In this document: piece by piece, positions 1-64,000 of the stretch
How the letters are laid out: each line of letters opens with the position of its first letter
Numbering within the stretch: position 1 is the first letter of the stretch
IMG/VR virus record: IMGVR_UViG_3300032312_001422
Location: 96,001-160,000 of that record
Strand: one strand, 5' to 3'
From: a virus
Lineage: Duplodnaviria; Caudoviricetes
Length of the DNA: 64,000 nt
The notes under the pieces: generated by a model
Told to the model about the DNA's origin: nothing
The model's input: only the letters and a program-made list of their open reading frames with translations
Database searches by the model: none
Program-made: the position numbers and the translations under genes

Positions 1-65
1 AAAGCAACGCCGTGCCTATCTTTAGCAATGAAGAAGCTGTGGACATCTCCAGGATGCGTAGGTAA
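1..65 (+). CDS. 3' end of an upstream hypothetical phage gene (partial)
   Basis: Open frame ...SNAVPIFSNEEAVDISRMRR ending TAA at 63-65; not in ORF track because truncated. Confidence 0.45.
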   Translation, partial: SNAVPIFSNEEAVDISRMRR

Positions 66-68
66 ATA
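63..68 (+). promoter_or_regulatory. T4-like late promoter motif TAAATA upstream of IF-1/SOD/IscA genes
   Basis: TAAATA followed by AAGGAG (82-87) and GTG start at 100; motif recurs before many genes. Confidence 0.55.
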
Positions 69-99
69 ATACTAGCATATAAAGGAGAATCAACACAAC

Positions 100-324
100 G
101 TGAGTAAAGAAGATATCATCAAGATGTCCGGGGTAGTGGACGAAGTATTGCCCAATGCCATGTTTAGAATTGTATTAGATAACGAACAGCAAACCCGAAT
201 CACTGCCACAATCGGCGGCAGACTTAGACAAAACAACATCAGAGTATTATTAGGCGATCGTGTAGACGTAGAAATGAGCCCATACGATTTAACTCGAGGA
301 CGTGTGGTATATCGTGCTAAATAG
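100..324 (+). CDS. infA: Translation initiation factor IF-1
   Basis: MSKEDII...[18 protein letters not shown]...[33 protein letters not shown] is the typical IF-1 S1-like sequence; GTG start. Confidence 0.95.
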
Positions 325-328
325 TAGC

Positions 329-871
329 ATGGACTTGAGACAAACCCTAGACTTATTAGAAGCAAAAAGCAAAATTGAACTAGAGCAAATAAAATTGCCC
401 TATGCTCGTACTGCTTTGGCTCCCGTAAAAAGTTCTGCCACCATAGACAATCACTACGGCAAGTTGTACAAAGGGTATGTTGACCGTTATAATCGAGGCG
501 AAGGTGATAAGAGTTTTAATGAAGCCGGCGCTTACTTGCACAGCATCTATTTTAGTCAGTTCACAAGTCCCGGTACTCGCAAACCCAGTGGTGTGATACT
601 GAGTATTATTGAACGCAATCACAAAAACTTTACAGATTTCAAGAAAAAATTCAAAGAAGAAGCCATGAAACTGCAAGGCTCAAATTGGATTTATCTTTCT
701 AAATCAGGAACCATTAAAACTATACATAATCATCAAAAACGCACAGACATAGCCCTGCTAGTGGATTGGTGGGAACATGCGTGGACCTTGGATTATGGTA
801 CCAACAAAGAAAAATACCTAGACAACATATGGCGTATCATGGACTGGAACGCCATTAATCGAAGACTATGA
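329..871 (+). CDS. Fe/Mn superoxide dismutase family protein
   Basis: [19 protein letters not shown] and DWWEHAW supply all four metal ligands; start moved to ATG 329. Confidence 0.88.
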
Positions 872-1194
872 TTACAATAACTGAATCAGCAGTAGCAAAA
901 TTACAAGACATCCTAGCTGAGGAAAATAACCCCGGTTTAAAACTGCGTGTTTTTGTACAAGGCGGCGGTTGCTCGGGCATGAGCTACGGGTTTACCCTAG
1001 ACGATGCTCAAGCCGAAGATGATTGGGAGTTGGATGTCAATGGTGTACATGTTTTAGTAGATTCAATGAGTGGTGGCTATTTGCAAGGTGCAGAAATAGA
1101 CTACCGAGAAGATCAATACGGCAGTAGTTTTGCCATCAAAAACCCCACAGCAGTTACCACCTGCGGGTGCGGAAGCAGTTTTAGCCCAACTTAA
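868..1194 (+). CDS. A-type Fe-S cluster carrier (IscA/ErpA/HesB family)
   Basis: [27 protein letters not shown]-terminal CGCGSSF. Confidence 0.93.
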
Positions 1195-1232
1195 CACACA
1201 AACCCCAAAACCCCAGCTCAAGCCAAATCCGA

Positions 1233-1238
1233 TAAATA
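1233..1238 (+). promoter_or_regulatory. T4-like late promoter motif upstream of tail/baseplate genes
   Basis: GATAAATA, 22 nt before ATG 1261. Confidence 0.55.
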
Positions 1239-1260
1239 ATGCTATATAAGGATTTAATAT

Positions 1261-4200
1261 ATGGCATTGACCTGGCAACCCACTTCTATTAAAGATATCA
1301 ACGAAGGTACCACCGCTAACGACGGTACCGGCGATAGTATTCGCAACGCATTTTTCAAAGTTGACGAAAACTTCAGCAATATAACCAGTTTTTTCAATGG
1401 AGGTGGCGACTATGCTACCGGTCCAGCATTCAGTACACTTGCAATTACCACTGCTAATATTGCTCAAGGCAATGTAGGTAACATAGTAATAACCAACATC
1501 AATGGTCCATACACCAACGCCGCAGTCAATGGCACCAATGTCTATGGAAATATCAATGTGGCTGGTAATATTGTGCCAACTGCATATGGTACATACAATC
1601 TTGGTAGTCCGGACAGACCGTTTGCAAATCTTTACGTTGTGGCAACTATATCAACCACACAGATTACCACATCCAGTGATGCAGGTCTGTTAATTGTTCA
1701 CGCCAATACCACACCCAGTGATGAAAAAGACGTTGGTATCATTGGCAACGTAAGTAACCACTTCAGCAGTAACATGTATGCTTTCTTTGGTTATCAAGCA
1801 CTGACCAATAATTTTGTTTACAAACTCACCCCCAACAATGCTGCTACTGTGGGTAACTCAGTTGTTTATGATGGTGCATATGGTAATGTACAATTTGGTG
1901 CATTGTATCTAAGTAACACCACTCCGGCAACCAGCAACATTACCGGTGCCTTAATTGTGGCAGGTGGAATTGGCACCAATCAGGACATACATTCAGCTGG
2001 TAATATCTATCAGCGTGGCTATCGTGTTTTGAATACTTCCGATGTCAGTGGCATAGGCTACCCTATTTTTAACGGAACTGGTAGTTTGTTTGCTGGTAAT
2101 ACTATATTTGCAACTACTACTCCTTCTGTGTCAACCAATACCGGCGCTGTAGTAGTATTGGGCGGTGTTGGTGTGGCAGGCAATATCACAGCCGGCGGAT
2201 ATGTTGGTAATTTTCACGGCAATGTGGTAAATGCTGTACAACCATACATAACCACAGTTGGTAGTTTAGGTAACTTGACTGTGCTAGGCACAACAAGTAC
2301 CAGCAGTTTACAAGCCACTTCGGGTTCAATCACTGGATTATTGGCAACCACTGGTATCTTCCAGACTCAAACTACCACATTACTATTGACAGCGGCCACA
2401 ATCAATGCTGGCACAATTGGTAACACTGGTGCCAACATTGTGGGCACAATCGGTACTGCTGCACAACCCAACATTACTACAGTTGGTAACCTTACTAACT
2501 TATCCATTGCCGGTAATTTAAATGTCACCGGATCAACCAGCCTGGTTGGTAATGTCACATTCCCTAATATCACAGTTACAACTACAGCCGTGGTTGGAAA
2601 ATTAAACTCCGCAGGAAACATACATGTCACCGGCGGTAATTTGACAGTCAGTACTGATGCAACCGCAGTGGCTTTTGTTACTTCAGCAGGATTAACCAAC
2701 AGTTTATTAACAGTTAGCAAGTCAGCCAATTCGTTTGTTCAAAGTGCGTTGACTAACCGCAGTTCGGGTACCAGTGCCAGTACTGATTTTATTGCTTATG
2801 CCAACAATGGTACTAATACTCAAGGTTACATTGACCTGGGTATTGCCAGTTCAGGATTCAATGACCCTGCATTTGGTATAACTCGTGCTGGAGATGGCTA
2901 CATTTTTGTAAGTGCTCCGGCAGGTACAGGCGGTAATTTGGTTCTTGCCACATCCGACGGCTCGTATGGTGACATTGTGTTTGCCGCCAATGGATTTGTG
3001 TCGGGCACAGAACAAGGTCGATTTGTGACCAATGATGGCTTGTACTTGACTGGTAACTTGGTTGCTACCACAGGCGTCATTTATCAAGGTGAGGGCGCCA
3101 AAACTCTTGAAATTGACGATTATTTTTCCCCAGGCTATGCGGGCCTGACTAATGCATCTGCTATATTTGTGGGCAACACCAATTCGTTTGTACAGTTGGC
3201 CATGCGTAATCATAGTCCAGGATCTGCTGCCAGTACCGACTTGATTGCTTACAGTAGCAATGGCGACAATGATTCTGGTTGGATAGACATGGGTATCACC
3301 AGCGAAACTTTTGCTGATGCCACATTTGGTGTAACTGGTCCTGCTGATGGATACATTTTTATGAGTGCCCCTGTTGGTACAACAGGGAATGGTAGCATGT
3401 ACCTCAGTACCAGTGGCAATGGTACCAAAAACGACATTGTATTCAGCACAAATGGATTTAGTGCCGGTAATGAGCGTATGCGTATCATTGGTCAAGATCG
3501 ACCGGGAGATCCTGCCGGTGTAGAAATTTACATTGCAACCACGAGTACCAGTACCACAACCGGTGCCCTGCGTGTACAAGGTGGTGTTGGTGTACAAGGT
3601 AACTTGAACGTTGCTGGTAACGTAAACATCATTGGTAATTTAACCTTTGGTGGCGAAGGAACAAGCGTAAGTACATCAACATTAACTGTTGAAAATCCAA
3701 TGATATTCTTGGCCAACGCCAACAATGCCAATACTTTTGATATTGGTACAGTTGGCAGATACAGAAGAGCAGCCAACGTGTTTACAGGACTTGTTCGTCA
3801 GGCCACCACAGGCGGATGGAGATTGTTTGACGGTGTAACCAGTATACCAACAACCACAGTAGATTTTGCACAAGCAAGCAATGGTAATTTGATGGTTGGT
3901 AGTGCTATGGTTGCTAACTCAACTGCAAGTACCAGTACAACCACAGGAGCCCTACAGGTTGTTGGTGGTGTGGGTGTGCAAGGCAACATATATGTTGGCG
4001 GTAACTTTATGCCTGGTGCCAACCTTACCAGCAACATTGGTAGTACCACCACATGGTTTAACACATTCTTTGGTGTAAGTACGCAGGCCAAGTATGCTGA
4101 CTTGGCAGAACGTTACGCCAGCGACGCCCCGTACGAACCTGGCACAGTTGTGATCTTTGGCGGCGATGCTGAAATTACAACAACCAATACATTTGCTGAC

Positions 4201-4467
4201 GTCAGTGTTGCAGGTGCTATTTCTACAGATCCTGCTTATTTGATGAATGCCATGGAAGAAGGTTTACCAGTGGCTCTGCGTGGACGTATTCCTCTCAAAG
4301 TTATTGGCCCTGTAGCCAAAGGAGATCTGTTAGTCACAGCTGGACAAAACCCTGGGTATGCTACCAGCGTGGGTCGAAGCACAGACTATCCATTGGCAGT
4401 ATTTGCCAAGAGTTTAGAAAATAATCAAGAGCCAGGTGTAAAAATAATTACAGCGGTAATTCTCTAA
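1261..4467 (+). CDS. Tail fibre/baseplate-attached structural protein with C-terminal peptidase G2-like autocleaving chaperone domain
   Basis: N-terminal INEGTTANDGTGDSIRNAFFKVDENF (T4 gp9/gp10-like docking motif); G/T/N/V-rich fibre repeats; C-terminal KYADLAERY...VALRGRIPLKVIGPVAKGDLLV. Confidence 0.75.
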   Translation: MALTWQPTSIKDINEGTTANDGTGDSIRNAFFKVDENFSNITSFFNGGGDYATGPAFSTLAITTANIAQGNVGNIVITNINGPYTNAAVNGTNVYGNINVAGNIVPTAYGTYNLGSPDRPFANLYVVATISTTQITTSSDAGLLIVHANTTPSDEKDVGIIGNVSNHFSSNMYAFFGYQALTNNFVYKLTPNNAATVGNSVVYDGAYGNVQFGALYLSNTTPATSNITGALIVAGGIGTNQDIHSAGNIYQRGYRVLNTSDVSGIGYPIFNGTGSLFAGNTIFATTTPSVSTNTGAVVVLGGVGVAGNITAGGYVGNFHGNVVNAVQPYITTVGSLGNLTVLGTTSTSSLQATSGSITGLLATTGIFQTQTTTLLLTAATINAGTIGNTGANIVGTIGTAAQPNITTVGNLTNLSIAGNLNVTGSTSLVGNVTFPNITVTTTAVVGKLNSAGNIHVTGGNLTVSTDATAVAFVTSAGLTNSLLTVSKSANSFVQSALTNRSSGTSASTDFIAYANNGTNTQGYIDLGIASSGFNDPAFGITRAGDGYIFVSAPAGTGGNLVLATSDGSYGDIVFAANGFVSGTEQGRFVTNDGLYLTGNLVATTGVIYQGEGAKTLEIDDYFSPGYAGLTNASAIFVGNTNSFVQLAMRNHSPGSAASTDLIAYSSNGDNDSGWIDMGITSETFADATFGVTGPADGYIFMSAPVGTTGNGSMYLSTSGNGTKNDIVFSTNGFSAGNERMRIIGQDRPGDPAGVEIYIATTSTSTTTGALRVQGGVGVQGNLNVAGNVNIIGNLTFGGEGTSVSTSTLTVENPMIFLANANNANTFDIGTVGRYRRAANVFTGLVRQATTGGWRLFDGVTSIPTTTVDFAQASNGNLMVGSAMVANSTASTSTTTGALQVVGGVGVQGNIYVGGNFMPGANLTSNIGSTTTWFNTFFGVSTQAKYADLAERYASDAPYEPGTVVIFGGDAEITTTNTFADVSVAGAISTDPAYLMNAMEEGLPVALRGRIPLKVIGPVAKGDLLVTAGQNPGYATSVGRSTDYPLAVFAKSLENNQEPGVKIITAVIL
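2728..3486 (+). repeat. Internal duplication of a ~100-aa module in the fibre protein (about 2728-3024 and 3181-3486)
   Basis: NSFVQ...ASTDFIAYANNG...GYIDLGI...DGYIFVSAPAGT...DIVFAANGF versus NSFVQ...ASTDLIAYSSNG...GWIDMGI...DGYIFMSAPVGT...DIVFSTNGF. Confidence 0.85.
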
Positions 4468-4468
4468 C

Positions 4469-7400
4469 ATGGCAACTAGTTTAACTTGGGTGACACCACC
4501 AGGATCCATTGCTAATTTTTCAATTGGCAGTCCTTCCACTACCAAGTTAGTGGTAGCTGATACCAGCAATACTGGAGCCACATTAACTTATTATAAAATC
4601 AGCGGAGATCTGCCGCCTGGTTTAAGTTTAACTCCCGACGGAATTATTTCCGGAACTCCGCAGTATGCTACTTCATCAAATAATTATTTTATCTCTTTAG
4701 ACTACAATTTTATAGTCAGGGTGATCAGCAGTGATGGTCAAGTCTTAGATGGCAAATTTACCATAATTATTACTAATACTGTCAATCAAGACTTTCAATG
4801 GACAACACCCGAGGGTATTCTTGGAACAGTACCGAATGGCAATTTTTATTCGCTGACCGTGCAAGCCCAGAGTTCTGCCGGTTTAGGTATTACCTACAGT
4901 TTAGTTTCGGGAGAGTTGCCGCCCGGTATGCAACTTATATCGCAACGTGTGACCAAAACCATAACAGCCACACAATTTTCTACCAGTACCACAATGAAAG
5001 TATCAAACACTCAAACAATAAGTGTCAATGACTACGTGTTTGGCACAAAAATTGCTGCTGGTACTCGTGTAGCTGACATCAATACTGCAACCAATACGAT
5101 TACTTTGACCGTTGCCACTACCGGTGCTGTTGCAACAGGAGATATTGTAGATATTTACAGCCCAGGACTGCTACAGGGTGTACCAACCATACTTGATCCT
5201 ATCAAAGTCAATGAGTCACGAAGCTATAGATTTACTGTTCGTGCTACCAATAGTTTAAATCGTATCACCGACCGTGCTTTTAGTTTAAATGTGACCAACA
5301 TTTATGGTCCAATTATTGAACCAGAAACCACATTCCTTGGCAGTTATTTTGATGGCAATTTCTTTGATCAACAGTTGGAGGTAATACAATTAAATCCAGC
5401 TGTGGAAATTGAATGGGCTGTAACCAGTGGTCAACTACCCCCGGGACTGACCCTCAACAGCGTTGGGGCAATTACCGGCTATTTAGAGCCTGTGGAGTTA
5501 ATTGGACAATACGGTCCAAGTGGTTACGATGGTGAATCGATTGAAAATGGTGTTACTGTGGGACAACAAGAATACGATACTGGCCCATATCAGTTTAACC
5601 AACTCAGTCAAAATATAGCATACACTTTTACTGTACAAGCATTTGATGGCGCAAACTATGATTTACAAACCTATGTGATCAATGTGGTCAGTCGTCCCAA
5701 TTATACCGCCGACAGTGACCTTAGCATTGATGATACGTATCTAACAGTCGACTCGGGAAATGTGTATATTCCTGTGATACGTAATACTTCCACTATATTA
5801 CCTGTGGCTAGACAAGATGCATATTATGCTGCTAAAATTGACGGATACGATTTTGATGTCGGCACCGAAAATTTAATATATCGTATTGTCAATACCGCAG
5901 GTACCTATGATGGTAGTCCGTTTGATCCACTGAATCGAAATGATTTTAACAACGGGTTACCGGGTAGTTTTGACTTTGTTAGCACCACCGTATCAAATTT
6001 ACCCGGTGTCAATCTAGACAGCGATTCAGGATGGATCTTTGGAAAAATTAATAGTCAGACGTCGGCCTACGAAGAATTTGATTTTGGTATTGAAGTATGT
6101 AAAACTGTAGGTTACGGTACTGTTAGCAATATTAGATTATCAATTAATTCTAGTATCACCGTGAATACTACACAATTTGTTACACAGAGATTTGCCAACA
6201 GCGTTCCTGCTGCCAATTTATCTGTGTTGGCCAATGTCTCATCCTCAACAATTTATGTAACACCTGTCTCAGGAAATGTAACGTTGTTGGACAATAGTCT
6301 TTGGGTTGGTAACTCATCTTCGCTGAGTGCAAAGGTAACCGATTCTAGTTTTTATCAAGTTGAATACTGTAGCAGGCCCACATATTTTACTTTACCAGTG
6401 GTTGGAGATCCCAACAGTATTATCACCTGGACAAGTCCGCTAGACCTAGGTACCATTGACAATGGTACTGTTAGCGAATTACGTATTGAAGCTGTGAGTG
6501 CAATTGGCTCTGAAATTTCATATAGTTTAGTTGATGAAAGAGGCGTATCCTGTAGATTGCCACAGGGGTTGATATTGTTGTCCACTGGAGAAATTGCTGG
6601 AAGAGCCACGTTTGAATCTTTTAGCATTGATGATCACACAACCACATTTGATAATGAATTATTAGTTGTTGACAGAACTGCTACATTTAAGGTTAAAGCT
6701 GAAACAGTTGATGGAAGTGCATCCAGTACCAGAACATTTACATTAAAATTAAATGTTATAGACACCGAACCATACGAAAATCTTTATTTAAAAGCCATGC
6801 CATCGGTCAGCAAAAGACAAATGTATAACGCATTAACTTCAGATTCTGATATATTTAACAACGCTTCAATTTATAGACCCAATGATACAAATTTTGGTGT
6901 ACAAAAAGATTTAACAATGTTGTTCTTACCGGGGCTAACTCCTAGTGAATTGACAGAATATCAAACTGCCATGACACAAAATCATTTTACTAAAACATAT
7001 ACGTTTGGCAATATAAAAGTAGCCTACGTACTAGACGTTGCGTACGGAATCAAATATGAGGTTGTTTATGTAGAGGTGGTAGATCCAGGCGAAAATGAAC
7101 TTGGCTCTGGGCCAGCACAATCTACAGATTTAAGTGGTATCATTGACAATCCCTACATTGACCAAAACGGAACCGCATACGATATTATCTATCCCAACAG
7201 TTCAGAAAATATGACACGTAGAATGGAAGAGATCATTGGATATCAAGATCAGAGTAGTTTGCCACCCTGGATGATCAGTAATCAACCTGATGCCACAACT
7301 GCCACAGGCTTTACTATTCCATTGGGCTATACCAAAGCTGTTGTGATTGCCTATGCTCAACCTGGCCAGGGAGAAAAAATTGCTTATAAGATTCGTAAAT

Positions 7401-8179
7401 CAAATTTTGATTTTAATCAGATCGAGTTTACAGTAGATCGTTATCAACTCGATAATTATTATAGTTCCAATTACAATATCAGCACAGAAACATATATTAG
7501 AGATAGAGAAACCACATTTGATAGTGATCAAAACATCAACGTTGGTACTATTGTGGCTTCAGTAACTTACGCAGTTAGTATACCCTACAATCAAATCAAT
7601 GGTCGACCCATTGAATATATTCTTGCCAATGGCGGCATTGATGGCGTTGATAATTTTGCCGACGGCGAAACTATAATCTTTACCAAACAAGAACAATTTG
7701 AAGATCCGGGACCATACGACGGATGGGTAGATTATTCAGCTTCGTACATTGGTGACAATACCGAAACTGCGGTAGTAGAGGGGTACGACTCAGGATCATA
7801 TGATACCTATACTATTGTACCTGGATTTTTAGAAAAGAGTCAAGGCACATCAGCTGTTAACCGTCGCGGTGGAATATGGCGTATCAATATCATTGGTGGT
7901 ATAGTTAATTTGACATTTGTACAAGAAATCACTGTGTACGAACGTGTGCGAATACTGTTTGGTAAAACATTATCAAGTGCTATATTAACCTATAGCTTGG
8001 ATTTAGCTCCAGGACAAACAGTACCATTTTACAAGGTGTTTATAAGTAATCCGGCGCTGAGAATTAGAACAACATTTAACAATGATACAACCAAATTCTT
8101 TACTCTTAGAGATCAATATTACGAGCCCGGAAGTGAAGATAAATATGTTAAATTCCCACAATATGGAGTGTTTACTTAA
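4469..8179 (+). CDS. Large structural protein with repeated putative Ig-like domains (baseplate/tail associated)
   Basis: Repeated SG.LPPG(L/M).L...G.I.G motifs (GDLPPGLSLTPDGIISGTP, GELPPGMQL, GQLPPGLTLNSVGAITG, LPQGLILLSTGEIAG); structural-gene context. Confidence 0.65.
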   Translation: MATSLTWVTPPGSIANFSIGSPSTTKLVVADTSNTGATLTYYKISGDLPPGLSLTPDGIISGTPQYATSSNNYFISLDYNFIVRVISSDGQVLDGKFTIIITNTVNQDFQWTTPEGILGTVPNGNFYSLTVQAQSSAGLGITYSLVSGELPPGMQLISQRVTKTITATQFSTSTTMKVSNTQTISVNDYVFGTKIAAGTRVADINTATNTITLTVATTGAVATGDIVDIYSPGLLQGVPTILDPIKVNESRSYRFTVRATNSLNRITDRAFSLNVTNIYGPIIEPETTFLGSYFDGNFFDQQLEVIQLNPAVEIEWAVTSGQLPPGLTLNSVGAITGYLEPVELIGQYGPSGYDGESIENGVTVGQQEYDTGPYQFNQLSQNIAYTFTVQAFDGANYDLQTYVINVVSRPNYTADSDLSIDDTYLTVDSGNVYIPVIRNTSTILPVARQDAYYAAKIDGYDFDVGTENLIYRIVNTAGTYDGSPFDPLNRNDFNNGLPGSFDFVSTTVSNLPGVNLDSDSGWIFGKINSQTSAYEEFDFGIEVCKTVGYGTVSNIRLSINSSITVNTTQFVTQRFANSVPAANLSVLANVSSSTIYVTPVSGNVTLLDNSLWVGNSSSLSAKVTDSSFYQVEYCSRPTYFTLPVVGDPNSIITWTSPLDLGTIDNGTVSELRIEAVSAIGSEISYSLVDERGVSCRLPQGLILLSTGEIAGRATFESFSIDDHTTTFDNELLVVDRTATFKVKAETVDGSASSTRTFTLKLNVIDTEPYENLYLKAMPSVSKRQMYNALTSDSDIFNNASIYRPNDTNFGVQKDLTMLFLPGLTPSELTEYQTAMTQNHFTKTYTFGNIKVAYVLDVAYGIKYEVVYVEVVDPGENELGSGPAQSTDLSGIIDNPYIDQNGTAYDIIYPNSSENMTRRMEEIIGYQDQSSLPPWMISNQPDATTATGFTIPLGYTKAVVIAYAQPGQGEKIAYKIRKSNFDFNQIEFTVDRYQLDNYYSSNYNISTETYIRDRETTFDSDQNINVGTIVASVTYAVSIPYNQINGRPIEYILANGGIDGVDNFADGETIIFTKQEQFEDPGPYDGWVDYSASYIGDNTETAVVEGYDSGSYDTYTIVPGFLEKSQGTSAVNRRGGIWRINIIGGIVNLTFVQEITVYERVRILFGKTLSSAILTYSLDLAPGQTVPFYKVFISNPALRIRTTFNNDTTKFFTLRDQYYEPGSEDKYVKFPQYGVFT

Positions 8180-8500
8180 ATGGCATCAACTATAAACTCA
8201 AACAACATTGACATTACTTACCCAATAGCCGGGCAAGACAATGACACACAGGGTTTTAGAGATAATTTTAGAAATATTAGAAATAATCTAAACACCGCAA
8301 GACAAGAAATTACTGAATTACAAGATGATGTGGCATTAACACCAAAAGTTACTTACATTACCGGTAACGTGGGCAACGTCAGCTATCCCGCCAGTGCCAG
8401 CAGTTCCGGCACAGTGGGACAAATAGCCTGGACCAGTCAGCATTTGTATGTGTGTATTGCGACCAATTCCTGGGTCCGAGCAAATGTAAGCACCTGGTAA
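8180..8500 (+). CDS. Small structural protein, paralogue of the downstream fibre-like protein
   Basis: Shares N-terminal YPIAGQDNDTQGFRDNF and C-terminal GQIAW...LYVCIATNSW motifs with 8538-9755. Confidence 0.7.
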   Translation: MASTINSNNIDITYPIAGQDNDTQGFRDNFRNIRNNLNTARQEITELQDDVALTPKVTYITGNVGNVSYPASASSSGTVGQIAWTSQHLYVCIATNSWVRANVSTW

Positions 8501-8509
8501 ACGGCTTCA

Positions 8510-8515
8510 TAAATA
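8510..8515 (+). promoter_or_regulatory. T4-like late promoter motif
   Basis: CATAAATA upstream of AGGA and ATG 8538. Confidence 0.5.
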
Positions 8516-8537
8516 TACAATAATTAGGATAAGATAA

Positions 8538-9755
8538 ATGGCATCAAGAATCGTTCCAACCAACATCGACGGTACATTTCCCGTAGCCGGACAGGACAAC
8601 TCCAGTCAGGGATTTCGTGACAACTTTACCAATACCAAAAATAACTTTACATTTGCTCGCAATGAAATCAGCGATCTGCAGAGCAAAGCTCTTTTAACTG
8701 CGGCATTGGATGGGTCAACTCTCAACAATGACATGGCCGGTACACAACTTATTCGTCCACAGCTCAAGGCATGGACACAGGCTCTAGTAGACCTGGGCAG
8801 TATCAGTGGTACTGCCACAGTAAATTTCACTGTGGGCAATTTTCAAAAGATTACTGCTGCTGGTGCAGTGACCCTGGCTTTAAGTGGCTGGCCTTCTGTA
8901 GGCACAGCTGGCGGTTACGGTGCTGTGCGTGTGTGGATTGTGATTTCTGACTATACCACACAAACATTAACATTACCTGCTTCAGTCAATATTGGTGTCA
9001 ATGATATCAGTGGATACTCTAGTAGCGCCAGTGCTATCACATTTGATGCCAACGGCAACTACATTTTTGATTTTAGCAGTATCGACGGCGGATCAACATA
9101 CTTTATTGCTGATCCAATGCGTAACCGTAGCACACTTCGCGGCAATACATCAGTCACCGGAAATTTAACCATTATTGATGCCACTGTCAGTTCTCGTAGT
9201 AGTGTGGTAATCACTGGAGATAGTACAGGCAATATTCTATTACCTCAAAACAATGGCGTCATGTTACACATCACTGGCCAGACTGCTACACCAGCACGTC
9301 TTTACCTAGACGGACAAGGCTCGGGCAACTATGCAGCCTTTGTGGGTCGTCGTTATAATGGTAATGTAAGTGTTCCTACTGCAATTAATAGTGGAGATAT
9401 TGTAGCACGTTTTGGTTCTACACCTTATCACGGCAATGCGGCAGTCAACAGTGGTTGGCCCACTATCACTACCACCCGTATTGACATGCTGGCCGATGAA
9501 AATCAAACAGTGGCCAATATTGGTAGTCGTTTAGAATTCTACACCACCAATACACAAACAACCACAGCAGTCAAAAAACTTACCATTAATACCGCAGGTA
9601 TTGTGGCCAATGCTAACTTGTTTGTAGCCAACACCTTTGTACCGACTAGTTCTACTTCGGGTGGTGCTGCTGGACAAATCAGTTTTGATTCGGGCAATGT
9701 GTATATTTGCCTAGGACCAAACAACTGGAAGAAAGCCACGTTGAGCACATTCTAA
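8538..9755 (+). CDS. Tail fibre-like structural protein
   Basis: FPVAGQDNSSQGFRDNF N-terminus with coiled coil; beta-rich T/S/G/N body; terminal GQISFDSGNVYICLGPNNWKK. Confidence 0.6.
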   Translation: MASRIVPTNIDGTFPVAGQDNSSQGFRDNFTNTKNNFTFARNEISDLQSKALLTAALDGSTLNNDMAGTQLIRPQLKAWTQALVDLGSISGTATVNFTVGNFQKITAAGAVTLALSGWPSVGTAGGYGAVRVWIVISDYTTQTLTLPASVNIGVNDISGYSSSASAITFDANGNYIFDFSSIDGGSTYFIADPMRNRSTLRGNTSVTGNLTIIDATVSSRSSVVITGDSTGNILLPQNNGVMLHITGQTATPARLYLDGQGSGNYAAFVGRRYNGNVSVPTAINSGDIVARFGSTPYHGNAAVNSGWPTITTTRIDMLADENQTVANIGSRLEFYTTNTQTTTAVKKLTINTAGIVANANLFVANTFVPTSSTSGGAAGQISFDSGNVYICLGPNNWKKATLSTF

Positions 9756-9777
9756 TCCAAAAAGAACCAAAAACCCA

Positions 9778-9806
9778 TTGACTCCTTGTGATAATTGCTA
9801 TATAAT
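9778..9806 (+). promoter_or_regulatory. Sigma70-like promoter TTGACT-N17-TATAAT
   Basis: -35 at 9778-9783, -10 at 9801-9806; AAGGAG SD before ATG 9827. Confidence 0.7.
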
Positions 9807-9826
9807 TATACAAGGAGTCGTTTATT

Positions 9827-10063
9827 ATGCATCCATTATTGCCAGATTTATCTAAATTGACCTTAGATGAGCTCAACAACAAATACGGAGATTTGCTCAA
9901 ACGTATTACCTATGCTTATCAAATTGGACAACCAGCCATGGTTCAGCAATTACAGATGCTGATGCAAGACTACCAGGCAGAAATACAAGTTCGTAATGCC
10001 AAGGCGCTGCAGGACATGGAAAAACAATCCAAACAATTTAAAAACATCATAGACATTCAATGA
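9827..10063 (+). CDS. Hypothetical helical protein
   Basis: SD-led 78-aa ORF, ATGA overlap with next gene. Confidence 0.7.
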   Translation: MHPLLPDLSKLTLDELNNKYGDLLKRITYAYQIGQPAMVQQLQMLMQDYQAEIQVRNAKALQDMEKQSKQFKNIIDIQ

Positions 10064-10584
10064 AGTTTGATGCCTACGGACAATTGGTTATCACAGGCGA
10101 TGAGCTGGTGGATGAACTGTATCGCAATCCCGATCTCCGGATTGAAAATTTTAGTATCACAGATCCTGAGTCGTACAATCATTCAGTACAGAAGTTGCAT
10201 TTAAATTTTCCTTTGTTAAAAAAGTATTTGCCACTGGATTACAGAGAGGAAGTTCCGCAAGAACTTTTTGATCATGTTCAGCAATCCGCATGGCACATGC
10301 CTGCAGAGTATTTGGAACTTGACATAGCCCAACACATTTTAGATTTGTGTAGCACCCAAGAAGAACTGCAACGAGTGGGTCAAGAACTATTGCTGTATCA
10401 AGAACGTGACTTGTTTAACCTGTTGCGTTACTTGAAATACTTTGTTGATACCATGCGTAAGAATGAGGTAGTGTGGGGATTAGGACGTGGATCAAGTGTG
10501 GCCAGTTACATTTTGTATCTATTAGGTGTACACAAAATCAACAGTTTGTATTATGATCTTCCGATCGAAGAATTTTTAAAATAA
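10060..10584 (+). CDS. Stand-alone fragment homologous to DNA polymerase III alpha (DnaE), lacking catalytic aspartates
   Basis: VVWGLGRGSSVASYILYLLGVHKINSLYYDLPIEEFLK aligns with DnaE GPGRGS.AGSLVAY.L.IT..DP...DLLFERFLN and stops before the PDFD motif. Confidence 0.75.
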   Translation: MKFDAYGQLVITGDELVDELYRNPDLRIENFSITDPESYNHSVQKLHLNFPLLKKYLPLDYREEVPQELFDHVQQSAWHMPAEYLELDIAQHILDLCSTQEELQRVGQELLLYQERDLFNLLRYLKYFVDTMRKNEVVWGLGRGSSVASYILYLLGVHKINSLYYDLPIEEFLK

Positions 10585-10595
10585 ACTACGCCGTT

Positions 10596-10603
10596 TATAA
10601 ATA
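10596..10603 (+). promoter_or_regulatory. Full T4 late promoter consensus TATAAATA
   Basis: Exact TATAAATA, then AGGAG and ATG 10624. Confidence 0.7.
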
Positions 10604-10623
10604 GTGAATATAGGAGAAGCACA

Positions 10624-11079
10624 ATGACAAAAGTATACAAAACAGCTCGCGGTAAAACCATTGACATGGACAAGGTCAAACTGGCCAACGAAACAGTCAA
10701 TGCTGTGGGCAATATGAAAGTTAATGCCCGTGGAGACCGACTTGGTGGCGGTGGCAAAGTTGTTGCTGGACGCAATCAAGTGATGGATCAGGTTTATGCT
10801 GTAAATCCTGCGCCTGCTAGACGCACCGGCGGATACAGCCCCAACGATCCGGCGGTGTATGCTCAACAACAATCTTTGGTTGAAAGTAATCGTGCCAAAG
10901 AGTTGCATGATCTGGCAACCAATCTAGTACAACCAACTTCAATTGAACCTGTGGAATCCACAGAACCTGCGGTTCCCGCAGCACGTGGTAGCTTGGCCAG
11001 TAGTGTGGCAAAACCTGCTGTGGTCAAGCAAGAGCCTATGCCAAATCCAAAAACATCAAACGGACCTACAAGAATCTAA
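10624..11079 (+). CDS. Hypothetical protein
   Basis: Late promoter, SD AGGAG, 151-aa ORF. Confidence 0.7.
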   Translation: MTKVYKTARGKTIDMDKVKLANETVNAVGNMKVNARGDRLGGGGKVVAGRNQVMDQVYAVNPAPARRTGGYSPNDPAVYAQQQSLVESNRAKELHDLATNLVQPTSIEPVESTEPAVPAARGSLASSVAKPAVVKQEPMPNPKTSNGPTRI

Positions 11080-11081
11080 TT

Positions 11082-11453
11082 ATGTTTAAACCCATCAAAG
11101 TAACTTCAATCAAAGCATTAAATGATCATGTGTTAGTGGCTGACATGAATTTCAAAGAACGACAGTTGTCCAGCGGAATTTATCTGTTGAACGATGATTC
11201 TCGCACAGCCGGTATTCGACCACGCTGGGCCAGAGTCTATGCCACCGGACCTGAGCAACAGGATATTCAAATTGGGCAATGGATTCTGGTAAGCCACGGT
11301 CGATGGACTCGAGGTGTTACCATTGAAGATGCCGCAGGCGAAGTTACTATTCGTCGTATTGATCCTAACGACATTTTGCTAGTATCAGATTCCGAACCCA
11401 GTGATGACAGTCTAAGTAGTGCTGTATTAAAAGACCATGTGGATCGCTGGTAA
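11082..11453 (+). CDS. groES: GroES-like co-chaperonin (functional analogue of T4 gp31)
   Basis: IKALNDHVLV...SSGIYL...ARVYATGP...IQIGQWILV fits the Cpn10 pattern. Confidence 0.75.
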   Translation: MFKPIKVTSIKALNDHVLVADMNFKERQLSSGIYLLNDDSRTAGIRPRWARVYATGPEQQDIQIGQWILVSHGRWTRGVTIEDAAGEVTIRRIDPNDILLVSDSEPSDDSLSSAVLKDHVDRW

Positions 11454-11465
11454 TACCTAGCTGAC

Positions 11466-11690
11466 ATGGGATTTCGCAAACCAGATATTAACTCGGCATA
11501 CTCTGCCATACGTACCAGTTTGAGTGAAATACGTTCGCCGTACAACGATGGATGGACAAGTAGTTCTTGCAAACACGAACTGTATATGTTAAAATGTTGG
11601 CTAGAAGAAGAATACAGTCAGTTACCAAAATTTGTCGGGGAAGAGCAATGGGAACAGGAAAGAGTAGTAGACATACTCAAAAACAGGTAA
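11466..11690 (+). CDS. Hypothetical protein
   Basis: 74-aa ORF in operon direction. Confidence 0.55.
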   Translation: MGFRKPDINSAYSAIRTSLSEIRSPYNDGWTSSSCKHELYMLKCWLEEEYSQLPKFVGEEQWEQERVVDILKNR

Positions 11691-11857
11691 GTAGCAAACC
11701 ACCACGTTGTAGTTTATGCAAACAACAATACACTCCTGCATGTGATTTTATGCAAGGGCGTTGTCCTCACCATCCAAGTATGGTCAATCAAATTCTATCT
11801 AGCCCATACAAAACACGGTTTTATAATTTAATTAAATTTTTTAAAGGCAATAAATGA
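11648..11857 (+). CDS. Hypothetical small Cys/His protein
   Basis: CSLC...CDFMQGRCPHH; ATGA overlap with clamp loader; start uncertain (ATG 11648 chosen). Confidence 0.45.
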   Translation: MGTGKSSRHTQKQVSSKPPRCSLCKQQYTPACDFMQGRCPHHPSMVNQILSSPYKTRFYNLIKFFKGNK

Positions 11858-12771
11858 AAGAACTCTGGACAGAAAAATATAGACCCAAAACAGTTGGTGA
11901 TTATGTGTTCACTGACGCTAATCAACGTCAACAGGTTGATGCATGGATCAAGGAAGGTGCTATTCCGCATATCTTACTAAGCGGTAGTCCAGGCACAGGT
12001 AAAACCACACTAGCCAAGGTATTGATCAATGAACTCGGAATTGAAGACTACGACACTCTCCACATCAACGCTTCAAGAGATAATGGAGTCGACTTTATTA
12101 AAACCCGAGTGGAAGGTTTTGTTAGTACAATGCCATTTGGTGCGTTCAAAGTGGTCCTTCTTGACGAAGCCGACTATCTGACACACAACGCACAGGCTAT
12201 CATGCGTGGACTTATGGAAACATATCAAGAGTCAGCACGTTTTATCCTCACTTGCAACTTGCCACACAAGATTATTCCAGCATTGCACAGTCGTTGCCAA
12301 GGATTCCACATTGACAAAAGTGATATCACGGAGTTTACTGCTCGTACTGCCACAGTATTGGTTACCGAAGGTGTGGAGTTTGACCTAGATACTTTAGATA
12401 GTTATGTCAAAGCCACATATCCAGACTTACGCAAGTGCCTGAACTTGCTACAAGCTAACTCAACCACTGGCACATTATCAACTCCAGGCGAAAACGATCG
12501 CGGTATCAAAGATTGGAAACTGGATGCCGTTACCTTGTTCAAGGCAGGCAAGATCACAGAAGCACGTAAGAGTATTTGTAGTCAGGCCGCCGGTGAAGAC
12601 ATGGATGAAATTTTCCGTTGGATGTACGACAACCTGGAATTGTGGTCAAAAGATCCAGCCAAACAAGATGAGGCGATATTGGCCATACGCAAAGGCCTGG
12701 TCAATCATACCATGTGTTCAGATCCAGAGATTAATTTAAGTGCCACCCTTATTGAACTTACACAACTATGA
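11854..12771 (+). CDS. Clamp loader AAA+ subunit (RFC small subunit / T4 gp44-like)
   Basis: LWTEKYRPKT, Walker A GSPGTGKTT, INAS, Walker B LLDEADYL, SRC arginine finger. Confidence 0.93.
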   Translation: MKELWTEKYRPKTVGDYVFTDANQRQQVDAWIKEGAIPHILLSGSPGTGKTTLAKVLINELGIEDYDTLHINASRDNGVDFIKTRVEGFVSTMPFGAFKVVLLDEADYLTHNAQAIMRGLMETYQESARFILTCNLPHKIIPALHSRCQGFHIDKSDITEFTARTATVLVTEGVEFDLDTLDSYVKATYPDLRKCLNLLQANSTTGTLSTPGENDRGIKDWKLDAVTLFKAGKITEARKSICSQAAGEDMDEIFRWMYDNLELWSKDPAKQDEAILAIRKGLVNHTMCSDPEINLSATLIELTQL

Positions 12772-13133
12772 AAATTAAAGACCTACACCTAGTGGCATTT
12801 TATGTACAGAAACCTCGTCCAGGAGTGCAAACACAGATTGCTGGATGGAACAAGAATCCTGACAATTATCAATACGACGAACGCATTGAATTTACCAAAG
12901 GCCTGACCAGCAAAGATAGTCAGTACGCAGGCATAGTACTAAATCTCAGTAAAAAAACTGTAGTGCAAAACAGATACAACGCTGAACAGCGAGACTTTGA
13001 TGGTTTGTTCAAGTATTTCTTAGAAGCCTATCCCAAGTATGTGATCAATGTAATGGCACAGTTGGATATGCCTTACTTGGAACAATTTATCCCCAAAGAA
13101 GAAACCAAAGATGAAGAAGTACCGGCTCAGTGA
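12768..13133 (+). CDS. Hypothetical protein
   Basis: ATGA-coupled to clamp loader, 121 aa. Confidence 0.65.
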   Translation: MKIKDLHLVAFYVQKPRPGVQTQIAGWNKNPDNYQYDERIEFTKGLTSKDSQYAGIVLNLSKKTVVQNRYNAEQRDFDGLFKYFLEAYPKYVINVMAQLDMPYLEQFIPKEETKDEEVPAQ

Positions 13134-13434
13134 CAGCGGTGACCGTGGCTGGTTTGTAGGAGATTTCCCCAAGGCCGTAATACGCACAAAAGAATTTGAA
13201 GTATGTTGGCAAGGCAATCCGGCCGGTGCAGTAGATACTCCGCACTATCACAAAGTGATCACAGAGTTACAATTGATCACAAAAGGTCGCATGATAATCA
13301 ACGGAGAAGAATTTGGACCCGGGGATATCTATGTCAGTGAACCAGGCGAACATTACCACGCACACTATCTTGAAGATACTGAAGTTGTAGCGATAAAATT
13401 ACCTTCTTTACCCGCAGATAAATATTACATATGA
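13111..13434 (+). CDS. Cupin-fold protein
   Basis: DRGWFVGDF, HYHKVITE...KGRM.INGEEFGPGDIYVSEPGEHY cupin motifs. Confidence 0.7.
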   Translation: MKKYRLSDSGDRGWFVGDFPKAVIRTKEFEVCWQGNPAGAVDTPHYHKVITELQLITKGRMIINGEEFGPGDIYVSEPGEHYHAHYLEDTEVVAIKLPSLPADKYYI

Positions 13435-13673
13435 GCTTACTTGATATGTACAAGGTCAAAAAGAAACGGGCTGTGGATCCCAATGCTCCGCCACGTCCCA
13501 ATTTGCTTAACCACGAAAAACGTCTCAAAGAAGCCACTGTTACAGTAGAACAATTACAGCAACAGAATCATGAGCTACGAGGTCGATTAGACCGTTTAGA
13601 ATCAAAATTGACCAATCAAACTGCTTACCTTAACAGTTTACATCAATACGTGGCTAGATTTAAAAAAGGTTAA
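13431..13673 (+). CDS. Hypothetical coiled-coil protein
   Basis: 80-aa ORF with heptad pattern; convergent TTAA stop overlap with next gene. Confidence 0.6.
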   Translation: MSLLDMYKVKKKRAVDPNAPPRPNLLNHEKRLKEATVTVEQLQQQNHELRGRLDRLESKLTNQTAYLNSLHQYVARFKKG

Positions 13674-14566
13674 TATCCGCCTAGGGTTGGATTTGTGGTG
13701 TATTGTAGTGCCCAATCCAATTGCATAGCAAACTTTTCGTTAGACCCAGCTTGAAAATGATCAACAAATTCTCTGGGATCAGGGAATGTATCTGTTATCA
13801 TCCACTGATTGTTATATCCCATTTCGTTATGTAAATTGTTAACTAAGTCTTTGAGATTAGCAACAGTCCACGAGTTGAGTTCTTTTTCATTTCTAATTAG
13901 ATAAGTTCGTTTATCAAGATGTAAAAAATCAGTTACGTGGTATTTGCCTGGGTGAGAGCGCCAAGGCAATATGATAGCAGGTATTTTTAATGCGTGAGCC
14001 AAATGACATACACCGCCTTCGTATCCTATAACAAAATCACATAGTTCATTTAATATAAAAACTTTATGTTCGGCTGAAATATCTCTACTGTCAATGATTA
14101 TAGGATCATATCCAGCTGACTGTACTAAATCTAAGATAGTATTGTAAGTTTCTTTGGTATGAAACTTTATAAATGGATACGGATCATCTCTACCTTGTAT
14201 GTTGTTAAAGAATTTGTCGTCCTTGATATAGTTACCATCATTGATTAATATTGCCGCAGATCGTTTACCCCGACGACCAACAGGCAAAGTTTGCCCAAAC
14301 GCTGTTATATACTCAAATTGATCATATCTGCTGAATATTTTAAAACTTTCTAAATGTTTTGGGTGCGGAGGATTTGGCCACATGGTAGAACCTGCAACAG
14401 GCTCAAGTTGAATTTGGTTGCCTATGTTAAAAATACGCTTCCAGGTCGTGTACCACGAATCTATACTTGTGGTTATATGAATTGGTTGGTTTAGGCTGTT
14501 AAACAAACACATGGCTATAAGCGTGTCACCCATGGCATGCCCACCGTGCAAATATAATCGAATCAT
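13670..14566 (-). CDS. GT-B glycosyltransferase, family 9 (heptosyltransferase)-like
   Basis: GGHAMGDTLI and CDFVIGYEGGVCHLAHALKIPAIIL resemble the GT9 GD and D/E-SG..HLA.AL..P motifs; start moved to ATG 14566. Confidence 0.6.
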   Translation of the reverse strand: MIRLYLHGGHAMGDTLIAMCLFNSLNQPIHITTSIDSWYTTWKRIFNIGNQIQLEPVAGSTMWPNPPHPKHLESFKIFSRYDQFEYITAFGQTLPVGRRGKRSAAILINDGNYIKDDKFFNNIQGRDDPYPFIKFHTKETYNTILDLVQSAGYDPIIIDSRDISAEHKVFILNELCDFVIGYEGGVCHLAHALKIPAIILPWRSHPGKYHVTDFLHLDKRTYLIRNEKELNSWTVANLKDLVNNLHNEMGYNNQWMITDTFPDPREFVDHFQAGSNEKFAMQLDWALQYTTNPTLGGY

Positions 14567-14592
14567 GCTGTTATTTACATGACTGTAGGTAG

Positions 14593-14621
14593 TTGACAAA
14601 TAAATCCATTTATGCTATAAT
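14593..14621 (+). promoter_or_regulatory. Consensus sigma70 promoter TTGACA-N17-TATAAT with extended -10 TG
   Basis: Exact consensus hexamers; TG at 14613-14614. Confidence 0.8.
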
Positions 14622-14653
14622 TACAGTATGAAAATGGATAATAAGCGACCCAA

Positions 14654-15319
14654 ATGAAGCAAAAATTCCCCACTTTAGAAACATTGGCCACTGCCATAGC
14701 CGCATTTACACACAATCAAGATCGTGTTGAACGTGATGCAATCACTACAGACGACGGTCGTACTATTGCCCCCAATCGTCAACTGATACGTGAGTATCTT
14801 GAAGGCAACCGTGCCAACTTACCGACAGTATCAGATCATGATCGAAAGCATGCTGAAGGCATTGTGCAATATCTACAACAGACCGGCATCATGCAGACCT
14901 TGTCCAGTCGTGACGATAAGTTTTTAGGACAAATAAACAATCTGCTGTCACAGCCATCCGTAACTGCCAAAGACTTTGGTTTGATGGCCTGGGCACCAAA
15001 ATTGGCCAGCGACTATCAAAAGAAAGATAACATTCGTGAAGTTAGTGCTCGTTTTGAATATGCCAGCCGTTACATCGGACAAGTAGGCGATAAAATTATC
15101 ACAGAGTTTACCCTGATTGACAGTAGATATATTAAGACCATGGACTGTTATGCTGTGTACGGACATGATGCACAAGGCAATTTAATATTTTATTGGGCTA
15201 GAGAACAAAAGAAAATAGTGCAGGCAGGACAAATACAAGGGCGTGTTAAAACGCACAAACGAGATGGATATCGTAGCAATGCCTGTGTTACAACATTAAA
15301 TTATGTAAAGGTCGTATGA
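14654..15319 (+). CDS. Hypothetical protein with possible C-terminal OB-like fold
   Basis: 221-aa ORF downstream of a strong promoter. Confidence 0.7.
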   Translation: MKQKFPTLETLATAIAAFTHNQDRVERDAITTDDGRTIAPNRQLIREYLEGNRANLPTVSDHDRKHAEGIVQYLQQTGIMQTLSSRDDKFLGQINNLLSQPSVTAKDFGLMAWAPKLASDYQKKDNIREVSARFEYASRYIGQVGDKIITEFTLIDSRYIKTMDCYAVYGHDAQGNLIFYWAREQKKIVQAGQIQGRVKTHKRDGYRSNACVTTLNYVKVV

Positions 15320-15909
15320 AAGAAAGTGTAATATTAGTTGATGCTGACGGTGTACTCCTTAACTGGGAATATGCGTTTGAAATTTGGATGGAACAACACG
15401 GCTTTGAAAAAATTGCCGGTGGTGACTTAGATTACGATATTGGCAAGCGTTATGGTATCAGTCGAGAGCAAACTGTGCGTCTAATCAAAATGTTTAACGA
15501 AAGTGCTGCTATCGGATTTTTGCCGCCCTTACGAGACGCCATGTACTATGTAGAAAAACTACACAAAGAACATGGATATGTGTTTCATTGTATTACCAGT
15601 GTCAGTACTGAGCCCAATGCTGTCAAACTTAGAGAAATGAACCTGCGTAAATTATTTGGTAAAACAGCTTTTCAGAAGATTGTGTGTCTGGATACTGGGG
15701 CCGATAAAGATAACGCACTATATCCGTACAGAGATACAGGATGCTGGTGGATTGAAGACAAAATTCAAAATGCCGAACTAGGTGCCAATCTCGGTCTTAA
15801 TAGTTTACTAATGGAACATGGTCATAATATGCATCACTATCATGACCATGTGCGTACAGTTAAAAACTGGGAAGAAGTTTACCGTATTGTAACTCAAACC
15901 TCCCTGTAA
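15316..15909 (+). CDS. HAD-superfamily phosphatase (5'-nucleotidase-like)
   Basis: Motif I LVDADGVLL, motif II CITS, motif IV WIEDK..NA. Confidence 0.8.
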   Translation: MKESVILVDADGVLLNWEYAFEIWMEQHGFEKIAGGDLDYDIGKRYGISREQTVRLIKMFNESAAIGFLPPLRDAMYYVEKLHKEHGYVFHCITSVSTEPNAVKLREMNLRKLFGKTAFQKIVCLDTGADKDNALYPYRDTGCWWIEDKIQNAELGANLGLNSLLMEHGHNMHHYHDHVRTVKNWEEVYRIVTQTSL

Positions 15910-16655
15910 ATTTTAAGTATTTCAAGAACAGCCGGGTGGCGTTGTATGTCTCGGTGATCAAACTCTATGCCAGAGACGTATTTACAACTGCGGTAGTCAT
16001 CTACTAACCGTTGGAAATTGAGAAGACCGTTATCGTCTTCCCGGCGATCCGCTTGTCGAGTGTCACCAGTTACAATCATTTTACTACCTTCGCCTAATCG
16101 TGTGAGTAACATTTTCATCTGACTTGGTGTCGCGTTTTGCATTTCGTCTGCAATAATCCACGAGTTTTTAAATGTTCTACCTCTCATGTATGCCAGTGGA
16201 GAAATCTCTATTTGGTTGTCATCTAGCATACGTGCAATTTCACTTTGGCGATAGTACTCGCCAATGATGTCAAATATGGGGCGGGTCCAAGGAGCCATTT
16301 TTTCATTTAGATCCCCGGGTAAAAATCCATGTTCTTCATCGTCGACCCCAACTGCGGGTCTAGTTACCACAATACGGTCTACTTCACCGGATCTGAATGC
16401 TTTTAGAGCAGCCAGTACGGCCAGCATGGTTTTACCCGTGCCAGCTGGTCCTGTAGCAAATACTATGAGCTTTTCAGGATCGGTTAATAAATCAATGTAT
16501 TTTTCTTGTATTAAACTTTTTGGGACTAACGTAATAGGACGATGTTGTTGTTTTTGGTACAAGTCCATTCTTACGGTGTTGTTGCCTTTGAAACTGCTGG
16601 TGTTGTGGTCATTTACTACTAGAGCCTCTGCTCTGCGTTGTTGCCTTTTGGACAA
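15894..16655 (-). CDS. phoH: PhoH family ATPase
   Basis: GPAGTGKT, RPAV, GFLPGDL.EKM.PW, LAYMRGRTF, IADEMQN, KMLLTRLG, GDTRQ.D; AAGGAGG SD on minus strand. Confidence 0.95.
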   Translation of the reverse strand: MSKRQQRRAEALVVNDHNTSSFKGNNTVRMDLYQKQQHRPITLVPKSLIQEKYIDLLTDPEKLIVFATGPAGTGKTMLAVLAALKAFRSGEVDRIVVTRPAVGVDDEEHGFLPGDLNEKMAPWTRPIFDIIGEYYRQSEIARMLDDNQIEISPLAYMRGRTFKNSWIIADEMQNATPSQMKMLLTRLGEGSKMIVTGDTRQADRREDDNGLLNFQRLVDDYRSCKYVSGIEFDHRDIQRHPAVLEILKIYREV

Positions 16656-16826
16656 AGTTGCCTCCTTGAAGTGGTAGTGTCGTGCTGTCTACAAAGATAT
16701 TTAGGTGTGTACGCACAAAAGTTTAAACTGTATGTTTTTGAGCTGTAAAAATAGATAAGTATTAGACGACGCATTTTTCTGGTGCCGTTTTAACTTCCTT
16801 GCTGTTTTTTTACATAAGTAAACACA

Positions 16827-18089
16827 ATGCACAATCTCGTTGGTATTGATCAAAACCCCAAACTTGGCTTTTATCGAGTAGGCTCAGATACATTTTATTC
16901 TAAGCCGCAGGCTTACGCACGAGCTCACGAACTAGGAGTTAAAACAAGCTGGCATTTTAACACAGTAGAATTTGCCAAACAAGATTGGACACGCGAGCCT
17001 GAAACTAATTTGAGAGAAATTTATCGCTTGCGGGCCGAACAAATTAGACAAAAATATGATTATGTTAGATTAGATCTGTCTGGTGGCAGTGACTCGGCTA
17101 CGGTTTTATATGCTTTTGTGCTAAACAATATTCCGTTAGATGAAGTAGTATTTCGTTACCCCAAATCAGGCGAAAAGGGAGTGTGCAGTGATCCGCACGA
17201 CTATCGTCCTGAAAATACTCTAAGTGAATATGAATTTGCTGCTAAACCATTATTAAAATGGATAGCTACAAATTATCCAAAAATAAAAATAACTATGTTT
17301 GACTATAGTGAAAGTATGCTGGAGGAAACACTACAAGATGAGTCTTGGATATTTTCTACTAGAGATTGGTTTCAGCCCGGGCATTCAGCAAAGCACAATA
17401 TTTTTGCTGCAGAAGGACACAGAGCACAAGCCGACTCGGGTAAAAATATCTGCATATTACACGGAGTAGATAAACCCAAGGTAGTCACAATCAACAACAA
17501 CTGGTATACATATTTTGTAGATGTGTTTGCTAATCAGCCAAGTCCTATCATGGAGGATTATACCAATATCACTCATGAGTTATTTTTCTGGACTCCAGAT
17601 ATGCCCGAGTTATTAATCAAACAAAGCCATATGATCAAAGCCTGGTTTGACATGCCCGGGCATGATAGTTTTAGACACTTGGTAAAGTATCCGCAATGGA
17701 ATCCAAATCGTCGTACTGCATACGAAAGCATAGTAAAATCTATCATATATCCAGATTTTGACCCGCTGACTTGGCAAACCAGCAAAGCTACCAATAGTTT
17801 TTATAATGAAATGGACCATTGGTTTTATACCAATTACAAAGATACAACCATGCACCAAACTTGGTTGGCCGGACTTGAATACTTGACGGAACAAGTTGGA
17901 TTAGATCAAATGATGCATAAAAATGGAATGCCTGTGGGACTCAAATGGAATAAAAGTTTATTTTATCACTTGGGACCAAGTATTTCTCAAGCTCATAAAC
18001 CTGCATTTGTTAATCAAGGGCACATGACAAACTCATCAGAAGAAATTACTCTCTGGCAAGACAGAAAAATTCAACACATTGTAATATAA
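16827..18089 (+). CDS. PP-loop (adenine nucleotide alpha-hydrolase-like) protein, function unknown
   Basis: LDLSGGSDSATV PP-loop motif; LHGVDKP. Confidence 0.55.
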   Translation: MHNLVGIDQNPKLGFYRVGSDTFYSKPQAYARAHELGVKTSWHFNTVEFAKQDWTREPETNLREIYRLRAEQIRQKYDYVRLDLSGGSDSATVLYAFVLNNIPLDEVVFRYPKSGEKGVCSDPHDYRPENTLSEYEFAAKPLLKWIATNYPKIKITMFDYSESMLEETLQDESWIFSTRDWFQPGHSAKHNIFAAEGHRAQADSGKNICILHGVDKPKVVTINNNWYTYFVDVFANQPSPIMEDYTNITHELFFWTPDMPELLIKQSHMIKAWFDMPGHDSFRHLVKYPQWNPNRRTAYESIVKSIIYPDFDPLTWQTSKATNSFYNEMDHWFYTNYKDTTMHQTWLAGLEYLTEQVGLDQMMHKNGMPVGLKWNKSLFYHLGPSISQAHKPAFVNQGHMTNSSEEITLWQDRKIQHIVI

Positions 18090-18154
18090 TATACCCAGAT
18101 AACGAGTATACTGTATTATGGTTCAACCTCATAGTTTCGATAAATAATTAAACT

Positions 18155-18679
18155 ATGCCAGCAAATATTAGAGAACTACTAGACAACACCAAAGAAATTT
18201 TTGTAACAGATTCTGCTGTTAGCACTCTGCTTGACTTTGAACGAGTGCTTGATGAGTTGGATCTGTATGCTTTTGCCAATTGGAAACAGGGTGAATTGGT
18301 AGAAGGTCCTACCTATCAAAAATACTTTGTGACCTGCACATTTATGTGGCCCTACAAAAAAATGCCTGACCCCAAAGGCGCTGCACGACTAGCCGAATAC
18401 GAATGTGACGTAAGTTACAAAAAAGATTTTTTTGAGCACCCAGACAAGGTCAAAACTCCCAACGATTTTAAACCTGGTACACGAGTGCCCAAAATGAAAC
18501 GCAGCCCTATATGGCTGGTTGAAATTGTCATGCCCAAAAAGCTCATGAGCGATATACAACAAGGCGCCCTGGAACTAGAATCGGGCACAATCGACATGGA
18601 AGACATTGATGCGGCATACGAAACTGGTGCCGACAACGATACCGTAGATCAACAGGATAAGATCAATGATCAACAATAA
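18155..18679 (+). CDS. Hypothetical protein
   Basis: TAAATA at 18141-18146 directly upstream; 174 aa. Confidence 0.75.
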   Translation: MPANIRELLDNTKEIFVTDSAVSTLLDFERVLDELDLYAFANWKQGELVEGPTYQKYFVTCTFMWPYKKMPDPKGAARLAEYECDVSYKKDFFEHPDKVKTPNDFKPGTRVPKMKRSPIWLVEIVMPKKLMSDIQQGALELESGTIDMEDIDAAYETGADNDTVDQQDKINDQQ

Positions 18680-19220
18680 CTTATTTGAAGGTCTAGAAGC
18701 CAACGATCTGGCTCGACTAATTCACCCTGAACTGCACGTAGACGAATTCAAAAGCAAACTTGGCGACGATGCTGACATTGTTGTATTGAGTTTTAAAGTT
18801 GACTCAAAAGAGCCAGCCAATGATCTAGTAGCCTTTATTGAAAAAGGATACGATTGGGTAGTTGATGCTGATGTCAGCTCAGGCGAAATGGACGACGGCA
18901 GTTACATTGTGTTTGTTGAAATGGATCGCAATGAGCAACTGGCTGACAATGTCATGGCCCTGATGGACGACTTAATGAACTTGACTGACCAAGAGACAGA
19001 CGAATGGCGTGTACGCTATTACAAGAGTCATAAAGAAACACAACTGAGTTTAGAATCACTACAAAACTTGATTCCCAGCACACCTGAAAAATACGAATCA
19101 CTATACGGTCAAGAAATAATTGATCAATTGAAAACAGCCGCTGGTCTCAATGTTGATACCCGTGCGCCAAAGAATGATTTCACAGAAAGTCTGAGAAATT
19201 TAGCCGGCATCATTAGATAA
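18666..19220 (+). CDS. Hypothetical acidic protein
   Basis: Overlaps previous gene; 184 aa. Confidence 0.75.
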   Translation: MINNNLFEGLEANDLARLIHPELHVDEFKSKLGDDADIVVLSFKVDSKEPANDLVAFIEKGYDWVVDADVSSGEMDDGSYIVFVEMDRNEQLADNVMALMDDLMNLTDQETDEWRVRYYKSHKETQLSLESLQNLIPSTPEKYESLYGQEIIDQLKTAAGLNVDTRAPKNDFTESLRNLAGIIR

Positions 19221-19234
19221 CAAGGAGAACAAAC

Positions 19235-19351
19235 ATGTTAGATACATTATTATGGATAGCAGTAGGAGCATTTGTAGGTTGGAATTTTCCACAGCCTTTC
19301 TGGGCCAAAGCAATTCAAGCCAAAATGTTAGGAATGTTCAGCAAAAAATAA
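19235..19351 (+). CDS. Small membrane protein (38 aa), not in ORF track; possible lysis regulator
   Basis: AAGGAG at 19222-19227; MLDTLLWIAVGAFVGWNFPQPFWAKAIQAKMLGMFSKK; directly before the endolysin. Confidence 0.65.
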   Translation: MLDTLLWIAVGAFVGWNFPQPFWAKAIQAKMLGMFSKK

Positions 19352-19364
19352 AAGGTTATAAACT

Positions 19365-19991
19365 ATGTCTTTCAAATTTGATTTTACTCAACAACATCTA
19401 TCACAACTATTACCAGGTAACCCACATGTGGAACACTGGTACGAAGCGTTATCTCAACTGTTACCTGACTATGAAATTGACACTCCACAGCGAGTGGCAG
19501 CATTTATTGCTCAGTGTGCTCACGAGTCAGGTGGTTTTAGAATGCTTAAAGAAAATTTAAATTATCGTGCTGTGACCCTACGCAAGATATTTCCCAAGTA
19601 TTTCCCCACAGACGAACTGGCTGCCCAGTATGCTGGCAAACCAGAACTGATTGCCAACAAGGTCTATGGTAGCCGTATGGGCAATGGCGACGAAGCTAGT
19701 GGAGATGGATTCCGTTACTGCGGCCGCGGTCTTATTCAATTGACTGGCAAGAACAACTACACAGCCTTTGCTGAAAGTATTGAAACACCAGTGGAAGAAA
19801 TTCCTGAATTTTTAGGCACCTTTGAAGGCGCTGTACAATCAGCATGCTGGTTCTGGGAGAGCAACAATCTCAACCAGTGGGCCGACAAGGGCGATATCCT
19901 TACACTAACCAAACGCATCAACGGTGGCACCATTGGCCTAGATGATCGTATCAAACACTACGAACATGCCCTGCATGTGTTAGAAGTATAG
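19365..19991 (+). CDS. Glycoside hydrolase family 19 endolysin
   Basis: AAFIAQCAHESGGF..LKENLNY, DGFRYCGRGLIQLTGKNNY, SACWFW, TKRINGGTIGLDDR. Confidence 0.92.
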   Translation: MSFKFDFTQQHLSQLLPGNPHVEHWYEALSQLLPDYEIDTPQRVAAFIAQCAHESGGFRMLKENLNYRAVTLRKIFPKYFPTDELAAQYAGKPELIANKVYGSRMGNGDEASGDGFRYCGRGLIQLTGKNNYTAFAESIETPVEEIPEFLGTFEGAVQSACWFWESNNLNQWADKGDILTLTKRINGGTIGLDDRIKHYEHALHVLEV

Positions 19992-19992
19992 C

Positions 19993-20457
19993 ATGTGGCA
20001 ATTTGCTGCAATGTGGGCAATGTTGCCAGCAGGACTAACTCACTGGATCGTTAATCTAATGTTGTTGGCAGGTGCAGTTGGCCTAGCCGCCAGTTGGGTC
20101 GGCCGTTGGATTCCATTTTTTGATGCTTATGCTAGATTATTAAAACCAATTGGTATTGTGTTGTTGCTCGTCGGTGTTTATTTTAAAGGTGGAGAGGCCA
20201 CCAACAATGCATGGCGTGATCGAATTGCTGACCTAGAAGCAAAAATTGCTGTGTCTGAAGCCAAGAGCAAAGATGCCAACGCCAAGTTATCCACAGCAGT
20301 TAAAGAAAAAAATGCGGCCATACAAGAAAGCAAGGCTGTGGTGCAAACCAAGCTAAAGCAGAACGCAGTCAAGATTGATGCTGAATGTCAATTGGATCCC
20401 GCAGCAGTTGAAATCTTAAACGAGTCAGCACGTGATGTTCGAAAGGTCAATAAATGA
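19993..20457 (+). CDS. Inner-membrane spanin (Rz-like)
   Basis: N-terminal TM segments then periplasmic coiled coil ending C.LDPAAVEILN; between endolysin and a lipoprotein. Confidence 0.7.
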   Translation: MWQFAAMWAMLPAGLTHWIVNLMLLAGAVGLAASWVGRWIPFFDAYARLLKPIGIVLLLVGVYFKGGEATNNAWRDRIADLEAKIAVSEAKSKDANAKLSTAVKEKNAAIQESKAVVQTKLKQNAVKIDAECQLDPAAVEILNESARDVRKVNK

Positions 20458-20720
20458 AACTGTTGTTGACCATTATTCCCGTTGTGTTATTGACAGGTTG
20501 TTTGAATACTCCTGTTGCTAGACACTTTCCCGAAGTTCCCAAAGAATTAACAACAGCTTGTCCTAGCTTAGAACAAGTTGATCCTGCTACAACAAAACTA
20601 AGCGAAGTTGTTCGTGTAGTTACAGACAACTACACACAATATCATGAATGCCGAGTCAAGATAGATGCTTGGATTGAGTGGTATCAAACTCAACGAGCAA
20701 TTTTTGATTCAGTGAAATAA
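20454..20720 (+). CDS. Outer-membrane lipoprotein spanin (Rz1-like)
   Basis: Signal peptide with lipobox LTGC; FPEVP..L...CP.L; NY..YHEC. Confidence 0.75.
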   Translation: MKLLLTIIPVVLLTGCLNTPVARHFPEVPKELTTACPSLEQVDPATTKLSEVVRVVTDNYTQYHECRVKIDAWIEWYQTQRAIFDSVK

Positions 20721-20729
20721 GGAAACAAT

Positions 20730-21707
20730 ATGCCCATATTTGTATGGAACGGCCAAGAACTTACTGACAAATGGAATTGGGTTGAAGTCGACGGAAAACT
20801 TATAACGGCCCCTGTAAATGATTATAGAGGAACAATATTAGAGGAAGAAATTGTGAATCAAGAAACTATATTAAACTATTACGAAACACTGAGCATTACA
20901 GATCGTGCGGGATTGATCACAGCACTAAGAGCAGAAGAAATAGCTGTCCTGGCACGTGAACGAGCAGAACGTAAAGCACGTAGTCTAGCACTAGGTGTAC
21001 ACACTGGCAAGACCATAGAAGAATATAGCACTAGTGCTTGGCAGATCAAAGAAGACTATCCAGATTCAGAAGATGGCTTGTATTGGATACAGAATGATGC
21101 TATTAACAACAGCGATCCGTTTCAAGTCTATTGTGACATGACCACACTAGGTGGTGGTTGGACATTGATTGTACAAAATTCTATTAGTAACTGGACAGAA
21201 GAACAAGTGTTTAGTCGCAACGCTACCACTTGCCCTACTCAACTGGCCGCATACAACAATCGTTCAGTTGAACAAAACTACAGTATCTTAAGTTGGGCTG
21301 ACAAGATCAAACGAGCAGACTCAGGATTTGATTTTATGATCACTGCTCGTGAACACGCTTCACTAGGTGGTGCATGGACTGCCAACGAAGCATACTCATT
21401 TACTCAAACTAACGAAAGTGCTGACATGGGTGATGAGCAGTTGGGCACACCAGGCTGGCGCAAAAACATTACAGAACTAGCACGTTTTGGCTACAATGGC
21501 AACACGTGGGATTATCATTACGATGCCATGGAAGCACGTATGCCTTGGGTGGGTATTGGTATCAATCATGGTTGGTTGACCACAGATGGATTCCGTGGCG
21601 GTTGGTGGGGAACATTGATCACTCAAGGCGGTTGGGAACCAGCACCGTGGTTGGCCACAATACAAGATGGTGGTCATCCAGGTGTTATTTGGTATTGGGT
21701 AAGATAA
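20730..21707 (+). CDS. Protein with fibrinogen-related (FReD-like) domain
   Basis: SAWQIK..YP..EDGLYWI...PFQVYCDMTTLGGGWTLIVQN. Confidence 0.65.
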   Translation: MPIFVWNGQELTDKWNWVEVDGKLITAPVNDYRGTILEEEIVNQETILNYYETLSITDRAGLITALRAEEIAVLARERAERKARSLALGVHTGKTIEEYSTSAWQIKEDYPDSEDGLYWIQNDAINNSDPFQVYCDMTTLGGGWTLIVQNSISNWTEEQVFSRNATTCPTQLAAYNNRSVEQNYSILSWADKIKRADSGFDFMITAREHASLGGAWTANEAYSFTQTNESADMGDEQLGTPGWRKNITELARFGYNGNTWDYHYDAMEARMPWVGIGINHGWLTTDGFRGGWWGTLITQGGWEPAPWLATIQDGGHPGVIWYWVR

Positions 21708-21716
21708 GGGGAAATT

Positions 21717-22118
21717 ATGAAACGTATACTCATTGCTTTAAGTGTATTAGCATTAAACGGTTGTGCGTTGTACGACGCTTACATGATGACTGGATTTGAT
21801 CCCAATGAATATCGTATTATTGCTGAGATTCGTACAGACTCTTACAACTACAAGCAACAATGCAATAATCAACTGATGTCGGAAACCAACGCTGTTTTGA
21901 TTGCAGACAAAACTCAACTGTTTGAATTTTACGAAGAACAGATACCTCGCAATAAGAACGGCATCAATGCCAGTAAAGAACTAAACAAAATAGCACAAGG
22001 ACTTCGAGTTGCATATACAAAAGGCTCAGTAAGTCCTATGTTTTGTAAATTGAAATTTGAAAGCATTGAAAATAGTGCCAAAACAATACAACATGTGATA
22101 GGGAATAGACCAAGATGA
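21717..22118 (+). CDS. Predicted lipoprotein
   Basis: MKRILIALSVLALNGC lipobox. Confidence 0.75.
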   Translation: MKRILIALSVLALNGCALYDAYMMTGFDPNEYRIIAEIRTDSYNYKQQCNNQLMSETNAVLIADKTQLFEFYEEQIPRNKNGINASKELNKIAQGLRVAYTKGSVSPMFCKLKFESIENSAKTIQHVIGNRPR

Positions 22119-22372
22119 CATTAGATAATATACAAACAAATTTGGCAGAAATTGTCAACTCAGGAGATCCAGTATTTGCTGAATTTGCCAACAACATCAA
22201 TAGCGTTGTTGAGCAGGCCAAAGCTGGTCAAATGACCAACGAAGAAGTGGCAGAAATCATGGCTGATGCACAACGTCAATTGGCTATATTACAAGACATG
22301 ACGGATCTTGCATTTAAGGAAAAACTAAATGTGCTGATTACTGGGCTGATAACAATAGCACGGACAGTATAA
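22115..22372 (+). CDS. Hypothetical helical protein
   Basis: ATGA-coupled to the lipoprotein gene. Confidence 0.65.
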   Translation: MTLDNIQTNLAEIVNSGDPVFAEFANNINSVVEQAKAGQMTNEEVAEIMADAQRQLAILQDMTDLAFKEKLNVLITGLITIARTV

Positions 22373-22375
22373 ATA
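22368..22375 (+). promoter_or_regulatory. Full T4 late promoter consensus TATAAATA
   Basis: Exact consensus upstream of AAGGAG and the holin-like ATG 22413. Confidence 0.7.
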
Positions 22376-22412
22376 TTATAATAAGAACACAAATGTTCAA
22401 CAAGGAGCTAGT

Positions 22413-22871
22413 ATGTCAACAGAAGTCAAAAGCGAAAGTGCAAAGAAAAACGAAGATTGGATGAATTCAAAGTGGCGCCCAATGATGGGCTGGTCGTACA
22501 TGTTGACCTGTATAGCAGACTTTGTAGCATTTCCAATATTATGGAGCCTGGTACAAGTAATTGGCGGTGGCCGTGTTGAAACACAGTGGCAACCAATCAC
22601 TTTACAAGGCGCTGGATTGTATCACATTGCCATGGGTGCTGTGTTGGGTATTGCTGCGTACGGTCGCACACAAGAGAAATTGGGCGACAAGGCGGGTGCA
22701 ACAATGCCAGTACCAAGTACACCGGCACCAAGTTTTAGTAGCCCAAGTCCAGCACCAACACCAAGTTTTAGTAGCCCAAGTCCAACACCAAGTTTTGGTA
22801 GCAGCGGTAGTTTTAGTACCACAGCAAGTGGTAAAAAAATTGTACCGCAAGACGATCAACCTATGCTATAA
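22413..22871 (+). CDS. Holin-like membrane protein (GTA-type 3TM holin family-like) with Pro/Ser-rich tail
   Basis: KWRPMMGWSYM...GAGLYHIAMGAVLGIAAYGRTQEK; lysis context. Confidence 0.6.
   Translation: MSTEVKSESAKKNEDWMNSKWRPMMGWSYMLTCIADFVAFPILWSLVQVIGGGRVETQWQPITLQGAGLYHIAMGAVLGIAAYGRTQEKLGDKAGATMPVPSTPAPSFSSPSPAPTPSFSSPSPTPSFGSSGSFSTTASGKKIVPQDDQPML
22726..22802 (+). repeat. Coding direct repeats (PSFSSPSP units)
   Basis: caccaagttttagtagcccaagtcca at 22726-22751 and 22759-22784; partial third copy from 22786. Confidence 0.85.
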
Positions 22872-22892
22872 TCATTCAATAAAGGAAATCAA

Positions 22893-23150
22893 ATGAAAAA
22901 ACTATTATGTATTCTAATTGCAACAGCCTTTGCTATGCCAGCAATGGCGGAAGCTCCAAAAACCAAAGAAGTTTGCACAGATGTGGTAGGCAAAGACAAC
23001 AAACCTGTCAAAAACAAAGATGGTTCTGTCAAGCAATCTTGCAAAACAATCAAAGTACACAAAAAAGCTGAAGGAACCAAAATTCCTGACGCACCAGCTG
23101 ATAAAAAACAGGCTAAAAAAGTAGAAAAAAAAGAAACAACTAACAAATAA
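22893..23150 (+). CDS. Secreted/periplasmic Lys-rich small protein
   Basis: Signal peptide MKKLLCILIATAFAMPAMA; two cysteines (EVC...QSC). Confidence 0.7.
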   Translation: MKKLLCILIATAFAMPAMAEAPKTKEVCTDVVGKDNKPVKNKDGSVKQSCKTIKVHKKAEGTKIPDAPADKKQAKKVEKKETTNK

Positions 23151-23168
23151 TTTTTTATTATTTCGAAG

Positions 23169-23196
23169 GCCGGTAAGTTGACTCTGCCGGCTTTTT
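23169..23196 (+). terminator. Rho-independent terminator after the lysis cassette
   Basis: GCCGGTAAG-TTGA-CT(C)TGCCGGC stem followed by TTTTT. Confidence 0.75.
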
Positions 23197-23206
23197 CATT
23201 TATAAT
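23178..23206 (+). promoter_or_regulatory. Sigma70-like promoter TTGACT-N17-TATAAT overlapping the terminator
   Basis: -35 in the terminator loop, -10 at 23201-23206, ATG 23213 at predicted +1. Confidence 0.7.
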
Positions 23207-23212
23207 ACTACA

Positions 23213-24046
23213 ATGACCTATTACGAACTACTAGGGGTTACCGAAAAAGCCACCGCAGAAGAAATCAAACGTGCTTACCGCAAGATGGCCAGTCAACACC
23301 ATCCCGACAAAGGTGGAGATAAAAACAAGTTCCAAGAAATAGAACAAGCATATCGTACACTGAGCGACAACAATCAACGTCAACAATATGATATGCAACG
23401 CAGTGGCAATGGTGCTAATCAGTGGCACTTTTCTTCTGCCGGTATGAACCATCCGGACATTGATGCCATATTCAAACAGTTTGGATTTGGTGATCCGTTT
23501 GGTGGATTTAGGCAACAGCAACGTCGCAACCGAGATCTGCGTATAGAAATTCCTGTGCCATTGGTTGCCACATTGGAACCACAAACCAAGACCATCAGTG
23601 TTGCCACATCCAATGGTGAAAGAAGCACAGTAGAAGTAAACATACCAAGAGGTGTAACCAACGGCACCACGATCAAATACACCGGGCTGGGAGATAACCT
23701 ATTTAATACCATTCCGCGTGGCGACCTTTATGTCCAATTTAACGTACACCCAGCAGAAAACTTTATTGTCAATAATGTTGACTTATACACCCCAGTTAGT
23801 GTAAACTGTTTGCTAGCAATAACAGGCGGACAGGTACGAGTAACCGGATTAGATGGTCGAGAATTTGAATTAACTGTACCAGCTGGTACACAACCAAACA
23901 CAAGATTTAGAATACACAATCAAGGCCTATACCAAATGAATACCGAACTAAGAGGTCACCTTTATGCCGAAGTTGTAATAACTGTGCCGCAAGATTTATC
24001 TGAACAACAGCTAGAAATTATACGCAATTTACTCAACCCTCAATAA
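23213..24046 (+). CDS. dnaJ: DnaJ-class co-chaperone (CbpA-like, no zinc finger)
   Basis: YYELLGV...EIKRAYRKMASQHHPDK J-domain; C-terminal GDLYVQFNV...G.G substrate-binding domain. Confidence 0.9.
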   Translation: MTYYELLGVTEKATAEEIKRAYRKMASQHHPDKGGDKNKFQEIEQAYRTLSDNNQRQQYDMQRSGNGANQWHFSSAGMNHPDIDAIFKQFGFGDPFGGFRQQQRRNRDLRIEIPVPLVATLEPQTKTISVATSNGERSTVEVNIPRGVTNGTTIKYTGLGDNLFNTIPRGDLYVQFNVHPAENFIVNNVDLYTPVSVNCLLAITGGQVRVTGLDGREFELTVPAGTQPNTRFRIHNQGLYQMNTELRGHLYAEVVITVPQDLSEQQLEIIRNLLNPQ

Positions 24047-24054
24047 ATATTTTT

Positions 24055-26346
24055 ATGATCCAACACAATCCAGAAATTGAAATCGTTATTGCCAACGCAA
24101 CCGATACAGCAAAAAGATACAATCACGAATATGTAACCCTAGAACACTTGGCACATGGTTTGGTCAGTTTTAAACCATTTAACGATCTACTGGTTGCCTA
24201 TGGTGCTGATGTTGATTCTTTATTGAATGATCTTGAAGAATATCTCGGCAAACAAACATACATTGGCAACGAGTCAGAAACTGTCAAAGATCCCAAAAAG
24301 ACACACAGCCTTGAGCGTGTGTTCAATCGTGCATTTACACAGGTCCTGTTTAGTGGGCGTAATCATGTGCAGATCATTGATATCTTTTTGAGCATTTCAT
24401 CAGAATCAAACAGCCATGCCAGTTACTTCTTTATCAAGTACGGAATGGATCGAGGACACATGGTGGACTTCTATAACGAAAACTATGTGGAGACCAAAGG
24501 ACGTCGTGTAAGCCCCAATGTTCGGTCGGATGAAATTCTCAAAGAATACTGTGAAAACTTGAACGTGGCTGCCAAAGAAGGCAAGATTGATCCTGTGGTG
24601 GGACGTGAGTTTGAACTGGAAGAAATTGCACAAGTACTTGCCAAGCGTAACAAATCAAATGTGTTAATGGTTGGCGATGCAGGTGTGGGTAAAACTGCCA
24701 TTGCTGAAGGACTAGCACGTAACATCAATGATGGTTTTGTGCCTGAGTACTTGCGTGACTATGTGGTCTACAACTTAGACATTGCCAGTTTGCTAGCAGG
24801 GTCCAAGTACCGCGGCGAGTTTGAAGAAAAGTTCAAAGACGTTATTGGCGCACTACAGGCCAAGGGCAAGTGTATCTTGTTCATTGACGAAGCACATCAA
24901 ATGCGTGGTGCTGGATCAGGCAGTAACAGCTCAGTGGACTTTGCCAACATGATCAAACCGGCCTTGAGCAAAGGTCAACTAAAAGTTATTGCCTCAACAA
25001 CCTGGGAAGAATACACACAGAGCTTTGAAAAAGATCGTGCTCTGATGCGTCGTTTCTGCAGAATGACCATTGAAGAACCCACTATCCCAGTGGCTAAAGA
25101 AATCTTGCGTGGCCTGCGTGAATACTTTGAAAAGTTCCACGGTGGTAGTATCAGTGACGAAGCCATTGATGCCGCAGTAGAACTAAGTGTACGCTATCAA
25201 CCAGATAAAAAGCTACCAGACAAAGCCATTGACCTGATTGATACTGCTGCTGCTAGATTAAAAATCAATGCGTTGAGCTGGACTGTGCGTAAAAATCACA
25301 TTGTGGACATTATCAGTAAGTTTACAAAAATTCCTGCAGAACAGATTGGTAGCGAAAGCACCAAGACTCTGGTAGACCTAGAACAAACAGTCAAATCCAA
25401 ACTGTACGGACAGGATCAAGTGGTTGAAACTGTGCTAGAAAAGATCTATGTTGCCCGTGCCGGACTCAAAGCAATGAACAAGCCCATTGGTAACTTCTTG
25501 TTTTTAGGACCAACAGGTACAGGCAAGACAGAACTTGCCAAACTGTTGGCCGAAGGCATGGGAATGAAACTGCTACGCTACGATATGAGTGAGTATCAAG
25601 AGAAACATGCACTGGCCAAGTTAATTGGTGCTCCTCCAGGCTATGTGGGCTACGATGATAGCAATCTAGGCGGCGGTATGTTGATCAGCGATATTGAAAA
25701 AAATCCCAACTGTATTATCTTGTTTGATGAAGTAGAAAAAGCTCACCCAGATGTGACCAATATTTTGCTACAGTTGATGGACGAAGGTACTATTACTTCA
25801 AGCAATGGTAAGAAAGCAGATGCCCGCAACGCTATTGTTATTCTTACCAGCAACTTGGGTGCCGCAGACAATGAAAAGAACAACATTGGCTTTGGACGTG
25901 AATTACAAAAGTCTACCGAAGATGACAAGGCAGTCAAAGATTTTTTTAAACCCGAATTCCGTAATCGTTTAGATGGTATTTGCAAGTTTAATAAATTAGA
26001 CACAGTGAGTATCAAGAAGATTGTGGCCAAGTTTATCAACGAAGTCAATGAGTTGTTGAGTGAGAAAAGTATCAAAATACGCCTTACAGAAACAGCAGTA
26101 GAGCACTTGGTTGAAGTTGGCTACGACAGCAAAATGGGTGCTAGACCCTTGGGACGTAAGATTAGTGACTTGATCAAAGTGCCCTTGAGTAAAAAGATCT
26201 TGTTTGAAAACATTCCGGCCAATACTGTGATTGAAGTAGATTGGACTGAAGAAAAATTTGAATTTACAGCAGTAGACACGTTTACAGCAAACGTACCAAC
26301 AGTGGACAAAGATGGATACATCATTCTGGATTCAGTGCAATCCTAA
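24055..26346 (+). CDS. clpA: ATP-dependent Clp protease ATP-binding subunit, ClpA-like
   Basis: HEYVTLEHL N-domain; DPVVGREFE; Walker A GDAGVGKT and GPTGTGKT; LIGAPPGYVGY; FDEVEKAHPDV; IGF loop; PEFRNRLD; MGARPL; no ClpB M-domain. Confidence 0.9.
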   Translation: MIQHNPEIEIVIANATDTAKRYNHEYVTLEHLAHGLVSFKPFNDLLVAYGADVDSLLNDLEEYLGKQTYIGNESETVKDPKKTHSLERVFNRAFTQVLFSGRNHVQIIDIFLSISSESNSHASYFFIKYGMDRGHMVDFYNENYVETKGRRVSPNVRSDEILKEYCENLNVAAKEGKIDPVVGREFELEEIAQVLAKRNKSNVLMVGDAGVGKTAIAEGLARNINDGFVPEYLRDYVVYNLDIASLLAGSKYRGEFEEKFKDVIGALQAKGKCILFIDEAHQMRGAGSGSNSSVDFANMIKPALSKGQLKVIASTTWEEYTQSFEKDRALMRRFCRMTIEEPTIPVAKEILRGLREYFEKFHGGSISDEAIDAAVELSVRYQPDKKLPDKAIDLIDTAAARLKINALSWTVRKNHIVDIISKFTKIPAEQIGSESTKTLVDLEQTVKSKLYGQDQVVETVLEKIYVARAGLKAMNKPIGNFLFLGPTGTGKTELAKLLAEGMGMKLLRYDMSEYQEKHALAKLIGAPPGYVGYDDSNLGGGMLISDIEKNPNCIILFDEVEKAHPDVTNILLQLMDEGTITSSNGKKADARNAIVILTSNLGAADNEKNNIGFGRELQKSTEDDKAVKDFFKPEFRNRLDGICKFNKLDTVSIKKIVAKFINEVNELLSEKSIKIRLTETAVEHLVEVGYDSKMGARPLGRKISDLIKVPLSKKILFENIPANTVIEVDWTEEKFEFTAVDTFTANVPTVDKDGYIILDSVQS

Positions 26347-27043
26347 AATCACAGTAGATCATACTACCAAAAAGTTTTACGGCAAATTTCTATACAAGTT
26401 AGTTGTATACTGTCCTGCAGGACGCTTGATCGATGCCAAGGGACCAATGGATACAGCACTTGAACATCGTCGAACTGTGGTAAAGAATATCAATCACGGC
26501 GGTTGGTGGGGACGTAGAACCAACACAGACTTAGAAAATGCCGATGTTGAGTTTTTGACCATGCTGAAAGACGTCAGGCATGATCGAGGCATGGGAATAA
26601 AATTACGAGTAGAAGAACCCATGATTCAAGTTTATGCTGATTCTGAATCAGCATTGCAGACGTTTGTCAATACACATTTTTTAGGCAACCAAAAAAATTA
26701 TGTACGATCAATTTCTGGACCAATAGACTCTGCAGCCGAAGCTGTGTTGAATTCTGGTGCTATTATACGCAAAGAAGACAACGGATACCGGTACAAAATA
26801 ATCTTAAAAGATGGCAGATATACTGCTGAAATTAAACAAAATCTACTGGCTTATTTGGAAAATCAAGGACCGGAACAGGTGCAAATATCAAGTAGTGCCA
26901 GAGTTATGTTGTCTAAAAGCACCGGATATGTTTGGAACTTGTATTTTTATTCCAATGATGTCAATACCATCACTTTCCTTAATTTGATAAGCCCGGGCAT
27001 AGTTTCAAATTATCACGAGCTGGTGGTATTGTCTAATAAATAA
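26312..27043 (+). CDS. Hypothetical protein
   Basis: 243-aa ORF overlapping the clpA end. Confidence 0.7.
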   Translation: MDTSFWIQCNPKITVDHTTKKFYGKFLYKLVVYCPAGRLIDAKGPMDTALEHRRTVVKNINHGGWWGRRTNTDLENADVEFLTMLKDVRHDRGMGIKLRVEEPMIQVYADSESALQTFVNTHFLGNQKNYVRSISGPIDSAAEAVLNSGAIIRKEDNGYRYKIILKDGRYTAEIKQNLLAYLENQGPEQVQISSSARVMLSKSTGYVWNLYFYSNDVNTITFLNLISPGIVSNYHELVVLSNK

Positions 27044-27067
27044 TAGCATATTATCAAGGAGCCCGTG

Positions 27068-27232
27068 ATGGCAAAAATGCAAACCGAGACTGTGGTGATT
27101 ACAGTGACCAAATTACTAAAAGATACAGATGCAGAGTCCACTGTTTTAACCGACGATGTGACTGCAAGTTTAGAAGCAGTAGTAACAGAATTGGCAGGTG
27201 CAGGCGCACTTGTTGAAATCCAAAAAGCCTAA
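27068..27232 (+). CDS. Small hypothetical protein (54 aa), not in ORF track
   Basis: TAAATA 27037-27042, AAGGAG, then MAKMQTETVVITVTKLLKDTDAESTVLTDDVTASLEAVVTELAGAGALVEIQKA. Confidence 0.7.
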   Translation: MAKMQTETVVITVTKLLKDTDAESTVLTDDVTASLEAVVTELAGAGALVEIQKA

Positions 27233-27258
27233 TCAATTAACCTAAAGAGAGTATATCA

Positions 27259-28137
27259 ATGAGCGACAAGAAAATTAGTCAAGATGATGCTGTGGCCTTA
27301 ATCAAAGCTGCAGCAGCCAAACAAAAGCAACAACAAGCGGAGCCACAGCAACAGGCCGGCACACCGTTTGATTTTAAAAAGGTACACCTACATATTGGAA
27401 TCCCTTGTTACGGTGGTATGGTAAGTGAGCCAACTATGACTAGTTTCTTGCGGTTTACCTTGCTGGCTGGACAAGCCGGACTAAATTGGAGTCTAGACAC
27501 CATGGTCAATGAGAGCCTGGTAACTCGTGCTAGAAACAACTTGATGGCCAAGATGATGACCAATAACGAAGCCACACATTTTATGTTTATTGATGCCGAT
27601 ATTCGTTTCCAACCAGAATCAATCCTGAGTATGATTGCTTACGATAAAGAAGTTATTGGTGGTTTGTATCCTAAGAAGGCCCTACCTGTAAGTTATGTTA
27701 TCAATTTGAAAAATGAAACCAAAATTCAAGGCGACATCTTTACAGTAGACACAATGGGCACAGGTTTCTTGTTGTTCAAACGTGATGTATACAAAAAGTT
27801 AATTGCTGCACACCCCGAATGCAAGTATGTGGATGACGTGGGTCTAGGCAAGCAGTACGAGCCAATGATGTATTCAATTTTTGATTGCGAAATTGACGAG
27901 CGTGGACACTATCTCAGTGAAGACTGGTTGTTCTGCAGACGCTGGCAAAAAATTGGTGGCGAGATTTGGGCACACAGCAAGGTGTTGTTGAACCACGTGG
28001 GACACTATGAGTATGCCGGAGACCTAGACAAGATTGCTATTGGCAAGCGTGGTAGTATGGGTATCATTGAAGATACACTGGCTCAACAAGGTGCCAAACC
28101 AGAAATCAAACCCATGGAACCAGCTCCCGGCGCCTAA
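27259..28137 (+). CDS. GT-A (family 2-like) glycosyltransferase
   Basis: IGIPCYGG, ESLVTRARN, THFMFIDADI (DxD), YLSEDWLFC. Confidence 0.65.
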   Translation: MSDKKISQDDAVALIKAAAAKQKQQQAEPQQQAGTPFDFKKVHLHIGIPCYGGMVSEPTMTSFLRFTLLAGQAGLNWSLDTMVNESLVTRARNNLMAKMMTNNEATHFMFIDADIRFQPESILSMIAYDKEVIGGLYPKKALPVSYVINLKNETKIQGDIFTVDTMGTGFLLFKRDVYKKLIAAHPECKYVDDVGLGKQYEPMMYSIFDCEIDERGHYLSEDWLFCRRWQKIGGEIWAHSKVLLNHVGHYEYAGDLDKIAIGKRGSMGIIEDTLAQQGAKPEIKPMEPAPGA

Positions 28138-28140
28138 TCA

Positions 28141-28581
28141 ATGACGGAAACTCTACATTTTAAAATTGGTCTTGCTGGCACGTACTGGGCAAAACAACCC
28201 AAGTACAGTATTTTATTCAATGATAAAACATACAATGCAGGTACTATTACAGAGCCCAGTGGGGAAACATTTTATGTGGAGTTTGATGCCGAAGTAGAGG
28301 AAGGTCCTTGTACTTTAAAGATCAGATTAGAAAACAAGGACTGGACTGATACTGTACAAAACGAAGATAAAACAGAGATTGTCAAAGACATGCTGTTGAA
28401 CATTCGTACAGTTGAAATAGATGACATCAACTTGGGCAATTTGATCTATACAAAAACTCAATTTGTTGGGGACGATCCTGCTCGCCCTGTGCTGGACAAA
28501 TGTCAAGATCTAGGCTGGAACGGTGCTTGGATTTTAACATTTGAAAGCCCTTTCTACATTTGGTTGCTTGAAAACATCTAA
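28141..28581 (+). CDS. Hypothetical beta-rich protein
   Basis: 146-aa ORF in operon. Confidence 0.65.
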   Translation: MTETLHFKIGLAGTYWAKQPKYSILFNDKTYNAGTITEPSGETFYVEFDAEVEEGPCTLKIRLENKDWTDTVQNEDKTEIVKDMLLNIRTVEIDDINLGNLIYTKTQFVGDDPARPVLDKCQDLGWNGAWILTFESPFYIWLLENI

Positions 28582-28607
28582 GATAAATATAGTAAGAGGC
28601 CCTTACT

Positions 28608-30005
28608 ATGTTTATAAATGAATTAGCAGAACGTCGTGTTGTTGTTATTTTTTGTGGAAGATTCCAGCCCTTCCATCGTGGTCACGCAATAGTCTATAAT
28701 AACCTAGTCAGCACATACGGACGTAATAACGTTTATATTGGCACTAGTGGCAAAGTAGACCCCCCAAAAAGCCCTTTTACACTATCCGATCGAATTTATT
28801 TTATGAATTTGATGGGGATTCCTTCTGATCGCATATTACAGTTATCAAATAATTATAACCCTGCGGTAGCAGCAGAAGCATTGGGCATACAAGATCTCAG
28901 CAATACTGTTATGATCTTCCCTGTAAGTCAAAAAGATGTTGACGAAAAGCCTAGTTTATTTGCCCGTGGTACCAACAAAGACGGCTCACCAGCAAAACTA
29001 CAACCGCTACCCGACGATCAACGTCAAATTGAAAGTGCAGACAAACACGCATACATTCAAGTCGTTGACGTAGAGCCATTTGAAGTATTGGGACAATCCA
29101 TTACAGGTGCTACAAGCATTAGAGATTTGTACGGTAAAGCCGATAAAACACAACGCCAACAAATAATCAAAGATTTATACGGCAAATACACAAACGAAGC
29201 AGAAAAGATTATGAATGATAATCTTTTACCATCCGTTGCTGTGGCTCCTACACCATTACCCAACAAAACCAAACTACAAAAAGTCACAGTACCCAAAGAA
29301 GAACCTGTTGCAGAAGCAGTCAGTCATTTTGTTCCTACCCAGACAACCAACAAAAGTGAACACGGTTATTACAAACTGTTGGCACATCGTTACAAAAAGA
29401 ATCCTGGTTTGTTGAGTGCCAAAGAAAAACAAGAACTACATGATTTTGTAAACAGCTTAAAAACTGTTAAAGAAGCTGAACCAGCAAGTGAAAACTTCAA
29501 TCGTGCTGGCAATAATCCGTTACGTGACAAAAATGATTACCATCAAAAACTAGACTATTTACAGAAACAGTTAATGAATCCTGCATTGAGAGACATGCGT
29601 GATCAAATCAACGATAGAATTGCCCAGCTTCAAAAGGCTGCTCGCATGAGTGGTTTTATCAGTGAAGATGCTGGTGGAGTTGGTGTAGTTGCCAGTAAAA
29701 AGCAAGCTCGCGATCCACGATACAGTACAAGTTTGACCAAGGATGTACAACCAGGTGCAATTAAAAAAAGTCTACGTGCTTTTAATTTGGCCGAAGAAGA
29801 TATTGTGTGGGCCCGCAATAGATTGAGCGAAAGCGAATTTGAAAATATGATTCTAGCACACATCAAATATATCGGCCAAGACATTGATGCTATCAAAGAA
29901 CGTATTGCTACAGAAAAGTTGCCGGCGGACTATGTGGCCAAATTAAAACAAAAAATTGCTGATCTTGAGCAACAACGTGTTAAATTGATGTTTGATCCCA
30001 AATGA
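28608..30005 (+). CDS. Cytidylyltransferase-like (HxGH) domain protein with multi-segment C-terminus
   Basis: GRFQPFHRGH; GATSIR; TAAATA at 28584-28589. Confidence 0.7.
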   Translation: MFINELAERRVVVIFCGRFQPFHRGHAIVYNNLVSTYGRNNVYIGTSGKVDPPKSPFTLSDRIYFMNLMGIPSDRILQLSNNYNPAVAAEALGIQDLSNTVMIFPVSQKDVDEKPSLFARGTNKDGSPAKLQPLPDDQRQIESADKHAYIQVVDVEPFEVLGQSITGATSIRDLYGKADKTQRQQIIKDLYGKYTNEAEKIMNDNLLPSVAVAPTPLPNKTKLQKVTVPKEEPVAEAVSHFVPTQTTNKSEHGYYKLLAHRYKKNPGLLSAKEKQELHDFVNSLKTVKEAEPASENFNRAGNNPLRDKNDYHQKLDYLQKQLMNPALRDMRDQINDRIAQLQKAARMSGFISEDAGGVGVVASKKQARDPRYSTSLTKDVQPGAIKKSLRAFNLAEEDIVWARNRLSESEFENMILAHIKYIGQDIDAIKERIATEKLPADYVAKLKQKIADLEQQRVKLMFDPK

Positions 30006-30274
30006 AACAACACCTAATAACCGCCGATGTATATGCTCAGTGGGGTGAAGCTAGTCCAAGCTATAGAATATATGTCAACAATCATTTGTTAACAGAACGT
30101 GATTTTGGTTGGCCCGGACATGAAGTTTTTATAAGAGAAAACATTGTGGTTGATCTCAACCCTGGGGTTCATCGACTGCGTATAGAACAAATAGGCAACA
30201 ACGGCAAGATACAAGTCAAAAACATCACAGTGGACGGAGCACCTTCTACACTTACGTTTACTGTAACAGAATAA
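30002..30274 (+). CDS. Hypothetical protein
   Basis: ATGA-coupled 90-aa ORF. Confidence 0.65.
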   Translation: MKQHLITADVYAQWGEASPSYRIYVNNHLLTERDFGWPGHEVFIRENIVVDLNPGVHRLRIEQIGNNGKIQVKNITVDGAPSTLTFTVTE

Positions 30275-30298
30275 ATACACTTAACACGGAAAAACACA

Positions 30299-30484
30299 AT
30301 GAAAAGCTCTGAATTTATTAAAACTTTAAAAGAAAATGCATCTGGTGGCGCTACAGGTTCGTCTAGCGTGGCCACTGTCTCTACAGGGCTAGGCGGGGCT
30401 ACTACAGATCTTATTAAGCGTCAAAAGTCCTACAGCAATCAAAAAACTCCAGGCGGCACAGTCAAGGTTAAAAAGGCCAAATAA
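30299..30484 (+). CDS. Small basic protein, putative capsid-internal
   Basis: MKSSEFIKTLKE leader; TAAATA at 30272-30277. Confidence 0.6.
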   Translation: MKSSEFIKTLKENASGGATGSSSVATVSTGLGGATTDLIKRQKSYSNQKTPGGTVKVKKAK

Positions 30485-31089
30485 TGGATAATAATTTTTA
30501 TAAAATTCTTGAATCATTCAAGCGTGTAAACGAAGGCCAAGTGAAACAAATGCTTTGGGATTTGTCCGATCGTATGAGTCGTGAGCAATTTATCAATTAC
30601 ACCACTAGTGAATTGGGCTACGATGCTGATGAAATGGCCGAATTCTGGGACGGTATACATGGTCCAATGGATGATGCCAACGAAGGTACAGAAACTGAAT
30701 GTGGCATACCAATGAGTTTAACAGATAAACTACGTGCTCGTTGGGAACAAACCAAACAAGAAAAAGGTCTACAAGAATACGGTATGACCACAGGCGGAAC
30801 ACAGAACCCTGGCGCACAGGCTACACCAGCTGATCTAGCCAAACAAACCGCTACTGTGCAACAAGGTGTTAACAAATTAAAAAGTGCTGGTGTAAATATT
30901 CCCAGTGGATCACAGGCTGTGCAAAGTCTAATGAAAGATCCTGTCAACGATCCTGTGTCACAGTTGGATAAAAATGTTGATGCTGGACTTGGGCAAGAAG
31001 TACAGAATATTGTGACCAAAGGTCAGCCAAATGATGTAAATCAGTTGGCGGCGTTAATTAAAAAAGTTAATCAGCAAAGTGGAACGTAA
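30484..31089 (+). CDS. Hypothetical protein, putative capsid-internal
   Basis: TAATG coupling; ILE/VNE/LQE segment boundaries. Confidence 0.65.
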   Translation: MDNNFYKILESFKRVNEGQVKQMLWDLSDRMSREQFINYTTSELGYDADEMAEFWDGIHGPMDDANEGTETECGIPMSLTDKLRARWEQTKQEKGLQEYGMTTGGTQNPGAQATPADLAKQTATVQQGVNKLKSAGVNIPSGSQAVQSLMKDPVNDPVSQLDKNVDAGLGQEVQNIVTKGQPNDVNQLAALIKKVNQQSGT

Positions 31090-31091
31090 AA

Positions 31092-33224
31092 ATGTTTGTA
31101 TTTGATTTGTTTGAAAAGAAAAAACAAGATAGAGCCGCCGGCAGATTTGTAGGCGGTACTAGCCAAGATGCACGAGTTAAAAATGCTCTCGACAATGCCT
31201 ATCGTGCAGTACCTGCTGCCAAAAGCCCTGAAGAGGCTGCACTTGGATATATCGACATACAAAACAGCTTGAATCAAAAACAAGATCAAGTTCTTGATCA
31301 ACAAACCAAAACAAACCAACAACAAACTCAACAAATCAACGATCTGGTCAACGACATGCGTCGTAAAGAAAAAGACTTTAGAGATCTAAATGCTCAGATA
31401 GCCAGCATGCCCAACGTGACACCACAACAAGCAGCCAAGATGGCACAAGATATTGAAGCTGCACACAGCTCTAACAAAGGCGAACCGGTTGACGTTTCAA
31501 ACGTGGTTGCAAAACAAACAACAGCACAACCTGCTAAAAAAGTTGCTGCTCCTGGTCCAGGTGCCAGTGTATCTCAATTGGCCAACTATCAACAGGCCAA
31601 AGATCAAGGCGCAACTACAGCCAAGGCACCGGCACCAACTCCGCAAGCCGTTACTGCACCGCAAGCCGTTACTGCACCACAAGCCGCTCCTGAGCCTACC
31701 ACATCCAAAGCACTGGGTCAAATGACATCTCAATTGGCAACACCTGGGCGAGTAGTCAGTCCTGCACAACAACTAGCACAGTATCAAGAGCCAGCTGGTA
31801 CCGCCACCTGGGCCGCAAATCAACCCACAGTTGAACCAAAGCCTACAACAGGTGCTGGAAAAGTAAAAGATCTAGGCACAGCAAGACAACAAAAAGCTTC
31901 TAGTTTGCTTTCATTGGTTGGCGACCCTAAAGTTGTAAATCTTAGAGAAACAATTGAATCAACACCGTTCAACAATCAGGTGGCACAAGATAATTTACAA
32001 AAATTTGTTAATGCTTATGTGGCAAATCATGATACTGTTGATGTAGATTCTCCTGGTAGTGTTCGACCAATCATAATTAAACGCAAGCAGATTAGAGGTG
32101 TTATGAACATCCTATCCAACATGCCTGACTCAGAAAACAAAAAAACATTGGTATTGAACTTGTTTAGTAATCCTGCATATTTGTTACAGTTTATCCACGA
32201 ATATCTTACCAACAAGGGCGAGAATGTTCCTCCGGTCAGCAATAATCCAGTTCAAGGCGAATTAGAAGAAGGCGAAGTAGTTCCAATGACTCAAGATCAG
32301 TCTGTTCTACAGGCATACAATGATGTTCTTGAAATACTAAAAGCAAGTAAAACTAAACAACCTGATGTTGTTACTATGATGCGTCAAGACTGGGCCAGTC
32401 GTTATAAACAACGTTTCCAAATCAGCACAGCACCAGACGGTAATTACTACATGCTTGATAAAACAACTAACCAACGTCATAGATTACCAGATCCACGTAC
32501 ATTCCCCATGGAAGAAGATTCGTGGCACAACGGTCAAAACTCCTGGAGCAGTGAGCACGACCAATGGGCCAAAGAAAGCGTTGAAGAAACACGTTTGACA
32601 GTGGGTGATCCTGTGGTTGTTACTGCACCAAATGAATACGAAGGCAAGACCGGCGAGATTAGCGAGTTTAGTCCAAGTGGTAAGTTCGTCATTGTCGACC
32701 TGTATAACTACGGCGAACACAGCATGCACCTGAGTGATGTTGAATACAACAAATACGCTGACGAAGAAGTAGACGAAGGCTGGAGTGATGCAATGGTTTC
32801 TCGAAGAACAGGCACGCCACGTACACCTTACTCGGTTTATATCAAAGGTAAAAAATGGAAAGACTTTTCTAATGACGATCACGCAGAAGCCGTAGCAAAC
32901 AAATTACGAGCCAAGTTCAAGGCCGACGGACGTGATCCCAGTGTTATTACCATTGCCCCCACAGATATTCCGGAAGGTGTAGCGGAAGGTCAAACTGATT
33001 ACCAAAAGCGTAGACAGCGTGAGCGTGATGTAGATGCTGGTAAACCTGTTAGCCGCCAACCCCGGAACCCACAGACTGATTACGCTAAAAAACGTGCCAA
33101 GGAAAAACGTGACTTGGAGCAGTTTGGCGAAACTACCAACTACTGGACTAGACTACAGAATGAACGTAATACAAAAATTGCCAGTCTAGTAAATGAATTA
33201 AAAGAAAGCATTGAGAAAAAATAA
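31092..33224 (+). CDS. Large mosaic low-complexity protein, putative capsid-internal polyprotein
   Basis: Coiled-coil N-terminus, Ala/Pro/Gln linker, short modules separated by x-x-E sites. Confidence 0.7.
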   Translation: MFVFDLFEKKKQDRAAGRFVGGTSQDARVKNALDNAYRAVPAAKSPEEAALGYIDIQNSLNQKQDQVLDQQTKTNQQQTQQINDLVNDMRRKEKDFRDLNAQIASMPNVTPQQAAKMAQDIEAAHSSNKGEPVDVSNVVAKQTTAQPAKKVAAPGPGASVSQLANYQQAKDQGATTAKAPAPTPQAVTAPQAVTAPQAAPEPTTSKALGQMTSQLATPGRVVSPAQQLAQYQEPAGTATWAANQPTVEPKPTTGAGKVKDLGTARQQKASSLLSLVGDPKVVNLRETIESTPFNNQVAQDNLQKFVNAYVANHDTVDVDSPGSVRPIIIKRKQIRGVMNILSNMPDSENKKTLVLNLFSNPAYLLQFIHEYLTNKGENVPPVSNNPVQGELEEGEVVPMTQDQSVLQAYNDVLEILKASKTKQPDVVTMMRQDWASRYKQRFQISTAPDGNYYMLDKTTNQRHRLPDPRTFPMEEDSWHNGQNSWSSEHDQWAKESVEETRLTVGDPVVVTAPNEYEGKTGEISEFSPSGKFVIVDLYNYGEHSMHLSDVEYNKYADEEVDEGWSDAMVSRRTGTPRTPYSVYIKGKKWKDFSNDDHAEAVANKLRAKFKADGRDPSVITIAPTDIPEGVAEGQTDYQKRRQRERDVDAGKPVSRQPRNPQTDYAKKRAKEKRDLEQFGETTNYWTRLQNERNTKIASLVNELKESIEKK
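31641..31686 (+). repeat. 18-nt coding tandem repeat (PQAVTA)
   Basis: ccgcaagccgttactgca twice plus partial third copy. Confidence 0.85.
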
Positions 33225-33658
33225 TGGAACAATTAATCAAAGCGGCCAAGATTGGCTTTGCCAGCGAATACACTTTTTATCTAAAAGCACACTACTTTCA
33301 TTGGAACGTGGAAGGCCCAGACTTCAGCCAACTGCATGATCTATTTGGAAAAATCTACGAAGAAGTGTATGGTGCTATCGATCCATTTGCTGAAAAAATT
33401 CGTGCTATGGGAACCTATGCGCCAGGCTCCAGCAGCAGATTCAACATGCTGAGCCGCATAGAAGATGAAACCAGCATACTTCCAGCCGAAGCCATGGTAC
33501 AAGAATTACTACAAGATTCAGACAACATGGTCAAACTACTGAAACGAGTTTATGATGTTGCCGAAGCGGCAGGCGAGCATGGTTTCTCAAACTTCCTTGC
33601 GGAACGTATGGATGCTCATAGAAAACATAGTTGGATGCTACGTGCCACAGCAAAATGA
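33224..33658 (+). CDS. dps: Dps family ferritin-like DNA-protection protein
   Basis: AHYFHWNVEGPDFSQLHDLF..IYEE...D..AEKIR; HRKHSWML. Confidence 0.92.
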   Translation: MEQLIKAAKIGFASEYTFYLKAHYFHWNVEGPDFSQLHDLFGKIYEEVYGAIDPFAEKIRAMGTYAPGSSSRFNMLSRIEDETSILPAEAMVQELLQDSDNMVKLLKRVYDVAEAAGEHGFSNFLAERMDAHRKHSWMLRATAK

Positions 33659-34143
33659 AAATTAACGAAGTTTTTTCACCCCTAGATGAAAAGTGGAGCC
33701 GGAAATACAAAAGCTCTATCAACTGTGCCAGCCCAAAAGGATTTAGTCAACGAGCTCATTGTGCGGGTCGTAAGAAGAATGAATCCAAAGAACACACAGT
33801 CAACAACTTTGTTCACAAGTTTGCCCCTTGGGTGGCCGAACAGCTGGATATCAAACAGTTACCCAAAATAGAATTGTTGGACAAGCCAATGAACACCAGC
33901 TTTGGCACCTACGATGCCGACAACAACTGTTTGTATCTGGTCACTGCCGGACGTCATCCCATTGATGTGTTGCGTACTCTAGCACATGAACTCACACACC
34001 ACAAACAAAATTTGGCTGGGCAGTTGGATGCAAACTCCGGCGACACTGGCACCGACGAAGAAAACGAAGCCAATGCCAATGCTGGCATAGTCATGCGTGA
34101 TTTTGCAAGTGCCAATCCAGAATACTTTGGGCAAGACAAATGA
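33655..34143 (+). CDS. Protein with HEXXH zinc metallopeptidase-like domain
   Basis: LRTLAHELTHHKQ with downstream ENEANA; N-terminal small Cys module; start moved to ATG 33655. Confidence 0.6.
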   Translation: MKINEVFSPLDEKWSRKYKSSINCASPKGFSQRAHCAGRKKNESKEHTVNNFVHKFAPWVAEQLDIKQLPKIELLDKPMNTSFGTYDADNNCLYLVTAGRHPIDVLRTLAHELTHHKQNLAGQLDANSGDTGTDEENEANANAGIVMRDFASANPEYFGQDK

Positions 34144-34182
34144 ACCCAAACGAATATCCAGTATACCCCGAAGACGACGGCT

Positions 34183-34929
34183 ATGATAATCCAAGAAATC
34201 CTTACAGCCCCGTCTAACGATCCCAGAGAGGAATTAGATACGATACTTGCTAAATGTTGCGAGGCAGTTCTTGACGGTCAAACCGCTGACTCAGAGTTTT
34301 ACGGCATGGTTGGTGCATGTGTGGTATGTCCAGATGGTCAACTAGTATACGGTGTCAACTATCAAGCTGAAGATGGACGTAGAGTACACGCAGAACGTGC
34401 TGCCTTAGAACGGTGTGACAACGTTACGTCAGAATGTATAATTGTTACTACGCTAAGTCCATGCAATCGACCCATGGATGAACGTGTGGGTGAAAGTTGT
34501 GAAGACCTAATTGCCGAATACGGCATTGAACATGTGTATTGTGGATACAAAGATCCCACACAGGAAGGTGATGACAGCATTGAGACTCGCAATGAAAAAC
34601 TACGTGAGCTGTGTAAACGACTGGCCGACACATTCTTAGATGAAGCCCGTAAAAAGAAACGCAAGTCTCGTGGCGGTTACTATGTTGGATATCCTTGGTG
34701 GGGTACATCGGACAGCACTGGCGGTGAAGGTGGAGATGGCGGTGGTATGGCCGAAAATTTTCATGATGGCAAGGTCAAAGGCAAGAGTCGCCCGGGTCGT
34801 GTTAAACGTTCAGGTGCCAGTTGTAACGGATCAGTTACTAGTCTCCGTGCCAAAGCCAAAAAGGCATCAGGCGAACGAGCCAAGATGTATCATTGGTGTG
34901 CCAATATGAAGTCAGGAAAGAAAAAATGA
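34183..34929 (+). CDS. Zinc-dependent deaminase (RibD/CDA fold) fused to a basic C-terminal module
   Basis: VHAERAAL and TTLSPC...ESCEDLI...GIEHVYCGYKDP. Confidence 0.75.
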   Translation: MIIQEILTAPSNDPREELDTILAKCCEAVLDGQTADSEFYGMVGACVVCPDGQLVYGVNYQAEDGRRVHAERAALERCDNVTSECIIVTTLSPCNRPMDERVGESCEDLIAEYGIEHVYCGYKDPTQEGDDSIETRNEKLRELCKRLADTFLDEARKKKRKSRGGYYVGYPWWGTSDSTGGEGGDGGGMAENFHDGKVKGKSRPGRVKRSGASCNGSVTSLRAKAKKASGERAKMYHWCANMKSGKKK

Positions 34930-35984
34930 GAGCAGATGAATTTATAACAGAAAATTTAAAGCAGTGGTTCAAAGACAAATGGGTAAGATTTGGTCCTGAT
35001 GGCAAGATCCGTGGCGACTGTGCTAGAGGATCGAGTAGTGAAGGCAAACCCAAATGCTTGCCACAATCAAAAGCACAAAGTTTGGGCAAAAAAGGTCGTG
35101 CCAGTGCCGCGGCCAAAAAGCGTAGAGAAGATCCAAACCCTGAGCGTCGTGGAGCAGCCAAGAACGTGGCCACTCGAGTCAAAGAAGATGAACTAGACGA
35201 AGCTTGCTGGAAAGGCTACCACAAAGAAGGTATGAAGACCATGTTTGGCAAACGCTACCCTAACTGTGTCAAAAACAAAAATGAAAGTTTAGAAGTGTAC
35301 GTTGATCGTGGCGAATGTCCCGGTTGTGGCGGTGCTATGGTTGCTGAAGATCAAATTGCAGAAAAACAAGACGCTTGCTACCACAAGGTCAAAAGTCGTT
35401 ATAAAGTATGGCCCAGTGCTTATGCATCAGGTGCCTTGGTTCAGTGCCGTAAGAAAGGTGCTGCCAATTGGGGCAACAAATCAAAAAACGAAAGTGTGGA
35501 GAATATGATGGATGAATTAGATAGAATTTTAGAACTTAGCACAGGTGTCAGTGCCAGCGAGCGAGCAGAGTTAGCAGAAGAGTTTGATCTTATTGAGTCA
35601 AACATTGACGATCTTGCTGAACGCAATTCAGTAGATGCAGAAGTGATCTGGGAAGACCTAGAATCACTAACTGATGATGAATTGTATGTGTTTGCAACTA
35701 CAACACCTGTAATGGAAGATTGGCAAAAGGCCAACAAGAAAGATCGTACTGCTGGTATGAGCCAAAAGGCTGTGAACGCTTATCGTAGAGAAAATCCAGG
35801 TTCAAAGTTAAAAACAGCAGTTACTACCAAGCCTAGCAAGTTAAAGCGAGGTAGCAAAGCCTCAAAGCGTCGCAAGAGCTATTGCTCACGTAGCAAGGGT
35901 CAAATGAACATGCACAATATTTCGTGTGCCAAAACTCCAGACAAGGCCATTTGCAAAGCACGACGTCGTTGGAACTGTGAATGA
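34926..35984 (+). CDS. Mosaic protein of small basic Cys-containing modules, putative capsid-internal polyprotein
   Basis: MRADEFITE leader; modules begin after ITE, LDE, IAE, VME; start moved to ATG 34926. Confidence 0.7.
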   Translation: MRADEFITENLKQWFKDKWVRFGPDGKIRGDCARGSSSEGKPKCLPQSKAQSLGKKGRASAAAKKRREDPNPERRGAAKNVATRVKEDELDEACWKGYHKEGMKTMFGKRYPNCVKNKNESLEVYVDRGECPGCGGAMVAEDQIAEKQDACYHKVKSRYKVWPSAYASGALVQCRKKGAANWGNKSKNESVENMMDELDRILELSTGVSASERAELAEEFDLIESNIDDLAERNSVDAEVIWEDLESLTDDELYVFATTTPVMEDWQKANKKDRTAGMSQKAVNAYRRENPGSKLKTAVTTKPSKLKRGSKASKRRKSYCSRSKGQMNMHNISCAKTPDKAICKARRRWNCE

Positions 35985-36619
35985 GTCACATAGTAGCTAA
36001 CTTACCCGCTGTAAAATGTTTTGTTCGTAGAGAGTTTTTGTATGATTTTGAGCAAGGTCACGGTGAATTAGAACCTGTGTGGTGGGTTAGCATTAAAAGT
36101 TTAAGAGGTCAAGCATTCCGTATTGAAAGCTATCTCAATCAGTATGGTGCTTTGTATGACAAACTACCCTTGCATGCCTATTGTTGGAAGCCCATAGAAG
36201 GTGAACCACTACCGTTGGATTACCTACAGTTATGGGACTGTCTCAGTTACGATATCACTGTGATCAAAAAAGCACAACTACAAAGTATGCGTTGCAAGTT
36301 CAAACTCAAGAATGGAGCCTGGATGTCAGGCGAATACATGTTTACTGTGGACTCAGCACATCCAGACTTTAACACACTTGATACTGGCTTCTCAGAAGAT
36401 GTAGAAGATCACAAAAGCTATAACTTTATCCGGTGTGACAACGGACAGTTTGCCGCACAGCCCAACAACAGATTGATCATACTAGAACCCAGTAGCAATC
36501 CTCGAGAACTCAAACAGCCAGACTTTCGGGTATCCACTCGACGCTGGAGTGTGGAAACAGATCCCAAATGGGCTCTTGGCGACACCAATACTGTCATGTA
36601 TGAACAGGTAAAAAATTAA
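35981..36619 (+). CDS. Hypothetical phage protein
   Basis: ATGA-coupled 212-aa ORF. Confidence 0.75.
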   Translation: MSHIVANLPAVKCFVRREFLYDFEQGHGELEPVWWVSIKSLRGQAFRIESYLNQYGALYDKLPLHAYCWKPIEGEPLPLDYLQLWDCLSYDITVIKKAQLQSMRCKFKLKNGAWMSGEYMFTVDSAHPDFNTLDTGFSEDVEDHKSYNFIRCDNGQFAAQPNNRLIILEPSSNPRELKQPDFRVSTRRWSVETDPKWALGDTNTVMYEQVKN

Positions 36620-36624
36620 AACAA

Positions 36625-36722
36625 ATACACTACCTTAGGACGTTATGCGTTACTAGTGTATGCCCGGCTGCTGGGCTAACATATTTGGGAGTCGTGCCCC
36701 GGAATGTATGTTTAAAGTGAGC
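36625..36722 (+). ncRNA. Candidate structured non-coding RNA, family not recognised
   Basis: Intergenic; stems ATACACTA/TAGTGTAT (36625-32/36654-61), GCCC/GGGC (36662-65/36673-76), AACATA/TATGTT (36678-83/36707-12) with inner GGG/CCC. Confidence 0.5.
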
Positions 36723-36764
36723 AATTATTTTTTCTATTAGAGTATTTCAATAAGTATATATTCC

Positions 36765-38291
36765 ATGTTTGACAAAAAAATATTATGCCTGGGCAACAAT
36801 TCTGCCAACACTGACCTGATGGTAAGTGAATTGGCCAAACAGGCCGGTGCTACAAATCATGGTTTAATTGATCAGATTCGCAATATTGAGTTGTTTGGTT
36901 ACTATCATACCACAGTGGCCGATTTAATTCCCGGCGAGATTGTTACTTTATCCGACCAATTTGATCATGTCATGTTATTGGATCAGCCATCGGAATCATG
37001 GTCTCATCCAGTGTTGTTTTCCAAGACCATGCATTTAATTAATATACTCAAAGAATCAAACCATTCTGTACTTTTTCAAAATCCCAAAACAGTAACACAC
37101 TCGACCTTTTTTCAAAATCTATTAGAAACCAACAAAAGTTTTTGCATTTATCCTTTTATACATTTGGTGTCTCGGGGAGATGGCAAAACCCATGTTTGTT
37201 CTAGATCATTCGAACCAGTAGCCGATATCAGCCAAGTCTCTGATTGGCAAAATAATCCCAGTTATCAACAGGTGCGTGAAAGCATGATAGATGGCAAAGC
37301 CTTGCCCAAACATTGTGGCTATTGTTACGATATAGAAAAAAATGGTGGGCGTGGTGCAAGATTCCACGAAACATTGGAGTGGACTTCAAAATTAAATATT
37401 ACCAGTCTAGAAGATCTCAAAAAAATTCAGTCGCCAGTGTATTACGAAATACGACCCAGTAATAAATGCAACATACAATGTAGATCTTGTGTTCCTAGAG
37501 ATAGTCATTTAATTGATCGAGAATTCAAGTCCATTGGCATGACCGGATTTAAAAAAAATACCGGAGACTACAATCAATACACAGGATTTGATATAGTAAA
37601 CATCGATTCTGTTGAACGACTGTATGTGGCTGGCGGCGAGCCTACTGTTATGCCTGAATTGTACGAATTTTTAAGAAAGTGTATAGCACAAGAAAAAACA
37701 AATTTTGAATTTATGATTAATACCAATGCTGCAAAAATTAGTCAGCCCTTAATGGATCTGTTTAAACAGTTTTCACGCTTGGGATTTAGCGTGAGCCTAG
37801 ACGGAGTTGGTGCAGTGAACGACTATATGCGATGGCCATCACAGTTTGATAGCATTGTAAAAAATACACATGCTCTGATTGATCAAGGTCATAGCGTGGC
37901 CTTTATTTCTGTAGTGTCTATATATAACATAACCAGCCTGTACAAATTAATGGAATTTCAAGACCAAGAATTTTATGGCATACCAGTGATGTTGCAATTC
38001 AACACATTCAAAGATGATTTGCAATCTGCTTACAATCACCCCGATACCAAATTGGCATTAGAATCTCTAGAGCGGTGCAAAAAAACCAATGCGTATGTGA
38101 ATTATTCTCGAGGAACCAAAAGTATCATCGATCAACTACATCAGCATTATGCTGGTAATCCCGCGTGTGATTTTGAAAAGTTAAAACAATTTTCAGAATT
38201 TAATGCAAAATTGGATTTATCACGAGGCCATAAACTGGAAGATTATATACCAGAACTTTCAAAAGAGCTCTTGCGTTTTCAAAATAAGTAG
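36765..38291 (+). CDS. Radical SAM protein with auxiliary-cluster (twitch/SPASM-like) segment
   Basis: CNIQCRSC (CX3CX2C), LYVAGGEP, INTNA, VSLDG; upstream FCIYPF...VCSR...CGYC. Confidence 0.85.
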   Translation: MFDKKILCLGNNSANTDLMVSELAKQAGATNHGLIDQIRNIELFGYYHTTVADLIPGEIVTLSDQFDHVMLLDQPSESWSHPVLFSKTMHLINILKESNHSVLFQNPKTVTHSTFFQNLLETNKSFCIYPFIHLVSRGDGKTHVCSRSFEPVADISQVSDWQNNPSYQQVRESMIDGKALPKHCGYCYDIEKNGGRGARFHETLEWTSKLNITSLEDLKKIQSPVYYEIRPSNKCNIQCRSCVPRDSHLIDREFKSIGMTGFKKNTGDYNQYTGFDIVNIDSVERLYVAGGEPTVMPELYEFLRKCIAQEKTNFEFMINTNAAKISQPLMDLFKQFSRLGFSVSLDGVGAVNDYMRWPSQFDSIVKNTHALIDQGHSVAFISVVSIYNITSLYKLMEFQDQEFYGIPVMLQFNTFKDDLQSAYNHPDTKLALESLERCKKTNAYVNYSRGTKSIIDQLHQHYAGNPACDFEKLKQFSEFNAKLDLSRGHKLEDYIPELSKELLRFQNK

Positions 38292-38299
38292 TATATAAT
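38271..38299 (+). promoter_or_regulatory. Sigma70-like promoter TTGCGT-N17-TATAAT with nested TAAGTA
   Basis: Upstream of AGGAG and ATG 38324. Confidence 0.55.
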
Positions 38300-38323
38300 A
38301 TGTTTTTCAACTAGGAGATTCAA

Positions 38324-38584
38324 ATGTCAACACGCATGTTTAGCAATGAGCAAAAAGCCAAGCTCACCCAAATCATCAACGAAGGTATGGCTGTGCTACA
38401 AGAAATTGAAGATTTAAACGCTGGCTTAAATGATACAGTTAAAGCCATTGCAGAAGAAATGGAAATCAAGCCGGCTATCCTAAAGAAAGCTATCAAGATT
38501 GCCCAGAAATCCAAACTAGGTGAAACCAACAACGATCACGAAGAATTGAACACAATTCTTGAAACTGTGGGCAAAACACTTTAA
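38324..38584 (+). CDS. T4 DsbA/GapR-like double-stranded DNA-binding protein
   Basis: LTQIINEG...EIEDLN..LNDTVKAIAEEMEIKPAILKKAIKI pattern. Confidence 0.65.
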   Translation: MSTRMFSNEQKAKLTQIINEGMAVLQEIEDLNAGLNDTVKAIAEEMEIKPAILKKAIKIAQKSKLGETNNDHEELNTILETVGKTL

Positions 38585-38889
38585 TGTTTCCGTTCGGCGA
38601 CTGGCTCTATGCTACCTGGGGATATATCAAGCGAGATTACACAGAATGGCCTTTACGATTCTGTGCAGAAGTGTTTGCCTGGGCATGCAGTTTAGTCAGT
38701 GCTGTTATATTTGCATATAGCGTACCACACATACCAGTAATCCCGCTTTACAGCATTTTTATTGCTGGTTGCTTGGCCAGTGCATGGACCTGTTGGACCC
38801 GGGGCAGTTTTGGATTGTTGGCCAATTACATTTGTTTAATCACCATTGACGCTGTGGGATTGATTAGATTTATTGTTAAAACCATGTAG
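38584..38889 (+). CDS. Small multi-pass membrane protein
   Basis: Three hydrophobic segments in 101 aa. Confidence 0.7.
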   Translation: MFPFGDWLYATWGYIKRDYTEWPLRFCAEVFAWACSLVSAVIFAYSVPHIPVIPLYSIFIAGCLASAWTCWTRGSFGLLANYICLITIDAVGLIRFIVKTM

Positions 38890-38897
38890 TTTGGTCA

Positions 38898-39428
38898 ATG
38901 TTACATCAAGTGTTTGCTGATTGGGTGTACGAACATCAAGATCAAGATTTTGTAAACTATGCACAGTCTTGGTTTGATGGTTCAGCAGATTTAAATTGGA
39001 CTAATGAATTACGCAGTTTAAGAAATGCTAACAACATTGATCAAATAGATCAACTGTGTCAAACTGTGCCGGATCACGCATTTGTAAATTTTATCAATGC
39101 ACACGCCGACATATTTCTACAACAACAATACAATGATTTTTCCCAACGGTCGGTGCTGATTGGCATCTGGCCGTTTGCCATGACCACTGAGTTGTGTCAT
39201 GCTCTGCACCGGCATGATGAGTGCCACTTCAGCGGTACTTACTATGTAGAAATTCCTGCGGGATCTGGACCTATACAATTTCACAATGATACCAAAATCC
39301 AGACCATAAATCCCACGGCAGGTATGCTTTTAATTTGGCCCAGTCATATGCGTCATTCGGTTCCAAAAAGAGAGTTTGTTGGCACACGACGGGCAATTTC
39401 TTTTGATATTGCTCTTGCTAAACGCTAA
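38898..39428 (+). CDS. Putative 2OG-Fe(II) oxygenase
   Basis: HRHDECHFSGTYYV, P.AGMLLIWPSHMRHSV, RRAISF. Confidence 0.75.
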   Translation: MLHQVFADWVYEHQDQDFVNYAQSWFDGSADLNWTNELRSLRNANNIDQIDQLCQTVPDHAFVNFINAHADIFLQQQYNDFSQRSVLIGIWPFAMTTELCHALHRHDECHFSGTYYVEIPAGSGPIQFHNDTKIQTINPTAGMLLIWPSHMRHSVPKREFVGTRRAISFDIALAKR

Positions 39429-39443
39429 GTAAGATAGTATAAT
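39415..39443 (+). promoter_or_regulatory. Sigma70-like promoter TTGCTA-N17-TATAAT for the DNA polymerase operon
   Basis: -35 at 39415-39420, -10 at 39438-39443; TAAGTA nested at 39426-39431. Confidence 0.6.
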
Positions 39444-39512
39444 ATACAGAGTCGCTGACTTAATCAGCATGTAGAGCAAGTGTTGGCTCAAAGCAACACA
39501 CATTGGAGAGTT

Positions 39513-42173
39513 ATGAGTTATATAGATGCATTGTTTGATCGCGACAAAGATCGCATACACGTGGTAGAACGTGTGAATGGAGAACGTGTTTACACAGAGT
39601 ATCCGGCCAACTATGTATTCTACTACGACGATCCCAGAGGTAAATTTCGCACAATCTTTGACACACCTGTCACACGCTTTGCCACACGCAACGGCAAAGA
39701 GTTCCACAAAGAACAACGAGTCAATGGCAACAAACGCTTGTGGGAAAGTGATATCAATCCCATCTTCCGTTGCCTTGAAGAAAACTACCTAGGCGTAGAC
39801 TCGCCCAAACTACAAACAGCCTTTTTTGATATTGAAGTGGACTTTGATCCACTGAGAGGCTATTCAAAACCCGAAGATCCCTTTAATGCTATCACTGCTA
39901 TTTCAGTCTACATGGACTGGATGGACAAGATGGTCACGCTGGTGGTTCCACCCAAGAGTTATTCGTGGGAAACCGCACAGGAGATTTGCAACCAATACGA
40001 CAACTGCTTCTTGTTTGAACGAGAAGAGGACATGCTGAACACATTCCTTGACTTGATTGAAGATGCAGATATCCTGTCAGGTTGGAACAGTGAAGGCTTT
40101 GATATTCCCTACACTACCATGCGTATCACCAGAGTGCTGAGCAAGGATGACACACGTAGGTTATGCCTGTGGGGACAACTGCCCAAGCAACGTGTGTTTG
40201 AACGATTTGGTGCAGAGAACTTGACATTTGACCTGTTGGGTCGTGTTCACCTAGACTACATGCAACTGTATCGCAAGTACACTTATGAAGAACGTCACAG
40301 TTACAGTTTAGATGCCATTGCCGAATACGAACTGGGTGAACGCAAAACACAGTACGAAGGTACCCTGGATCAACTGTACAACAAAGACTTTCCCAAGTTT
40401 ATTGACTATAATCGTCAAGACACAATGATTCTTGCCAAGATGGATAAAAAGTTACGCTTTTTAGATCTTGCCAATGAACTGGCACACGATAATACTGTAT
40501 TGCTACAAACCACCATGGGTGCTGTGGCAGTTACAGAACAGGCCATTATCAATGAAGCTCACAGTCGTGGGCTAGTAGTACCTAACAGGAGAAGTAGAGA
40601 TGATCAAGGAGACACGCAAGCGGCAGGTGCCTACGTTGCTTACCCCAAAAAAGGCATGCACGAATACATCGGGGCAATCGACCTCAACAGTCTCTACCCG
40701 TCAGCGATCCGTGCTCTTAACATGGGGCCAGAAACAGTTGTTGGTCAGTTAAGAACTGTAATGACCGACCACTACATCCAAGAAAAGATGACCAGTGGAA
40801 GCAGTTTTGCTGATGCATGGGAAAACATGTTTGGTACCTTGGAGTATCAAGCGGTAATGAACATGGAGCCGGGCACAGAGATTACTGTAGACTGGGAAAG
40901 TGGTGGTTCGGATGTGATGAGTGCCGCAGATGTATGGCGCTTGATATTTGACAGTCGTCAGCCATGGACACTCAGTGCCAACGGCACAATATTTAAATAT
41001 AACGTCAAGGGCATTATCCCTGGCTTATTGGAGAGATGGTATGCTGAACGTAAGGAAATGCAAGCTAAAAAGAAAACCGCAACATCTGAGGAAGATGAAG
41101 CGTTCTGGGACAAAAGACAGCTGGTCAAAAAGATCAACCTTAACTCACTTTACGGTGCGATCCTCAACCCGGGTTGCCGTTTCTTTGACCAACGCATTGG
41201 CCAGAGTACGACGCTTACGGGCCGTATTATTGCCAAGCACATGGACGCACACGTTAACGAAGCTATTACCGGCCAGTATGACCACGTGGGGGCGAGCATC
41301 ATCTACGGCGACACGGACTCGGTCTATTTCTCAGCCTGGCCGCAAATCAAAGAGGAAGTAGCCGCGGGTCGCATGGAGTGGAACAGAGAAATCTGTGTAC
41401 AGTTATATGATACCATTGCCGAAAGTGTAAATGCCAGTTTCCCTGCGTTTATGGAACGTGCTTGTCATTGTCCAAGAGAGATGGGTAGTATTATTGCAGC
41501 CGGTCGTGAACTTATTGCATCAAAAGGCCTGTTTATCAAGAAGAAACGCTATGGTGTATTAATATTCGACATGGAAGGTGTGCGACTAGACACACACGGC
41601 AAGCCAGGCAAGATGAAGGCTATGGGCTTGGACTTGAAGCGGTCAGATACACCCAAGGTGGTACAGGACTTCTTGAGCGAATTGTTGATGGATGTGCTGA
41701 CAGGCGCCGGTCGAGAAGCAGTGATTGAAAAAGTCAAAGAATTTAAATTAATTTTTGCTACTAGGCCAGCCTGGGAAAAAGGTACTCCCAAACGTGTCAA
41801 CAACTTGACCAAGTATGCAGCCGAAGAAGCACGTCTAGGCAAAGCCAACATGCCCGGTCACGTTAGAGCTGCAATGAACTGGAACAACCTAAAGCGTATG
41901 CATGGCGACAACTACTCTACAACCATTGTAGATGGCATGAAAACCATTGTGTGTAAACTCAAAGACAATCCAGTAGGATATACTTCAGTTGGTTATCCCA
42001 CTGATGAAACTCATATTCCGCAATGGTTCAAAGACTTGCCGTTCGACGACAGCACAATGGAATCAACTATTGTAGATCAAAAAGTAGAAAACTTGTTGGG
42101 TGTACTAGAGTGGCGCATTGCCGAAAGCACAGATATTAAAACAACATTTGATGATTTGTTTAGTTTTGAATAA
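39513..42173 (+). CDS. Family B DNA polymerase (T4 gp43-like) with 3'-5' exonuclease
   Basis: FFDIEVD, SGWNSEGFDIPY, YNRQD, IDLNSLYPS, KINLNSLYG, YGDTDS, KKRY; GGAG SD before ATG 39513. Confidence 0.97.
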   Translation: MSYIDALFDRDKDRIHVVERVNGERVYTEYPANYVFYYDDPRGKFRTIFDTPVTRFATRNGKEFHKEQRVNGNKRLWESDINPIFRCLEENYLGVDSPKLQTAFFDIEVDFDPLRGYSKPEDPFNAITAISVYMDWMDKMVTLVVPPKSYSWETAQEICNQYDNCFLFEREEDMLNTFLDLIEDADILSGWNSEGFDIPYTTMRITRVLSKDDTRRLCLWGQLPKQRVFERFGAENLTFDLLGRVHLDYMQLYRKYTYEERHSYSLDAIAEYELGERKTQYEGTLDQLYNKDFPKFIDYNRQDTMILAKMDKKLRFLDLANELAHDNTVLLQTTMGAVAVTEQAIINEAHSRGLVVPNRRSRDDQGDTQAAGAYVAYPKKGMHEYIGAIDLNSLYPSAIRALNMGPETVVGQLRTVMTDHYIQEKMTSGSSFADAWENMFGTLEYQAVMNMEPGTEITVDWESGGSDVMSAADVWRLIFDSRQPWTLSANGTIFKYNVKGIIPGLLERWYAERKEMQAKKKTATSEEDEAFWDKRQLVKKINLNSLYGAILNPGCRFFDQRIGQSTTLTGRIIAKHMDAHVNEAITGQYDHVGASIIYGDTDSVYFSAWPQIKEEVAAGRMEWNREICVQLYDTIAESVNASFPAFMERACHCPREMGSIIAAGRELIASKGLFIKKKRYGVLIFDMEGVRLDTHGKPGKMKAMGLDLKRSDTPKVVQDFLSELLMDVLTGAGREAVIEKVKEFKLIFATRPAWEKGTPKRVNNLTKYAAEEARLGKANMPGHVRAAMNWNNLKRMHGDNYSTTIVDGMKTIVCKLKDNPVGYTSVGYPTDETHIPQWFKDLPFDDSTMESTIVDQKVENLLGVLEWRIAESTDIKTTFDDLFSFE

Positions 42174-43123
42174 TGAAAAAATTAACTGAACTTGTTCGAA
42201 TTCGAGAACTGTTAAAAACAGAGTACACACCTCAGGATATCACGTTGGGTATCAACAGTTTGGAAAATCGCATCAGTGCCATTGCTAACGAAACGCCCTT
42301 GACAGATGTGCAGTTTGAAATTAATCAATTGACCGGAGATTTTGCTAGATTACATTCGGATTTACAATTTAGTCAATCGCGATTTGATCTTATCATTGAT
42401 AAAATAAATCAACAGATACAGGCAGAGGCAGCTCATTTGTTTACCAACAACTACGAATTAGAATTACGTGTAGAAGAAGAAGCAGTAAGCAATATACGAA
42501 AAGTTCGTGTGCTGGAGTTATCCGATTCTTTACAAACAGAAATCCATAATCGCATACAATTAAATACCAATTGGAAATATCCAGCACTGGAAATTGGGTG
42601 TCGAGATGGTGAATGGACCAAACACATTGTGGCCGCTGATCCTTTGTACGTTACTGATCACTACAGAGATTTTTTACAATCCACTGCTGGCCAGTTTCCA
42701 GATGAGTATCAACGCAGACTAAGACCATATCTTGTCAAAGATACCAATTTTGATGTGTTACCTCAGGGACAATTTGGATTTGTATTTTGTTGGAATTTTC
42801 TAAACTATCGCAGTCTTGATACCATAAAAGAATATCTTAAATCAGTCAAGGAACTGTTACGACCCGGCGGTGTGTTTATGTTCAGCTACAACAATGGTGA
42901 CATAACCGAATCAGCCGGTTATGCAGAAGGCTTTTGGATGACTTACATGCCAAAAAGCATGTTGATACCCATGTGCGAAAGTTTAGGTTTTGAAGTGCAC
43001 CATGACAGAGACGTTCGTGGCCAAGGCACTACAGTCAGCTGGCTTGAACTCAAACGACCTGGCACATTAGAAACGGTCAAAGCACATCAGGTATTAGGCG
43101 AAATAAAAAGACGAGACCATTGA
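42173..43123 (+). CDS. Class I SAM-dependent methyltransferase with N-terminal coiled coil
   Basis: ALEIGCRDGEW; FGFVFCWNFLNY; LLRPGGVFMF. Confidence 0.8.
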   Translation: MKKLTELVRIRELLKTEYTPQDITLGINSLENRISAIANETPLTDVQFEINQLTGDFARLHSDLQFSQSRFDLIIDKINQQIQAEAAHLFTNNYELELRVEEEAVSNIRKVRVLELSDSLQTEIHNRIQLNTNWKYPALEIGCRDGEWTKHIVAADPLYVTDHYRDFLQSTAGQFPDEYQRRLRPYLVKDTNFDVLPQGQFGFVFCWNFLNYRSLDTIKEYLKSVKELLRPGGVFMFSYNNGDITESAGYAEGFWMTYMPKSMLIPMCESLGFEVHHDRDVRGQGTTVSWLELKRPGTLETVKAHQVLGEIKRRDH

Positions 43124-43148
43124 CTTTTTCTAAATACTACTATACAAT
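43120..43148 (+). promoter_or_regulatory. Sigma70-like promoter TTGACT-N17-TACAAT with nested TAAATA
   Basis: Upstream of GGAG and ATG 43173. Confidence 0.6.
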
Positions 43149-43172
43149 TACTACACTTACGGAGAATAAAAA

Positions 43173-43907
43173 ATGTTTGATCACTTAAAAGATATTGTAC
43201 AACACACTTATGGCTTGGGCGTTATTAGCATGATTAAGGTCACAGGCGATGCTAACGGCACAGCCATTAATGCTTTTGACCAAGCTACCAAAACAGTGGT
43301 GCTGAATGCAGAATTCAAAGCACCCGTTGCCGAATTCCAAGGCGTGTTTGGTATGCCAAACTTGGATAGACTTAATACTATCCTTAACATTCCTGAATAC
43401 AAGGAAGGCGCAAAAATCACAGTAGCAAGTCAGAAAGATGCAGAAGGCACAGATGTTCCTTCCAGCATCAATTTTGAAAACAAGGGTGGCGACTTTAAAA
43501 ACTCATATCGCTTTATGAGCACAGCAGTCATTAACGATCAATTGAAGAACGTTAAGATGAAACCAGTCAAGTGGGGTGTGGAAATAGCACCCACAGCACT
43601 GAGCATCCAGAAACTAAAGTTTCAAGCAATGGCACACTCAGATGCTACAACATTTTCAAGCAAAACAGAAAATGGCGAACTAAAGTTTTTCTTTGGTGAA
43701 GCCAGCAGTCACGCAGGGTCATTTACGTTTGCTACAACCTCAGGTTCATTGAGCAAACAGTTGAACTGGCCAGTGGCTGTAGTTAACAGTATTTTGAGCT
43801 TGCCCGGAGACAAGACATTCAAGATCTCAGATGATGGTGTTGCTGAAATTACTGTAGACTCTGGTCTAGCTGTTTATCACTACATGTTGCCAGCACAAAC
43901 CAAGTAA
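43173..43907 (+). CDS. Probable sliding clamp (T4 gp45-like processivity factor)
   Basis: 244 aa, alternating beta/alpha two-domain pattern, near PolB, clamp loader present; no decisive motif. Confidence 0.55.
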   Translation: MFDHLKDIVQHTYGLGVISMIKVTGDANGTAINAFDQATKTVVLNAEFKAPVAEFQGVFGMPNLDRLNTILNIPEYKEGAKITVASQKDAEGTDVPSSINFENKGGDFKNSYRFMSTAVINDQLKNVKMKPVKWGVEIAPTALSIQKLKFQAMAHSDATTFSSKTENGELKFFFGEASSHAGSFTFATTSGSLSKQLNWPVAVVNSILSLPGDKTFKISDDGVAEITVDSGLAVYHYMLPAQTK

Positions 43908-44557
43908 TGAAAGAAGCAGTTAGACACGGATACTTAGCAGGCGGTGGATTGCGTAGCCCAGATAAAAAACACTTTTATTTGAACATTCCCAAAAACGCCA
44001 GCACGTACCTGTCTAACACACTACTGGCCAATGGATGGCATTATCATACCTTGGGTGATGACAGTGACAAAATTACTCATGCCATGGTTGTGTTAAAAGA
44101 TCCAGTAGATCGTTGGGTCAGCGGAGTTGGTACATATATTAGCAGTTGGATATTAGGGCCAGGTTACGGCAGTGATCACTTTGTTGAAAATTATAATAAT
44201 TTATCCGAACGGCTGTTGTTTGAAACCTTGATACTGGATGACCATACTACACCACAGATTGCATATATCAACCAACTTGAACAACTATTACCAGGCGTAC
44301 CTGTTACATATTTTAAATTAGATCAATTTGTTGTTGACAATATGAGTGTTTGTATATCACAGTTATTGGACGTGCCCGCAGTTGAGTCAAACATTTCTGA
44401 GGATCATTATGATCAGCAAGTCGTAGTTAATTTTATAAAAAAACGAATACTAGCCGACTTTACATTAAAGGCCAAGGTAGTTGCTAGATTTCAAGAGGAC
44501 TACGATTTTATTAACCAAACACAATTTTACTATGAGCCAAGACAACTTAACCGCTAA
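43907..44557 (+). CDS. Sulfotransferase family protein
   Basis: YLNIPKNASTYL (5'-PSB loop-like) and VLKDPVDRWVSG (3'-PB-like). Confidence 0.65.
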   Translation: MKEAVRHGYLAGGGLRSPDKKHFYLNIPKNASTYLSNTLLANGWHYHTLGDDSDKITHAMVVLKDPVDRWVSGVGTYISSWILGPGYGSDHFVENYNNLSERLLFETLILDDHTTPQIAYINQLEQLLPGVPVTYFKLDQFVVDNMSVCISQLLDVPAVESNISEDHYDQQVVVNFIKKRILADFTLKAKVVARFQEDYDFINQTQFYYEPRQLNR

Positions 44558-46097
44558 ACAATCAGACTATGCTGTGTTCCTTCCGGCCATCTCGGGCTTC
44601 TATGCCACATTCATAGGTAAGCAACGTGATCCGGTAGCAGGTCCTTATGTAGACCCGGCTAGATTCCCACAGGGCATAACAGATATGGAACAACTCAACT
44701 GGTTGAATGACCAGAAGGGCATGTTCCCATACAAGTGGTCGCTTTACTCCGGTGGCCACGCAAACCTTGATCTCGCCAAGCAGGACTGGAGCGAGGACAT
44801 GGTTCGCAATCGCGACCCAAACACACTAGTACTAGGTGACTCTGGTGGATTCCAGATTGCCAAAGGACTATGGGAAGGCGATTGGAAGGCCAATTCAGGA
44901 TGTCCCAAAGCACAGAAAAAACGAGAACAGGTTTTGGCGTGGCTTGACGGCATTGCTGACTACGGTATGACCCTTGATATTCCAACCTGGGTTGCACTAG
45001 ATAAAGAAGCAGGTAAGAAATGTGGTATTAGTACGCACCAGGAAGCTGTTGATGCTACCAAATATAACAATGATTACTTTATGGACAATCGTAAAGGTAT
45101 CAAGAACGGTGGCGTTAAGATTTTAAATGTATTACAAGGCGCCAACCACATTGAGGCTGACGATTGGTACGAAACCATGAAACACTATTGTGATCCTGTG
45201 CAACATCCAGACACACACTTTAACGGATGGGCCATGGGTGGACAAAACATGTGTGACGTGGAATTGATTCTCAGACGTTTAGTTACTCTACGTTATGACA
45301 ACTTGTTACAAGAAGGTGTTCACGATTGGATGCATTTCTTGGGCACAAGCAAACTAGAGTGGGCAGTACTGTTAACTGTGATACAACGAAACGTTAGAAA
45401 GTATGTAAATCCTAGTTTCACTATCAGCTTTGATTGTGCTAGTCCATTCCTTGCTACAGCCAACGGACAGGTATACTTTGAAAATGTGTTTCCCGACAAC
45501 GGCAAGTGGTCATACAGGATGGCTCCTAGTGCAGATGACAAAAAGTACGCAACAGACACACGCAAGTGGAGTGACGGAGTGGTAGCGGATGGCAAGTATC
45601 CACGTTGGGAAGACAGTCCACTTAGTAACTTGTTTAAAATGAAAGACATTTGCTACTACAAACCAGGCGATGTAAACAAGAATGGCAAAGAAGGCAAAAC
45701 GTCATGGGATAGTTTTAGTTACGCATTGTTAATGGGTCATAATGTATGGATGCATTTGACAGCGGTACAAGAAGCCAATCGTAGATTTGATGCCGGTGCT
45801 CATCCTGCCATGATGCGTAGCTCAGGCCCGGGTGGTGAATATTTTGAAGACATCGTAGAAGCAATCTTTGCTGCCCCAGATAAAGCAACATCGATGGAGA
45901 TCATTGATATGTATAAAGGAGATACCGGGTATTGGTGTGAAATTGTTGGTACTAGAGGATTCAAAGGCAAGAAAGCTGTTAACGGTAGTGCCAATTTTAG
46001 TAAATTGTTTTATTTTGAAGATGATGTAGAAATTGTAGAAGAAACAACAGAACAAGAATTTGATCAAACTAAACTAGACGCACTGGAGGCAGAATGA
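44532..46097 (+). CDS. tRNA-guanine transglycosylase-like protein (DpdA-type DNA deazaguanine transglycosylase candidate)
   Basis: GDSGGFQ, MTLDIP, VLQG, GWAMGG, HFLG, SFDCASP and GHNV match TGT catalytic motifs; start moved to ATG 44532. Confidence 0.8.
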   Translation: MSQDNLTAKQSDYAVFLPAISGFYATFIGKQRDPVAGPYVDPARFPQGITDMEQLNWLNDQKGMFPYKWSLYSGGHANLDLAKQDWSEDMVRNRDPNTLVLGDSGGFQIAKGLWEGDWKANSGCPKAQKKREQVLAWLDGIADYGMTLDIPTWVALDKEAGKKCGISTHQEAVDATKYNNDYFMDNRKGIKNGGVKILNVLQGANHIEADDWYETMKHYCDPVQHPDTHFNGWAMGGQNMCDVELILRRLVTLRYDNLLQEGVHDWMHFLGTSKLEWAVLLTVIQRNVRKYVNPSFTISFDCASPFLATANGQVYFENVFPDNGKWSYRMAPSADDKKYATDTRKWSDGVVADGKYPRWEDSPLSNLFKMKDICYYKPGDVNKNGKEGKTSWDSFSYALLMGHNVWMHLTAVQEANRRFDAGAHPAMMRSSGPGGEYFEDIVEAIFAAPDKATSMEIIDMYKGDTGYWCEIVGTRGFKGKKAVNGSANFSKLFYFEDDVEIVEETTEQEFDQTKLDALEAE

Positions 46098-46609
46098 ACA
46101 GAGCAGGACACGAACAAGTAAATTTCTTTGTTGGCCGGGAAGTAGAGCATAGCCCGGCATTTGGACATAAAACTTTATTTGTAGTTGGTATTCAGTCTAC
46201 TGATGTTATTCTAAACACGGCCAAGAATAACAACTGCTCACACGTTTATTTTGGCGCAAACCAAAGTTTTCCTAATCCCAAAACCAACGATGGCGACACA
46301 TGGCGTGAATGGGAAGGTATGATTACCGGATGTTTACAACGAGGGATATTGTGTACCTTGGATTTGGACGTATCCAGTGTAGAAGGACTAGTTGAAGGTT
46401 GTTTAATTGAGTACAACAACTTTATCCCGATGATTTCGGTGAAATTGCCCTCTTTACAACTATTAGGATATAATGCTACAATAAAGCTCGACGACAAAGA
46501 CTTTGCGGCATCCAACCCCGGAGTATGGTGTCATCAGTTACATGATTTAAAGGACCGTAAAGTATTTACGGATTGGTCGAAGTACACACAAGACGAAGTT
46601 ATAAAATGA
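46094..46609 (+). CDS. Hypothetical protein coupled to the TGT-like gene
   Basis: ATGA overlaps at both ends. Confidence 0.75.
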   Translation: MNRAGHEQVNFFVGREVEHSPAFGHKTLFVVGIQSTDVILNTAKNNNCSHVYFGANQSFPNPKTNDGDTWREWEGMITGCLQRGILCTLDLDVSSVEGLVEGCLIEYNNFIPMISVKLPSLQLLGYNATIKLDDKDFAASNPGVWCHQLHDLKDRKVFTDWSKYTQDEVIK

Positions 46610-47070
46610 ACCAAGAACAAAGAGAAGTAGTTGAAAGAATTAAAACAGCCGCACATCGCCAGATCTGGGTCACCTTCCAAAAGGAAGGAATTCATTGCTA
46701 TCCGGCTGCAGGCACGGATCCGGCACTAGCAACAGGAGATGAATACGATGTATCGTTTCTTGCTAATCCTCATCGCCATATTTTCCATTTCAGGGTGTCA
46801 ATTGATGTCTTCCACAACGACAGAGATATTGAGTTCATCCAGTTCAAACGCTGGCTCGAGAATCTTTACAGTGGGACCGGTCCCTTTAATCAAGATCGAG
46901 TATTAGAATTAAACTATAAGAGTTGCGAAATGATCGCCGACGACTTGTATGTACAAATTGCTGCACGTTATCCAAATCGTGCTGTCTCAATTGAAGTGTC
47001 CGAGGACGGTGAAAACGGATGCTTAATCAATTATAACCTTACCCGTCCAAGTCAATCAATTGTAATCTAA
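46606..47070 (+). CDS. QueD-like T-fold protein, DpdL-like candidate
   Basis: FLANPHRHIFHF...DRDIEFI...SCEMIADDL; distinct from the canonical QueD at 58255; start moved to ATG 46606. Confidence 0.6.
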   Translation: MNQEQREVVERIKTAAHRQIWVTFQKEGIHCYPAAGTDPALATGDEYDVSFLANPHRHIFHFRVSIDVFHNDRDIEFIQFKRWLENLYSGTGPFNQDRVLELNYKSCEMIADDLYVQIAARYPNRAVSIEVSEDGENGCLINYNLTRPSQSIVI

Positions 47071-47081
47071 GGAGTATTAAA

Positions 47082-47342
47082 ATGGCCCAAGAATGGCTAA
47101 AGAAGTATCTTCGTTTCAAACCCGAAGTAGTAACCATCTTTGAAGATTTAGAACGCTATGAGCGTTTTTGTCGAGACTACGGTTATCCGTTTGACGAAAA
47201 AAATCTTTACAACGAACGCACTCCTTATGGTGAGTATATGAAGATGGTGCGTGGTCGCGAGCCTTGGGATCAGTGGCGTACTCCCAAGCGTGATCGTAAC
47301 ACGTTTAAACCACGTGATACAAATTGGAAACCCAGGGACTGA
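47082..47342 (+). CDS. Hypothetical protein
   Basis: AAGGAG SD, 86 aa. Confidence 0.7.
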   Translation: MAQEWLKKYLRFKPEVVTIFEDLERYERFCRDYGYPFDEKNLYNERTPYGEYMKMVRGREPWDQWRTPKRDRNTFKPRDTNWKPRD

Positions 47343-47356
47343 TGAGGCGTTATAAA

Positions 47357-48547
47357 ATGCGTAAATTATGGTACATGGGGTTGGAGCCCTACAAAGCAAG
47401 ATACACTTTGCAACTACAAGAGTGGAATCGTAGTGTATTTGAACGTCGCGGCATTGATTATGAAATTGTTGAAGGCGAAACACTTTCAAATGACCAAGCC
47501 ATTGTTACAGGACAAGTGCTAGACGCACATGGTCGTACATACTTTGGTATGAGTCAGTTGATGAATCTTGTACGCAAGATGAAACAAGGAGAAGTTACCA
47601 ATGAAGATGTTATCTACTTTGAAGACATGTTTCAACCCGGTATCGAGAGCTTGCCTTACATTATGGATCAAATCGATTCTGCTCATCGTCCTCGCATTGC
47701 CGTTCGTTGCCTTGCACAAAGTATTGACCCCGATGATTTTGTTCATGTGTGGGGTATGCAGAAGTGGATGGGACTTTATGAAAAAATGGTGGATAGTTTT
47801 GCGGATATTATTTTAGCCAGCAACGAAGAGATGGCCATGCACATGAAGGTGGCCGGATGGGAAGGCAACATCTATAATATTTCAGGATTGGCCTTTGGTA
47901 AAGCAGAAGTACGTGGCCGTGTGCCAGGAGAACTAAAGCCATTTCAGGATCGTCGGTATCGTGTGGGATTTGCTGCACGTTGGGATCAAGAAAAGCAACC
48001 AGACTTTTACATGGACTTTATCGAAGCCTGGCATGACAAGTACAAAGATAATTTTCCAATGAATACAGTAGAGTTCTGTATCTTTTCAGGTGCCAAACTA
48101 AAATCAAACAACGACAGCTACATGGCTCGTACAAGAGATTTACAGGCTCGTGGTTTACTAACAGTTTATGAGGACTTGGAAAAAAATGATTACTATGCTT
48201 TGCTTAATAATACTCGTGTATTGTTCAATTGTGCTCTTCAAGACTGGGTCAGCAACACAGTATCGGAGGCAGACACACTCGGCGCTAATGTGCTTTATCC
48301 TGCTTATCGCAGTTTCCCTGAAACTTTTGCTAACGATCATACACGCTTATACGTCCCTTGGTCAATAGACGATGCAATGACCAAGTTGTGGGGTGCGTTG
48401 CAATCACCAAGTCCTAACATGGGCAAGATCAGTGACTGGACAGATGGTTGTATTGATCGGGTTGTAGATATTTTAGAAGGTAAAGGAGAGCAGTGGCGTC
48501 GTATGAGCACTGATTATCGTAAACATACTCATGAAAGCAAATATTAA
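47357..48547 (+). CDS. GT-B glycosyltransferase
   Basis: VIYFED, FAARWDQEKQPDF, VSEADTLGANVLYPAYRSFPE fit the GT-B C-terminal pattern; start moved to ATG 47357. Confidence 0.7.
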   Translation: MRKLWYMGLEPYKARYTLQLQEWNRSVFERRGIDYEIVEGETLSNDQAIVTGQVLDAHGRTYFGMSQLMNLVRKMKQGEVTNEDVIYFEDMFQPGIESLPYIMDQIDSAHRPRIAVRCLAQSIDPDDFVHVWGMQKWMGLYEKMVDSFADIILASNEEMAMHMKVAGWEGNIYNISGLAFGKAEVRGRVPGELKPFQDRRYRVGFAARWDQEKQPDFYMDFIEAWHDKYKDNFPMNTVEFCIFSGAKLKSNNDSYMARTRDLQARGLLTVYEDLEKNDYYALLNNTRVLFNCALQDWVSNTVSEADTLGANVLYPAYRSFPETFANDHTRLYVPWSIDDAMTKLWGALQSPSPNMGKISDWTDGCIDRVVDILEGKGEQWRRMSTDYRKHTHESKY

Positions 48548-49754
48548 AATGACAACCAAAGATATTACCGCAGAACAATTGGTAGCTGTACTCAAATTTA
48601 CACCACGCACATACAAGATCAGTATGTGGGGCTACGGTGGCGAAAAAGTCATGGGCACAGTTAGTCGTGAAGTTTACGATTATTGCGTAGAAAACTGTGT
48701 TGATCTACAGGACATTGCCTGGGGCGACGAAGATCGTGTAGAAGAAATGGGTCTTGACATTGACATGTTGCCATTTACTCCGGGTTCGTGGTATGAATGC
48801 GATGACATGGCACATACCAACGGTGTGAGCCGTAATGCGGGTACACTACAAATCGAAGATGAAAACGGCAATGTTGTTTATGAGCGTAGTCTAGAAGATT
48901 GTGACGGCGGAAGCGATGATAGTCCAGAATGGTCCTGCTTTGATGAAGCATGGATTGGTAGCAAGCCTGCTGGTACTGTGGTATTTGTTGGATGCAGCAA
49001 TGAAAAAGGCACGTTCTTCGAAGGCGAAATTGAATTGACTGAACCGTTTGATATTACCAAACTGACCTTGCAATACGACGAAGTTGATGGTGAAGAACTG
49101 GTCAACTGTGTGCAGTACGATGGTGAGGACATTGACAACTGGGGCGGCAGTACTGACGGCAAGAGTAGTGACTTTGGTATGTATGTTGTGATAGACAGCA
49201 ACACATGGGAAACCTATAGTCCAGAAGAAAAAGACTGGGGTCACCCTGAGTATGGCACTAGCCCAAGCGACTGGGAGAAGTCTGAAACGTTTAAATTTGC
49301 CAAACAGAAACCTACCATTCCAGGTTATTACAATGCAGTATGGAAGCACTACGGAACTACCACCGGGTCGTTGTACTGGGATGGTACGGAGTTTGGCGAG
49401 TGGGAATACGGTAAGTTTAAACCACAAGCAGGTGTTGAGTCTTGGTCGGGCTATAACTGGGACACTAGCTCATGGGTCAATCAACCGCCTGAACCACCCA
49501 ATGTCATTTGCGATAACAAAGAGTGTGGATGGATTGGCAAGAGTGATGAACGCATCACTGATGAAGAGTATAATGATCATTGTCCTAACTGTGAAGGCAC
49601 AGACTTCTCATGGATTGACTATGATCCTGATACCAAAGCGGGTCGTGCCAACCGAGAAAAATTCTGTAAAGAATGGGATCCTGCGGTTGCAATGGATCGT
49701 ATTGTAGCATCCGTGCCCGAGGACGTTGCAACAAAGGCCAAATGGCCATTTTAA
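48531..49754 (+). CDS. Acidic hypothetical protein with C-terminal zinc-ribbon-like motif
   Basis: CDNKEC...CPNC; alternative start at 48549. Confidence 0.7.
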   Translation: MKANIKMTTKDITAEQLVAVLKFTPRTYKISMWGYGGEKVMGTVSREVYDYCVENCVDLQDIAWGDEDRVEEMGLDIDMLPFTPGSWYECDDMAHTNGVSRNAGTLQIEDENGNVVYERSLEDCDGGSDDSPEWSCFDEAWIGSKPAGTVVFVGCSNEKGTFFEGEIELTEPFDITKLTLQYDEVDGEELVNCVQYDGEDIDNWGGSTDGKSSDFGMYVVIDSNTWETYSPEEKDWGHPEYGTSPSDWEKSETFKFAKQKPTIPGYYNAVWKHYGTTTGSLYWDGTEFGEWEYGKFKPQAGVESWSGYNWDTSSWVNQPPEPPNVICDNKECGWIGKSDERITDEEYNDHCPNCEGTDFSWIDYDPDTKAGRANREKFCKEWDPAVAMDRIVASVPEDVATKAKWPF

Positions 49755-49769
49755 CATAAGGAGAATGTT

Positions 49770-50447
49770 ATGAATACAGCAGTATATCGTAGTGCCGCTG
49801 GAATCAATGAAGCAATGGGTCGTGTGTATGGTCACATGAGTGTTGCTGTGATTATCAGTATGATTGTGAGTTATTTTGTAGGATCTAGTCCAGAGTTAGT
49901 TCAATTCTTTTTTACAGGCCTAACAAAATGGATTGTTATCTTTGCTCCGTTAGTGTGTATTTTAGCAATGACATTTGCGTCTGAACGGTTTAGTAAGGGT
50001 GGCCTACAATTATTCTTGTATGCGTTTAGTGCTCTTATGGGTCTGAGCTTTGCCACAATATTTGTCATCTACTCTATGGGCAGTATTGTCACAGCCTTTA
50101 TGGGTGGTGCTGTACTGTTTGGCACCATGAGCATTTATGGTTACTTTACCAAAAAAGATTTGACCAGTGTGGGATCATTTATGTTTGTGGGCTTGATTGC
50201 AATCGTTATTGCCAGCATTGTTAACATTTTTATTGGTAGCACAGTATTGCAAATGGTCATCAGTGCTATTGCTATCGTTGTGTTCTTAGGACTAACTGCA
50301 TACGATACACAAACTATTCGTCAAATAGTAACACGTGACAGCGACACTGGCCGCGAAGAAGTGTTAGGCGCACTTAGCCTATACCTAAACTTTATCAATA
50401 TTTTTATCAGCCTGTTGCAGTTGTTTGGTGGTCGTAATGATGACTGA
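49770..50447 (+). CDS. Bax inhibitor-1/YccA family membrane protein
   Basis: RVYGHM, multiple TM helices, FLGLTAYDTQTI, ALSLYLNFINIFISLLQLFG. Confidence 0.9.
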   Translation: MNTAVYRSAAGINEAMGRVYGHMSVAVIISMIVSYFVGSSPELVQFFFTGLTKWIVIFAPLVCILAMTFASERFSKGGLQLFLYAFSALMGLSFATIFVIYSMGSIVTAFMGGAVLFGTMSIYGYFTKKDLTSVGSFMFVGLIAIVIASIVNIFIGSTVLQMVISAIAIVVFLGLTAYDTQTIRQIVTRDSDTGREEVLGALSLYLNFINIFISLLQLFGGRNDD

Positions 50448-50613
50448 TCCACGCTGTTGCGGTTCAGGCACTTGCATTATTAATGCAGAAGGCGAGTGCT
50501 GGTGCGGACAACGATGGGATGGTACTAAAATGTGCCAACCTTATTATATCAACGAATCCGGTATGAAGGTCAATGCCGTAACAGGAGATCTTATCCATGA
50601 CCAAAAAATTTAG
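50437..50613 (+). CDS. Small Cys-rich hypothetical protein
   Basis: CCGSGTC...CWCG...MC. Confidence 0.5.
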   Translation: MMTDPRCCGSGTCIINAEGECWCGQRWDGTKMCQPYYINESGMKVNAVTGDLIHDQKI

Positions 50614-50736
50614 AATTTGGCTAGCTCGTAAGATTTTAGGCAACCATTGTCCTTGCTATCAAATGGGCTATCACTCAATGGTAGATTTCCAACAGCGTAG
50701 TGCAGATGCTTTAGCCAAACACAAGGCAACAAAAGA

Positions 50737-50940
50737 ATGACAACCTTTACCACCGATGACATTGAAAGTTTAAAGACTGAATGGTTTCCATTTGATTTAG
50801 ATCCTGTCCACGAAGGCGAATACGAAGTAATGAGCTCTGCATGGCCGTGGGTGCATCGTGCAGGGTGGACCAAAAAAAACGGCTGGGGAGATTTACAAAT
50901 TGACCAATGGCGTGGATTAAAGGTACGGATTCCAGAATGA
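50737..50940 (+). CDS. Hypothetical protein
   Basis: 67 aa, ATGA overlap with the galE-like gene. Confidence 0.6.
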   Translation: MTTFTTDDIESLKTEWFPFDLDPVHEGEYEVMSSAWPWVHRAGWTKKNGWGDLQIDQWRGLKVRIPE

Positions 50941-51914
50941 CTAGAAAAGTTGTAGTAACAGGTGGTTGTGGTTACATTGGTAGCCATGTAGCACGAGCAT
51001 TTAAACAGCAAGGCGATCATGTTACTATAATTGATCGAGTCCGACGTGATCACACACTTAAAGATATTGATGGACACTTTATCGGAGACTTTGTCAGTGA
51101 CGGAGCATTGAGTGTACTTATACACGCTGAACCTGATGTGATTGTGCATTGTGCTGGCACCAGCTTGGTAGGACCCAGCATGACCAACCCCGGCGAGTAT
51201 TGGGACAATAACGTGGTAAAGTTTATTAAATTATTAGATGTGGTTAAGAATTTACCCAAGCGACCACTGATCTTGTTCAGTTCAAGTGCCAGTGTGTATG
51301 GCGAACCTAACCGTTTACCAATTCCTGAAACACACAGGATAGACCCAATCAGCCCGTACGGCAATACCAAAGCCACTTGTGAACGCATATTAAAAGACTA
51401 TTACCTAGCTCATGCCGTTCCCAGTGTGTGTTTTAGATTCTTTAATGCTGCAGGTGCTGAGCCTTTTAATTATGACCTTGGCCAAGAACCCAACGCCACA
51501 CACATTGTGGCTCGAGTGCTAGAATCCATGTTGCGTAAAGAAGAATTTGGCCTAAATGGCACAGATTACAAAACACGTGATGGCACTTGTGTCAGAGACT
51601 ACATACACGTATGGGATCTAGCACAGGCACATATTATGGCTGCTGATCGAGCAGGAGAGGCCACCGGATGGGTTGGTGCTCAACAGATCAATCTTGGTAC
51701 CGGCGGTGGTATTAGCAATCAAGAAATTGTCGACTATGTCAAACAACATTACGATCCTGATTTCCGCACAGTTGTGAATTCACCCAGATTGGGAGATCCA
51801 GCTGAATTGGTAGCACAAGCGGATCGAGCCAATGAATGGTTAAATTGGACTGCTGAACACAGCGACATAAGTACTATTATAGACTCAGCTTATAAGTGGT
51901 ATACTCGGGTCTAA
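50937..51914 (+). CDS. galE: UDP-glucose 4-epimerase-like extended SDR
   Basis: VVVTGGCGYIGSH, FSSSASVYG, PYGNTK (YxxxK), FRFFNAAGA, DGTCVRDYIHVWDLA..H; start moved to ATG 50937. Confidence 0.9.
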   Translation: MTRKVVVTGGCGYIGSHVARAFKQQGDHVTIIDRVRRDHTLKDIDGHFIGDFVSDGALSVLIHAEPDVIVHCAGTSLVGPSMTNPGEYWDNNVVKFIKLLDVVKNLPKRPLILFSSSASVYGEPNRLPIPETHRIDPISPYGNTKATCERILKDYYLAHAVPSVCFRFFNAAGAEPFNYDLGQEPNATHIVARVLESMLRKEEFGLNGTDYKTRDGTCVRDYIHVWDLAQAHIMAADRAGEATGWVGAQQINLGTGGGISNQEIVDYVKQHYDPDFRTVVNSPRLGDPAELVAQADRANEWLNWTAEHSDISTIIDSAYKWYTRV

Positions 51915-51930
51915 TCTCCCAAGGCCTACA

Positions 51931-52959
51931 ATGTATCAATACGCAGAACTTGTCCACTGGATGAGAAATCAAGACACCATGAAGATTCTGCCTGCACAGG
52001 TAGACATAGATCTAACCAATGTATGCAATCAAGATTGTTACTATTGCAACTCTGCCGACTTCCGTGCAGAAAAACCTGTGCAAAAGAAATACACAGAATA
52101 CATTGAGTTACTAGACAAGTTGGCTGGTTGGCGAGCACACACGCCTAACAGCTATGGCACAACACACACTATTACCTATCCCGGTGGTGGCGAACCCACT
52201 GTGTTGGTCAGTTACGAAAAGGTTATTGAGCATACTCTAGACCTAGGATTCCTGACCAGTTTAACCACAAATGGCAGTAACTTAGATAGCCTGCTGGATA
52301 CTGTTCATGTAGACAAGTTACGCAAGATGGCCTGGATTGGTATTGATATTGATGCAGGTACAGAACCTTTATATGAACAAATACGACGCAGTTTAACTGC
52401 TCGAAGTTTGTTTACCAAAGTATGCGACAATGCACGTGGCTTGATCGAAGCTGGCGTTAATGTGGACTTTAAGTGTTTGATTAATCCCTTAAATGACACA
52501 GAAGAAGCAATGAATGACCTGTTTCAGTTAGTTGCCGGCCTTGGCGGGCGTATGATATACTTCCGTCCTGTTATCATTGACAGTCAAGCATATCCCATCA
52601 CAGAGGCAACCATTGCTAGACTAGATCGATATAGCAAACTGTACAAACTACCTTACTGGGCCAATCAAAATAAAACATTGCCACGCAACTACAAGAAGTG
52701 TCACCAGATGTTTCACTTTCCTGTGTTTTGTGCTGATGGAAAAATTTATATCTGTTGTGAAGGCAAAGGCAATCCACAATTTGAATTGACCAATTGGGAC
52801 TCGGGTGACTTCCGCGATAGCTGGCTAAATGAACGTCATTATGACATATACAATAAAACCCGTGTGGAGTTTTGTGCTCCGTGCAGGCCAAATATCAGCA
52901 ACATACAAATACAAAACATTTTAGACAATCCCAAAAAAATAGAGACCTTATACCTATGA
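51931..52959 (+). CDS. Radical SAM protein with C-terminal SPASM-like domain
   Basis: CNQDCYYC, GGGEP, LTTNG; KC...DGKIYICC...CAPC. Confidence 0.88.
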   Translation: MYQYAELVHWMRNQDTMKILPAQVDIDLTNVCNQDCYYCNSADFRAEKPVQKKYTEYIELLDKLAGWRAHTPNSYGTTHTITYPGGGEPTVLVSYEKVIEHTLDLGFLTSLTTNGSNLDSLLDTVHVDKLRKMAWIGIDIDAGTEPLYEQIRRSLTARSLFTKVCDNARGLIEAGVNVDFKCLINPLNDTEEAMNDLFQLVAGLGGRMIYFRPVIIDSQAYPITEATIARLDRYSKLYKLPYWANQNKTLPRNYKKCHQMFHFPVFCADGKIYICCEGKGNPQFELTNWDSGDFRDSWLNERHYDIYNKTRVEFCAPCRPNISNIQIQNILDNPKKIETLYL

Positions 52960-53318
52960 ATATCACATTTCCTGTTATTGAATTATTTGATCGCCTGGCC
53001 ATTGCTGACGTTAAGTTTAAACGCACTGGAGGTGCCAATGCTGAAGAACTGACTTGGTACATGAATCAAGCAATAGCATATGACATTGAAAAAATTGAAG
53101 ATCTATATACAAATCTTGTGGGCATACACAACGAAATATGGGAATTGGAATCACTGCTCAAAACAGGACGTGAGCAAGAATTAGGACTAGAAGAAATTGG
53201 CCGTCGTGCCATTGCCATTAGAGATCACAACAACAAACGTATTGCCATTAAAAATGCCATTGCTGAACGACTTGAATGCCTAGTACGTGAAATAAAACAA
53301 GATCACCTAAGCGAATAG
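52956..53318 (+). CDS. Small helical protein (resembles DUF6165-type proteins)
   Basis: IELFDRLAIADVK...IWELE...IRDHNNKRIAIKNAI; start moved to ATG 52956. Confidence 0.55.
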   Translation: MNITFPVIELFDRLAIADVKFKRTGGANAEELTWYMNQAIAYDIEKIEDLYTNLVGIHNEIWELESLLKTGREQELGLEEIGRRAIAIRDHNNKRIAIKNAIAERLECLVREIKQDHLSE

Positions 53319-54392
53319 TTTGTCAAGCATGGTTCTTGAAACCTTACCGGCGGCATTCTTAGGTACTTCGTCAACTTCTTTGAGCACAGTTGGATAACAG
53401 TATTGCCCCATAGACACTAATACTGTTTTAATTTGCGTTTTATTGTACGGGCCACTGTATACACATTTTACAGAGTCTGTGCCAAATACTGCCAGGTCTT
53501 TAAGATCAGGAAACACAGCATATAGTTTGTTTTCTAGGCTTAAAGGATCTAATTTGTAGCCGCGAACATTAATACGATCTACACTACGTCCTAGAATTCG
53601 AAAATAGCCTGCTTCATCTTGTTCGGCCAAATCTCCGGTGTCGAGCCAATCCGAATTAGCCACACTAGGACCTCGTATCAGTAGTTTACTTTGTTCAATA
53701 CGTGCTTCTACTCCATCAGGTAAACCCACTGTACCTATGCGTTGTTCTCCATCCAGCGGATTGGTCAAACAGTGACTACATGATTCTGTCATGCCAAAAC
53801 TTTCAACAATAGGCACACCAAACTGTTCTTTCATAGCAGAATACAGTTGCGGAGGTAAAGCAGAGCTAGCACTACGAACAAATCGTAAACTATCAAACCT
53901 TTGTTTCATCAGGGCTTTTAATATATCTGGAATACCAGTAATAAATGTAGGACTGTATTTGGATACTTCTTGTAATCGTCCAATGGGCAAAAATGTTGTT
54001 TCCATACCAATCATGCGACTCATCCAATACATCATTTGGCCGTGTGCATGCCATAGGCTCATTACACCAACATAACGATCATTGGCAGTAAGATTATAGG
54101 ATTTGATTATTTGACCACATACATAATTGACTTGCTGTTCGGTAAAACTGTAAAATTTACTATCGCCAGTTGTGCCTGAAGTATACCAGTAGACTTTTTC
54201 TCCAGGGTACTCAGCACCATCCCGCTCTTGTATGTTGTCGGCCGTGACCAATAGGCTCCAATCCGAATTGTTTAACAGGTATTGGTTTCGGTCAGCCGGC
54301 GCTGCAGGATTCAATACCATAATGCTATAATTTTTATCATATAGTGGTATGTAGTCCCAGGGGTTGGGTACACAAATGACAGCTCTTTTCAT
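53307..54392 (-). CDS. Adenylate-forming (acyl-CoA synthetase-like) enzyme, compact
   Basis: YTSGTTGDSK, ESFGMTE, DTGDL, GRSVDRINVRG, PKNAAGKV. Confidence 0.9.
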   Translation of the reverse strand: MKRAVICVPNPWDYIPLYDKNYSIMVLNPAAPADRNQYLLNNSDWSLLVTADNIQERDGAEYPGEKVYWYTSGTTGDSKFYSFTEQQVNYVCGQIIKSYNLTANDRYVGVMSLWHAHGQMMYWMSRMIGMETTFLPIGRLQEVSKYSPTFITGIPDILKALMKQRFDSLRFVRSASSALPPQLYSAMKEQFGVPIVESFGMTESCSHCLTNPLDGEQRIGTVGLPDGVEARIEQSKLLIRGPSVANSDWLDTGDLAEQDEAGYFRILGRSVDRINVRGYKLDPLSLENKLYAVFPDLKDLAVFGTDSVKCVYSGPYNKTQIKTVLVSMGQYCYPTVLKEVDEVPKNAAGKVSRTMLDKLFA

Positions 54393-54448
54393 TGGATTTT
54401 ATTAGTTGATATGGTATTTATATTTCGATAAAAAATTATCAACACGTA

Positions 54449-54477
54449 TTGACTTGTAGATCTAAATACTGTATAAT
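54449..54477 (+). promoter_or_regulatory. Sigma70-like promoter TTGACT-N17-TATAAT with nested TAAATA
   Basis: Between divergent genes; ATG 54490 lies 12 nt after the -10. Confidence 0.65.
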
Positions 54478-54489
54478 GTTAACATCAAA

Positions 54490-55410
54490 ATGAATAAACC
54501 TACACTTATAAATCTTAAAAATTTACCATACGGTGGTGCACAGTATGTACCCAGCAACGAACGAGAACAATTTGTTCGTCATAGTATCAAAGTATCAGCA
54601 GACAGCTTATGGTTACCACAGTTACAAGATGAATTTCTTGTTGCATATCGTCAATGGATTGGTGCTACCAAACTAAACACCATCGCAGGCCTAGACAAAT
54701 TTCCCGTATCAGCAGTTGCTCAAGGAACCACCGAAGCATTTGATAAATTTTATCTTAAAAATTCTGCTCGTCGTTTGAGATATTTCAAAGGTGAGTACAT
54801 GTATCATCAAGTGGCTGGAAGACAATACTTTGGAAGCGCCAGTACATTTATCGAAGATGAAGCACTGGACATTAATGATGCAGTGGTTGTCAGTTTGCCA
54901 TTCAGTGATACCGGCAATGAACATCCAAAAATGAAGGCCATGCTTGCGGAATGTACAAGATTGGGTATTCCAGTGTTGATGGATTGTGCATATTTTGGTA
55001 TTTGCAGTGGCATTGATTTTGATGTTGATCACGATTGTATCACAGACATAACCTTTAGTCTGAGCAAGACATTTCCAGTTCCCCATTTGCGTATTGGCAT
55101 GCGATTGACACGTGTCGATGATGATGACGCACTACTGGTCACAAACAAAACACAATATGTCAATCGGTTGAGCGTGGCAGTTGGGCTAGAACTCATACAA
55201 ATGTGGGACTGTGATACTATTCCCAATTTGTATTTGGAGACTCAAAAAGAATTTTGCAAAGCATTAGAAGTCGAACCAAGTAATTGTGTTATTTTTGGCA
55301 TAGACACTACTGAAAAATGGAAACAATACAATCGTGGTGGAGCAACCAATCGTTTATGTTTTGCCAAATACCTGCACGAAAAACAATTACCCATTGACTT
55401 CACAGTCTAA
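54490..55410 (+). CDS. PLP-dependent fold-type I enzyme (aminotransferase/decarboxylase-like)
   Basis: GTTEAF, VLMDCAY, TFSLSKTF...RIG. Confidence 0.7.
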   Translation: MNKPTLINLKNLPYGGAQYVPSNEREQFVRHSIKVSADSLWLPQLQDEFLVAYRQWIGATKLNTIAGLDKFPVSAVAQGTTEAFDKFYLKNSARRLRYFKGEYMYHQVAGRQYFGSASTFIEDEALDINDAVVVSLPFSDTGNEHPKMKAMLAECTRLGIPVLMDCAYFGICSGIDFDVDHDCITDITFSLSKTFPVPHLRIGMRLTRVDDDDALLVTNKTQYVNRLSVAVGLELIQMWDCDTIPNLYLETQKEFCKALEVEPSNCVIFGIDTTEKWKQYNRGGATNRLCFAKYLHEKQLPIDFTV

Positions 55411-55422
55411 ATATTATACAAT
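55394..55422 (+). promoter_or_regulatory. Sigma70-like promoter TTGACT-N17-TACAAT with nested TAAATA for folE
   Basis: -35 at 55394-55399, -10 at 55417-55422. Confidence 0.65.
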
Positions 55423-55459
55423 AATACAAAGTCATCCACGACACTAACTCGGAGAATAA

Positions 55460-56302
55460 ATGTCCAAAAATAAAGATAAAAACAAAGATAAAAATAAAAA
55501 TAAAGATCTACTATTTGATGCAATCAAAGCTACACAATACGTAAATGAAGCACCGTATCATCCCGGATACGAAGATGCTGTAATGCACATGAGCGATAAA
55601 GGTTACGAAGAAGGCAAGTATCTAGCCGATGCTATCCGATTTAATATGAAGCGTGATAAAAAACGTTTCTGGGCTGGTGACAACATCAGTGAATACTTGC
55701 ATGAAGGTGATAAAGAACGACTAATCGATGAAGCTACAGAAGCTTTTGAACGAGTGTTAGATACCTTGCTGATTGATCGTGAGAATGATCCTAACTCAAA
55801 AGGTACAGCACGTCGTTTGGCCAAGATGTATTTTAACGAAATTATGGAGGGCAGATATGCTCCAGCGCCAGATGCAACAGCTTTTCCAAATGATTCAGCG
55901 GATAGATACGAAGGTATGCTTGTGGTTCGTAGCGAACTGCGTTCTATGTGCAGTCACCATCATCAGCCTGTGTCTGGTGTTGCTTACATCGGAATCATTG
56001 CCGCAAATAAACTTATTGGCTTGTCTAAATATACTAGGATCGCTCAGTGGTGTGCTCGTCGTGGCACACTTCAAGAAGAACTATGTAACGACATCGCAAG
56101 AGAAATAATGCGGGCCACTGAATCAGAAAACGTGGGTGTGTATATCCAAGCGGTACACGGGTGCTGTGAGAATCGTGGCATTATGGCACACTCTAGTCTA
56201 ACGCAGACTACTGTGTTGCGTGGTAGTTTTCAAACAGACCCAGGAACCAAAAAAGAGTTCATGGACAATATTAAACTACAACAGGACTTTGCTCCTCGTT
56301 AA
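55460..56302 (+). CDS. folE: GTP cyclohydrolase I (type IA)
   Basis: SMCSHHHQP, GLSKYTRI, RRGTLQEEL, HGCCENRG; N-terminal KNKD low-complexity repeat. Confidence 0.95.
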   Translation: MSKNKDKNKDKNKNKDLLFDAIKATQYVNEAPYHPGYEDAVMHMSDKGYEEGKYLADAIRFNMKRDKKRFWAGDNISEYLHEGDKERLIDEATEAFERVLDTLLIDRENDPNSKGTARRLAKMYFNEIMEGRYAPAPDATAFPNDSADRYEGMLVVRSELRSMCSHHHQPVSGVAYIGIIAANKLIGLSKYTRIAQWCARRGTLQEELCNDIAREIMRATESENVGVYIQAVHGCCENRGIMAHSSLTQTTVLRGSFQTDPGTKKEFMDNIKLQQDFAPR

Positions 56303-56316
56303 GGAACATAACTACA

Positions 56317-56979
56317 ATGTTAGAAACCATATGTGAAGTATTAGAAGATGCGTACAAACGCAATTGGATTACCAGCCGTGATGGCAATGTGAGTATTCGT
56401 CATCACGACCGCGATCATTTCTACATCACTCCTAGTGGTGTGCGTAAACAGACACTACAACCTGATCAGTTTAAGAAAATTATAATTAAACCTCCAATGA
56501 CTTGGAACGAACCAGGCACAGGTTTATTAGCAGAACGTTGGGGGTGGAAAGAAGACACCTACACCGATATTAGTTCTAAACTACGACCCAGTGGAGAGAT
56601 TCCTTTGCATTTTGGTCTACAGAAACAGATGGGACAACACTTGGGAGAAGTCCGAGTAGTGGTACATGTGCATCCTACCTACTGCATTGCGGCCATGCAT
56701 GCCGGCATTGATTTGAGTACTGTGAGTGCGGCATTTCCAGAACTCAATCGATATACTCGGGTAGCACCCAATGTACCGGATGTTCCGCCAATCAGTCAAG
56801 AGCTTGCAGATAAATGTTTTGAAAAGCTAGGCCTAGATGATCAAGGTAACATTGCCTATGACATTGTGGGCATCAAAGGGCATGGAGTAGTTGCTATTGA
56901 TACAAGTCCGTGGCGTGCCTATGAGCACATAGAGCGATTAGAACACATTTGCAAGATTGTATTGGCCTCTAAAACATGA
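56317..56979 (+). CDS. Class II aldolase/adducin family metalloenzyme
   Basis: SRDGNVS, ITPSG, PSGE...H, VVHVHPTY, KGHGVV. Confidence 0.88.
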   Translation: MLETICEVLEDAYKRNWITSRDGNVSIRHHDRDHFYITPSGVRKQTLQPDQFKKIIIKPPMTWNEPGTGLLAERWGWKEDTYTDISSKLRPSGEIPLHFGLQKQMGQHLGEVRVVVHVHPTYCIAAMHAGIDLSTVSAAFPELNRYTRVAPNVPDVPPISQELADKCFEKLGLDDQGNIAYDIVGIKGHGVVAIDTSPWRAYEHIERLEHICKIVLASKT

Positions 56980-57305
56980 TACCTAAAAGTTGGCGCATAG
57001 GATTTTTTAACTGGCTTGGTGCAGGCAAAATAACATTAACAGTAGATAAACCACAGGAATACTCAATGGGAAATACATACACAATAGGCGGTGGTGGAGC
57101 AGGGTTGGGCGGCCTTCAGCTTAATCCATCAACTCCACAAAGTAGTCAAACAATGACTGTCAAGATTACTCCAGCCAACGGTGGCACTATTGTTCAAATG
57201 CTAACTAGCGAATATAGCAACGGAGAGTTATATATTATTCCAGACGGAATAGACTTTGATAGGGAACTAGGTAAAATTATCACTATGAGCAAATTAAAAT
57301 CATGA
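56976..57305 (+). CDS. Hypothetical protein
   Basis: ATGA-coupled ORF. Confidence 0.55.
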   Translation: MIPKSWRIGFFNWLGAGKITLTVDKPQEYSMGNTYTIGGGGAGLGGLQLNPSTPQSSQTMTVKITPANGGTIVQMLTSEYSNGELYIIPDGIDFDRELGKIITMSKLKS

Positions 57306-57529
57306 TTACACAAAGCCTACAGGCTGTTATAACAGAAGTATCCGACCTATGGTCTTGGATGATTGGCATTGTTGCTGGTTGGGGTCTAACATTTACTCTT
57401 GTGGTCGCTGTACTGATATATGCACACATCAGAATTTCTAGATTGCAACGTAAGGTAACACAGCTTGAAAATCGTCATGTAACAGATGAGCGGGACCTTA
57501 GCTTACGTATAAGGAAGTTTGAAAAATGA
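57302..57529 (+). CDS. Small membrane protein
   Basis: One TM helix followed by a coiled coil. Confidence 0.6.
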   Translation: MITQSLQAVITEVSDLWSWMIGIVAGWGLTFTLVVAVLIYAHIRISRLQRKVTQLENRHVTDERDLSLRIRKFEK

Positions 57530-57615
57530 AATTAGGTGAACTAATCTCTATGGTTATTTTTGGAATTATCTTGGTTGCATTTATTTTTTATCAATATGGA
57601 CATCATGTAAAATGA
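57526..57615 (+). CDS. 29-aa single-TM protein, not in ORF track
   Basis: MKLGELISMVIFGIILVAFIFYQYGHHVK; ATGA overlaps with both neighbours. Confidence 0.55.
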   Translation: MKLGELISMVIFGIILVAFIFYQYGHHVK

Positions 57616-58166
57616 GTAAAGTATATTACAAAGAATCAACAATTCGATCTTGGGTACACGATATTATCCGTGCTGTGAACGCAGATAATTGGCGCCCCGA
57701 TTATATTGTAGGTCTAACTCGCGGTGGACTAGTTCCTGCTGTGATGCTGAGTCATTACTTGGATGTACCAATGCATGCTCTTAAAGTAAGCCTACGTGAC
57801 GGCGATCATGGACCAGAAAGCAATGCATGGATGGCCGAAGATGCATTCGGTTGGATTGAAGGCGGGTATCGAGGGTTGGGTGGTGACGGTGCGTTTGATT
57901 TTACTATGCATGCTAAAAACATTCTTATAGTAGATGATATCAATGATACCGGCGCTACACTAAACTGGATTCGCAAAGATTGGCAAAGCAGTTGCTTACC
58001 CGATAACTCACGTTGGGAAAATGTATTTGGTAATAACGTTCGCTTTGCTGTATTAATCAATAACGAAGCCAGCGAGTTCACGGACGTGGACTATGTGGGC
58101 ATGTCAATAAACAAACTGGAAGAACCCATCTGGTGTGTTTTTCCTTGGGAAGAATGGTGGAGATAA
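57612..58166 (+). CDS. Type I phosphoribosyltransferase (xanthine-guanine PRTase-like)
   Basis: IVGLTRGGLVPAVMLSHYL; PRPP loop ILIVDDINDTGATL; VFPWE. Confidence 0.88.
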   Translation: MSKVYYKESTIRSWVHDIIRAVNADNWRPDYIVGLTRGGLVPAVMLSHYLDVPMHALKVSLRDGDHGPESNAWMAEDAFGWIEGGYRGLGGDGAFDFTMHAKNILIVDDINDTGATLNWIRKDWQSSCLPDNSRWENVFGNNVRFAVLINNEASEFTDVDYVGMSINKLEEPIWCVFPWEEWWR

Positions 58167-58185
58167 ATAGTTATATCCCCAAAAC

Positions 58186-58249
58186 AGCGGTCTTGGCGTC
58201 ATTCCCGCTTGATAAATTCTGCCGCCTATGCTATAATTAACATAGGAGA
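58186..58249 (+). promoter_or_regulatory. Candidate preQ1-I-like pseudoknot riboswitch with SD-sequestering hairpin upstream of queD
   Basis: AGCGG/CCGCT stem, loop UC...C, pseudoknot UGGCG/UGCCG, then CCTATG/CATAGG hairpin over AGGAG. Confidence 0.5.
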
Positions 58250-58254
58250 AATCA

Positions 58255-58704
58255 ATGGCAAAGTATTACTCAACAAAACATTACGGACACAACATTGGAT
58301 TGAGTGCTGTATTTAGACAGCCCAATGCCGATCATAGTCACTGTCACTTGCTACATGGCTACAGTCTAGCGTTTACATTCACATTTGGTTGTGATCAGCT
58401 AGACAACAAAAACTGGGCAGTGGACTTTGGCAGTCTCAAAGAACTAAAAGCCTGGCTAGAAGATCACTTTGATCACAAATTGGCTCTGGATCAACAAGAT
58501 CCGCACTTGTCCAAGTTCGAAGAATTACAAGCATTGGATCTGGTAGAGATCAGAATATTTGATGGTGTGGGTGCAGAGAAGTTTGCCGAGCATGCTTTCA
58601 ATTTTGCCGATCGATTGATTAGAGAAAAGACCGATGGTCGTTGCTATTGTGTCAGAGCAGAATGTGCCGAACACGGAGCCAATAGTGCAATCTACGAAGG
58701 TTAA
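58255..58704 (+). CDS. queD: 6-carboxy-5,6,7,8-tetrahydropterin synthase
   Basis: HCHLLHGYS, VDFGSLKELK..L...FDH, AEKFAE, AEHGANSAIY. Confidence 0.88.
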   Translation: MAKYYSTKHYGHNIGLSAVFRQPNADHSHCHLLHGYSLAFTFTFGCDQLDNKNWAVDFGSLKELKAWLEDHFDHKLALDQQDPHLSKFEELQALDLVEIRIFDGVGAEKFAEHAFNFADRLIREKTDGRCYCVRAECAEHGANSAIYEG

Positions 58705-58960
58705 CGAAATCTTGGACATATTGCAAGAGGAGTGCGGTGAAGTTATTGTTGCTATCAGCAAAATTCGCCGTTTTGGTATTGACAATACGTACAAGGATGG
58801 TGGTACCCAGCGTGAACACCTGGTACAAGAACTAGGCGATGTTACATTGCTAGTAGAATTACTCAAGGCACACAATATTTTTACAGAAGCAGAATTACAT
58901 GAAGCACAAGTGAGAAAAAGTCAAAAATTAACACAATGGTCGAAAATATATGAAGATTAA
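58685..58960 (+). CDS. MazG-like all-alpha NTP pyrophosphohydrolase
   Basis: LQEECGEV...QELGDV; GTG start at 58685 with GGAG 6 nt upstream. Confidence 0.72.
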   Translation: MQSTKVNEILDILQEECGEVIVAISKIRRFGIDNTYKDGGTQREHLVQELGDVTLLVELLKAHNIFTEAELHEAQVRKSQKLTQWSKIYED

Positions 58961-59810
58961 AGTCAGTGAAATATTTTATAGTTTACAAGGCGAAGGTCGC
59001 TTTGTTGGAGTACCCAGTGTATTCCTTAGAACCTATGGCTGTAACTTTACCTGTTCAGGTTTTGGATGCAAGCCTGGAGAAAAGTCAACAGGTGCCGATG
59101 AGGTTGCTAAAAAGGTTGAACTGTACAAGACATTTACGGACTTGCCCTTGGTAGAAACAGGATGCGACAGCTATGCGTCATGGCACCCTGCTTACAAGCA
59201 TCTAAGTCCAACACTGACCACAGAAGAACTTGTGGAAAAGATGTTGACCTTGACTCCCAACAACCAGTGGGCCCAGAACAATGGCAATGATGTACACTTG
59301 GTTATCACAGGCGGTGAACCTTTGCTAGGTTGGCAACGTGCCTATGCAGAACTGCTGAGTCATCCCAGAATGGCAGACTTAAAAAATATCACATTTGAAA
59401 CCAATGGCACACAAGAACTACACGAAGACTTTAGAGATTATTTGATCGATTGGGCCAGTGACAAAGCTGGTCGTGAAGTTACATTCAGTGTCAGTGCCAA
59501 ACTGAGTGCAAGCGGCGAGACTTGGGAAGATGCTATCAAACCCAAGATTGTCAATATCTATCAAACTTACGGACATACCTATCTTAAATTTGTGGTAGAA
59601 ACAGAAGACCATGTAACTGAAGCAGTCCGTGCTGTGGACGCCTTTAGACATGATGGCTTCAAAGGAGTTGTATACTTGATGCCACAGGGCGGTGTAGTTG
59701 ATCCATACGAATCAAATAAACTAAACATTGCCAACATCTGTTGCAAACTGGGATTCAACTATAGCCCACGCTTGCATGTGGATCTCTGGGGCAACGGCTG
59801 GGGCAAATAA
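58950..59810 (+). CDS. queE: 7-carboxy-7-deazaguanine synthase (radical SAM)
   Basis: EIFYSLQGEG..VG.PSVFLRTYGCNFTC...GCDS, VITGGEPLL, FETNGT, LKFVV, LMPQG, SPRLHVDLW. Confidence 0.9.
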   Translation: MKIKVSEIFYSLQGEGRFVGVPSVFLRTYGCNFTCSGFGCKPGEKSTGADEVAKKVELYKTFTDLPLVETGCDSYASWHPAYKHLSPTLTTEELVEKMLTLTPNNQWAQNNGNDVHLVITGGEPLLGWQRAYAELLSHPRMADLKNITFETNGTQELHEDFRDYLIDWASDKAGREVTFSVSAKLSASGETWEDAIKPKIVNIYQTYGHTYLKFVVETEDHVTEAVRAVDAFRHDGFKGVVYLMPQGGVVDPYESNKLNIANICCKLGFNYSPRLHVDLWGNGWGK

Positions 59811-59811
59811 T

Positions 59812-60036
59812 ATGGCTCCCATACCGGGCATGGACCGATATGATCAGTTTCATGCACGAGCCGACTGGGATTACGTATTTGTCTGGTGGCCGAAACAATG
59901 TGAACTCACTAACCGTCAAATCTGGTTGCAACATGCATATCGTGGCACAGCAGTCTGGGTCGGCCCCGGTGAACCTGTGTTTGAATACAGATATCATGCT
60001 CCCCAGGAACACTTAATTTGGCAACTACAACAGTGA
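59812..60036 (+). CDS. Hypothetical protein
   Basis: ATG one base after the queE stop; 74 aa. Confidence 0.55.
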   Translation: MAPIPGMDRYDQFHARADWDYVFVWWPKQCELTNRQIWLQHAYRGTAVWVGPGEPVFEYRYHAPQEHLIWQLQQ

Positions 60037-60518
60037 CTGAAAAAAAATCCAATGTCACCGACGGACGAGAGAGTTTTGACGTCACAGTTGGCAATACCTT
60101 GGTTGCGTTTTTTAATCGCAACGTAAGCACGTATCCCACTGAAGCGGGTGGACCCAAGTTTGATCTTATTCCCGTTGAAAAGCAAAAAGACATCATGGTC
60201 AATGTGGCCCGTATGTATGCTCAACAGGAATACGACCGTATTACAGAATTGGTAACAGTATTACAAAAACAAGCAGCAGAACTCAAGCGTCGATTAGATA
60301 TTACCGACATGGTACATGCCGCCAAGTACGAGTTCCAAGTGTATCACGGCCAAACCTATTGGTTGGCTTACGAACACAACAAACAAGGCACTAGATTGAC
60401 CCACTTGGGCCCAAATGATTGGACCACAGGTGCGCCTGCAGATTATGAATATATTTGCCAGGTCAAGTGGTTGGGTGATTACACCTGGGTAGAAGTAACA
60501 GAACAGGATGCAAAATGA
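60018..60518 (+). CDS. Hypothetical protein (DUF2452-like)
   Basis: YPTEAGGPKF...QEYDRI...YEFQVYHGQTYWL. Confidence 0.65.
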   Translation: MATTTVTEKKSNVTDGRESFDVTVGNTLVAFFNRNVSTYPTEAGGPKFDLIPVEKQKDIMVNVARMYAQQEYDRITELVTVLQKQAAELKRRLDITDMVHAAKYEFQVYHGQTYWLAYEHNKQGTRLTHLGPNDWTTGAPADYEYICQVKWLGDYTWVEVTEQDAK

Positions 60519-61477
60519 ATAAAATGATGATTTGGCCCGTGTGGGCAGTGGCAGTATTGACCACTTGGTTATACCTGATCTTGACCGGACCAGGTTTTGC
60601 CTTGTATGACACACACTGGCTGTATGCGGTTATGATGATATTTGGTTCAGCCATAGCCGGCTTCACTCCCGAGGGTGGCGGTGCTGTGGCATTTCCCATT
60701 CTGAGCCTGTACTTTAATATCACCCCGCCTGCGGCTAGAGACTTTAGTCTAGCCATACAAAGCATTGGCATGGTATCAGCGGCCATATGGATCTTGACAC
60801 GCAAAGGGCATGACCTACGAACATTTAGACACGTACCGTTCTATGCGGCTGTGAACATGATTGGTTTTGTGCTTATGACCACTGTGGCCGGTGCTGTTGC
60901 TTTCAAAACCGTACAGATGTTGTTTGTGAGTCTGGCCTTGGCCTTTATTGTGGCCTACTTGATCAGCCGTGGTCGTGGCACCGTGGATGATGTCGAACTC
61001 AAAGGTTCCCAATTTGTTACTTTTACAATATTTTCATTCATAGGTGGTTGTGCCTCTGCCATGTTCGGCACAGGCAGTGACATGTTGATTTACATTGCGT
61101 TGACCTGCTACTACGGCATGAAGGAAAAGATCAGCACAGACATCAGCATTGTGCTCATGGCTGTGATCACTGTGTTTGGCATTGCCTATCGTGGTTTGTT
61201 TTTGGATGCTGTACACCCGGACGTTTATTTGATGTGGTTGGCAGCTGCCCCGGTGGTGTTGTTTTTTGCTCCATTTGGTAACATACTGTTGGGATGGGTC
61301 CGTAAAGAAACCATGTTGTACACAGTACTGGCCATGAATGCTGTAAACTATTTTTACTTTATGAGTAAAAATCTAAATATGCTGACACCAACTGTGATAA
61401 CACTGGCATCATTTGTAATATTTTTTGTAGCAAGTTTTTACATTAAGAACATAAGGAATAAAAATGGGAATATTTGA
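60515..61477 (+). CDS. TauE/SafE family (sulfite exporter-like) membrane protein
   Basis: AGFTPEGGGAVAFP and SAMFGTGSDM repeat motifs; many TM helices. Confidence 0.8.
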   Translation: MNKMMIWPVWAVAVLTTWLYLILTGPGFALYDTHWLYAVMMIFGSAIAGFTPEGGGAVAFPILSLYFNITPPAARDFSLAIQSIGMVSAAIWILTRKGHDLRTFRHVPFYAAVNMIGFVLMTTVAGAVAFKTVQMLFVSLALAFIVAYLISRGRGTVDDVELKGSQFVTFTIFSFIGGCASAMFGTGSDMLIYIALTCYYGMKEKISTDISIVLMAVITVFGIAYRGLFLDAVHPDVYLMWLAAAPVVLFFAPFGNILLGWVRKETMLYTVLAMNAVNYFYFMSKNLNMLTPTVITLASFVIFFVASFYIKNIRNKNGNI

Positions 61478-61850
61478 TCGCTTTAAAAAGAAACCCGAAA
61501 CAAAACCAGAAGCACCCAAGACTCGAAAAAAATCTGCCAAGGACTTGGCCACAGAAAAGGGTGAACCTTATGTGGCAATTCTTAGTGTGGACCTAGATCC
61601 CGACAACATTGGCAACGGTGCATTTGAGCTAGACTGGAATGACAAGTTTATTGCCAATCTGGTACGTGCTGGTTATCAACACAAGCCCGCAGACACAGAT
61701 GCAGACATGGTAGACCGTTGGTTTGCTGATGTATGTAAAAATGTAGTGGCAGAAAACTTTGAACAATGGGAAGCCAATCAACCCTTTGATGCACGTCCAC
61801 GCAATATTGAACGCAGAGATATCGGCGACGGTCGCACTGAAGTATCGTGA
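61464..61850 (+). CDS. Hypothetical protein
   Basis: AAGGA SD, 128 aa. Confidence 0.7.
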   Translation: MGIFDRFKKKPETKPEAPKTRKKSAKDLATEKGEPYVAILSVDLDPDNIGNGAFELDWNDKFIANLVRAGYQHKPADTDADMVDRWFADVCKNVVAENFEQWEANQPFDARPRNIERRDIGDGRTEVS

Positions 61851-62575
61851 TACTGTATGTGAATGGCGATAGCCATAGTGCCGGTGCAGAATTAGCACAA
61901 GTTCGCAATGGAGTGCTATCAGAGTTCAACGACGACACTCGGCAGTATCAACCAGCACAAGGAAGTCAACACTGGCAAGCTGAATGTGTTAAACGCAGTT
62001 ACAGTCAACAGTTGGCCAATCACTTGGGTGCAGAGCTGGTTTGTGAAGCAGAGTCCGGTGGCAGTAGTGCAAGAACGCTACGAGTCACCCGCGAATATCT
62101 CAAACACAATCGTCCTGACCTTTTGGTTATTGGCTGGAGTCCAATTGAACGGGAAGAGTGGTGGCACAATGGTGTTGCATATCAAGTAACTGGGGGTGGT
62201 GTTAAATCAGTTCCTGCAGAGTTGGCTGACAGATACAAGCAATGGGTAATCAATAATTCTACACCCAGTGCCATCAATGCCAAGGCCGTGGCATTGCACA
62301 AAGAGATATTTGATTTCCATCAAGAATTACTTGAGATAGACGTACCACATGTGTTTTTTAACACATTCAACAGTTTTGAATTCATTGCTGACATGGGTGG
62401 CTCACCTGTTGACTGGAATGACTGTTTTGTTGAACCTTATTTGGAATCCTATACTTATTGTTTGTGGTTAAAAAATCAAAATTATCAAACAGTCAATTTG
62501 TCCAGCATGCATTTTGGTCCAGCCGGACATCGTGCCTGGGCCGATTTCTTATATCAACACTATTGTAAAAAATGA
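61847..62575 (+). CDS. SGNH/GDSL hydrolase-like protein
   Basis: ILYVNGDSHSAG, LLVIGWS, HFGPAGH; GTG start. Confidence 0.7.
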   Translation: MILYVNGDSHSAGAELAQVRNGVLSEFNDDTRQYQPAQGSQHWQAECVKRSYSQQLANHLGAELVCEAESGGSSARTLRVTREYLKHNRPDLLVIGWSPIEREEWWHNGVAYQVTGGGVKSVPAELADRYKQWVINNSTPSAINAKAVALHKEIFDFHQELLEIDVPHVFFNTFNSFEFIADMGGSPVDWNDCFVEPYLESYTYCLWLKNQNYQTVNLSSMHFGPAGHRAWADFLYQHYCKK

Positions 62576-63273
62576 TCTTATACGTAAATGGTGACAGTCA
62601 TAGTGCTGGTGCAGAAGCAGTAAACACATATTCGTTTGCTCGAGACGATAGCTTGTACTGGAACATGGATCGAGAACCGCATCCAGATAATCTACGTGTC
62701 AGCTACGGCTGTGAGTTGGCCAATATGCTGGGTGCCATACTACAATGTGATGCCGAGTCAGCAAGTAGCAACGACAGAATCGTTCGTACCACTTATGAAT
62801 CGCTTGACATTGTAAAACCCGAGTTGGTCATCATTGGGTGGTCAACATGGGAACGCGAAGAGTGGTGGCACGAAGGCACCCAACAGTATTGGCAAGTCAA
62901 TGCTGGTGGTGTTGGTGAAGATTGGCCGGCAGAAATCAAAGATCAATACCAGGGTTATATTTTAAACATCAACTACGATCATGCTGTTAGAAACGCACAC
63001 GAAAAAATACACCAACTGCATAGATATCTTGACCAGAGCAAGATACCACACATATTTTTCAATACCTTTGAGCCGTTTACAAAAACCTTAAAATTTGAAT
63101 GGGGCAACAGTTACATACACCCATACAATCCAGAATACACTTACTACAATTGGTTAAAGCAACGGGGATTCGAAACGGTTCGTCCCGGATCATACCATTT
63201 TGGTCCAGAGGCACATCGTGCTTGGGCTGAATTTTTATACCAAAATTATGTCCAAACGCTGTTGACAACTTAA
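62572..63273 (+). CDS. SGNH/GDSL hydrolase-like protein, tandem paralogue
   Basis: ILYVNGDSHSAG, LVIIGWS, HFGPEAH. Confidence 0.7.
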   Translation: MILYVNGDSHSAGAEAVNTYSFARDDSLYWNMDREPHPDNLRVSYGCELANMLGAILQCDAESASSNDRIVRTTYESLDIVKPELVIIGWSTWEREEWWHEGTQQYWQVNAGGVGEDWPAEIKDQYQGYILNINYDHAVRNAHEKIHQLHRYLDQSKIPHIFFNTFEPFTKTLKFEWGNSYIHPYNPEYTYYNWLKQRGFETVRPGSYHFGPEAHRAWAEFLYQNYVQTLLTT

Positions 63274-63290
63274 TCATTATATGCTATTAT
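63262..63290 (+). promoter_or_regulatory. Sigma70-like promoter TTGACA-N17-TATTAT with extended -10
   Basis: ATG 63297 at predicted +1, no SD. Confidence 0.6.
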
Positions 63291-63296
63291 AACTAC

Positions 63297-64000
63297 ATGA
63301 GATATCTACTTGTTGACACCGCTAATACATTCTTCCGTGCCAGGCACGCCGCACACCGTCAAGCTGATACTTGGGATAGGCTGGGTTTTGCTATTCAAGT
63401 AACACTAAATAGTGTTAATAAGAGCTGGAGAGACCAAAAGGCAGACCATGTTATTTTCTGCCTGGAAGGTCGTAGTTGGCGCAAAGACTATTATGAGCCT
63501 TATAAAAAGAATCGTAGTGTGGCTCGTGCGGCACTGACAGAAAAAGAAGCTGAAGAAGATGCATTGTTTTGGGAAAGCTTCGATACGCTCAAAGACTTCT
63601 TGGCTACAAAAACAAATTGCACAGTATTACAACACCCCGAACTAGAAGCAGATGATTTGATTGCTGGTTGGATACAAGCCCACCCACGTGATCATCACAC
63701 CATTGTGTCAAGTGACACAGACTTTCATCAACTGCTGGCAGAAAATGTAAATCAATATAACGGAATCGCAGATGAGCTCCACACTATTCAAGGTATTTTC
63801 GACAAGAAAGGTGCCCCAGTCAAAGATAAAAAGACTAAGGAACCAAAAACAATTCCGGACCCTAAGTGGATTCTTTTCGAAAAGTGTATGCGAGGAGATC
63901 CAACCGACAATATTTTTTCGGCGTACCCAGGGGTGCGTAAGGTGGGAAGTAAAAATAAAGTTGGGCTCCAAGAAGCCTTTAACGACAAAACAGCGAAGGG
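63297..64000 (+). CDS. rnh: T4-like RNase H / 5'-3' exonuclease (FEN-like), truncated by window end; not in ORF track
   Basis: MRYLLVDTANTFFRARH, CLEGRSWRKDYYEPYKKNR, LEADDLIA, IVSSDTDFHQL, GDPTDNI. Confidence 0.9.
   Translation, partial: MRYLLVDTANTFFRARHAAHRQADTWDRLGFAIQVTLNSVNKSWRDQKADHVIFCLEGRSWRKDYYEPYKKNRSVARAALTEKEAEEDALFWESFDTLKDFLATKTNCTVLQHPELEADDLIAGWIQAHPRDHHTIVSSDTDFHQLLAENVNQYNGIADELHTIQGIFDKKGAPVKDKKTKEPKTIPDPKWILFEKCMRGDPTDNIFSAYPGVRKVGSKNKVGLQEAFNDKTAK

What the first reader, a model, noticed from the sequence alone, without database searches (positions are those of the whole stretch)
44532..59810. QueC-less 7-deazaguanine DNA modification pathway with a second T-fold enzyme
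Seen: FolE, QueD and QueE, a TGT-like protein with the catalytic Asp motifs but no CxCxxC zinc site, an uncharacterised 171-aa gene ATGA-coupled to it, and a second T-fold protein with LANPHRHIF. No QueC or QueF is in the window. Known: FolE-QueD-QueE yield CDG; DpdA transglycosylases insert deazaguanines into phage DNA; DpdL, a QueD-like protein, was proposed as the CDG decarboxylase in phages with unsubstituted 7-deazaguanine (my recollection of its LxxxHRHxF signature needs verification). Inference: this phage carries dDG or dCDG, or a further derivative, and 46094 is an unassigned pathway component.
Basis: partly seen in the sequence, partly recalled or inferred. Interest (0 to 1): 0.7.

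Follow-up and report, generated by a model that had tools for sequence, protein, structure and literature searches.

The report
QueC-less deazaguanine DNA-modification cluster, new parts
A roughly 355-kb uncultured phage carries the recently described "DpdL-type" gene set for replacing guanine in its DNA with a 7-deazaguanine made without QueC, and two further genes (a 171-residue protein with no clear known relative and a glycosyltransferase) occur only beside DpdL wherever they were found, which makes them the best candidates for the pathway's missing steps.

Summary
FolE, QueD and QueE are present. The 521-aa protein at 44532 matches no sequence family, but its model matches tRNA-guanine transglycosylases. 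It keeps DSGGFQ and FDC and has no CxCxxC. The 154-aa protein at 46606 is a DpdL orthologue carrying LANPHRHIF, the published LxxxHRHxF signature. Three genes, 44532, 46094 and 46606, are joined by ATGA overlaps. QueC and QueF are absent from the 289-kb record and from five complete relatives.

New points:
- The transglycosylase is not DpdA3. It belongs to a very large unnamed lineage shared with Pseudomonas phage PA5oct, whose DNA resists G-site restriction enzymes.
- The 171-aa gene founds a family of 588 representative clusters. In cultured phages and in six of seven sampled metagenomic lineages it lies in DpdL clusters. Its confident model has no clear solved relative.
- A GT4-like glycosyltransferase occurs in 18 cultured phage records, and all 18 also carry DpdL.

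Plain dDG does not explain a glycosyltransferase, so the final base may be a further derivative. The chemistry is untested. An earlier first-reader note of this scan had flagged the glycosyltransferase.

The parts
44532..46097 (+). TGT-fold transglycosylase (DpdA-like, 521 aa) without a zinc site. It belongs to an unnamed lineage shared with PA5oct EST35_0316.
   Evidence: Foldseek against the PDB: the top 50 are all TGT. BFVD: phage TGT and DpdA proteins. D103, D149, Q202, G271 and D301-C302 are invariant. More than 7,788 metagenomic homologues.
46094..46609 (+). ORF171, a conserved alpha/beta protein of unknown function. It is translationally coupled between the transglycosylase and DpdL.
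   Evidence: ATGA overlaps at both ends. 588 representative clusters. AF2 pLDDT 93.6. No clear solved relative. Lies in DpdL clusters in ACP17 and in metagenomic lineages, and elsewhere in the PA5oct genome.
46606..47070 (+). DpdL, a QueD-like T-fold protein and the proposed CDG decarboxylase. LANPHRHIF lies at residues 52-60 (bases 46759-46785).
   Evidence: phrog_17812, E 5.7e-34. tblastn to ACP17 DpdL 6e-37 and to phiST DpdL 2e-8. Alignment with QueD. Motif as given in PMC10516641.
47082..47342 (+). Small conserved ORF (86 aa) between DpdL and the glycosyltransferase. It is specific to this phage clade.
   Evidence: Present in 72 of 80 related loci in the same position. No family hit.
47324..48547 (+). 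GT4-like (GT-B) glycosyltransferase. The true start is probably 47342 or 47357.
   Evidence: Profile against the PDB: group 1 glycosyltransferases, E 2.7e-4. Atlas features: GT1 and GT4 clusters, 0.97-1.00. Homologues lie beside DpdL or DpdA in ACP17, PA5oct, X1 and Phosso. All 18 cultured phage records with this family also carry DpdL.
50907..51914 (+). NAD-dependent sugar-nucleotide epimerase/dehydratase. It may supply the donor sugar for the glycosyltransferase.
   Evidence: PF01370, E 1.1e-43, and PF16363, E 8.1e-40. Conserved downstream of the glycosyltransferase in 51 of 80 related loci and in L093 and L101.
55460..56302 (+). FolE, GTP cyclohydrolase I.
   Evidence: PF01227, E 5.5e-39.
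57612..58166 (+). Purine-type phosphoribosyltransferase.
   Evidence: PF00156, E 4.4e-12. Weak xanthine and HGPRT NCBIfam hits. Homologues lie in the PA5oct (EST35_0321) and L093 clusters.
58255..58704 (+). QueD, CPH4 synthase. It has the Cys-x3-His-Gly motif that DpdL lacks.
   Evidence: PF01242, phrog_2389, alignment.
58634..58960 (+). MazG-like nucleotide pyrophosphohydrolase, overlapping the ends of queD and queE.
   Evidence: PF03819, 25.1 bits against a cut-off of 22. MazG genes also lie next to DpdL in phiST and in L095.
58950..59810 (+). QueE, the radical-SAM CDG synthase.
   Evidence: phrog_2076, E 6.7e-53. QueE NCBIfam hits. Alignment with phage QueE proteins.

Best explanation
The region encodes a QueC-independent, DpdL-type system that replaces guanine in the phage's own DNA with a 7-deazaguanine made from the CDG branch point.

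Proposed steps:
1. FolE, QueD and QueE turn GTP into 7-carboxy-7-deazaguanine (CDG). This follows from established enzyme families.
2. With no QueC, CDG is not converted to preQ0. DpdL, a QueD paralogue whose catalytic Cys is replaced by Leu, processes CDG instead. The published proposal is decarboxylation to 7-deazaguanine. This step is inferred, not shown.
3. The 521-aa TGT-fold enzyme has the general acid and nucleophile aspartates intact but no zinc site. It exchanges G in DNA for the deazapurine after replication. This is inferred from the DpdA family and from the G-site restriction resistance of PA5oct DNA.
4. ORF171 is translated as a unit with the transglycosylase and DpdL. It is a dedicated accessory of this branch. 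My best guess, at about 30%, is a small substrate-handling or catalytic subunit acting between CDG and insertion, for example helping decarboxylation or handing the base to the transglycosylase.
5. The GT4-like enzyme is tied to DpdL in cultured phages. With the epimerase, it points to a sugar-nucleotide-dependent step. The final base is therefore probably not bare dDG in this group.
For: - Gene identities.
- TGT fold and invariant catalytic motifs.
- DpdL orthology and motif.
- Absence of QueC and QueF in the record and in five complete relatives.
- ATGA coupling of the three genes.
- The order DpdA-like, ORF171, DpdL, h86, GT is kept in 80 related IMG/VR loci.
- The same families cluster in distant lineages: ACP17, PA5oct, L093, L095, L097, L099, L101 and L102.
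- Among 50,697 cultured phage records, ORF171 occurs only in PA5oct-like phages and ACP17. All of these carry DpdL.
- The GT family occurs in 18 records, all of which carry DpdL.
- DpdL plus DpdA alone gave no dDG in E. coli, and the authors suggested that unknown enzymes are missing (PMC10516641).
Against: - No chemistry was measured for this phage or its clade.
- DpdL's decarboxylase activity has never been shown.
- phiST, the only DpdL phage with proven dDG, has neither ORF171 nor the GT. Neither can therefore be essential for dDG as such.
- ORF171 is missing from the DpdL and GT phages X1 and Phosso. It was also not found in BCSR5 or BUCT-ZZ01 by tblastn.
- dDG has no obvious acceptor group for a sugar.
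- Much of the synteny comes from related phages, so it is partly inherited rather than independent.
- The transglycosylase lacks the zinc site of canonical TGT and matches no TGT sequence model.
Confidence: 0.6

Rival explanations
1. Plain dDG pathway as in phiST. FolE, QueD, QueE, DpdL and the transglycosylase are sufficient. ORF171, the GT and the epimerase are replication-region neighbours with unrelated jobs, such as glycosylation of another base or of a protein.
For: phiST makes dDG without ORF171 or the GT (PMC10516641). The cluster sits among replication genes, with a DNA polymerase nearby in L093, L099, L101, ACP17 and PA5oct. Synteny there could be inherited.
Against: All 18 cultured records with the GT family and all 13 with ORF171 also carry DpdL, out of 50,697 records. 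Gene order is shuffled between lineages, yet the genes stay together. ORF171 is ATGA-coupled on both sides.
Confidence: 0.15
2. Pre-replicative route. The phosphoribosyltransferase turns the free deazapurine (CDG or DG) into a nucleotide. The MazG-like enzyme removes the competing canonical dGTP. The polymerase then incorporates the analogue. The TGT-like protein is auxiliary or acts on another substrate.
For: A PRT and a MazG-like gene are interleaved with queD and queE. PRT homologues lie in the PA5oct and L093 clusters. MazG lies beside DpdL in phiST and L095. The ADG nucleoside was seen in the cytoplasm of CP220-infected cells (PMC10516641). From my own knowledge: tubercidin biosynthesis couples CDG to PRPP.
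Against: The transglycosylase keeps all catalytic residues under strong conservation and is present in every lineage. A PRT was seen in only 3 of 13 neighbourhoods. The published view is that all known 7-deazaguanine DNA modifications are made after replication.
Confidence: 0.12
3. The host's QueC finishes the pathway, so the phage carries dPreQ0 or dADG. DpdL has another role.
For: Most bacteria have queC. The QueC control search matched 13 of 14 reference genomes. The phage boosts only the steps up to CDG.
Against: This is the gene pattern (FolE, QueD, QueE, DpdL and DpdA without QueC) that was linked to dDG in phiST. Loss of queC holds across the whole clade, in five complete genomes. The phage's own DpdL is conserved at 58-92% identity in all but one of the 73 related loci where a complete DpdL gene could be delimited; the exception, L073, is 40% identical.
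Confidence: 0.06
4. The target is RNA (phage or host tRNA), not DNA.
For: The closest solved folds are tRNA-guanine transglycosylases.
Against: The nearest viral structural matches are phage TGT or DpdA-type proteins. The genes are embedded among replication genes. PA5oct DNA is restriction-resistant at G-containing sites.
Confidence: 0.04

Closest known systems
DpdL-type dDG pathway of Cellulophaga phage phiST (FolE, QueD, QueE, DpdL, DpdA3, MazG; Cui, Hutinet et al., NAR 2023, PMC10516641)
   Same: FolE, QueD and QueE are present without QueC or QueF. There is a second T-fold protein with LxxxHRHxF, a TGT-superfamily transglycosylase, and a MazG-like gene in the cluster.
   Different: The transglycosylase here has 521 aa and is not detectably similar in sequence to the 259-aa phiST DpdA3. 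The two DpdL proteins share only 33% identity. phiST has a P-loop kinase-like gene where ORF171 sits, and the two are unrelated. phiST has no GT4-like gene and no ORF171.
Pseudomonas jumbo phage PA5oct (Wroclawvirus): EST35_0316 to 0322 plus EST35_0364
   Same: It has the same transglycosylase lineage (36% identity, E 3e-74), a GT homologue, DpdL (54%), an ORF171 homologue (47%), a PRT-like gene and QueE. Its DNA is experimentally resistant to G-site restriction enzymes.
   Different: The ORF171 homologue lies 27 kb from the cluster. The modified base has not been identified. The host and the phage family differ.
Acidovorax phage ACP17 cluster: QueD, FolE, ORF171 homologue, DpdA2-like, GT, DpdL, QueE
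   Same: DpdL (52% identity), ORF171 (31% identity, HMM E 4e-27) and the GT all lie in one tight operon with the CDG genes. Its DpdL and DpdA were the ones tried without success in E. coli.
   Different: Its transglycosylase (424 aa) is a relative of the validated DpdA2 of Vibrio phages nt-1 and VH7D. It is only marginally alignable to the window's protein (hhalign probability 62%).
Bacterial tRNA-guanine transglycosylase (Zymomonas mobilis TGT)
   Same: It has the (beta/alpha)8 TGT fold. The DSGG(F/Y)Q, (F/L)D, VQG, LxG and FDC motifs stand in the same order. The residue equivalences to D102, D156, Q203 and D280 come from my recollection of the Z. mobilis numbering.
   Different: 13-14% identity and TM-score 0.40 to 0.53. 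There is no CxCxxC...H zinc site and no Pfam PF01702 match. The protein has about 150 extra residues. The presumed substrate is DNA.

Membership tests
DpdL (proposed CDG decarboxylase) | QueD-like T-fold protein homologous to phiST CGPG_00067 and ACP17 DpdL | tested here: met
   tblastn gives 6e-37 to ACP17 DpdL and 2e-8 to phiST DpdL. The protein aligns with QueD, with G28, H56, E108 and E133 invariant. phrog_17812, E 5.7e-34.
DpdL (proposed CDG decarboxylase) | Signature LxxxHRHxF in place of the QueD CxxxHGH | tested here: met
   L52-A-N-P-H56-R-H58-I-F60. The motif is as stated in PMC10516641.
DpdL (proposed CDG decarboxylase) | Genome encodes FolE, QueD, QueE and a DpdA but no QueC | tested here: met
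DpdL (proposed CDG decarboxylase) | Decarboxylates CDG to 7-deazaguanine | not testable with these tools
   The activity is also unproven in the literature.
TGT/DpdA superfamily | TGT (beta/alpha)8 fold | tested here: met
   Foldseek against the PDB: the top 50 are all TGT, E 2.6e-8, probability 1.00, TMt 0.53. BFVD matches are phage TGT-type proteins.
TGT/DpdA superfamily | Catalytic aspartates (general acid in DSGGxQ, nucleophile in FDC) | tested here: met
   D103-S-G-G-F-Q and F-D301-C are invariant in 29 homologues down to 44% identity. DSGG and the LxG motif align with ACP17 DpdA2. The equivalence to Z. mobilis D102 and D280 is from memory.
TGT/DpdA superfamily | Zinc site CxCxxC...H | tested here: not met
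   The 521-aa translation has no CxCxxC. The only Cys between 303 and 420 is C374.
TGT/DpdA superfamily | Match to Pfam TGT (PF01702) | tested here: not met
   No Pfam hit at E 0.01. No PF01702 match in the whole record at E 1.
DpdA3 subfamily | Sequence relationship to phiST CGPG_00065 | tested here: not met
   BLASTP E 3.2. hhalign probability 2.5%. Foldseek ranks the phiST protein 28th, E 1.8e-3.
DpdA2 subfamily | Sequence relationship to nt-1, VH7D and ACP17 DpdA2 | tested here: inconclusive
   hhalign probability 62% over 158 columns with ACP17 DpdA. Foldseek E 1.8e-10 to a Vibrio phage nt-1 protein. No BLAST-level similarity. DpdA1, DpdA4 and bDpdA references were not on hand.
QueE / radical SAM (considered for ORF171) | Fe-S cluster Cys motif and sequence homology to QueE | tested here: not met
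   No Cys is conserved in 59 homologues. hhalign of ORF171 against the QueE profile gives probability 0.1%. Only a moderate fold resemblance remains: Z 5.4-6.0 and TM 0.54-0.58.
GT4 / GT-B glycosyltransferases (47324-48547) | Sequence relationship to group 1 (GT4) glycosyltransferases | tested here: met
   Profile against the PDB: group 1 glycosyltransferases E 2.7e-4 and WlaC 0.002. Atlas features 0.97-1.00 to Glycos_transf_1 clusters. R219, E223, K224 and E315 are invariant. No direct Pfam hit for the window protein.

The most novel reading that the evidence does not exclude
The conserved set DpdA, DpdL and GT4, with ORF171 in some lineages, makes a 7-deazaguanine derivative not yet described in DNA. 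This could be a sugar-bearing deazapurine built from CDG, which would be the first glycosylated purine in phage DNA. It occurs in PA5oct, ACP17, X1, BCSR5, Phosso, BUCT-ZZ01 and a very abundant clade of roughly 355-kb environmental phages. In that case ORF171 would be a new enzyme fold acting on CDG or its product.
Probability: 0.3. Interest if true: 0.85.

Novelty: new variant of a known kind. Interest (0 to 1): 0.62.

Why it matters
The 2023 work that defined dDG and DpdL could not rebuild the pathway from DpdL and DpdA, and it left "other unknown enzymes" open. This analysis names two concrete candidates that are found with DpdL wherever they occur. Both are present in the very phage (ACP17) used for the failed reconstitution. 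It also links them to PA5oct, a cultured therapeutic-candidate phage whose G modification is known to exist but has not been identified. The transglycosylase lineage has thousands of metagenomic members and is invisible to Pfam, so 7-deazaguanine DNA is probably far more common in large environmental phages than domain-based surveys show. If a sugar is attached, this would be a new class of purine hypermodification, relevant to restriction evasion, to modification-dependent nucleases and to sequencing artefacts.

Tried and rejected
Searches that found nothing or led nowhere:
- Pfam, PHROGs and NCBIfam gave nothing for ORF171 or the transglycosylase.
- PDB sequence searches with single sequences and with profiles found nothing real. 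The Cake/Scone hits come from designer repeat proteins, with no matched stretch passing on its own.
- phiST gp041, the gene between DpdL and DpdA3, is not an ORF171 homologue.
- The Phosso 177-aa "glycosylase" and the X1 143-aa protein occupy similar positions but are not significant homologues. hhalign gave 0.2% and 0.6%. The X1 protein shares a G-x-E-V-E start, which I treat as unproven.
- ORF171 against the QueE profile showed no sequence relationship.
- Longer ORF171 fusions of 250-350 aa carry C-terminal extensions with no family. The portal and deaminase hits look spurious.
- A search for longer fused forms found none.
- The look-up of P0235 gave only contigs of about 1 kb.
- A viral-contig scan with the distant member P0257 found nothing.
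- megablast of the region against cultured phages gave no match.

Tools that could not be used:
- Relatives cannot be drawn for a virus record.

Negative checks:
- No Rfam family, preQ1 riboswitches included, matched 42000-61000 at E up to 1.
- Promoter-like and terminator-like sites are not more frequent than in shuffled sequence.

Full report
**Setting.** The window is bases 96001-160000 of a 288,815-bp IMG/VR virus record that CheckV rates 80% complete. Close relatives are complete at 354-374 kb, and one has terminal repeats. This is therefore a jumbo phage of about 355 kb. Nearly all genes of the region lie on the + strand.

**Checking the observation.**
- FolE (55460-56302), QueD (58255-58704) and QueE (58950-59810) are confirmed by Pfam, PHROGs and NCBIfam.
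- The 521-aa protein at 44532 matches no sequence library. It has no Pfam, PHROG, NCBIfam or PDB-sequence hit, even with a 29-sequence profile, and Pfam TGT finds nothing in the whole record.
- Its AlphaFold model (pLDDT 80.6, pTM 0.84) returns only tRNA-guanine transglycosylases as the top 50 PDB matches (E 2.6e-8, TM 0.40 to 0.53).
- D103-SGGFQ, D149, Q202-G, L270-G271 and F-D301-C are invariant in homologues down to 44% identity. By my recollection of the Zymomonas enzyme, these correspond to D102, D156, Q203, G230 and the nucleophile D280.
- There is no CxCxxC.
- The ATG of 46094 overlaps the upstream TGA, with a GGAGG 5 nt before it. Its own TGA overlaps the ATG of 46606. The three genes therefore form one translationally coupled unit.
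- The 154-aa product of 46606 carries L52-ANP-HRH-IF60.

**The DpdL recollection is right.** PMC10516641 states that DpdL (phiST CGPG_00067) is a QueD paralogue whose CxxxHGH motif is changed to LxxxHRHxF. It occurs in phages with DpdA, FolE, QueD and QueE but no QueC, and it is the proposed CDG decarboxylase. [quoted passage not shown] The window protein is 52% identical to ACP17 DpdL and 33% identical to phiST DpdL. It aligns with both and with QueD.

**No QueC or QueF.** Pfam QueC and QueF find nothing in the record or in five related genomes rated 98-100% complete. The controls matched as expected. QueC-lessness is therefore a property of the clade and not an effect of the missing 20% of the record.

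**Which DpdA?**
- The protein has more than 7,788 metagenomic homologues, none with a Pfam domain, on contigs of up to about 360 kb.
- Among cultured phages it matches only PA5oct-like phages (36% identity), Vibrio phage 2.275.O and Phosso.
- It is not DpdA3: BLAST against the phiST protein gives E 3.2, hhalign gives 2.5%, and Foldseek ranks that protein 28th.
- The ACP17 transglycosylase is a relative of the validated DpdA2 of nt-1 and VH7D. The window's profile aligns to it only marginally (62% probability).
- I treat the protein as an unnamed long DpdA lineage. DpdL thus travels with at least three transglycosylase types.

**ORF171.**
- An exhaustive search finds 588 representative clusters at 50% identity, with no family name anywhere.
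- The model from 59 diverse homologues is confident (pLDDT 93.6). It is a small parallel alpha/beta domain.
- The conserved polar residues are E18, K131, D134 and N141, with N56 and D90 conserved in the consensus. Also conserved are W145, T159, W161 and Y164. No Cys or His is conserved.
- Foldseek against the PDB finds nothing below E 0.02. A full structural scan gives a best Z of 6.7, to a STAS domain, which is within the range the tool itself calls common.
- QueE recurs as a weak match in three libraries (Z 5.4-6.0, TM 0.54-0.58). Profile-profile comparison with phage QueE is null. This is a resemblance of shape, not shown homology.

**Where ORF171 lives.**
- In 80 related IMG/VR loci the order MT, h244, (h216), DpdA-like, ORF171, DpdL, h86, GT is kept despite insertions. 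Because these phages are related, that is weak evidence.
- Stronger evidence comes from cultured phages. Among 50,697 records the family occurs only in the eleven PA5oct-like records and in ACP17, using three different queries. All of these carry DpdL, which is present in only 29 records.
- In ACP17 it sits inside the operon FolE, ORF171, DpdA2, GT, DpdL, QueE.
- Seven distant metagenomic members (about 33-39% identity) were traced to contigs. Six have DpdL within 10 kb, mostly with the GT, the transglycosylase and QueE, and in different gene orders. The seventh contig starts at the gene.
- It is not universal. X1, Phosso, RHph_I1_18 and phiST lack it.

**The glycosyltransferase.**
- The 407-aa protein at 47324 is homologous to the genes between or beside DpdA and DpdL in ACP17 (9e-15), X1 (2e-14), Phosso (3e-6) and PA5oct.
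- Its profile hits group 1 glycosyltransferases in the PDB (2.7e-4), and language-model features agree.
- R219, E223, K224 and E315 are invariant. From my own knowledge, this is the usual diphosphate and ribose-binding set of GT4 enzymes.
- In cultured phages the family occurs in 18 records from six host genera (Xanthomonas, Burkholderia, Acidovorax, Sinorhizobium, Synechococcus, Pseudomonas). All 18 are among the 29 DpdL records.
- An all-against-all comparison of 13 DpdL neighbourhoods recovers these families: DpdL 13, QueE 12, GT 10, FolE 9, ORF171 8, the long DpdA 7, QueD 6, epimerase 4 and PRT 3.

[quoted passage not shown] It is restricted by nucleases that sense modified G, and it was inferred to carry a 7-deazaguanine, but the base was not identified (PMC12191111). 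I found no paper linking a glycosyltransferase or an ORF171-like protein to 7-deazaguanine DNA.

**Reading.** The simplest account is the published DpdL scheme: GTP to CDG, DpdL acting on CDG, and insertion by a DpdA. What the scheme does not explain is why a GT4 enzyme, and in several lineages ORF171, are tied to DpdL, since dDG offers no obvious sugar acceptor. Three possibilities remain:
- The final base in this group is a further derivative.
- The GT and ORF171 act on an intermediate.
- They serve a linked but separate purpose.

phiST makes dDG without either gene, so neither is needed for dDG in principle. The PRT and MazG-like genes interleaved with queD and queE keep a pre-replicative nucleotide route open as a rival or a supplement.

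**Verdict.** The system is a new variant of the known DpdL-type pathway. It has an unnamed transglycosylase lineage and two unrecognised conserved components. These components make the open reconstitution problem directly testable in PA5oct and ACP17.

Noticed in passing
window 49770-50447: A Bax inhibitor-1/YccA-type membrane protein (PF01027, E 3e-53) lies inside the cluster region. It is present in only 6 of 80 related loci, so it is a variable insert.
   Followed up: partly
window 51931-52959 and 53307-54392 (- strand): A radical-SAM protein whose best NCBIfam hit is prokaryotic viperin, far below the cut-off (51.9 bits against 180). Next to it is a shortened acyl-CoA-synthetase-like AMP-binding protein on the opposite strand. 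Both occur in only a few relatives (5 and 9 of 80 loci).
   Followed up: partly
window 56317-56979: A class II aldolase/adducin-type protein (PF00596, E 1.6e-26) lies between FolE and the phosphoribosyltransferase. Its role is unknown.
   Followed up: no
window 42173-43123; L093:9250-9999: A SAM-dependent methyltransferase (Methyltransf_12/23/25) is conserved upstream in 69 of 80 related loci. A distant lineage has a different methyltransferase (Methyltransf_24) inserted between the transglycosylase and ORF171. Methylation might be part of the module.
   Followed up: no
window 43173-43907: The 244-aa protein (phrog_12062) has homologues beside the cluster in seven lineages. They are annotated as 'sliding clamp' in Phosso and 'structural protein' in PA5oct. 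It is probably a replication clamp and not a pathway gene.
   Followed up: partly
window 58164-58257: No Rfam family, preQ1 riboswitches included, matches the queD leader or anything else in 42000-61000 at E up to 1. A sigma-70-like site (TTGATA-17-TATAAT, with TG) lies at 58209-58237.
   Followed up: partly
L001 (ACP17 KY979132.2) record 83050-83535: The ACP17 ORF171 homologue is annotated as 132 aa (83137-83535). The family profile matches an open frame of 170 aa running from 83050 to 83529, so the deposited start is probably too far downstream.
   Followed up: partly
L085:4843-5376 (Xanthomonas phage X1): X1 has a 177-aa PAPS-reductase/ATP-pyrophosphatase-family protein (PF01507, E 1e-13) right after FolE in its DpdL cluster. 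QueC belongs to the same superfamily. This phage may therefore activate the CDG carboxylate in another way.
   Followed up: no
L095:10001-11059 and L099:10001-10870: Some ORF171 homologues are 250-350 aa long. Their C-terminal extension of 110-180 aa matches no family and nothing in this window.
   Followed up: partly
L103 (CAYYOB010000119.1): The only hit in 185,579 species genomes is a 2.7-kb contig binned into an uncultured Polynucleobacter MAG (65% identity). It is probably phage DNA. This is a weak hint of a freshwater betaproteobacterial host.
   Followed up: no

Follow-up and report, generated by a model that had tools for sequence, protein, structure and literature searches.

The source of the sequence is an uncultured T4-like jumbo phage, the record of which is 289 kb long and approximately 80% complete. 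The window analysed here is a stretch of 64,000 nucleotides of that record, and the features relevant to this analysis are the following.

39480..42173, + strand: PolB, a family B DNA polymerase (PF00136 and PF03104).
44481..46097, + strand: TGT-like gene, a 538-aa TGT-superfamily protein and candidate DNA guanine transglycosylase, from its motifs and predicted fold.
46094..46609, + strand: p171, a conserved 171-aa protein between the TGT-like and DpdL-like genes.
46573..47070, + strand: DpdL-like gene, a T-fold protein and proposed 7-carboxy-7-deazaguanine (CDG) decarboxylase (phrog_17812, E 6e-34).
55460..56302, + strand: folE, GTP cyclohydrolase I (PF01227, E 5.5e-39; NF006824, E 2e-39).
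57612..58166, + strand: PRT, a mini 6-oxopurine-type phosphoribosyltransferase of 184 aa (PF00156; phrog_8995).
58209..58237, + strand: promoter consensus match, sigma-70-like (TTGATA-17-TATAAT with an extended -10 TG), in the PRT-queD spacer.
58255..58704, + strand: queD, 6-carboxytetrahydropterin synthase (PF01242, E 1e-13; phrog_2389, E 2e-38).
58685..58960 (longest ORF from 58634), + strand: MazG-like gene, a single-domain NTP pyrophosphohydrolase (PF03819; phrog_4856).
58950..59810, + strand: queE, 7-carboxy-7-deazaguanine synthase (phrog_2076, E 7e-53; NCBIfam QueE matches are N-terminal).

The genes run in the order PolB, clamp, TGT-like, p171, DpdL, sugar genes, FolE, PRT, QueD, MazG, QueE and 5'-3' exonuclease, and the cassette sits within the replication module. 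The order FolE..PRT..QueD-MazG-QueE is repeated in dozens of related contigs, and a megablast search with the region found nothing similar among 50,697 phage records. PolB is 52% identical to the polymerase of Sinorhizobium phage Phosso and 47% identical to that of Agrobacterium phage Atu_ph07; QueD shares 45% identity with that of phage phiST, and QueE shares 47% with that of Synechococcus phage BUCT-ZZ01. FolE has an N-terminal extension of approximately 90 aa that is rich in K, D and N and does not match the PRT profile. A preliminary description had placed a Gpt-like PRTase before queD and a MazG-like gene between queD and queE, and all four ORFs are as it described, with family matches well above chance. 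It had also set these genes beside the TGT, but the TGT-like ORF sits 11.5 kb upstream, beside PolB.

The overlap between the MazG-like gene and the end of queD is real, although shorter than first described. The first 17 residues of the longest ORF are unconserved and a stop interrupts the homologous stretch in one relative (L024), suggesting that the gene probably starts at GTG 58685, with GGAG upstream, and not at ATG 58634. From this start the overlap is approximately 20 nt rather than 71. The promoter match in the PRT-queD spacer agrees at 11 of 12 consensus positions and is the top site within 55300-60600; such sites are no more numerous in the region than in shuffled sequences, so it is treated as a consensus match only. 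Rfam identified no families in the window and the spacer was also negative at a relaxed threshold. A preQ1 riboswitch in the spacer was considered and has no support from Rfam. There are no tRNA genes in the 64-kb window.

FolE, QueD and QueE are all encoded in the cassette. There is no QueC over the cut-off in the 289-kb, approximately 80% complete record, where the top match reaches 11.5 bits (E 0.028). The DpdL-like protein is matched by DpdL of phiST (tblastn, E 8e-13) and its motif LANPHRHIF agrees with the signature LxxxHRHxF, which in DpdL replaces the QueD motif CxxxHGH (Cui 2023, PMC10516641). The lack of QueC, the DpdL-like gene and the TGT-fold gene beside PolB together point to the gene set seen in Cellulophaga phage phiST, which is QueC-less and of the DpdL type. 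On this gene content, the phage probably swaps the guanine of its DNA for 7-deazaguanine. Almost every related locus has the 171-aa protein alongside the TGT-like and DpdL-like genes; the protein has no Pfam or PHROG assignment, and its look-alikes in the protein atlas all score <0.9 and were left aside.

The TGT-like protein has no Pfam match, found nothing among PDB sequences by phmmer or by profile, and the Pfam TGT search of the 289-kb record was also negative. The motifs LGDSGGFQ and FDCASP..NGQ, however, are invariant across 22 homologues, and the Foldseek matches listed for its AlphaFold model (pLDDT 57) are tRNA-guanine transglycosylases in 50 of 50 cases, weak as these matches are (best E 0.02, probability <=0.97). 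The motifs and fold of this divergent 538-aa protein speak against the view, drawn from the negative Pfam search, that the genome holds no transglycosylase. It is 36% identical to PA5oct gp168.

The phage shares several features with the DpdL/DpdA3 dDG system of phiST (PMC10516641). Both have FolE, QueD and QueE but no QueC, together with a DpdL paralogue that bears LxxxHRHxF; a TGT-superfamily gene lies close to the polymerase, the cluster includes a MazG-like gene and the genome encodes a small PRT. There are also differences. The window transglycosylase has 538 aa and no detectable similarity to the 259-aa DpdA3 (hhalign gave just a 12-residue match at 1% probability), the MazG proteins of the two phages are not detectably related, and the PRT lies inside the cassette in the window and approximately 17 kb off in phiST. 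For the window phage, the modification is predicted from the genes. The PRT goes unmentioned in the searched text of Cui 2023 (PMC10516641).

The PRT matches PF00156 (E 4.4e-12, 46 bits, above the gathering threshold of 26.3) and phrog_8995 (E 6e-15). It carries TRGGL (PPi loop) and ILIVDDINDTGAT, the PRPP-binding motif with its hydrophobic run, acidic dyad and D-[ST]-G-x-T. D108, D109, D112, G114 and T116 show conservation of 98% or higher across 62 distinct homologues, and all catalytic motifs are kept in the window PRT and in 62 of 62 near homologues. The top NCBIfam match is xanthine PRT NF006613 at 32.4 bits, far under the cut-off of 138, so the protein is Gpt-like and not a Gpt orthologue; among solved sequences it comes closest to two archaeal purine PRTs, 1VDM (E 5e-10) and 4Z1O. 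The RGG loop, the acidic dyad with the Asp-Thr-Gly PRPP motif and the C-terminal FPWE hood are common to the window PRT, Gpt/XGPRT of E. coli, P. horikoshii 1VDM and Sulfolobus GpT-2 4Z1O. In contrast with the cellular and archaeal 6-oxopurine PRTs, the window family has its own loop (ESNAWMAEDAFG) and a Trp/Cys-rich insert, and it is essentially phage-borne and tied to deazaguanine genes. D112 is at the catalytic-Asp position of 6-oxopurine PRTs, three residues past the acidic dyad, which we take to be that of HGPRT D137 and XGPRT D92. It is invariant in the 62 homologues, among them the PRTs of PA5oct, BUCT-ZZ01 and phiST, although it is gone in a minority of distant members. The catalytic Asp of 6-oxopurine PRTs acts on the purine N7. 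The motifs suggest that the window PRT is active and belongs to a family of small 6-oxopurine-type PRTs specific to phages.

This family adjoins folE or queE in many lineages. There are 80 IMG/VR loci with the PRT beside FolE/QueE (PRT identity 45-91%), members at 35-36% identity still adjoin FolE/QueE, and TGT-like and DpdL genes accompany the PRT in all 25 loci that extend to that region. PA5oct gp163 is a PRT directly 5' of QueE, the order in Synechococcus phage BUCT-ZZ01 is QueE-PRT-x-QueD-FolE and that in immuto_2-6A is PRT-FolE. In Vibrio phage 033B, a QueC-positive member of the Queuovirinae with an adjoining DpdA, a complete mini-PRT is fused to the N-terminus of FolE, and the fused domain is intact (RGG, VDDIIDSGAT, FPWE). 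All DpdA enzymes tested so far put preQ0 into DNA (Cui 2023, PMC10516641), so the PRT of 033B fits salvage feeding FolE and not a dNTP route. Additionally, each of the three phage groups for which 100% guanine replacement has been measured (phiST, CP220 and immuto_2-6A) carries a member of the family.

This distribution makes it very unlikely that the PRT is an auxiliary purine-salvage gene that boosts the nucleotide supply of a large genome and sits in the cassette incidentally. The family is rare among isolates (the phiST PRT is matched by just 34 of 50,697 phage records), most of the matching records inspected carry deazaguanine genes, and in at least five unrelated lineages the PRT either neighbours FolE/QueE or is fused with it. 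Such a general role would nevertheless suit the frequency of nucleotide-metabolism genes in phages, the phiST PRT, which lies apart from the Que genes and two genes from ribonucleotide reductase, and the CP220 PRT, which adjoins unrelated genes.

Some close relatives have FolE, QueD, QueE, TGT-like and DpdL genes, yet their contigs (49-149 kb) encode no PRT. By family profile the PRT is also missing from 12 isolates, ten of them with a DpdL-like gene and the others Vibrio phages 2.275.O and nt-1; the profile was used for these calls because a six-frame Pfam PF00156 search overlooked the CP220 PRT. Of the 143 top-ranking family clusters that span the motif, 103 are intact, approximately 19 (about 13%) are without the acidic dyad that binds PRPP and about 28% show degeneration in some motif. 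Many degenerate members keep the family loop motif ESNxWMAEDAF and the cassette position (for example, L201). Since close relatives lack the PRT in a cassette that is the same in all other respects, and part of the family has lost catalytic residues, the PRT is most simply seen as a helper and not an obligatory step.

The degenerate clusters, of which many lack the RGG loop, could also mean that the conserved role of the family is that of a base- or PRPP-binding accessory, either a sensor or a partner of FolE or the transglycosylase, and that the window copy merely looks active. The physical PRT-FolE fusion would be in keeping with such a partnership, but the PRT domain in that fusion is itself intact, as are the majority of clusters, and every catalytic motif is retained in the window protein and its near homologues. 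We therefore consider a non-catalytic role very unlikely.

The MazG-like protein matches PF03819 (E 2e-5; 25.1 bits, above the cut-off of 22) and phrog_4856 (E 7e-20), and has no match among PDB sequences by sequence or by profile. Its motif is EECGE...ELGD, in which E15, E16, E19, E49 and D52 (EExxE..ExxD) are invariant in 13 homologues. The AlphaFold model (pLDDT 92.9) is a three-helix unit with the helical MazG fold, and the top ten Foldseek matches are all MazG-type with weak E values (0.4-0.7), the best being YpjD, Bacillus MazG, HisE, iMazG and DCTPP1. The same EExxE..ExxD metal motif is found in YpjD of B. subtilis (2GTA), integron iMazG (2Q9L) and DCTPP1 (7MU5/6SQW), its best structural neighbours (E 0.4-1). 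These neighbours are house-cleaning enzymes of the dCTP/dATP type, and there is no dGTP-specific or MazZ entry among the Foldseek matches listed.

The gene is the sole MazG in the 289-kb record. MazG accompanies the PRT in 17 of 17, then 8 of 17, then 1 of 38 loci as PRT identity falls, and in the records inspected the MazG-like family is present in many T4-like phages annotated without deazaguanine genes. Base-replacing phages are known to carry dNTP-exclusion enzymes, namely the T4 gp56 dCTPase and the MazZ and DatZ of Z-genome phages. Like these, the window protein is a small nucleotide pyrophosphohydrolase encoded beside modified-base synthesis genes; unlike these, its gene is missing from most relatives that share the pathway. 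By sequence and predicted fold, it is a small house-cleaning type (d)NTP pyrophosphohydrolase, a recent queD/queE insertion in the nearest relatives only and not part of the pathway core. The earlier proposal that MazG removes dGTP finds no support in its confinement mostly to near relatives, in the occurrence of its family elsewhere or in its dCTP/dATP-type neighbours.

That proposal belonged to a pre-replicative route. Here, the PRT would join CDG or 7-deazaguanine to PRPP, kinases and ribonucleotide reductase would carry the product to 7-deaza-dGTP, PolB would incorporate it, MazG would lower dGTP and the TGT-like enzyme would only clear the remaining guanine or have a task elsewhere. Phages with complete base replacement (hmC in T4, Z in S-2L) achieve it at the nucleotide level, which favours such a route, but in contrast with those systems no dedicated NMP kinase was recognised among the cassette ORFs scanned (by Pfam, PHROGs and NCBIfam, with several small ORFs without assignment). 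The phiST cluster has an AAA_18-type kinase-like gene as well as its MazG-like gene, and that of immuto_2-6A has an annotated 'thymidylate kinase' and 'hydrolase'; tblastn of the phiST MazG and kinase-like proteins against the genome found nothing significant. We regard this route as possible but doubtful. Most PRT-bearing relatives have no MazG, the fold neighbours listed for MazG are of the dCTP/dATP type, the TGT-fold gene that accompanies the PRT in every extended locus would be left without a main role, and the N7-directed Asp is invariant.

There is a parallel for nucleotide-level entry in the QueC-less tubercidin pathway, where TubE is a CDG-specific PF00156 PRT partnered by a nucleotide hydrolase, although TubE rejects 7-deazaguanine (PMC6112128). 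The TubE/ToyH clusters resemble the window in having a PF00156 PRT together with GTP cyclohydrolase I, QueD and QueE homologues, and differ in that free nucleoside antibiotics are made, there is no transglycosylase, and a UbiD decarboxylase and a GMP reductase are present (PMC6112128). The likeness between TubE/ToyH and the window PRT is at the Pfam-family level.

In its widest form, the mini-PRT would be the missing nucleotide-level entry step, with the polymerase building the genomes of phiST, CP220, the immuto-type phages and the jumbo clade from 7-deaza-dGTP and the transglycosylase just finishing. The presence of the PRT family in all three fully substituted groups, and its absence from nt-1, the sole partly modified phage tested, fit with this. 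Additionally, an ADG nucleoside was seen in CP220-infected cells and, in E. coli, DpdL together with DpdA produced no dDG (Cui 2023, PMC10516641), and a modified-dGTP proposal for Campylobacter phages is cited by Hutinet 2019. The close relatives with the same cassette and the ten DpdL-carrying isolates, all without the PRT, and the fusion of the family to FolE in DpdA1-type Queuovirinae argue in the other direction, and we think this wider proposal rather unlikely.

The comparative evidence (the TGT-fold gene in 25 of 25 loci, the FolE fusion, the N7 Asp and the dispensability of the PRT) fits better with guanine recycling, which the preliminary description had offered as its second option. 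Gene identities, synteny, co-occurrence and conserved motifs are observed directly; from them we infer the substrate choice of the PRT, the recycling loop, the DNA target of the TGT-like enzyme and any part played by MazG. There is about an even chance that the PRT returns guanine expelled by a DNA transglycosylase towards GTP and FolE. GTP would be converted to CDG via FolE, QueD and QueE, and CDG decarboxylated to 7-deazaguanine, presumably by DpdL. The TGT-fold enzyme would then put 7-deazaguanine into DNA and release guanine, which the PRT would join to PRPP to give GMP, and host or phage kinases would bring GMP back to GTP, the FolE substrate. Guanine is both a competitor and a product of the exchange, and its removal by the PRT would draw replacement towards completion. 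With recycling, a fully substituted genome would also need roughly half as much guanine nucleotide. Taken jointly with this salvage reading, the assignment of the window as the downstream half of a QueC-less, DpdL-type 7-deazaguanine DNA-modification cassette is evenly balanced in our judgement. Searches of the open literature found no described link of a PRT or of guanine salvage to phage deazaguanine genes.

Several observations sit uneasily with salvage. Hosts normally own Gpt/Hpt, so that a phage copy is not obviously needed, and the retention of motif-degenerate family members in cassettes would not be expected if the part played in salvage were purely catalytic. The tie to the three fully substituted phage groups is at least as natural under a nucleotide-level route, and the phiST and immuto_2-6A clusters also hold the kinase-like genes described above. 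That the pair DpdL and DpdA yielded no dDG in E. coli (Cui 2023) also weighs against salvage, as do the low-confidence model of the TGT-like protein and its putative action on DNA.

How some phages replace every guanine with 7-deazaguanine is an unsettled question. The proposed DpdA3-type enzymes failed in heterologous tests and the authors invoked 'other unknown enzymes' (Cui 2023, PMC10516641). The PRT is a concrete candidate for these, being found in every fully substituted group and, in many others, lying among the pathway genes or fused to one of them. In practical terms, this bears on the enzymatic production of fully 7-deaza-substituted DNA and on the sequence-based prediction of restriction-resistant phage genomes. 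The preference of the PRT for guanine or for a deaza base would decide between a recycling helper and a pre-replicative route, and a pre-replicative entry step, if true, would overturn the published view, in which every 7-deazaguanine modification of DNA takes place after replication.

The preliminary description placed four genes for a phosphoribosyltransferase (PRT), QueD, a MazG-like enzyme and QueE next to each other, and profile matches confirm that all four ORFs are real. They follow folE:

55460-56302, FolE
57612-58166, PRT, mini 6-oxopurine type (PF00156, E 4e-12; RGG loop and motif ILIVDDINDTGAT)
58255-58704, QueD
ending at 58960, MazG-like ORF (PF03819 barely over the cut-off; phrog_4856, E 7e-20; EECGE...ELGD)
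58950-59810, QueE

The true start of the MazG-like gene is probably GTG 58685, because the long ORF shows no conservation over its first 17 residues and one relative has a stop in the homologous stretch. There is a near-consensus sigma-70-type promoter (TTGATA-17-TATAAT, by consensus match) in the PRT-queD spacer (58164-58257). An Rfam search of this spacer gave no match, so a preQ1-type riboswitch is unsupported by Rfam. FolE is extended at its N-terminus by about 90 aa (55460-55740); the extension starts with a lysine/aspartate/asparagine-rich repeat, KNKDKNKDKNKNKD, and does not match the PRT profile. Between folE and the PRT gene lies a class II aldolase/adducin-family gene (56317-56979), found elsewhere only in L050 among 80 related loci and therefore a rare insertion. 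A DUF2452 gene (60018-60518) immediately 3' of queE and two tandem DUF6071 paralogues (61847-63273) ahead of the 5'-3' exonuclease gene are kept in nearer relatives.

A second group of genes lies upstream:

39480-42173, family B polymerase (PolB), 52% identical to that of Sinorhizobium phage Phosso and 47% to that of Atu_ph07
44481-46097, 538-aa transglycosylase (TGT)-like protein
46094-46609, p171, a 171-aa protein
46573-47070, DpdL-like protein, proposed 7-carboxy-7-deazaguanine (CDG) decarboxylase

PolB is also about 42% identical to those of further jumbo T4-like phages. Judged from these identities, the 288.8-kb record (estimated completeness 80%, IMG/VR), of which the window is bases 96001-160000, comes from an uncultured T4-superfamily myovirus of jumbo size. 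The window also encodes a ClpB-like double AAA+ chaperone (24055-26346), a Bax1-inhibitor-family membrane protein (49770-50447) and a TauE/SafE-type permease (60515-61477).

No QueC over the cut-off and no Pfam match to TGT were found in the whole 288.8-kb record. The DpdL-like ORF is matched by DpdL of Cellulophaga phage phiST (E 8e-13) and bears LANPHRHIF, in agreement with the DpdL signature LxxxHRHxF (Cui et al., 2023; PMC10516641). Two genes 5' of it, the 538-aa ORF has two transglycosylase motifs, DSGGFQ and FDCASP..NGQ, both unchanged across 22 homologues. AlphaFold models it with low confidence (pLDDT 57), yet all 50 listed Foldseek matches of that model are tRNA-guanine transglycosylases (probability at most 0.97, E 0.02). 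Taken together, these features match the QueC-less DpdL type of cassette seen in phiST, in whose DNA every guanine is replaced by dDG (Cui et al., 2023; PMC10516641). The TGT-like protein, however, has no detectable relation to the DpdA3 of that system. The probable TGT of the preliminary description exists, but it adjoins PolB, 11.5 kb upstream of the PRT gene. In related loci p171, which has neither a Walker motif nor a family match, is nearly always encoded between the TGT-like and DpdL-like genes.

The block from the DpdL-like gene to folE (47324-55410) is sugar-related: two 407-aa proteins, a GalE-like epimerase, a viperin-like/SPASM radical SAM protein, a minus-strand AMP-ligase and a 306-aa ORF with an SLSK motif, apparently a PLP aminotransferase. 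The equivalent slots in relatives hold other sugar-nucleotide genes (C-methyltransferase, cupin, UDP-glucose dehydrogenase, DegT, TPP enzyme). This gene content suggests a variable sugar decoration.

The 80 IMG/VR loci retrieved via the PRT (45-91% PRT identity) share the order PolB, clamp, TGT-like, p171, DpdL, variable sugar genes, FolE, PRT, (QueD), QueE, p128 and 5'-3' exonuclease. All 25 PRT loci long enough to include that region have both the TGT-like and the DpdL gene. About 38 more distant loci (among L059-L099) have folE, queE and DpdL, yet queD could not be recognised within 10 kb, even by the QueD profile; it may lie elsewhere in the genome or be supplied by the host. In a sister group, retrieved via the TGT-like protein rather than the PRT, QueD directly follows FolE. 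Four of its contigs (49-149 kb) carry a complete cassette and no PRT by Pfam or family profile, sugar-nucleotide genes occupying the QueD-QueE gap. Close relatives can therefore do without the PRT.

The proposed partnership of PRT and MazG finds no support as a conserved pair. MazG accompanies the PRT in 17/17 loci at PRT identities of at least 70%, in 8/17 at 58-70% and in 1/38 below 58%, which points to a recent insertion. There is no second MazG in the genome. Members of the same family adjoin primase in many T4-like phages of the Karamvirus type, in whose records no deazaguanine genes are annotated. PA5oct and Phosso have their MazG genes at other genome positions, and these have no detectable relation to this one. 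The confident MazG model (pLDDT 92.9) resembles house-cleaning enzymes of the YpjD, iMazG and DCTPP1 types.

The full scan (1.84 billion representatives) gave 1683 PRT clusters at E ≤1e-3. Among the best 143 covering the active-site motif, the acidic dyad, catalytic Asp and [ST]G are all present in 103. The dyad is absent in about 19, many of which have also lost RGG, and many degenerate clusters keep the family-specific loop motif ESNxWMAEDAF. The PRT of the window is intact, as are 62/62 near homologues, and a non-catalytic role appears improbable. In the distant relative L201 (5513-9511) sugar genes precede a degenerate NN-motif PRT, followed by a HIT-family nucleotide hydrolase, FolE, QueE and SAM synthetase. 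Different nucleotide hydrolases, MazG here and HIT there, therefore fill the position next to the PRT, and L201 would supply its own SAM for the radical-SAM step.

In Pseudomonas jumbo phage PA5oct a PRT of the same family lies directly 5' of QueE, in Synechococcus phage BUCT-ZZ01 one lies between QueE and QueD, and in Flavobacterium phage immuto_2-6A one lies beside FolE. phiST and CP220 also have members; the CP220 copy is missed by six-frame Pfam search and matched by the family profile (E 5e-25). The phiST PRT matches just 34 of 50,697 phage records: phiST-like phages, Campylobacter Firehammerviruses, immuto phages, two Brevundimonas phages, BUCT-ZZ01, two gut phages and five Queuovirinae vibriophages. 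Twelve isolates tested gave no PRT match; ten bear a DpdL-like gene (Phosso, RHph_I1_18, ACP17, Bakedbeans, X1, BCSR5, Ahp1, D479, Roos and MA9V-3) and the remaining two are Vibrio phages 2.275.O and nt-1. For three phage groups, measurements have shown complete guanine replacement (Cui et al., 2023, Table 1 and text; PMC10516641), and the presence of the PRT in phiST, CP220 and immuto means that 3/3 carry the family. The deazaguanine clusters of the fully substituted phages phiST and immuto_2-6A each contain a P-loop kinase-like gene: CGPG_00066 (L010, 26382-26861; AAA_18/AAA_33), entered merely as unknown by Cui et al. (2023; PMC10516641), and gp203 (L205, 12618-13142), annotated as thymidylate kinase.

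These kinase-like genes and the tie to fully substituted genomes would fit a pre-replicative route, with the PRT acting at the nucleotide level. TubE, a CDG-specific PRT in a QueC-less pathway (PMC6112128), is a precedent; DpdL plus DpdA failed in E. coli, and ADG nucleoside was reported from CP220-infected cells (Cui et al., 2023; PMC10516641). We nevertheless consider this route rather unlikely.

The modification system itself is already known; we found no discussion of the recurrent membership of the PRT in deazaguanine gene sets in the searchable open literature. The reading we favour, with about half our confidence and on sequence evidence, is that the PRT salvages guanine. It is favoured because a transglycosylase-like gene is the constant companion of the PRT in loci that reach that region, because the PRT is dispensable in close relatives and because the N7-directed Asp of 6-oxopurine PRTs, which acts on purine N7, is retained. 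It is also favoured by a PRT-FolE fusion in Vibrio phage 033B (DpdA1 type, QueC-positive, DpdA adjoining), where the FolE N-terminus is a complete mini-PRT with intact motifs. Tested members of the DpdA class insert preQ0 into DNA (Cui et al., 2023; PMC10516641). Salvage that is merely incidental seems a long shot. Each DNA base exchange would release one guanine and each deaza base would consume one GTP, so that salvage by the PRT would close the loop, cutting the purine cost by half and taking away a competing substrate.

What the first reader, a model, noticed from the sequence alone, without database searches (positions are those of the whole stretch)
58164..58257. Candidate phage riboswitch: preQ1-I-like pseudoknot controlling queD translation
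Seen: after TAAATA (58164-69) the leader reads AGCGG-UCUUGGCGUCAUUC-CCGCU-UGAUAAAUUC-UGCCG-CCUAUG-CUAUAAUUAA-CAUAGG-AGAAAUCA-AUG. P1 is AGCGG/CCGCU with inner GG/CC, U-C right after it and C right before its 3' strand. Loop UGGCG can pair with UGCCG (58220-24) after a 10-nt tail containing AUAAA. A perfect 6-bp CCUAUG/CAUAGG hairpin buries the AGGAG SD. An alternative GCGG/CCGC (58222-25) or GGCG/CGCC pairing would invade that hairpin. Known: class I preQ1 aptamers are ~34-nt H-type pseudoknots with this GG-U...C-CC core, A-rich tail and ligand-pairing C, and sit upstream of que genes. Also seen: a TTGATA-N17-TATAAT promoter whose -10 lies in the hairpin loop, so an early transcript would lack the anti-SD arm, mirroring T4 hairpin-gated genes. 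Inference: early expression is unregulated while late or read-through expression is feedback-controlled by a guanine-like ligand, possibly CDG or 7-deazaguanine as QueC is not seen. The loop is longer and the tail less A-rich than canonical, so this may be a variant class.
Basis: partly seen in the sequence, partly recalled or inferred. Interest (0 to 1): 0.8.

Follow-up and report, generated by a model that had tools for sequence, protein, structure and literature searches.

The report
Phage queD leader pseudoknot riboswitch candidate
The leader of this jumbo phage's queD gene carries a small RNA pseudoknot, kept through compensatory base changes in about 80 different uncultivated-phage sequences and absent from Rfam, that looks like a new preQ1-I-like riboswitch which probably turns translation on rather than off.

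Summary
Comparison shows a real, conserved RNA element. CM hits in 90 IMG/VR loci give 81 distinct sequences, all directly upstream of queD. They share an H-type pseudoknot.

- **P1:** AGCGG 58186-90 with CCGCU 58205-09.
- **P2:** GGCG 58195-98 with CGCC 58223-26, plus C58200-G58221 and A58201-U58220 across an invariant U58199/C58222 mismatch.

Both helices covary strongly: 87% of cells are paired against 35-55% in slid controls, and 0 of 500 shuffles reach the observed score.

No Rfam family matches. PreQ1 (RF00522) gives nothing here and 10.4 bits (cut-off 39) on one relative.

The P2 3' strand also forms a helix over the start codon or SD in 70 of 83 leaders. Pseudoknot formation should therefore free the ribosome-binding site, which points to an ON switch.

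In this sub-branch a conserved TGn-TATAAT promoter sits in the anti-SD hairpin loop, and an ATAAATA late-type motif lies upstream.

The ligand is unknown. No QueC or TGT is found in the record.

The scan reached the same reading earlier on another genome (e1-5320202).

The parts
58163..58169 (+). ATAAATA, a T4-type late-promoter-like motif 16 nt upstream of P1; it contains the stop codon of the upstream PRTase gene
   Evidence: ATAAATA is 12-fold enriched in the 80 nt upstream of genes in this genome, mostly 17-26 nt before the ATG. 12 of 24 sub-branch relatives have TAAATA and 5 more have TAAGTA, 3-16 nt before P1. Promoter function is inferred.
58186..58190 (+). P1 5' strand AGCGG
   Evidence: Pairs with 58205-09. 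92.6% of cells are paired, and 4 of 5 pairs show changes on both sides (GC/AU/CG, CG/AU/UA).
58191..58194 (+). L1 UCUU; C58192 and U58193 are invariant
   Evidence: Alignment columns 9 and 10 are C and U in 81 of 81 sequences.
58195..58201 (+). P2 5' strand: GGCG (P2a), invariant U58199, CA (P2b)
   Evidence: Columns 19-22 pair with 47-50, each with 3-6 pair types. Column 25 pairs with 44 as A-U in 70 and G-C in 11 sequences, with no exception. Column 24 with 45 is C-G in 81 of 81.
58202..58204 (+). L2 UUC; C58204 is invariant and unpaired, directly 5' of the P1 3' strand
   Evidence: Column 28 is C in 81 of 81 sequences. This is the position of the specificity cytosine in preQ1-I (PMC11625349).
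58205..58209 (+). P1 3' strand CCGCU
58210..58219 (+). L3 UGAUAAAUUC; A58216, U58218 and C58219 are invariant. It also holds the -35-like TTGATA (58209-14)
   Evidence: for the invariants. for the -35-like hexamer at 17 nt from the -10 in all 24 sub-branch sequences (4-5 of 6 matches).
58220..58226 (+). P2 3' strand: UG (P2b), invariant C58222, CGCC (P2a). The same bases form the 5' arms of the two anti-RBS helices
   Evidence: for P2. for the alternative pairings.
58220..58224 (+). UGCCG, the anti-start arm; pairs with UGGCA 58256-60 in the nested MFE fold
   Evidence: It is in the RNAalifold consensus of 23 sub-branch sequences.
58225..58246 (+). Hairpin CCUAUG / CAUAGG that buries AGG of the SD. 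The loop holds TATAAT 58232-37, preceded by TG 58229-30
   Evidence: The stem is the same in all 23 sequences apart from C-G to U-G at its base pair, so it is conserved but not shown by compensatory change. The -10 is TATAAT in 18 of 24 and a one-base variant in 6; TGC precedes it in all.
58244..58248 (+). Shine-Dalgarno AGGAG
58255..58704 (+). queD-like T-fold gene (149 aa); the start region AUGGCA is part of the anti-RBS helix
   Evidence: Pfam PTPS 51.8 bits. TIGR03367 QueD 36.5 bits, below its cut-off. Relatives are annotated QueD-like.

Best explanation
The queD leader holds a roughly 41-nt H-type pseudoknot aptamer spanning 58186-58226: P1, L1, P2a with a U/C mismatch and P2b, L2, and L3. 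It belongs to a so far undescribed family of cis-regulatory RNAs found before queD in uncultivated T4-related phages. The layout resembles a class I preQ1 riboswitch, so a flat, guanine-faced ligand read by C58204 at the P1/P2 junction is the most likely effector. Candidates are a 7-deazaguanine or a pterin intermediate of the FolE-QueD-QueE route.

The 3' strand of P2 has a second partner, the ribosome-binding site. In this sequence UGCCG pairs with UGGCA of the start region, and CCUAUG pairs with CAUAGG of the SD. Without the pseudoknot the RBS is locked. When the pseudoknot is stabilised, those bases are withdrawn and translation of queD is allowed (ON switch).

In this sub-branch a sigma-70-type promoter lies inside the locked region. 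Short transcripts starting near 58244 would escape control. Longer transcripts, read-through or from the ATAAATA motif, would depend on the switch.

Shown: the conserved structure, the covariation, the single copy tied to queD, and the competing helices. Inferred: ligand binding, ligand identity, ON direction and promoter use.
For: - **Covariation:** 86.8% of cells are paired against 35-55% in slid controls. The covariation score is 0.46 against at most 0.18, and 0 of 500 shuffles reach it. 12 of 14 pairs have changes on both sides.
- **Further variants fit the model:** L142 AGCG/CGCU, L144 AUGC/GCAU, L149 P1 AGUAG/CUACU, L106 AGUCG/CGACU, L173 GACUU/AAGUC and L177 GGUGU/ACACU with UCG/CCGC.
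- **RNA on the + strand:** G-U pairs are common in P2.
- **Unpaired positions:** twelve positions are invariant, most of them unpaired and placed in L1, L2 and L3.
- **Copy number and position:** there is one copy in the 288.8-kb record (56.7 bits, E 1e-18). In relatives it always lies directly before queD.
- **Competing helix:** in nested MFE folds 76 of 83 leaders pair at least 2 AUG bases, and 70 of 83 pair the AUG or SD with the P2 3' strand region. Across this genome's genes the figures are 55%, and 30% for a distant upstream partner.
- **The anti-start helix covaries:** the pair at AUG+5 is G-C in 25 and C-G in 11 sequences, following the second codon GCN or GGN. The -1 position shows three pair types. 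The shuffle test gives 0 of 2000.
- **Promoters:** most other sub-branches have a TTGACA-N17-TATAAT promoter ending 5-20 nt before P1, so there the element starts the mRNA.
Against: - No experiment and no RNA data were available, so ligand binding is an inference from architecture and gene context.
- The ON direction rests on mutually exclusive pairing. In some sub-branches only 2 P2 bases overlap the anti-start helix, so coaxial stacking of both helices (an OFF outcome) is not excluded.
- An ON switch on a biosynthetic gene is unusual if the ligand is the end product.
- The anti-SD hairpin stem of this sub-branch is nearly invariant, so it has no compensatory support.
- The bases that read preQ1 in class I (L1 U, last L3 A) are not conserved here.
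- The gene is only QueD-like by profile scores.
- Some related queD genes lack the element.
Confidence: 0.6

Rival explanations
1. It is a structured leader that works without a small molecule. The pseudoknot would be bound by a phage or host protein, as in autogenous control at the T4 gene 32 leader pseudoknot. Alternatively it acts only through co-transcriptional folding or temperature to set how often the RBS is freed.
For: The same data as for the main reading show structure and competing helices but say nothing about the effector. Conserved loop bases could equally be protein contacts. The neighbours of queD differ widely between sub-branches, so no single metabolic logic is evident.
Against: The element is small and compact. 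Its invariant unpaired bases cluster at the helix junction, including a C directly 5' of the P1 3' strand. It has strict one-to-one linkage with a single enzyme gene across phages with different gene content. This is the usual signature of riboswitch aptamers, and no conserved partner protein gene travels with it.
Confidence: 0.25
2. It is a divergent but true class I preQ1 riboswitch that binds preQ1 or preQ0 and represses queD by feedback.
For: It shares the H-type pseudoknot, the invariant G-C floor pair, the invariant C before the P1 3' strand (preceded by U, A or C) and an A-containing L3 (features per PMC11625349). RF00522 aligns weakly (10.4 bits, model positions 6-34) to exactly the P1-L3 part of one relative. 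The gene context is deazaguanine synthesis.
Against: RF00522 gives no hit on this element at E<=10, nor on four of five relatives. Nothing from Rfam 15 appears in 19 loci. L1 begins with a variable base, and L3 ends in invariant UC instead of A. P2 is 6-9 bp with an internal U/C mismatch and does not contain the SD. The platform geometry favours ON.
Confidence: 0.08
3. The conservation is at the DNA level only (promoter and operator of queD), and the RNA pairings are incidental.
For: A strong sigma-70-like promoter overlaps L3, the P2 3' strand and the hairpin in this sub-branch.
Against: Compensatory changes and G-U pairs in P1 and P2 are strand-specific and occur within the sub-branch too. 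Other sub-branches keep the element but have their promoter upstream of it and no -10 box downstream.
Confidence: 0.02

Closest known systems
preQ1-I riboswitch (Rfam RF00522; types I-III)
   Same: Both are small H-type pseudoknots in the leader of a deazaguanine-pathway gene. Both have a 4-5 bp P1 closed by a conserved G-C pair and a strictly conserved unpaired C directly 5' of the P1 3' strand (preceded mostly by U or A, as in types I and II/III). L3 contains adenines and can lie in the P1 minor groove, and P2 forms between the hairpin loop and the 3' tail (PMC11625349).
   Different: It is not found by the Rfam model. L1 is at least 4 nt and starts with a variable base followed by invariant CU. 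P2 is 6-9 bp with an invariant U/C mismatch. L3 is 10 nt (6 in one sub-branch) and ends in invariant UC. The SD is not in P2 but 20-35 nt downstream. The predicted logic is ON. It is known so far only from phage-like contigs.
Hairpin-gated genes of phage T4 (lysozyme gene e, soc, I-TevI), from my own knowledge
   Same: The RBS is sequestered in a hairpin on long transcripts, and a promoter placed inside the hairpin gives short transcripts that lack the 5' arm and are translatable.
   Different: Here the internal promoter is sigma-70-type (early) and the upstream motif is late-type, the reverse of T4. The long transcript also carries an aptamer-like pseudoknot that can release the RBS. Promoter use is not mapped.
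Translational ON riboswitches such as the Vibrio vulnificus add adenine riboswitch, from my own knowledge
   Same: In the free state an aptamer strand pairs with the SD or AUG region. Ligand binding holds that strand in the aptamer and frees the RBS.
   Different: That aptamer is a three-way junction, not a pseudoknot, with a different ligand class and a bacterial setting.
T4 gene 32 leader pseudoknot, from my own knowledge
   Same: An H-type pseudoknot at the 5' end of a phage mRNA that serves translational control.
   Different: It is a protein nucleation site with no alternative pairing to the RBS, and its sequence and loop conservation are unrelated.

Membership tests
preQ1-I riboswitch (RF00522) | Scores at or above the Rfam gathering threshold (39 bits) with the PreQ1 covariance model | tested here: not met
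   There is no hit at the element at E<=10 in the own genome. The window has no Rfam hit at gathering and none at E<=10 locally. The best score in relatives is 10.4 bits, on one of five records.
preQ1-I riboswitch (RF00522) | H-type pseudoknot: P1 hairpin whose loop pairs with the 3' tail (P2) | tested here: met
   Both helices are supported by covariation.
preQ1-I riboswitch (RF00522) | [quoted passage not shown] | tested here: met
   G58190-C58205 and C58204 are invariant in 81 of 81 distinct sequences.
preQ1-I riboswitch (RF00522) | [quoted passage not shown] | tested here: not met
   The first L1 base is A in 46, U in 24 and C in 11 sequences. The last two L3 bases are invariant U and C.
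preQ1-I riboswitch (RF00522) | In translational members the SD, or part of it, lies in the P2 3' strand, giving ligand-OFF control | tested here: not met
   The P2 3' strand ends 17 nt before the SD here and 20-40 nt before the AUG in relatives. It competes with an anti-RBS helix instead.
preQ1-I riboswitch (RF00522) | Binds preQ1 or preQ0 | not testable with these tools
   Needs in-line probing or ITC.
preQ1-II / preQ1-III riboswitches (RF01054, RF02680) | HLout pseudoknot matching the Rfam models | tested here: not met
   No Rfam family of any kind matches at E<=10 in the window region or in 19 relatives.
T4-type hairpin-gated RBS with an internal promoter | An RBS-sequestering hairpin with a promoter placed so that its transcripts lack the 5' arm | tested here: inconclusive
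   The sequence pattern is present and conserved in all 24 sub-branch members. The 17-nt distance from the -10 to the ATG is typical of this genome's sigma-70-like sites. Transcript 5' ends could not be examined.

The most novel reading that the evidence does not exclude
This is a new riboswitch class carried by phages. It senses an intermediate or product of the FolE-QueD-QueE route (CDG, 7-deazaguanine, preQ0, CPH4 or a dihydroneopterin) and switches queD translation ON. In this sub-branch it is combined with an early promoter embedded in the locked RBS, so that only late or read-through transcripts are metabolite-gated.
Probability: 0.3. Interest if true: 0.85.

Novelty: new variant of a known kind. 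Interest (0 to 1): 0.72.

Why it matters
Riboswitches are rarely reported in phages (PMC9004378), and all known preQ1 classes are bacterial OFF switches (PMC11625349).

A compact, strongly covarying pseudoknot tied to queD in hundreds of uncultivated aquatic phages would add a new aptamer fold variant. It could add a new ligand specificity for 7-deazapurine or pterin metabolites.

It would also be the first case of a phage gating its DNA- or nucleotide-modification pathway by a metabolite-sensing RNA.

The element is only about 45 nt long, so binding assays, reporters and crystallography are straightforward. The natural variants already supply the compensatory-mutant series.

Tried and rejected
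- **Rfam:** a gathering search of the whole window, an E<=10 search of 58050-58400 and an E<=10 search of 19 diverse relatives gave nothing relevant. The two weak minus-strand sRNA hits (PsrR1, NmsRb) are noise.
- **RF00522 alone:** nothing at the element in the own genome. One 10.4-bit partial hit in five related records.
counted and rejected.
- **DNA search of cultured phages (INPHARED) with 57600-59000:** no match.
- **Model R1 on cultured phages with the nearest QueD or DNA polymerase:** Sinorhizobium phage Phosso and Synechococcus phage BUCT-ZZ01 have no element.
- **Intrinsic terminator after the hairpin:** none, so transcription attenuation was rejected.
- **First anchoring rule for the anti-start helix** (first CAT after the tail): it mis-anchored many sequences and was replaced.
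- **Matched versus mismatched duplex energies:** -8.3 against -6.7 kcal/mol, only a modest difference because the coding arm is conserved.
- **RNAalifold on the short sub-branch:** it recovered P2 but not the variable-spacing anti-start helix.
- **Literature searches:** no published description of this motif in the held library.

Full report
**1. Observation**

- The PRTase-like ORF 57612-58166 ends with a TAA that lies inside ATAAATA (58163-69).
- After 16 nt come AGCGG (58186-90), a 14-nt loop and CCGCT (58205-09).
- Next are a 10-nt A-containing stretch and TGCCGCC.
- The hairpin CCTATG (58225-30) / CATAGG (58241-46) follows, with AGGAG at 58244-48.
- The ATG of a 149-aa PTPS/QueD-like ORF is at 58255.
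- The scan for sigma-70-type sites lists TTGATA-N17-TATAAT at 58209-37 with an upstream TG, 11 of 12 matches.

On its own this leader does not fold better than shuffles (z = -0.77). No Rfam family reaches threshold in the window or E<=10 around the site. The single sequence therefore decides nothing.

**2. Comparative evidence**

The QueD protein finds more than 590 loci in IMG/VR, of which the best 80 were kept per query. They share 82-97% protein identity and lie on contigs of up to 356 kb.

Nearly all of their leaders carry the same roughly 45-nt element. I aligned 58 distinct copies (A2) and built a covariance model with P1 only (R1). I then re-aligned 90 hits, 81 of them distinct (A3).

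On A3 the structure P1 (columns 3-7 with 29-33) plus a loop-to-tail P2 (columns 16-22 with 47-53) has 84% of cells paired. Controls with the 3' partner slid by 1-3 columns give 41-57%. The covariation score is 0.50 against at most 0.21, and none of 500 shuffles reaches the observed value. P1 pairs switch among G-C, A-U and C-G. The four core P2 pairs show three to six pair types each.

RNAalifold on one sub-branch pointed to two further pairs. Counting confirmed them:
- Column 25 with 44 is A-U in 70 and G-C in 11 sequences, with no exception.
- Column 24 with 45 is always C-G.
- An invariant U/C mismatch (columns 23 and 46) separates them from the rest of P2.

With these pairs included, 86.8% of cells are paired and 12 of 14 pairs have changes on both sides.

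Variants that score low with R1 still obey the model:
- P1 AGUAG/CUACU and AGUCG/CGACU.
- P2 AGCG/CGCU and AUGC/GCAU.
- P2 GACUU/AAGUC, GGCUU/AAGUC, and GGUGU/ACACU with UCG/CCGC, in contigs binned into marine and freshwater MAGs.

G-U pairs are frequent, so the constraint acts on the + strand RNA.

In window coordinates:

| Part | Bases |
|---|---|
| P1 | 58186-90 with 58205-09 |
| L1 | 58191-94 |
| P2a | 58195-98 with 58223-26 |
| Mismatch | U58199 / C58222 |
| P2b | C58200-G58221 and A58201-U58220 |
| L2 | 58202-04 |
| L3 | 58210-19 |

Twelve positions are invariant in all 81 sequences. They are the closing pair G58190-C58205; C58192 and U58193 in L1; U58199 and C58200; C58204; A58216, U58218 and C58219 in L3; and G58221 and C58222.

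Its 'alternative' GGCG/CGCC is the real P2a.

**3. Specificity**

R1 finds one copy in the 288,815-bp virus record that contains the window (56.7 bits, E about 1e-18; the next hit scores 11 bits). In every related locus the hit lies directly before queD.

The neighbours of queD differ greatly between sub-branches. They include UvdE, superoxide dismutase, a 2OG-Fe(II) oxygenase, a cytidylyltransferase, phosphomannomutase, an epimerase and a DAHP/KDO8P-synthase-like gene. The element therefore travels with queD itself.

A minority of related queD genes lack it. So do cultured phages with the nearest QueD or DNA polymerase.

**4. Expression platform**

Nested MFE folds of 88 distinct leaders repeatedly give P1 plus a long-range helix. 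That helix joins the P2 3' strand, and a few following bases, to the start-codon region.
- 76 of 83 usable leaders pair at least two AUG bases.
- 70 of 83 pair the AUG or SD with the 15-nt stretch around the P2 3' strand.
- Across the 322 ORFs I called in this genome, 55% pair the AUG at all and 30% pair it with a distant upstream partner.

Both arms were anchored without using flank complementarity. The anti-start helix then shows three pair types at AUG-1. At AUG+5 it switches between G-C (25 sequences) and C-G (11), following whether codon 2 is GCN or GGN. Pairing at -5 to -1 exceeds all 2000 shuffles.

In one sub-branch the P2 5' strand AUGGC is a literal copy of the start region, so the strand GUCAU can choose between the two.

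In the window's sub-branch the lock has two parts. UGCCG (58220-24) pairs with UGGCA (58256-60). CCUAUG pairs with CAUAGG over the first three SD bases. All seven P2 3' bases (58220-26) belong to these two arms.

P2 and the RBS lock are therefore mutually exclusive. Anything that stabilises the pseudoknot should free the RBS.

Two caveats apply. In some sub-branches only two bases overlap, so stacking of both helices is not excluded. The hairpin stem in this sub-branch is conserved but shows no compensatory change.

**5. Promoters**

In the other sub-branches, 41 of 62 leaders have an 11-12 of 12 match to TTGACA-N16-18-TATAAT. It ends 5-20 nt before P1, so the element sits at the very 5' end of the mRNA.

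The window's sub-branch (24 sequences) has such a promoter only once. Instead, all 24 have TGC followed by TATAAT (18 exact, 6 with one change) in the hairpin loop. All 24 also have a 4-5 of 6 match to the -35 hexamer, 22 of them at a 17-nt spacing and two at 18 nt, inside L3.

In this genome, sites matching 11 of 12 or better number 33, against 11-18 in shuffles. Thirty are on the main coding strand, and they usually end 6-32 nt before an ATG. The queD site ends 17 nt before its ATG.

Upstream of P1, 12 of 24 sub-branch leaders have TAAATA and 5 more have TAAGTA. ATAAATA is 12-fold enriched before genes in this genome, typically 17-26 nt from the ATG. It matches the T4-type late promoter core cited in PMC9004378. 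The DNA polymerase is closest to the T4-related jumbo phages Phosso and Atu_ph07.

Short sigma-70 transcripts starting near 58244 would lack both anti-RBS arms. Long transcripts would carry the switch. No RNA data could be consulted.

**6. Comparison with known families**

The review of preQ1 riboswitches (PMC11625349) gives these class I hallmarks:
- an H-type pseudoknot;
- a conserved G-C floor pair;
- a strictly conserved cytosine directly 5' of the P1 3' strand, preceded by U (type I) or A (types II and III);
- an L1 uridine and a last-L3 adenine that read the ligand edge;
- an A-rich L3;
- in translational members, SD bases inside P2.

Here the first three are met. L3 contains adenines but ends in invariant UC. 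The first L1 base is variable. P2 is longer, carries a U/C mismatch and excludes the SD.

The Rfam model fails. The one exception is a 10.4-bit partial alignment to P1-L3 of one relative. I therefore do not file it as a member of preQ1-I. It works like one in architecture and probably in the kind of ligand.

The internal-promoter hairpin resembles T4's hairpin-gated genes, and the RBS release resembles the add adenine ON switch (both from my own knowledge).

**7. Ligand context**

The cluster encodes FolE (55460-56302), a class II aldolase-like protein, a purine PRTase-like protein (57612-58166), QueD, a MazG-like protein and QueE (58950-59810).

No QueC or TGT/DpdA family member is found in the record, which is estimated 80% complete.

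The set GCH-I, CPH4 synthase, CDG synthase and a PRTase matches the first steps of tubercidin synthesis, where TubE joins CDG to PRPP (PMC6112128). CDG or a downstream 7-deazaguanine, or a pterin upstream of QueD, are therefore candidate effectors. All present a guanine-like face to a cytosine. This is inference only.

**8. Verdict**

- A real, conserved cis-regulatory pseudoknot: about 0.95.
- A metabolite-binding riboswitch of a new class related in design to preQ1-I: about 0.6.
- ON direction, given that it is a riboswitch: about 0.65.

An earlier follow-up in this scan reached the same reading on another genome (e1-5320202). That is not independent evidence. No paper in the held library describes the motif.

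Noticed in passing
window 55460-59810: The cluster holds FolE, a class II aldolase-like protein, a purine PRTase-like protein, a QueD-like protein, a MazG-like protein and QueE. No QueC or TGT/DpdA is found anywhere in the 288.8-kb record. The set resembles the first steps of tubercidin synthesis (CDG + PRPP, PMC6112128) and suggests 7-deazapurine nucleotide synthesis, not base exchange in DNA. The cultured Synechococcus phage BUCT-ZZ01 has QueE, XGPRT, a hypothetical gene, QueD and FolE in one block.
   Followed up: partly
whole genome G000 (window = C1:96001-160000): ATAAATA is 12-fold enriched in the 80 nt upstream of genes (38 of 71 genome occurrences), mostly 17-26 nt before the ATG. This looks like a T4-type late promoter. 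TAAGGA and TAAATA are the two most enriched upstream hexamers.
   Followed up: partly
whole genome G000: There are 33 sites with at least 11 of 12 matches to TTGACA-N16-18-TATAAT, against 11-18 in shuffled genomes. Thirty are on the + strand, and many end 6-32 nt before an ATG. They are probably host-RNAP early promoters.
   Followed up: partly
L045:2744-3447: One relative keeps the full leader and the start AUGGCAAA but has about 60 extra residues inserted in frame after the first codons of QueD (208 aa instead of 149).
   Followed up: no
window 58634-58960 and 58255-58704: The MazG-like ORF, as listed from its first ATG, overlaps the last 71 nt of queD in another frame. Its true start may be further downstream. 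QueE (58950) overlaps the MazG-like ORF by 11 nt, so the three genes look translationally coupled.
   Followed up: no
L173, L174, L177 (genome contigs): Contigs of 17-32 kb, binned into MAGs labelled Rickettsiales (marine) and Crocinitomicaceae, carry the queD leader element. They are probably phage contigs mis-binned into MAGs, or possibly host hints.
   Followed up: no
L005, L022, L023, L038, L056: QueD stays 82-97% identical across phages whose neighbouring genes are unrelated (UvdE, SOD, 2OG-Fe(II) oxygenase, PMM, epimerase, DAHP/KDO8P-synthase-like). It therefore seems to move as a cassette together with its leader.
   Followed up: partly
window 58228-58236: A three-codon frame, ATG-CTA-TAA, lies inside the hairpin in all members of the sub-branch. 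It overlaps the -10 box and has no SD, so it is probably incidental.
   Followed up: no
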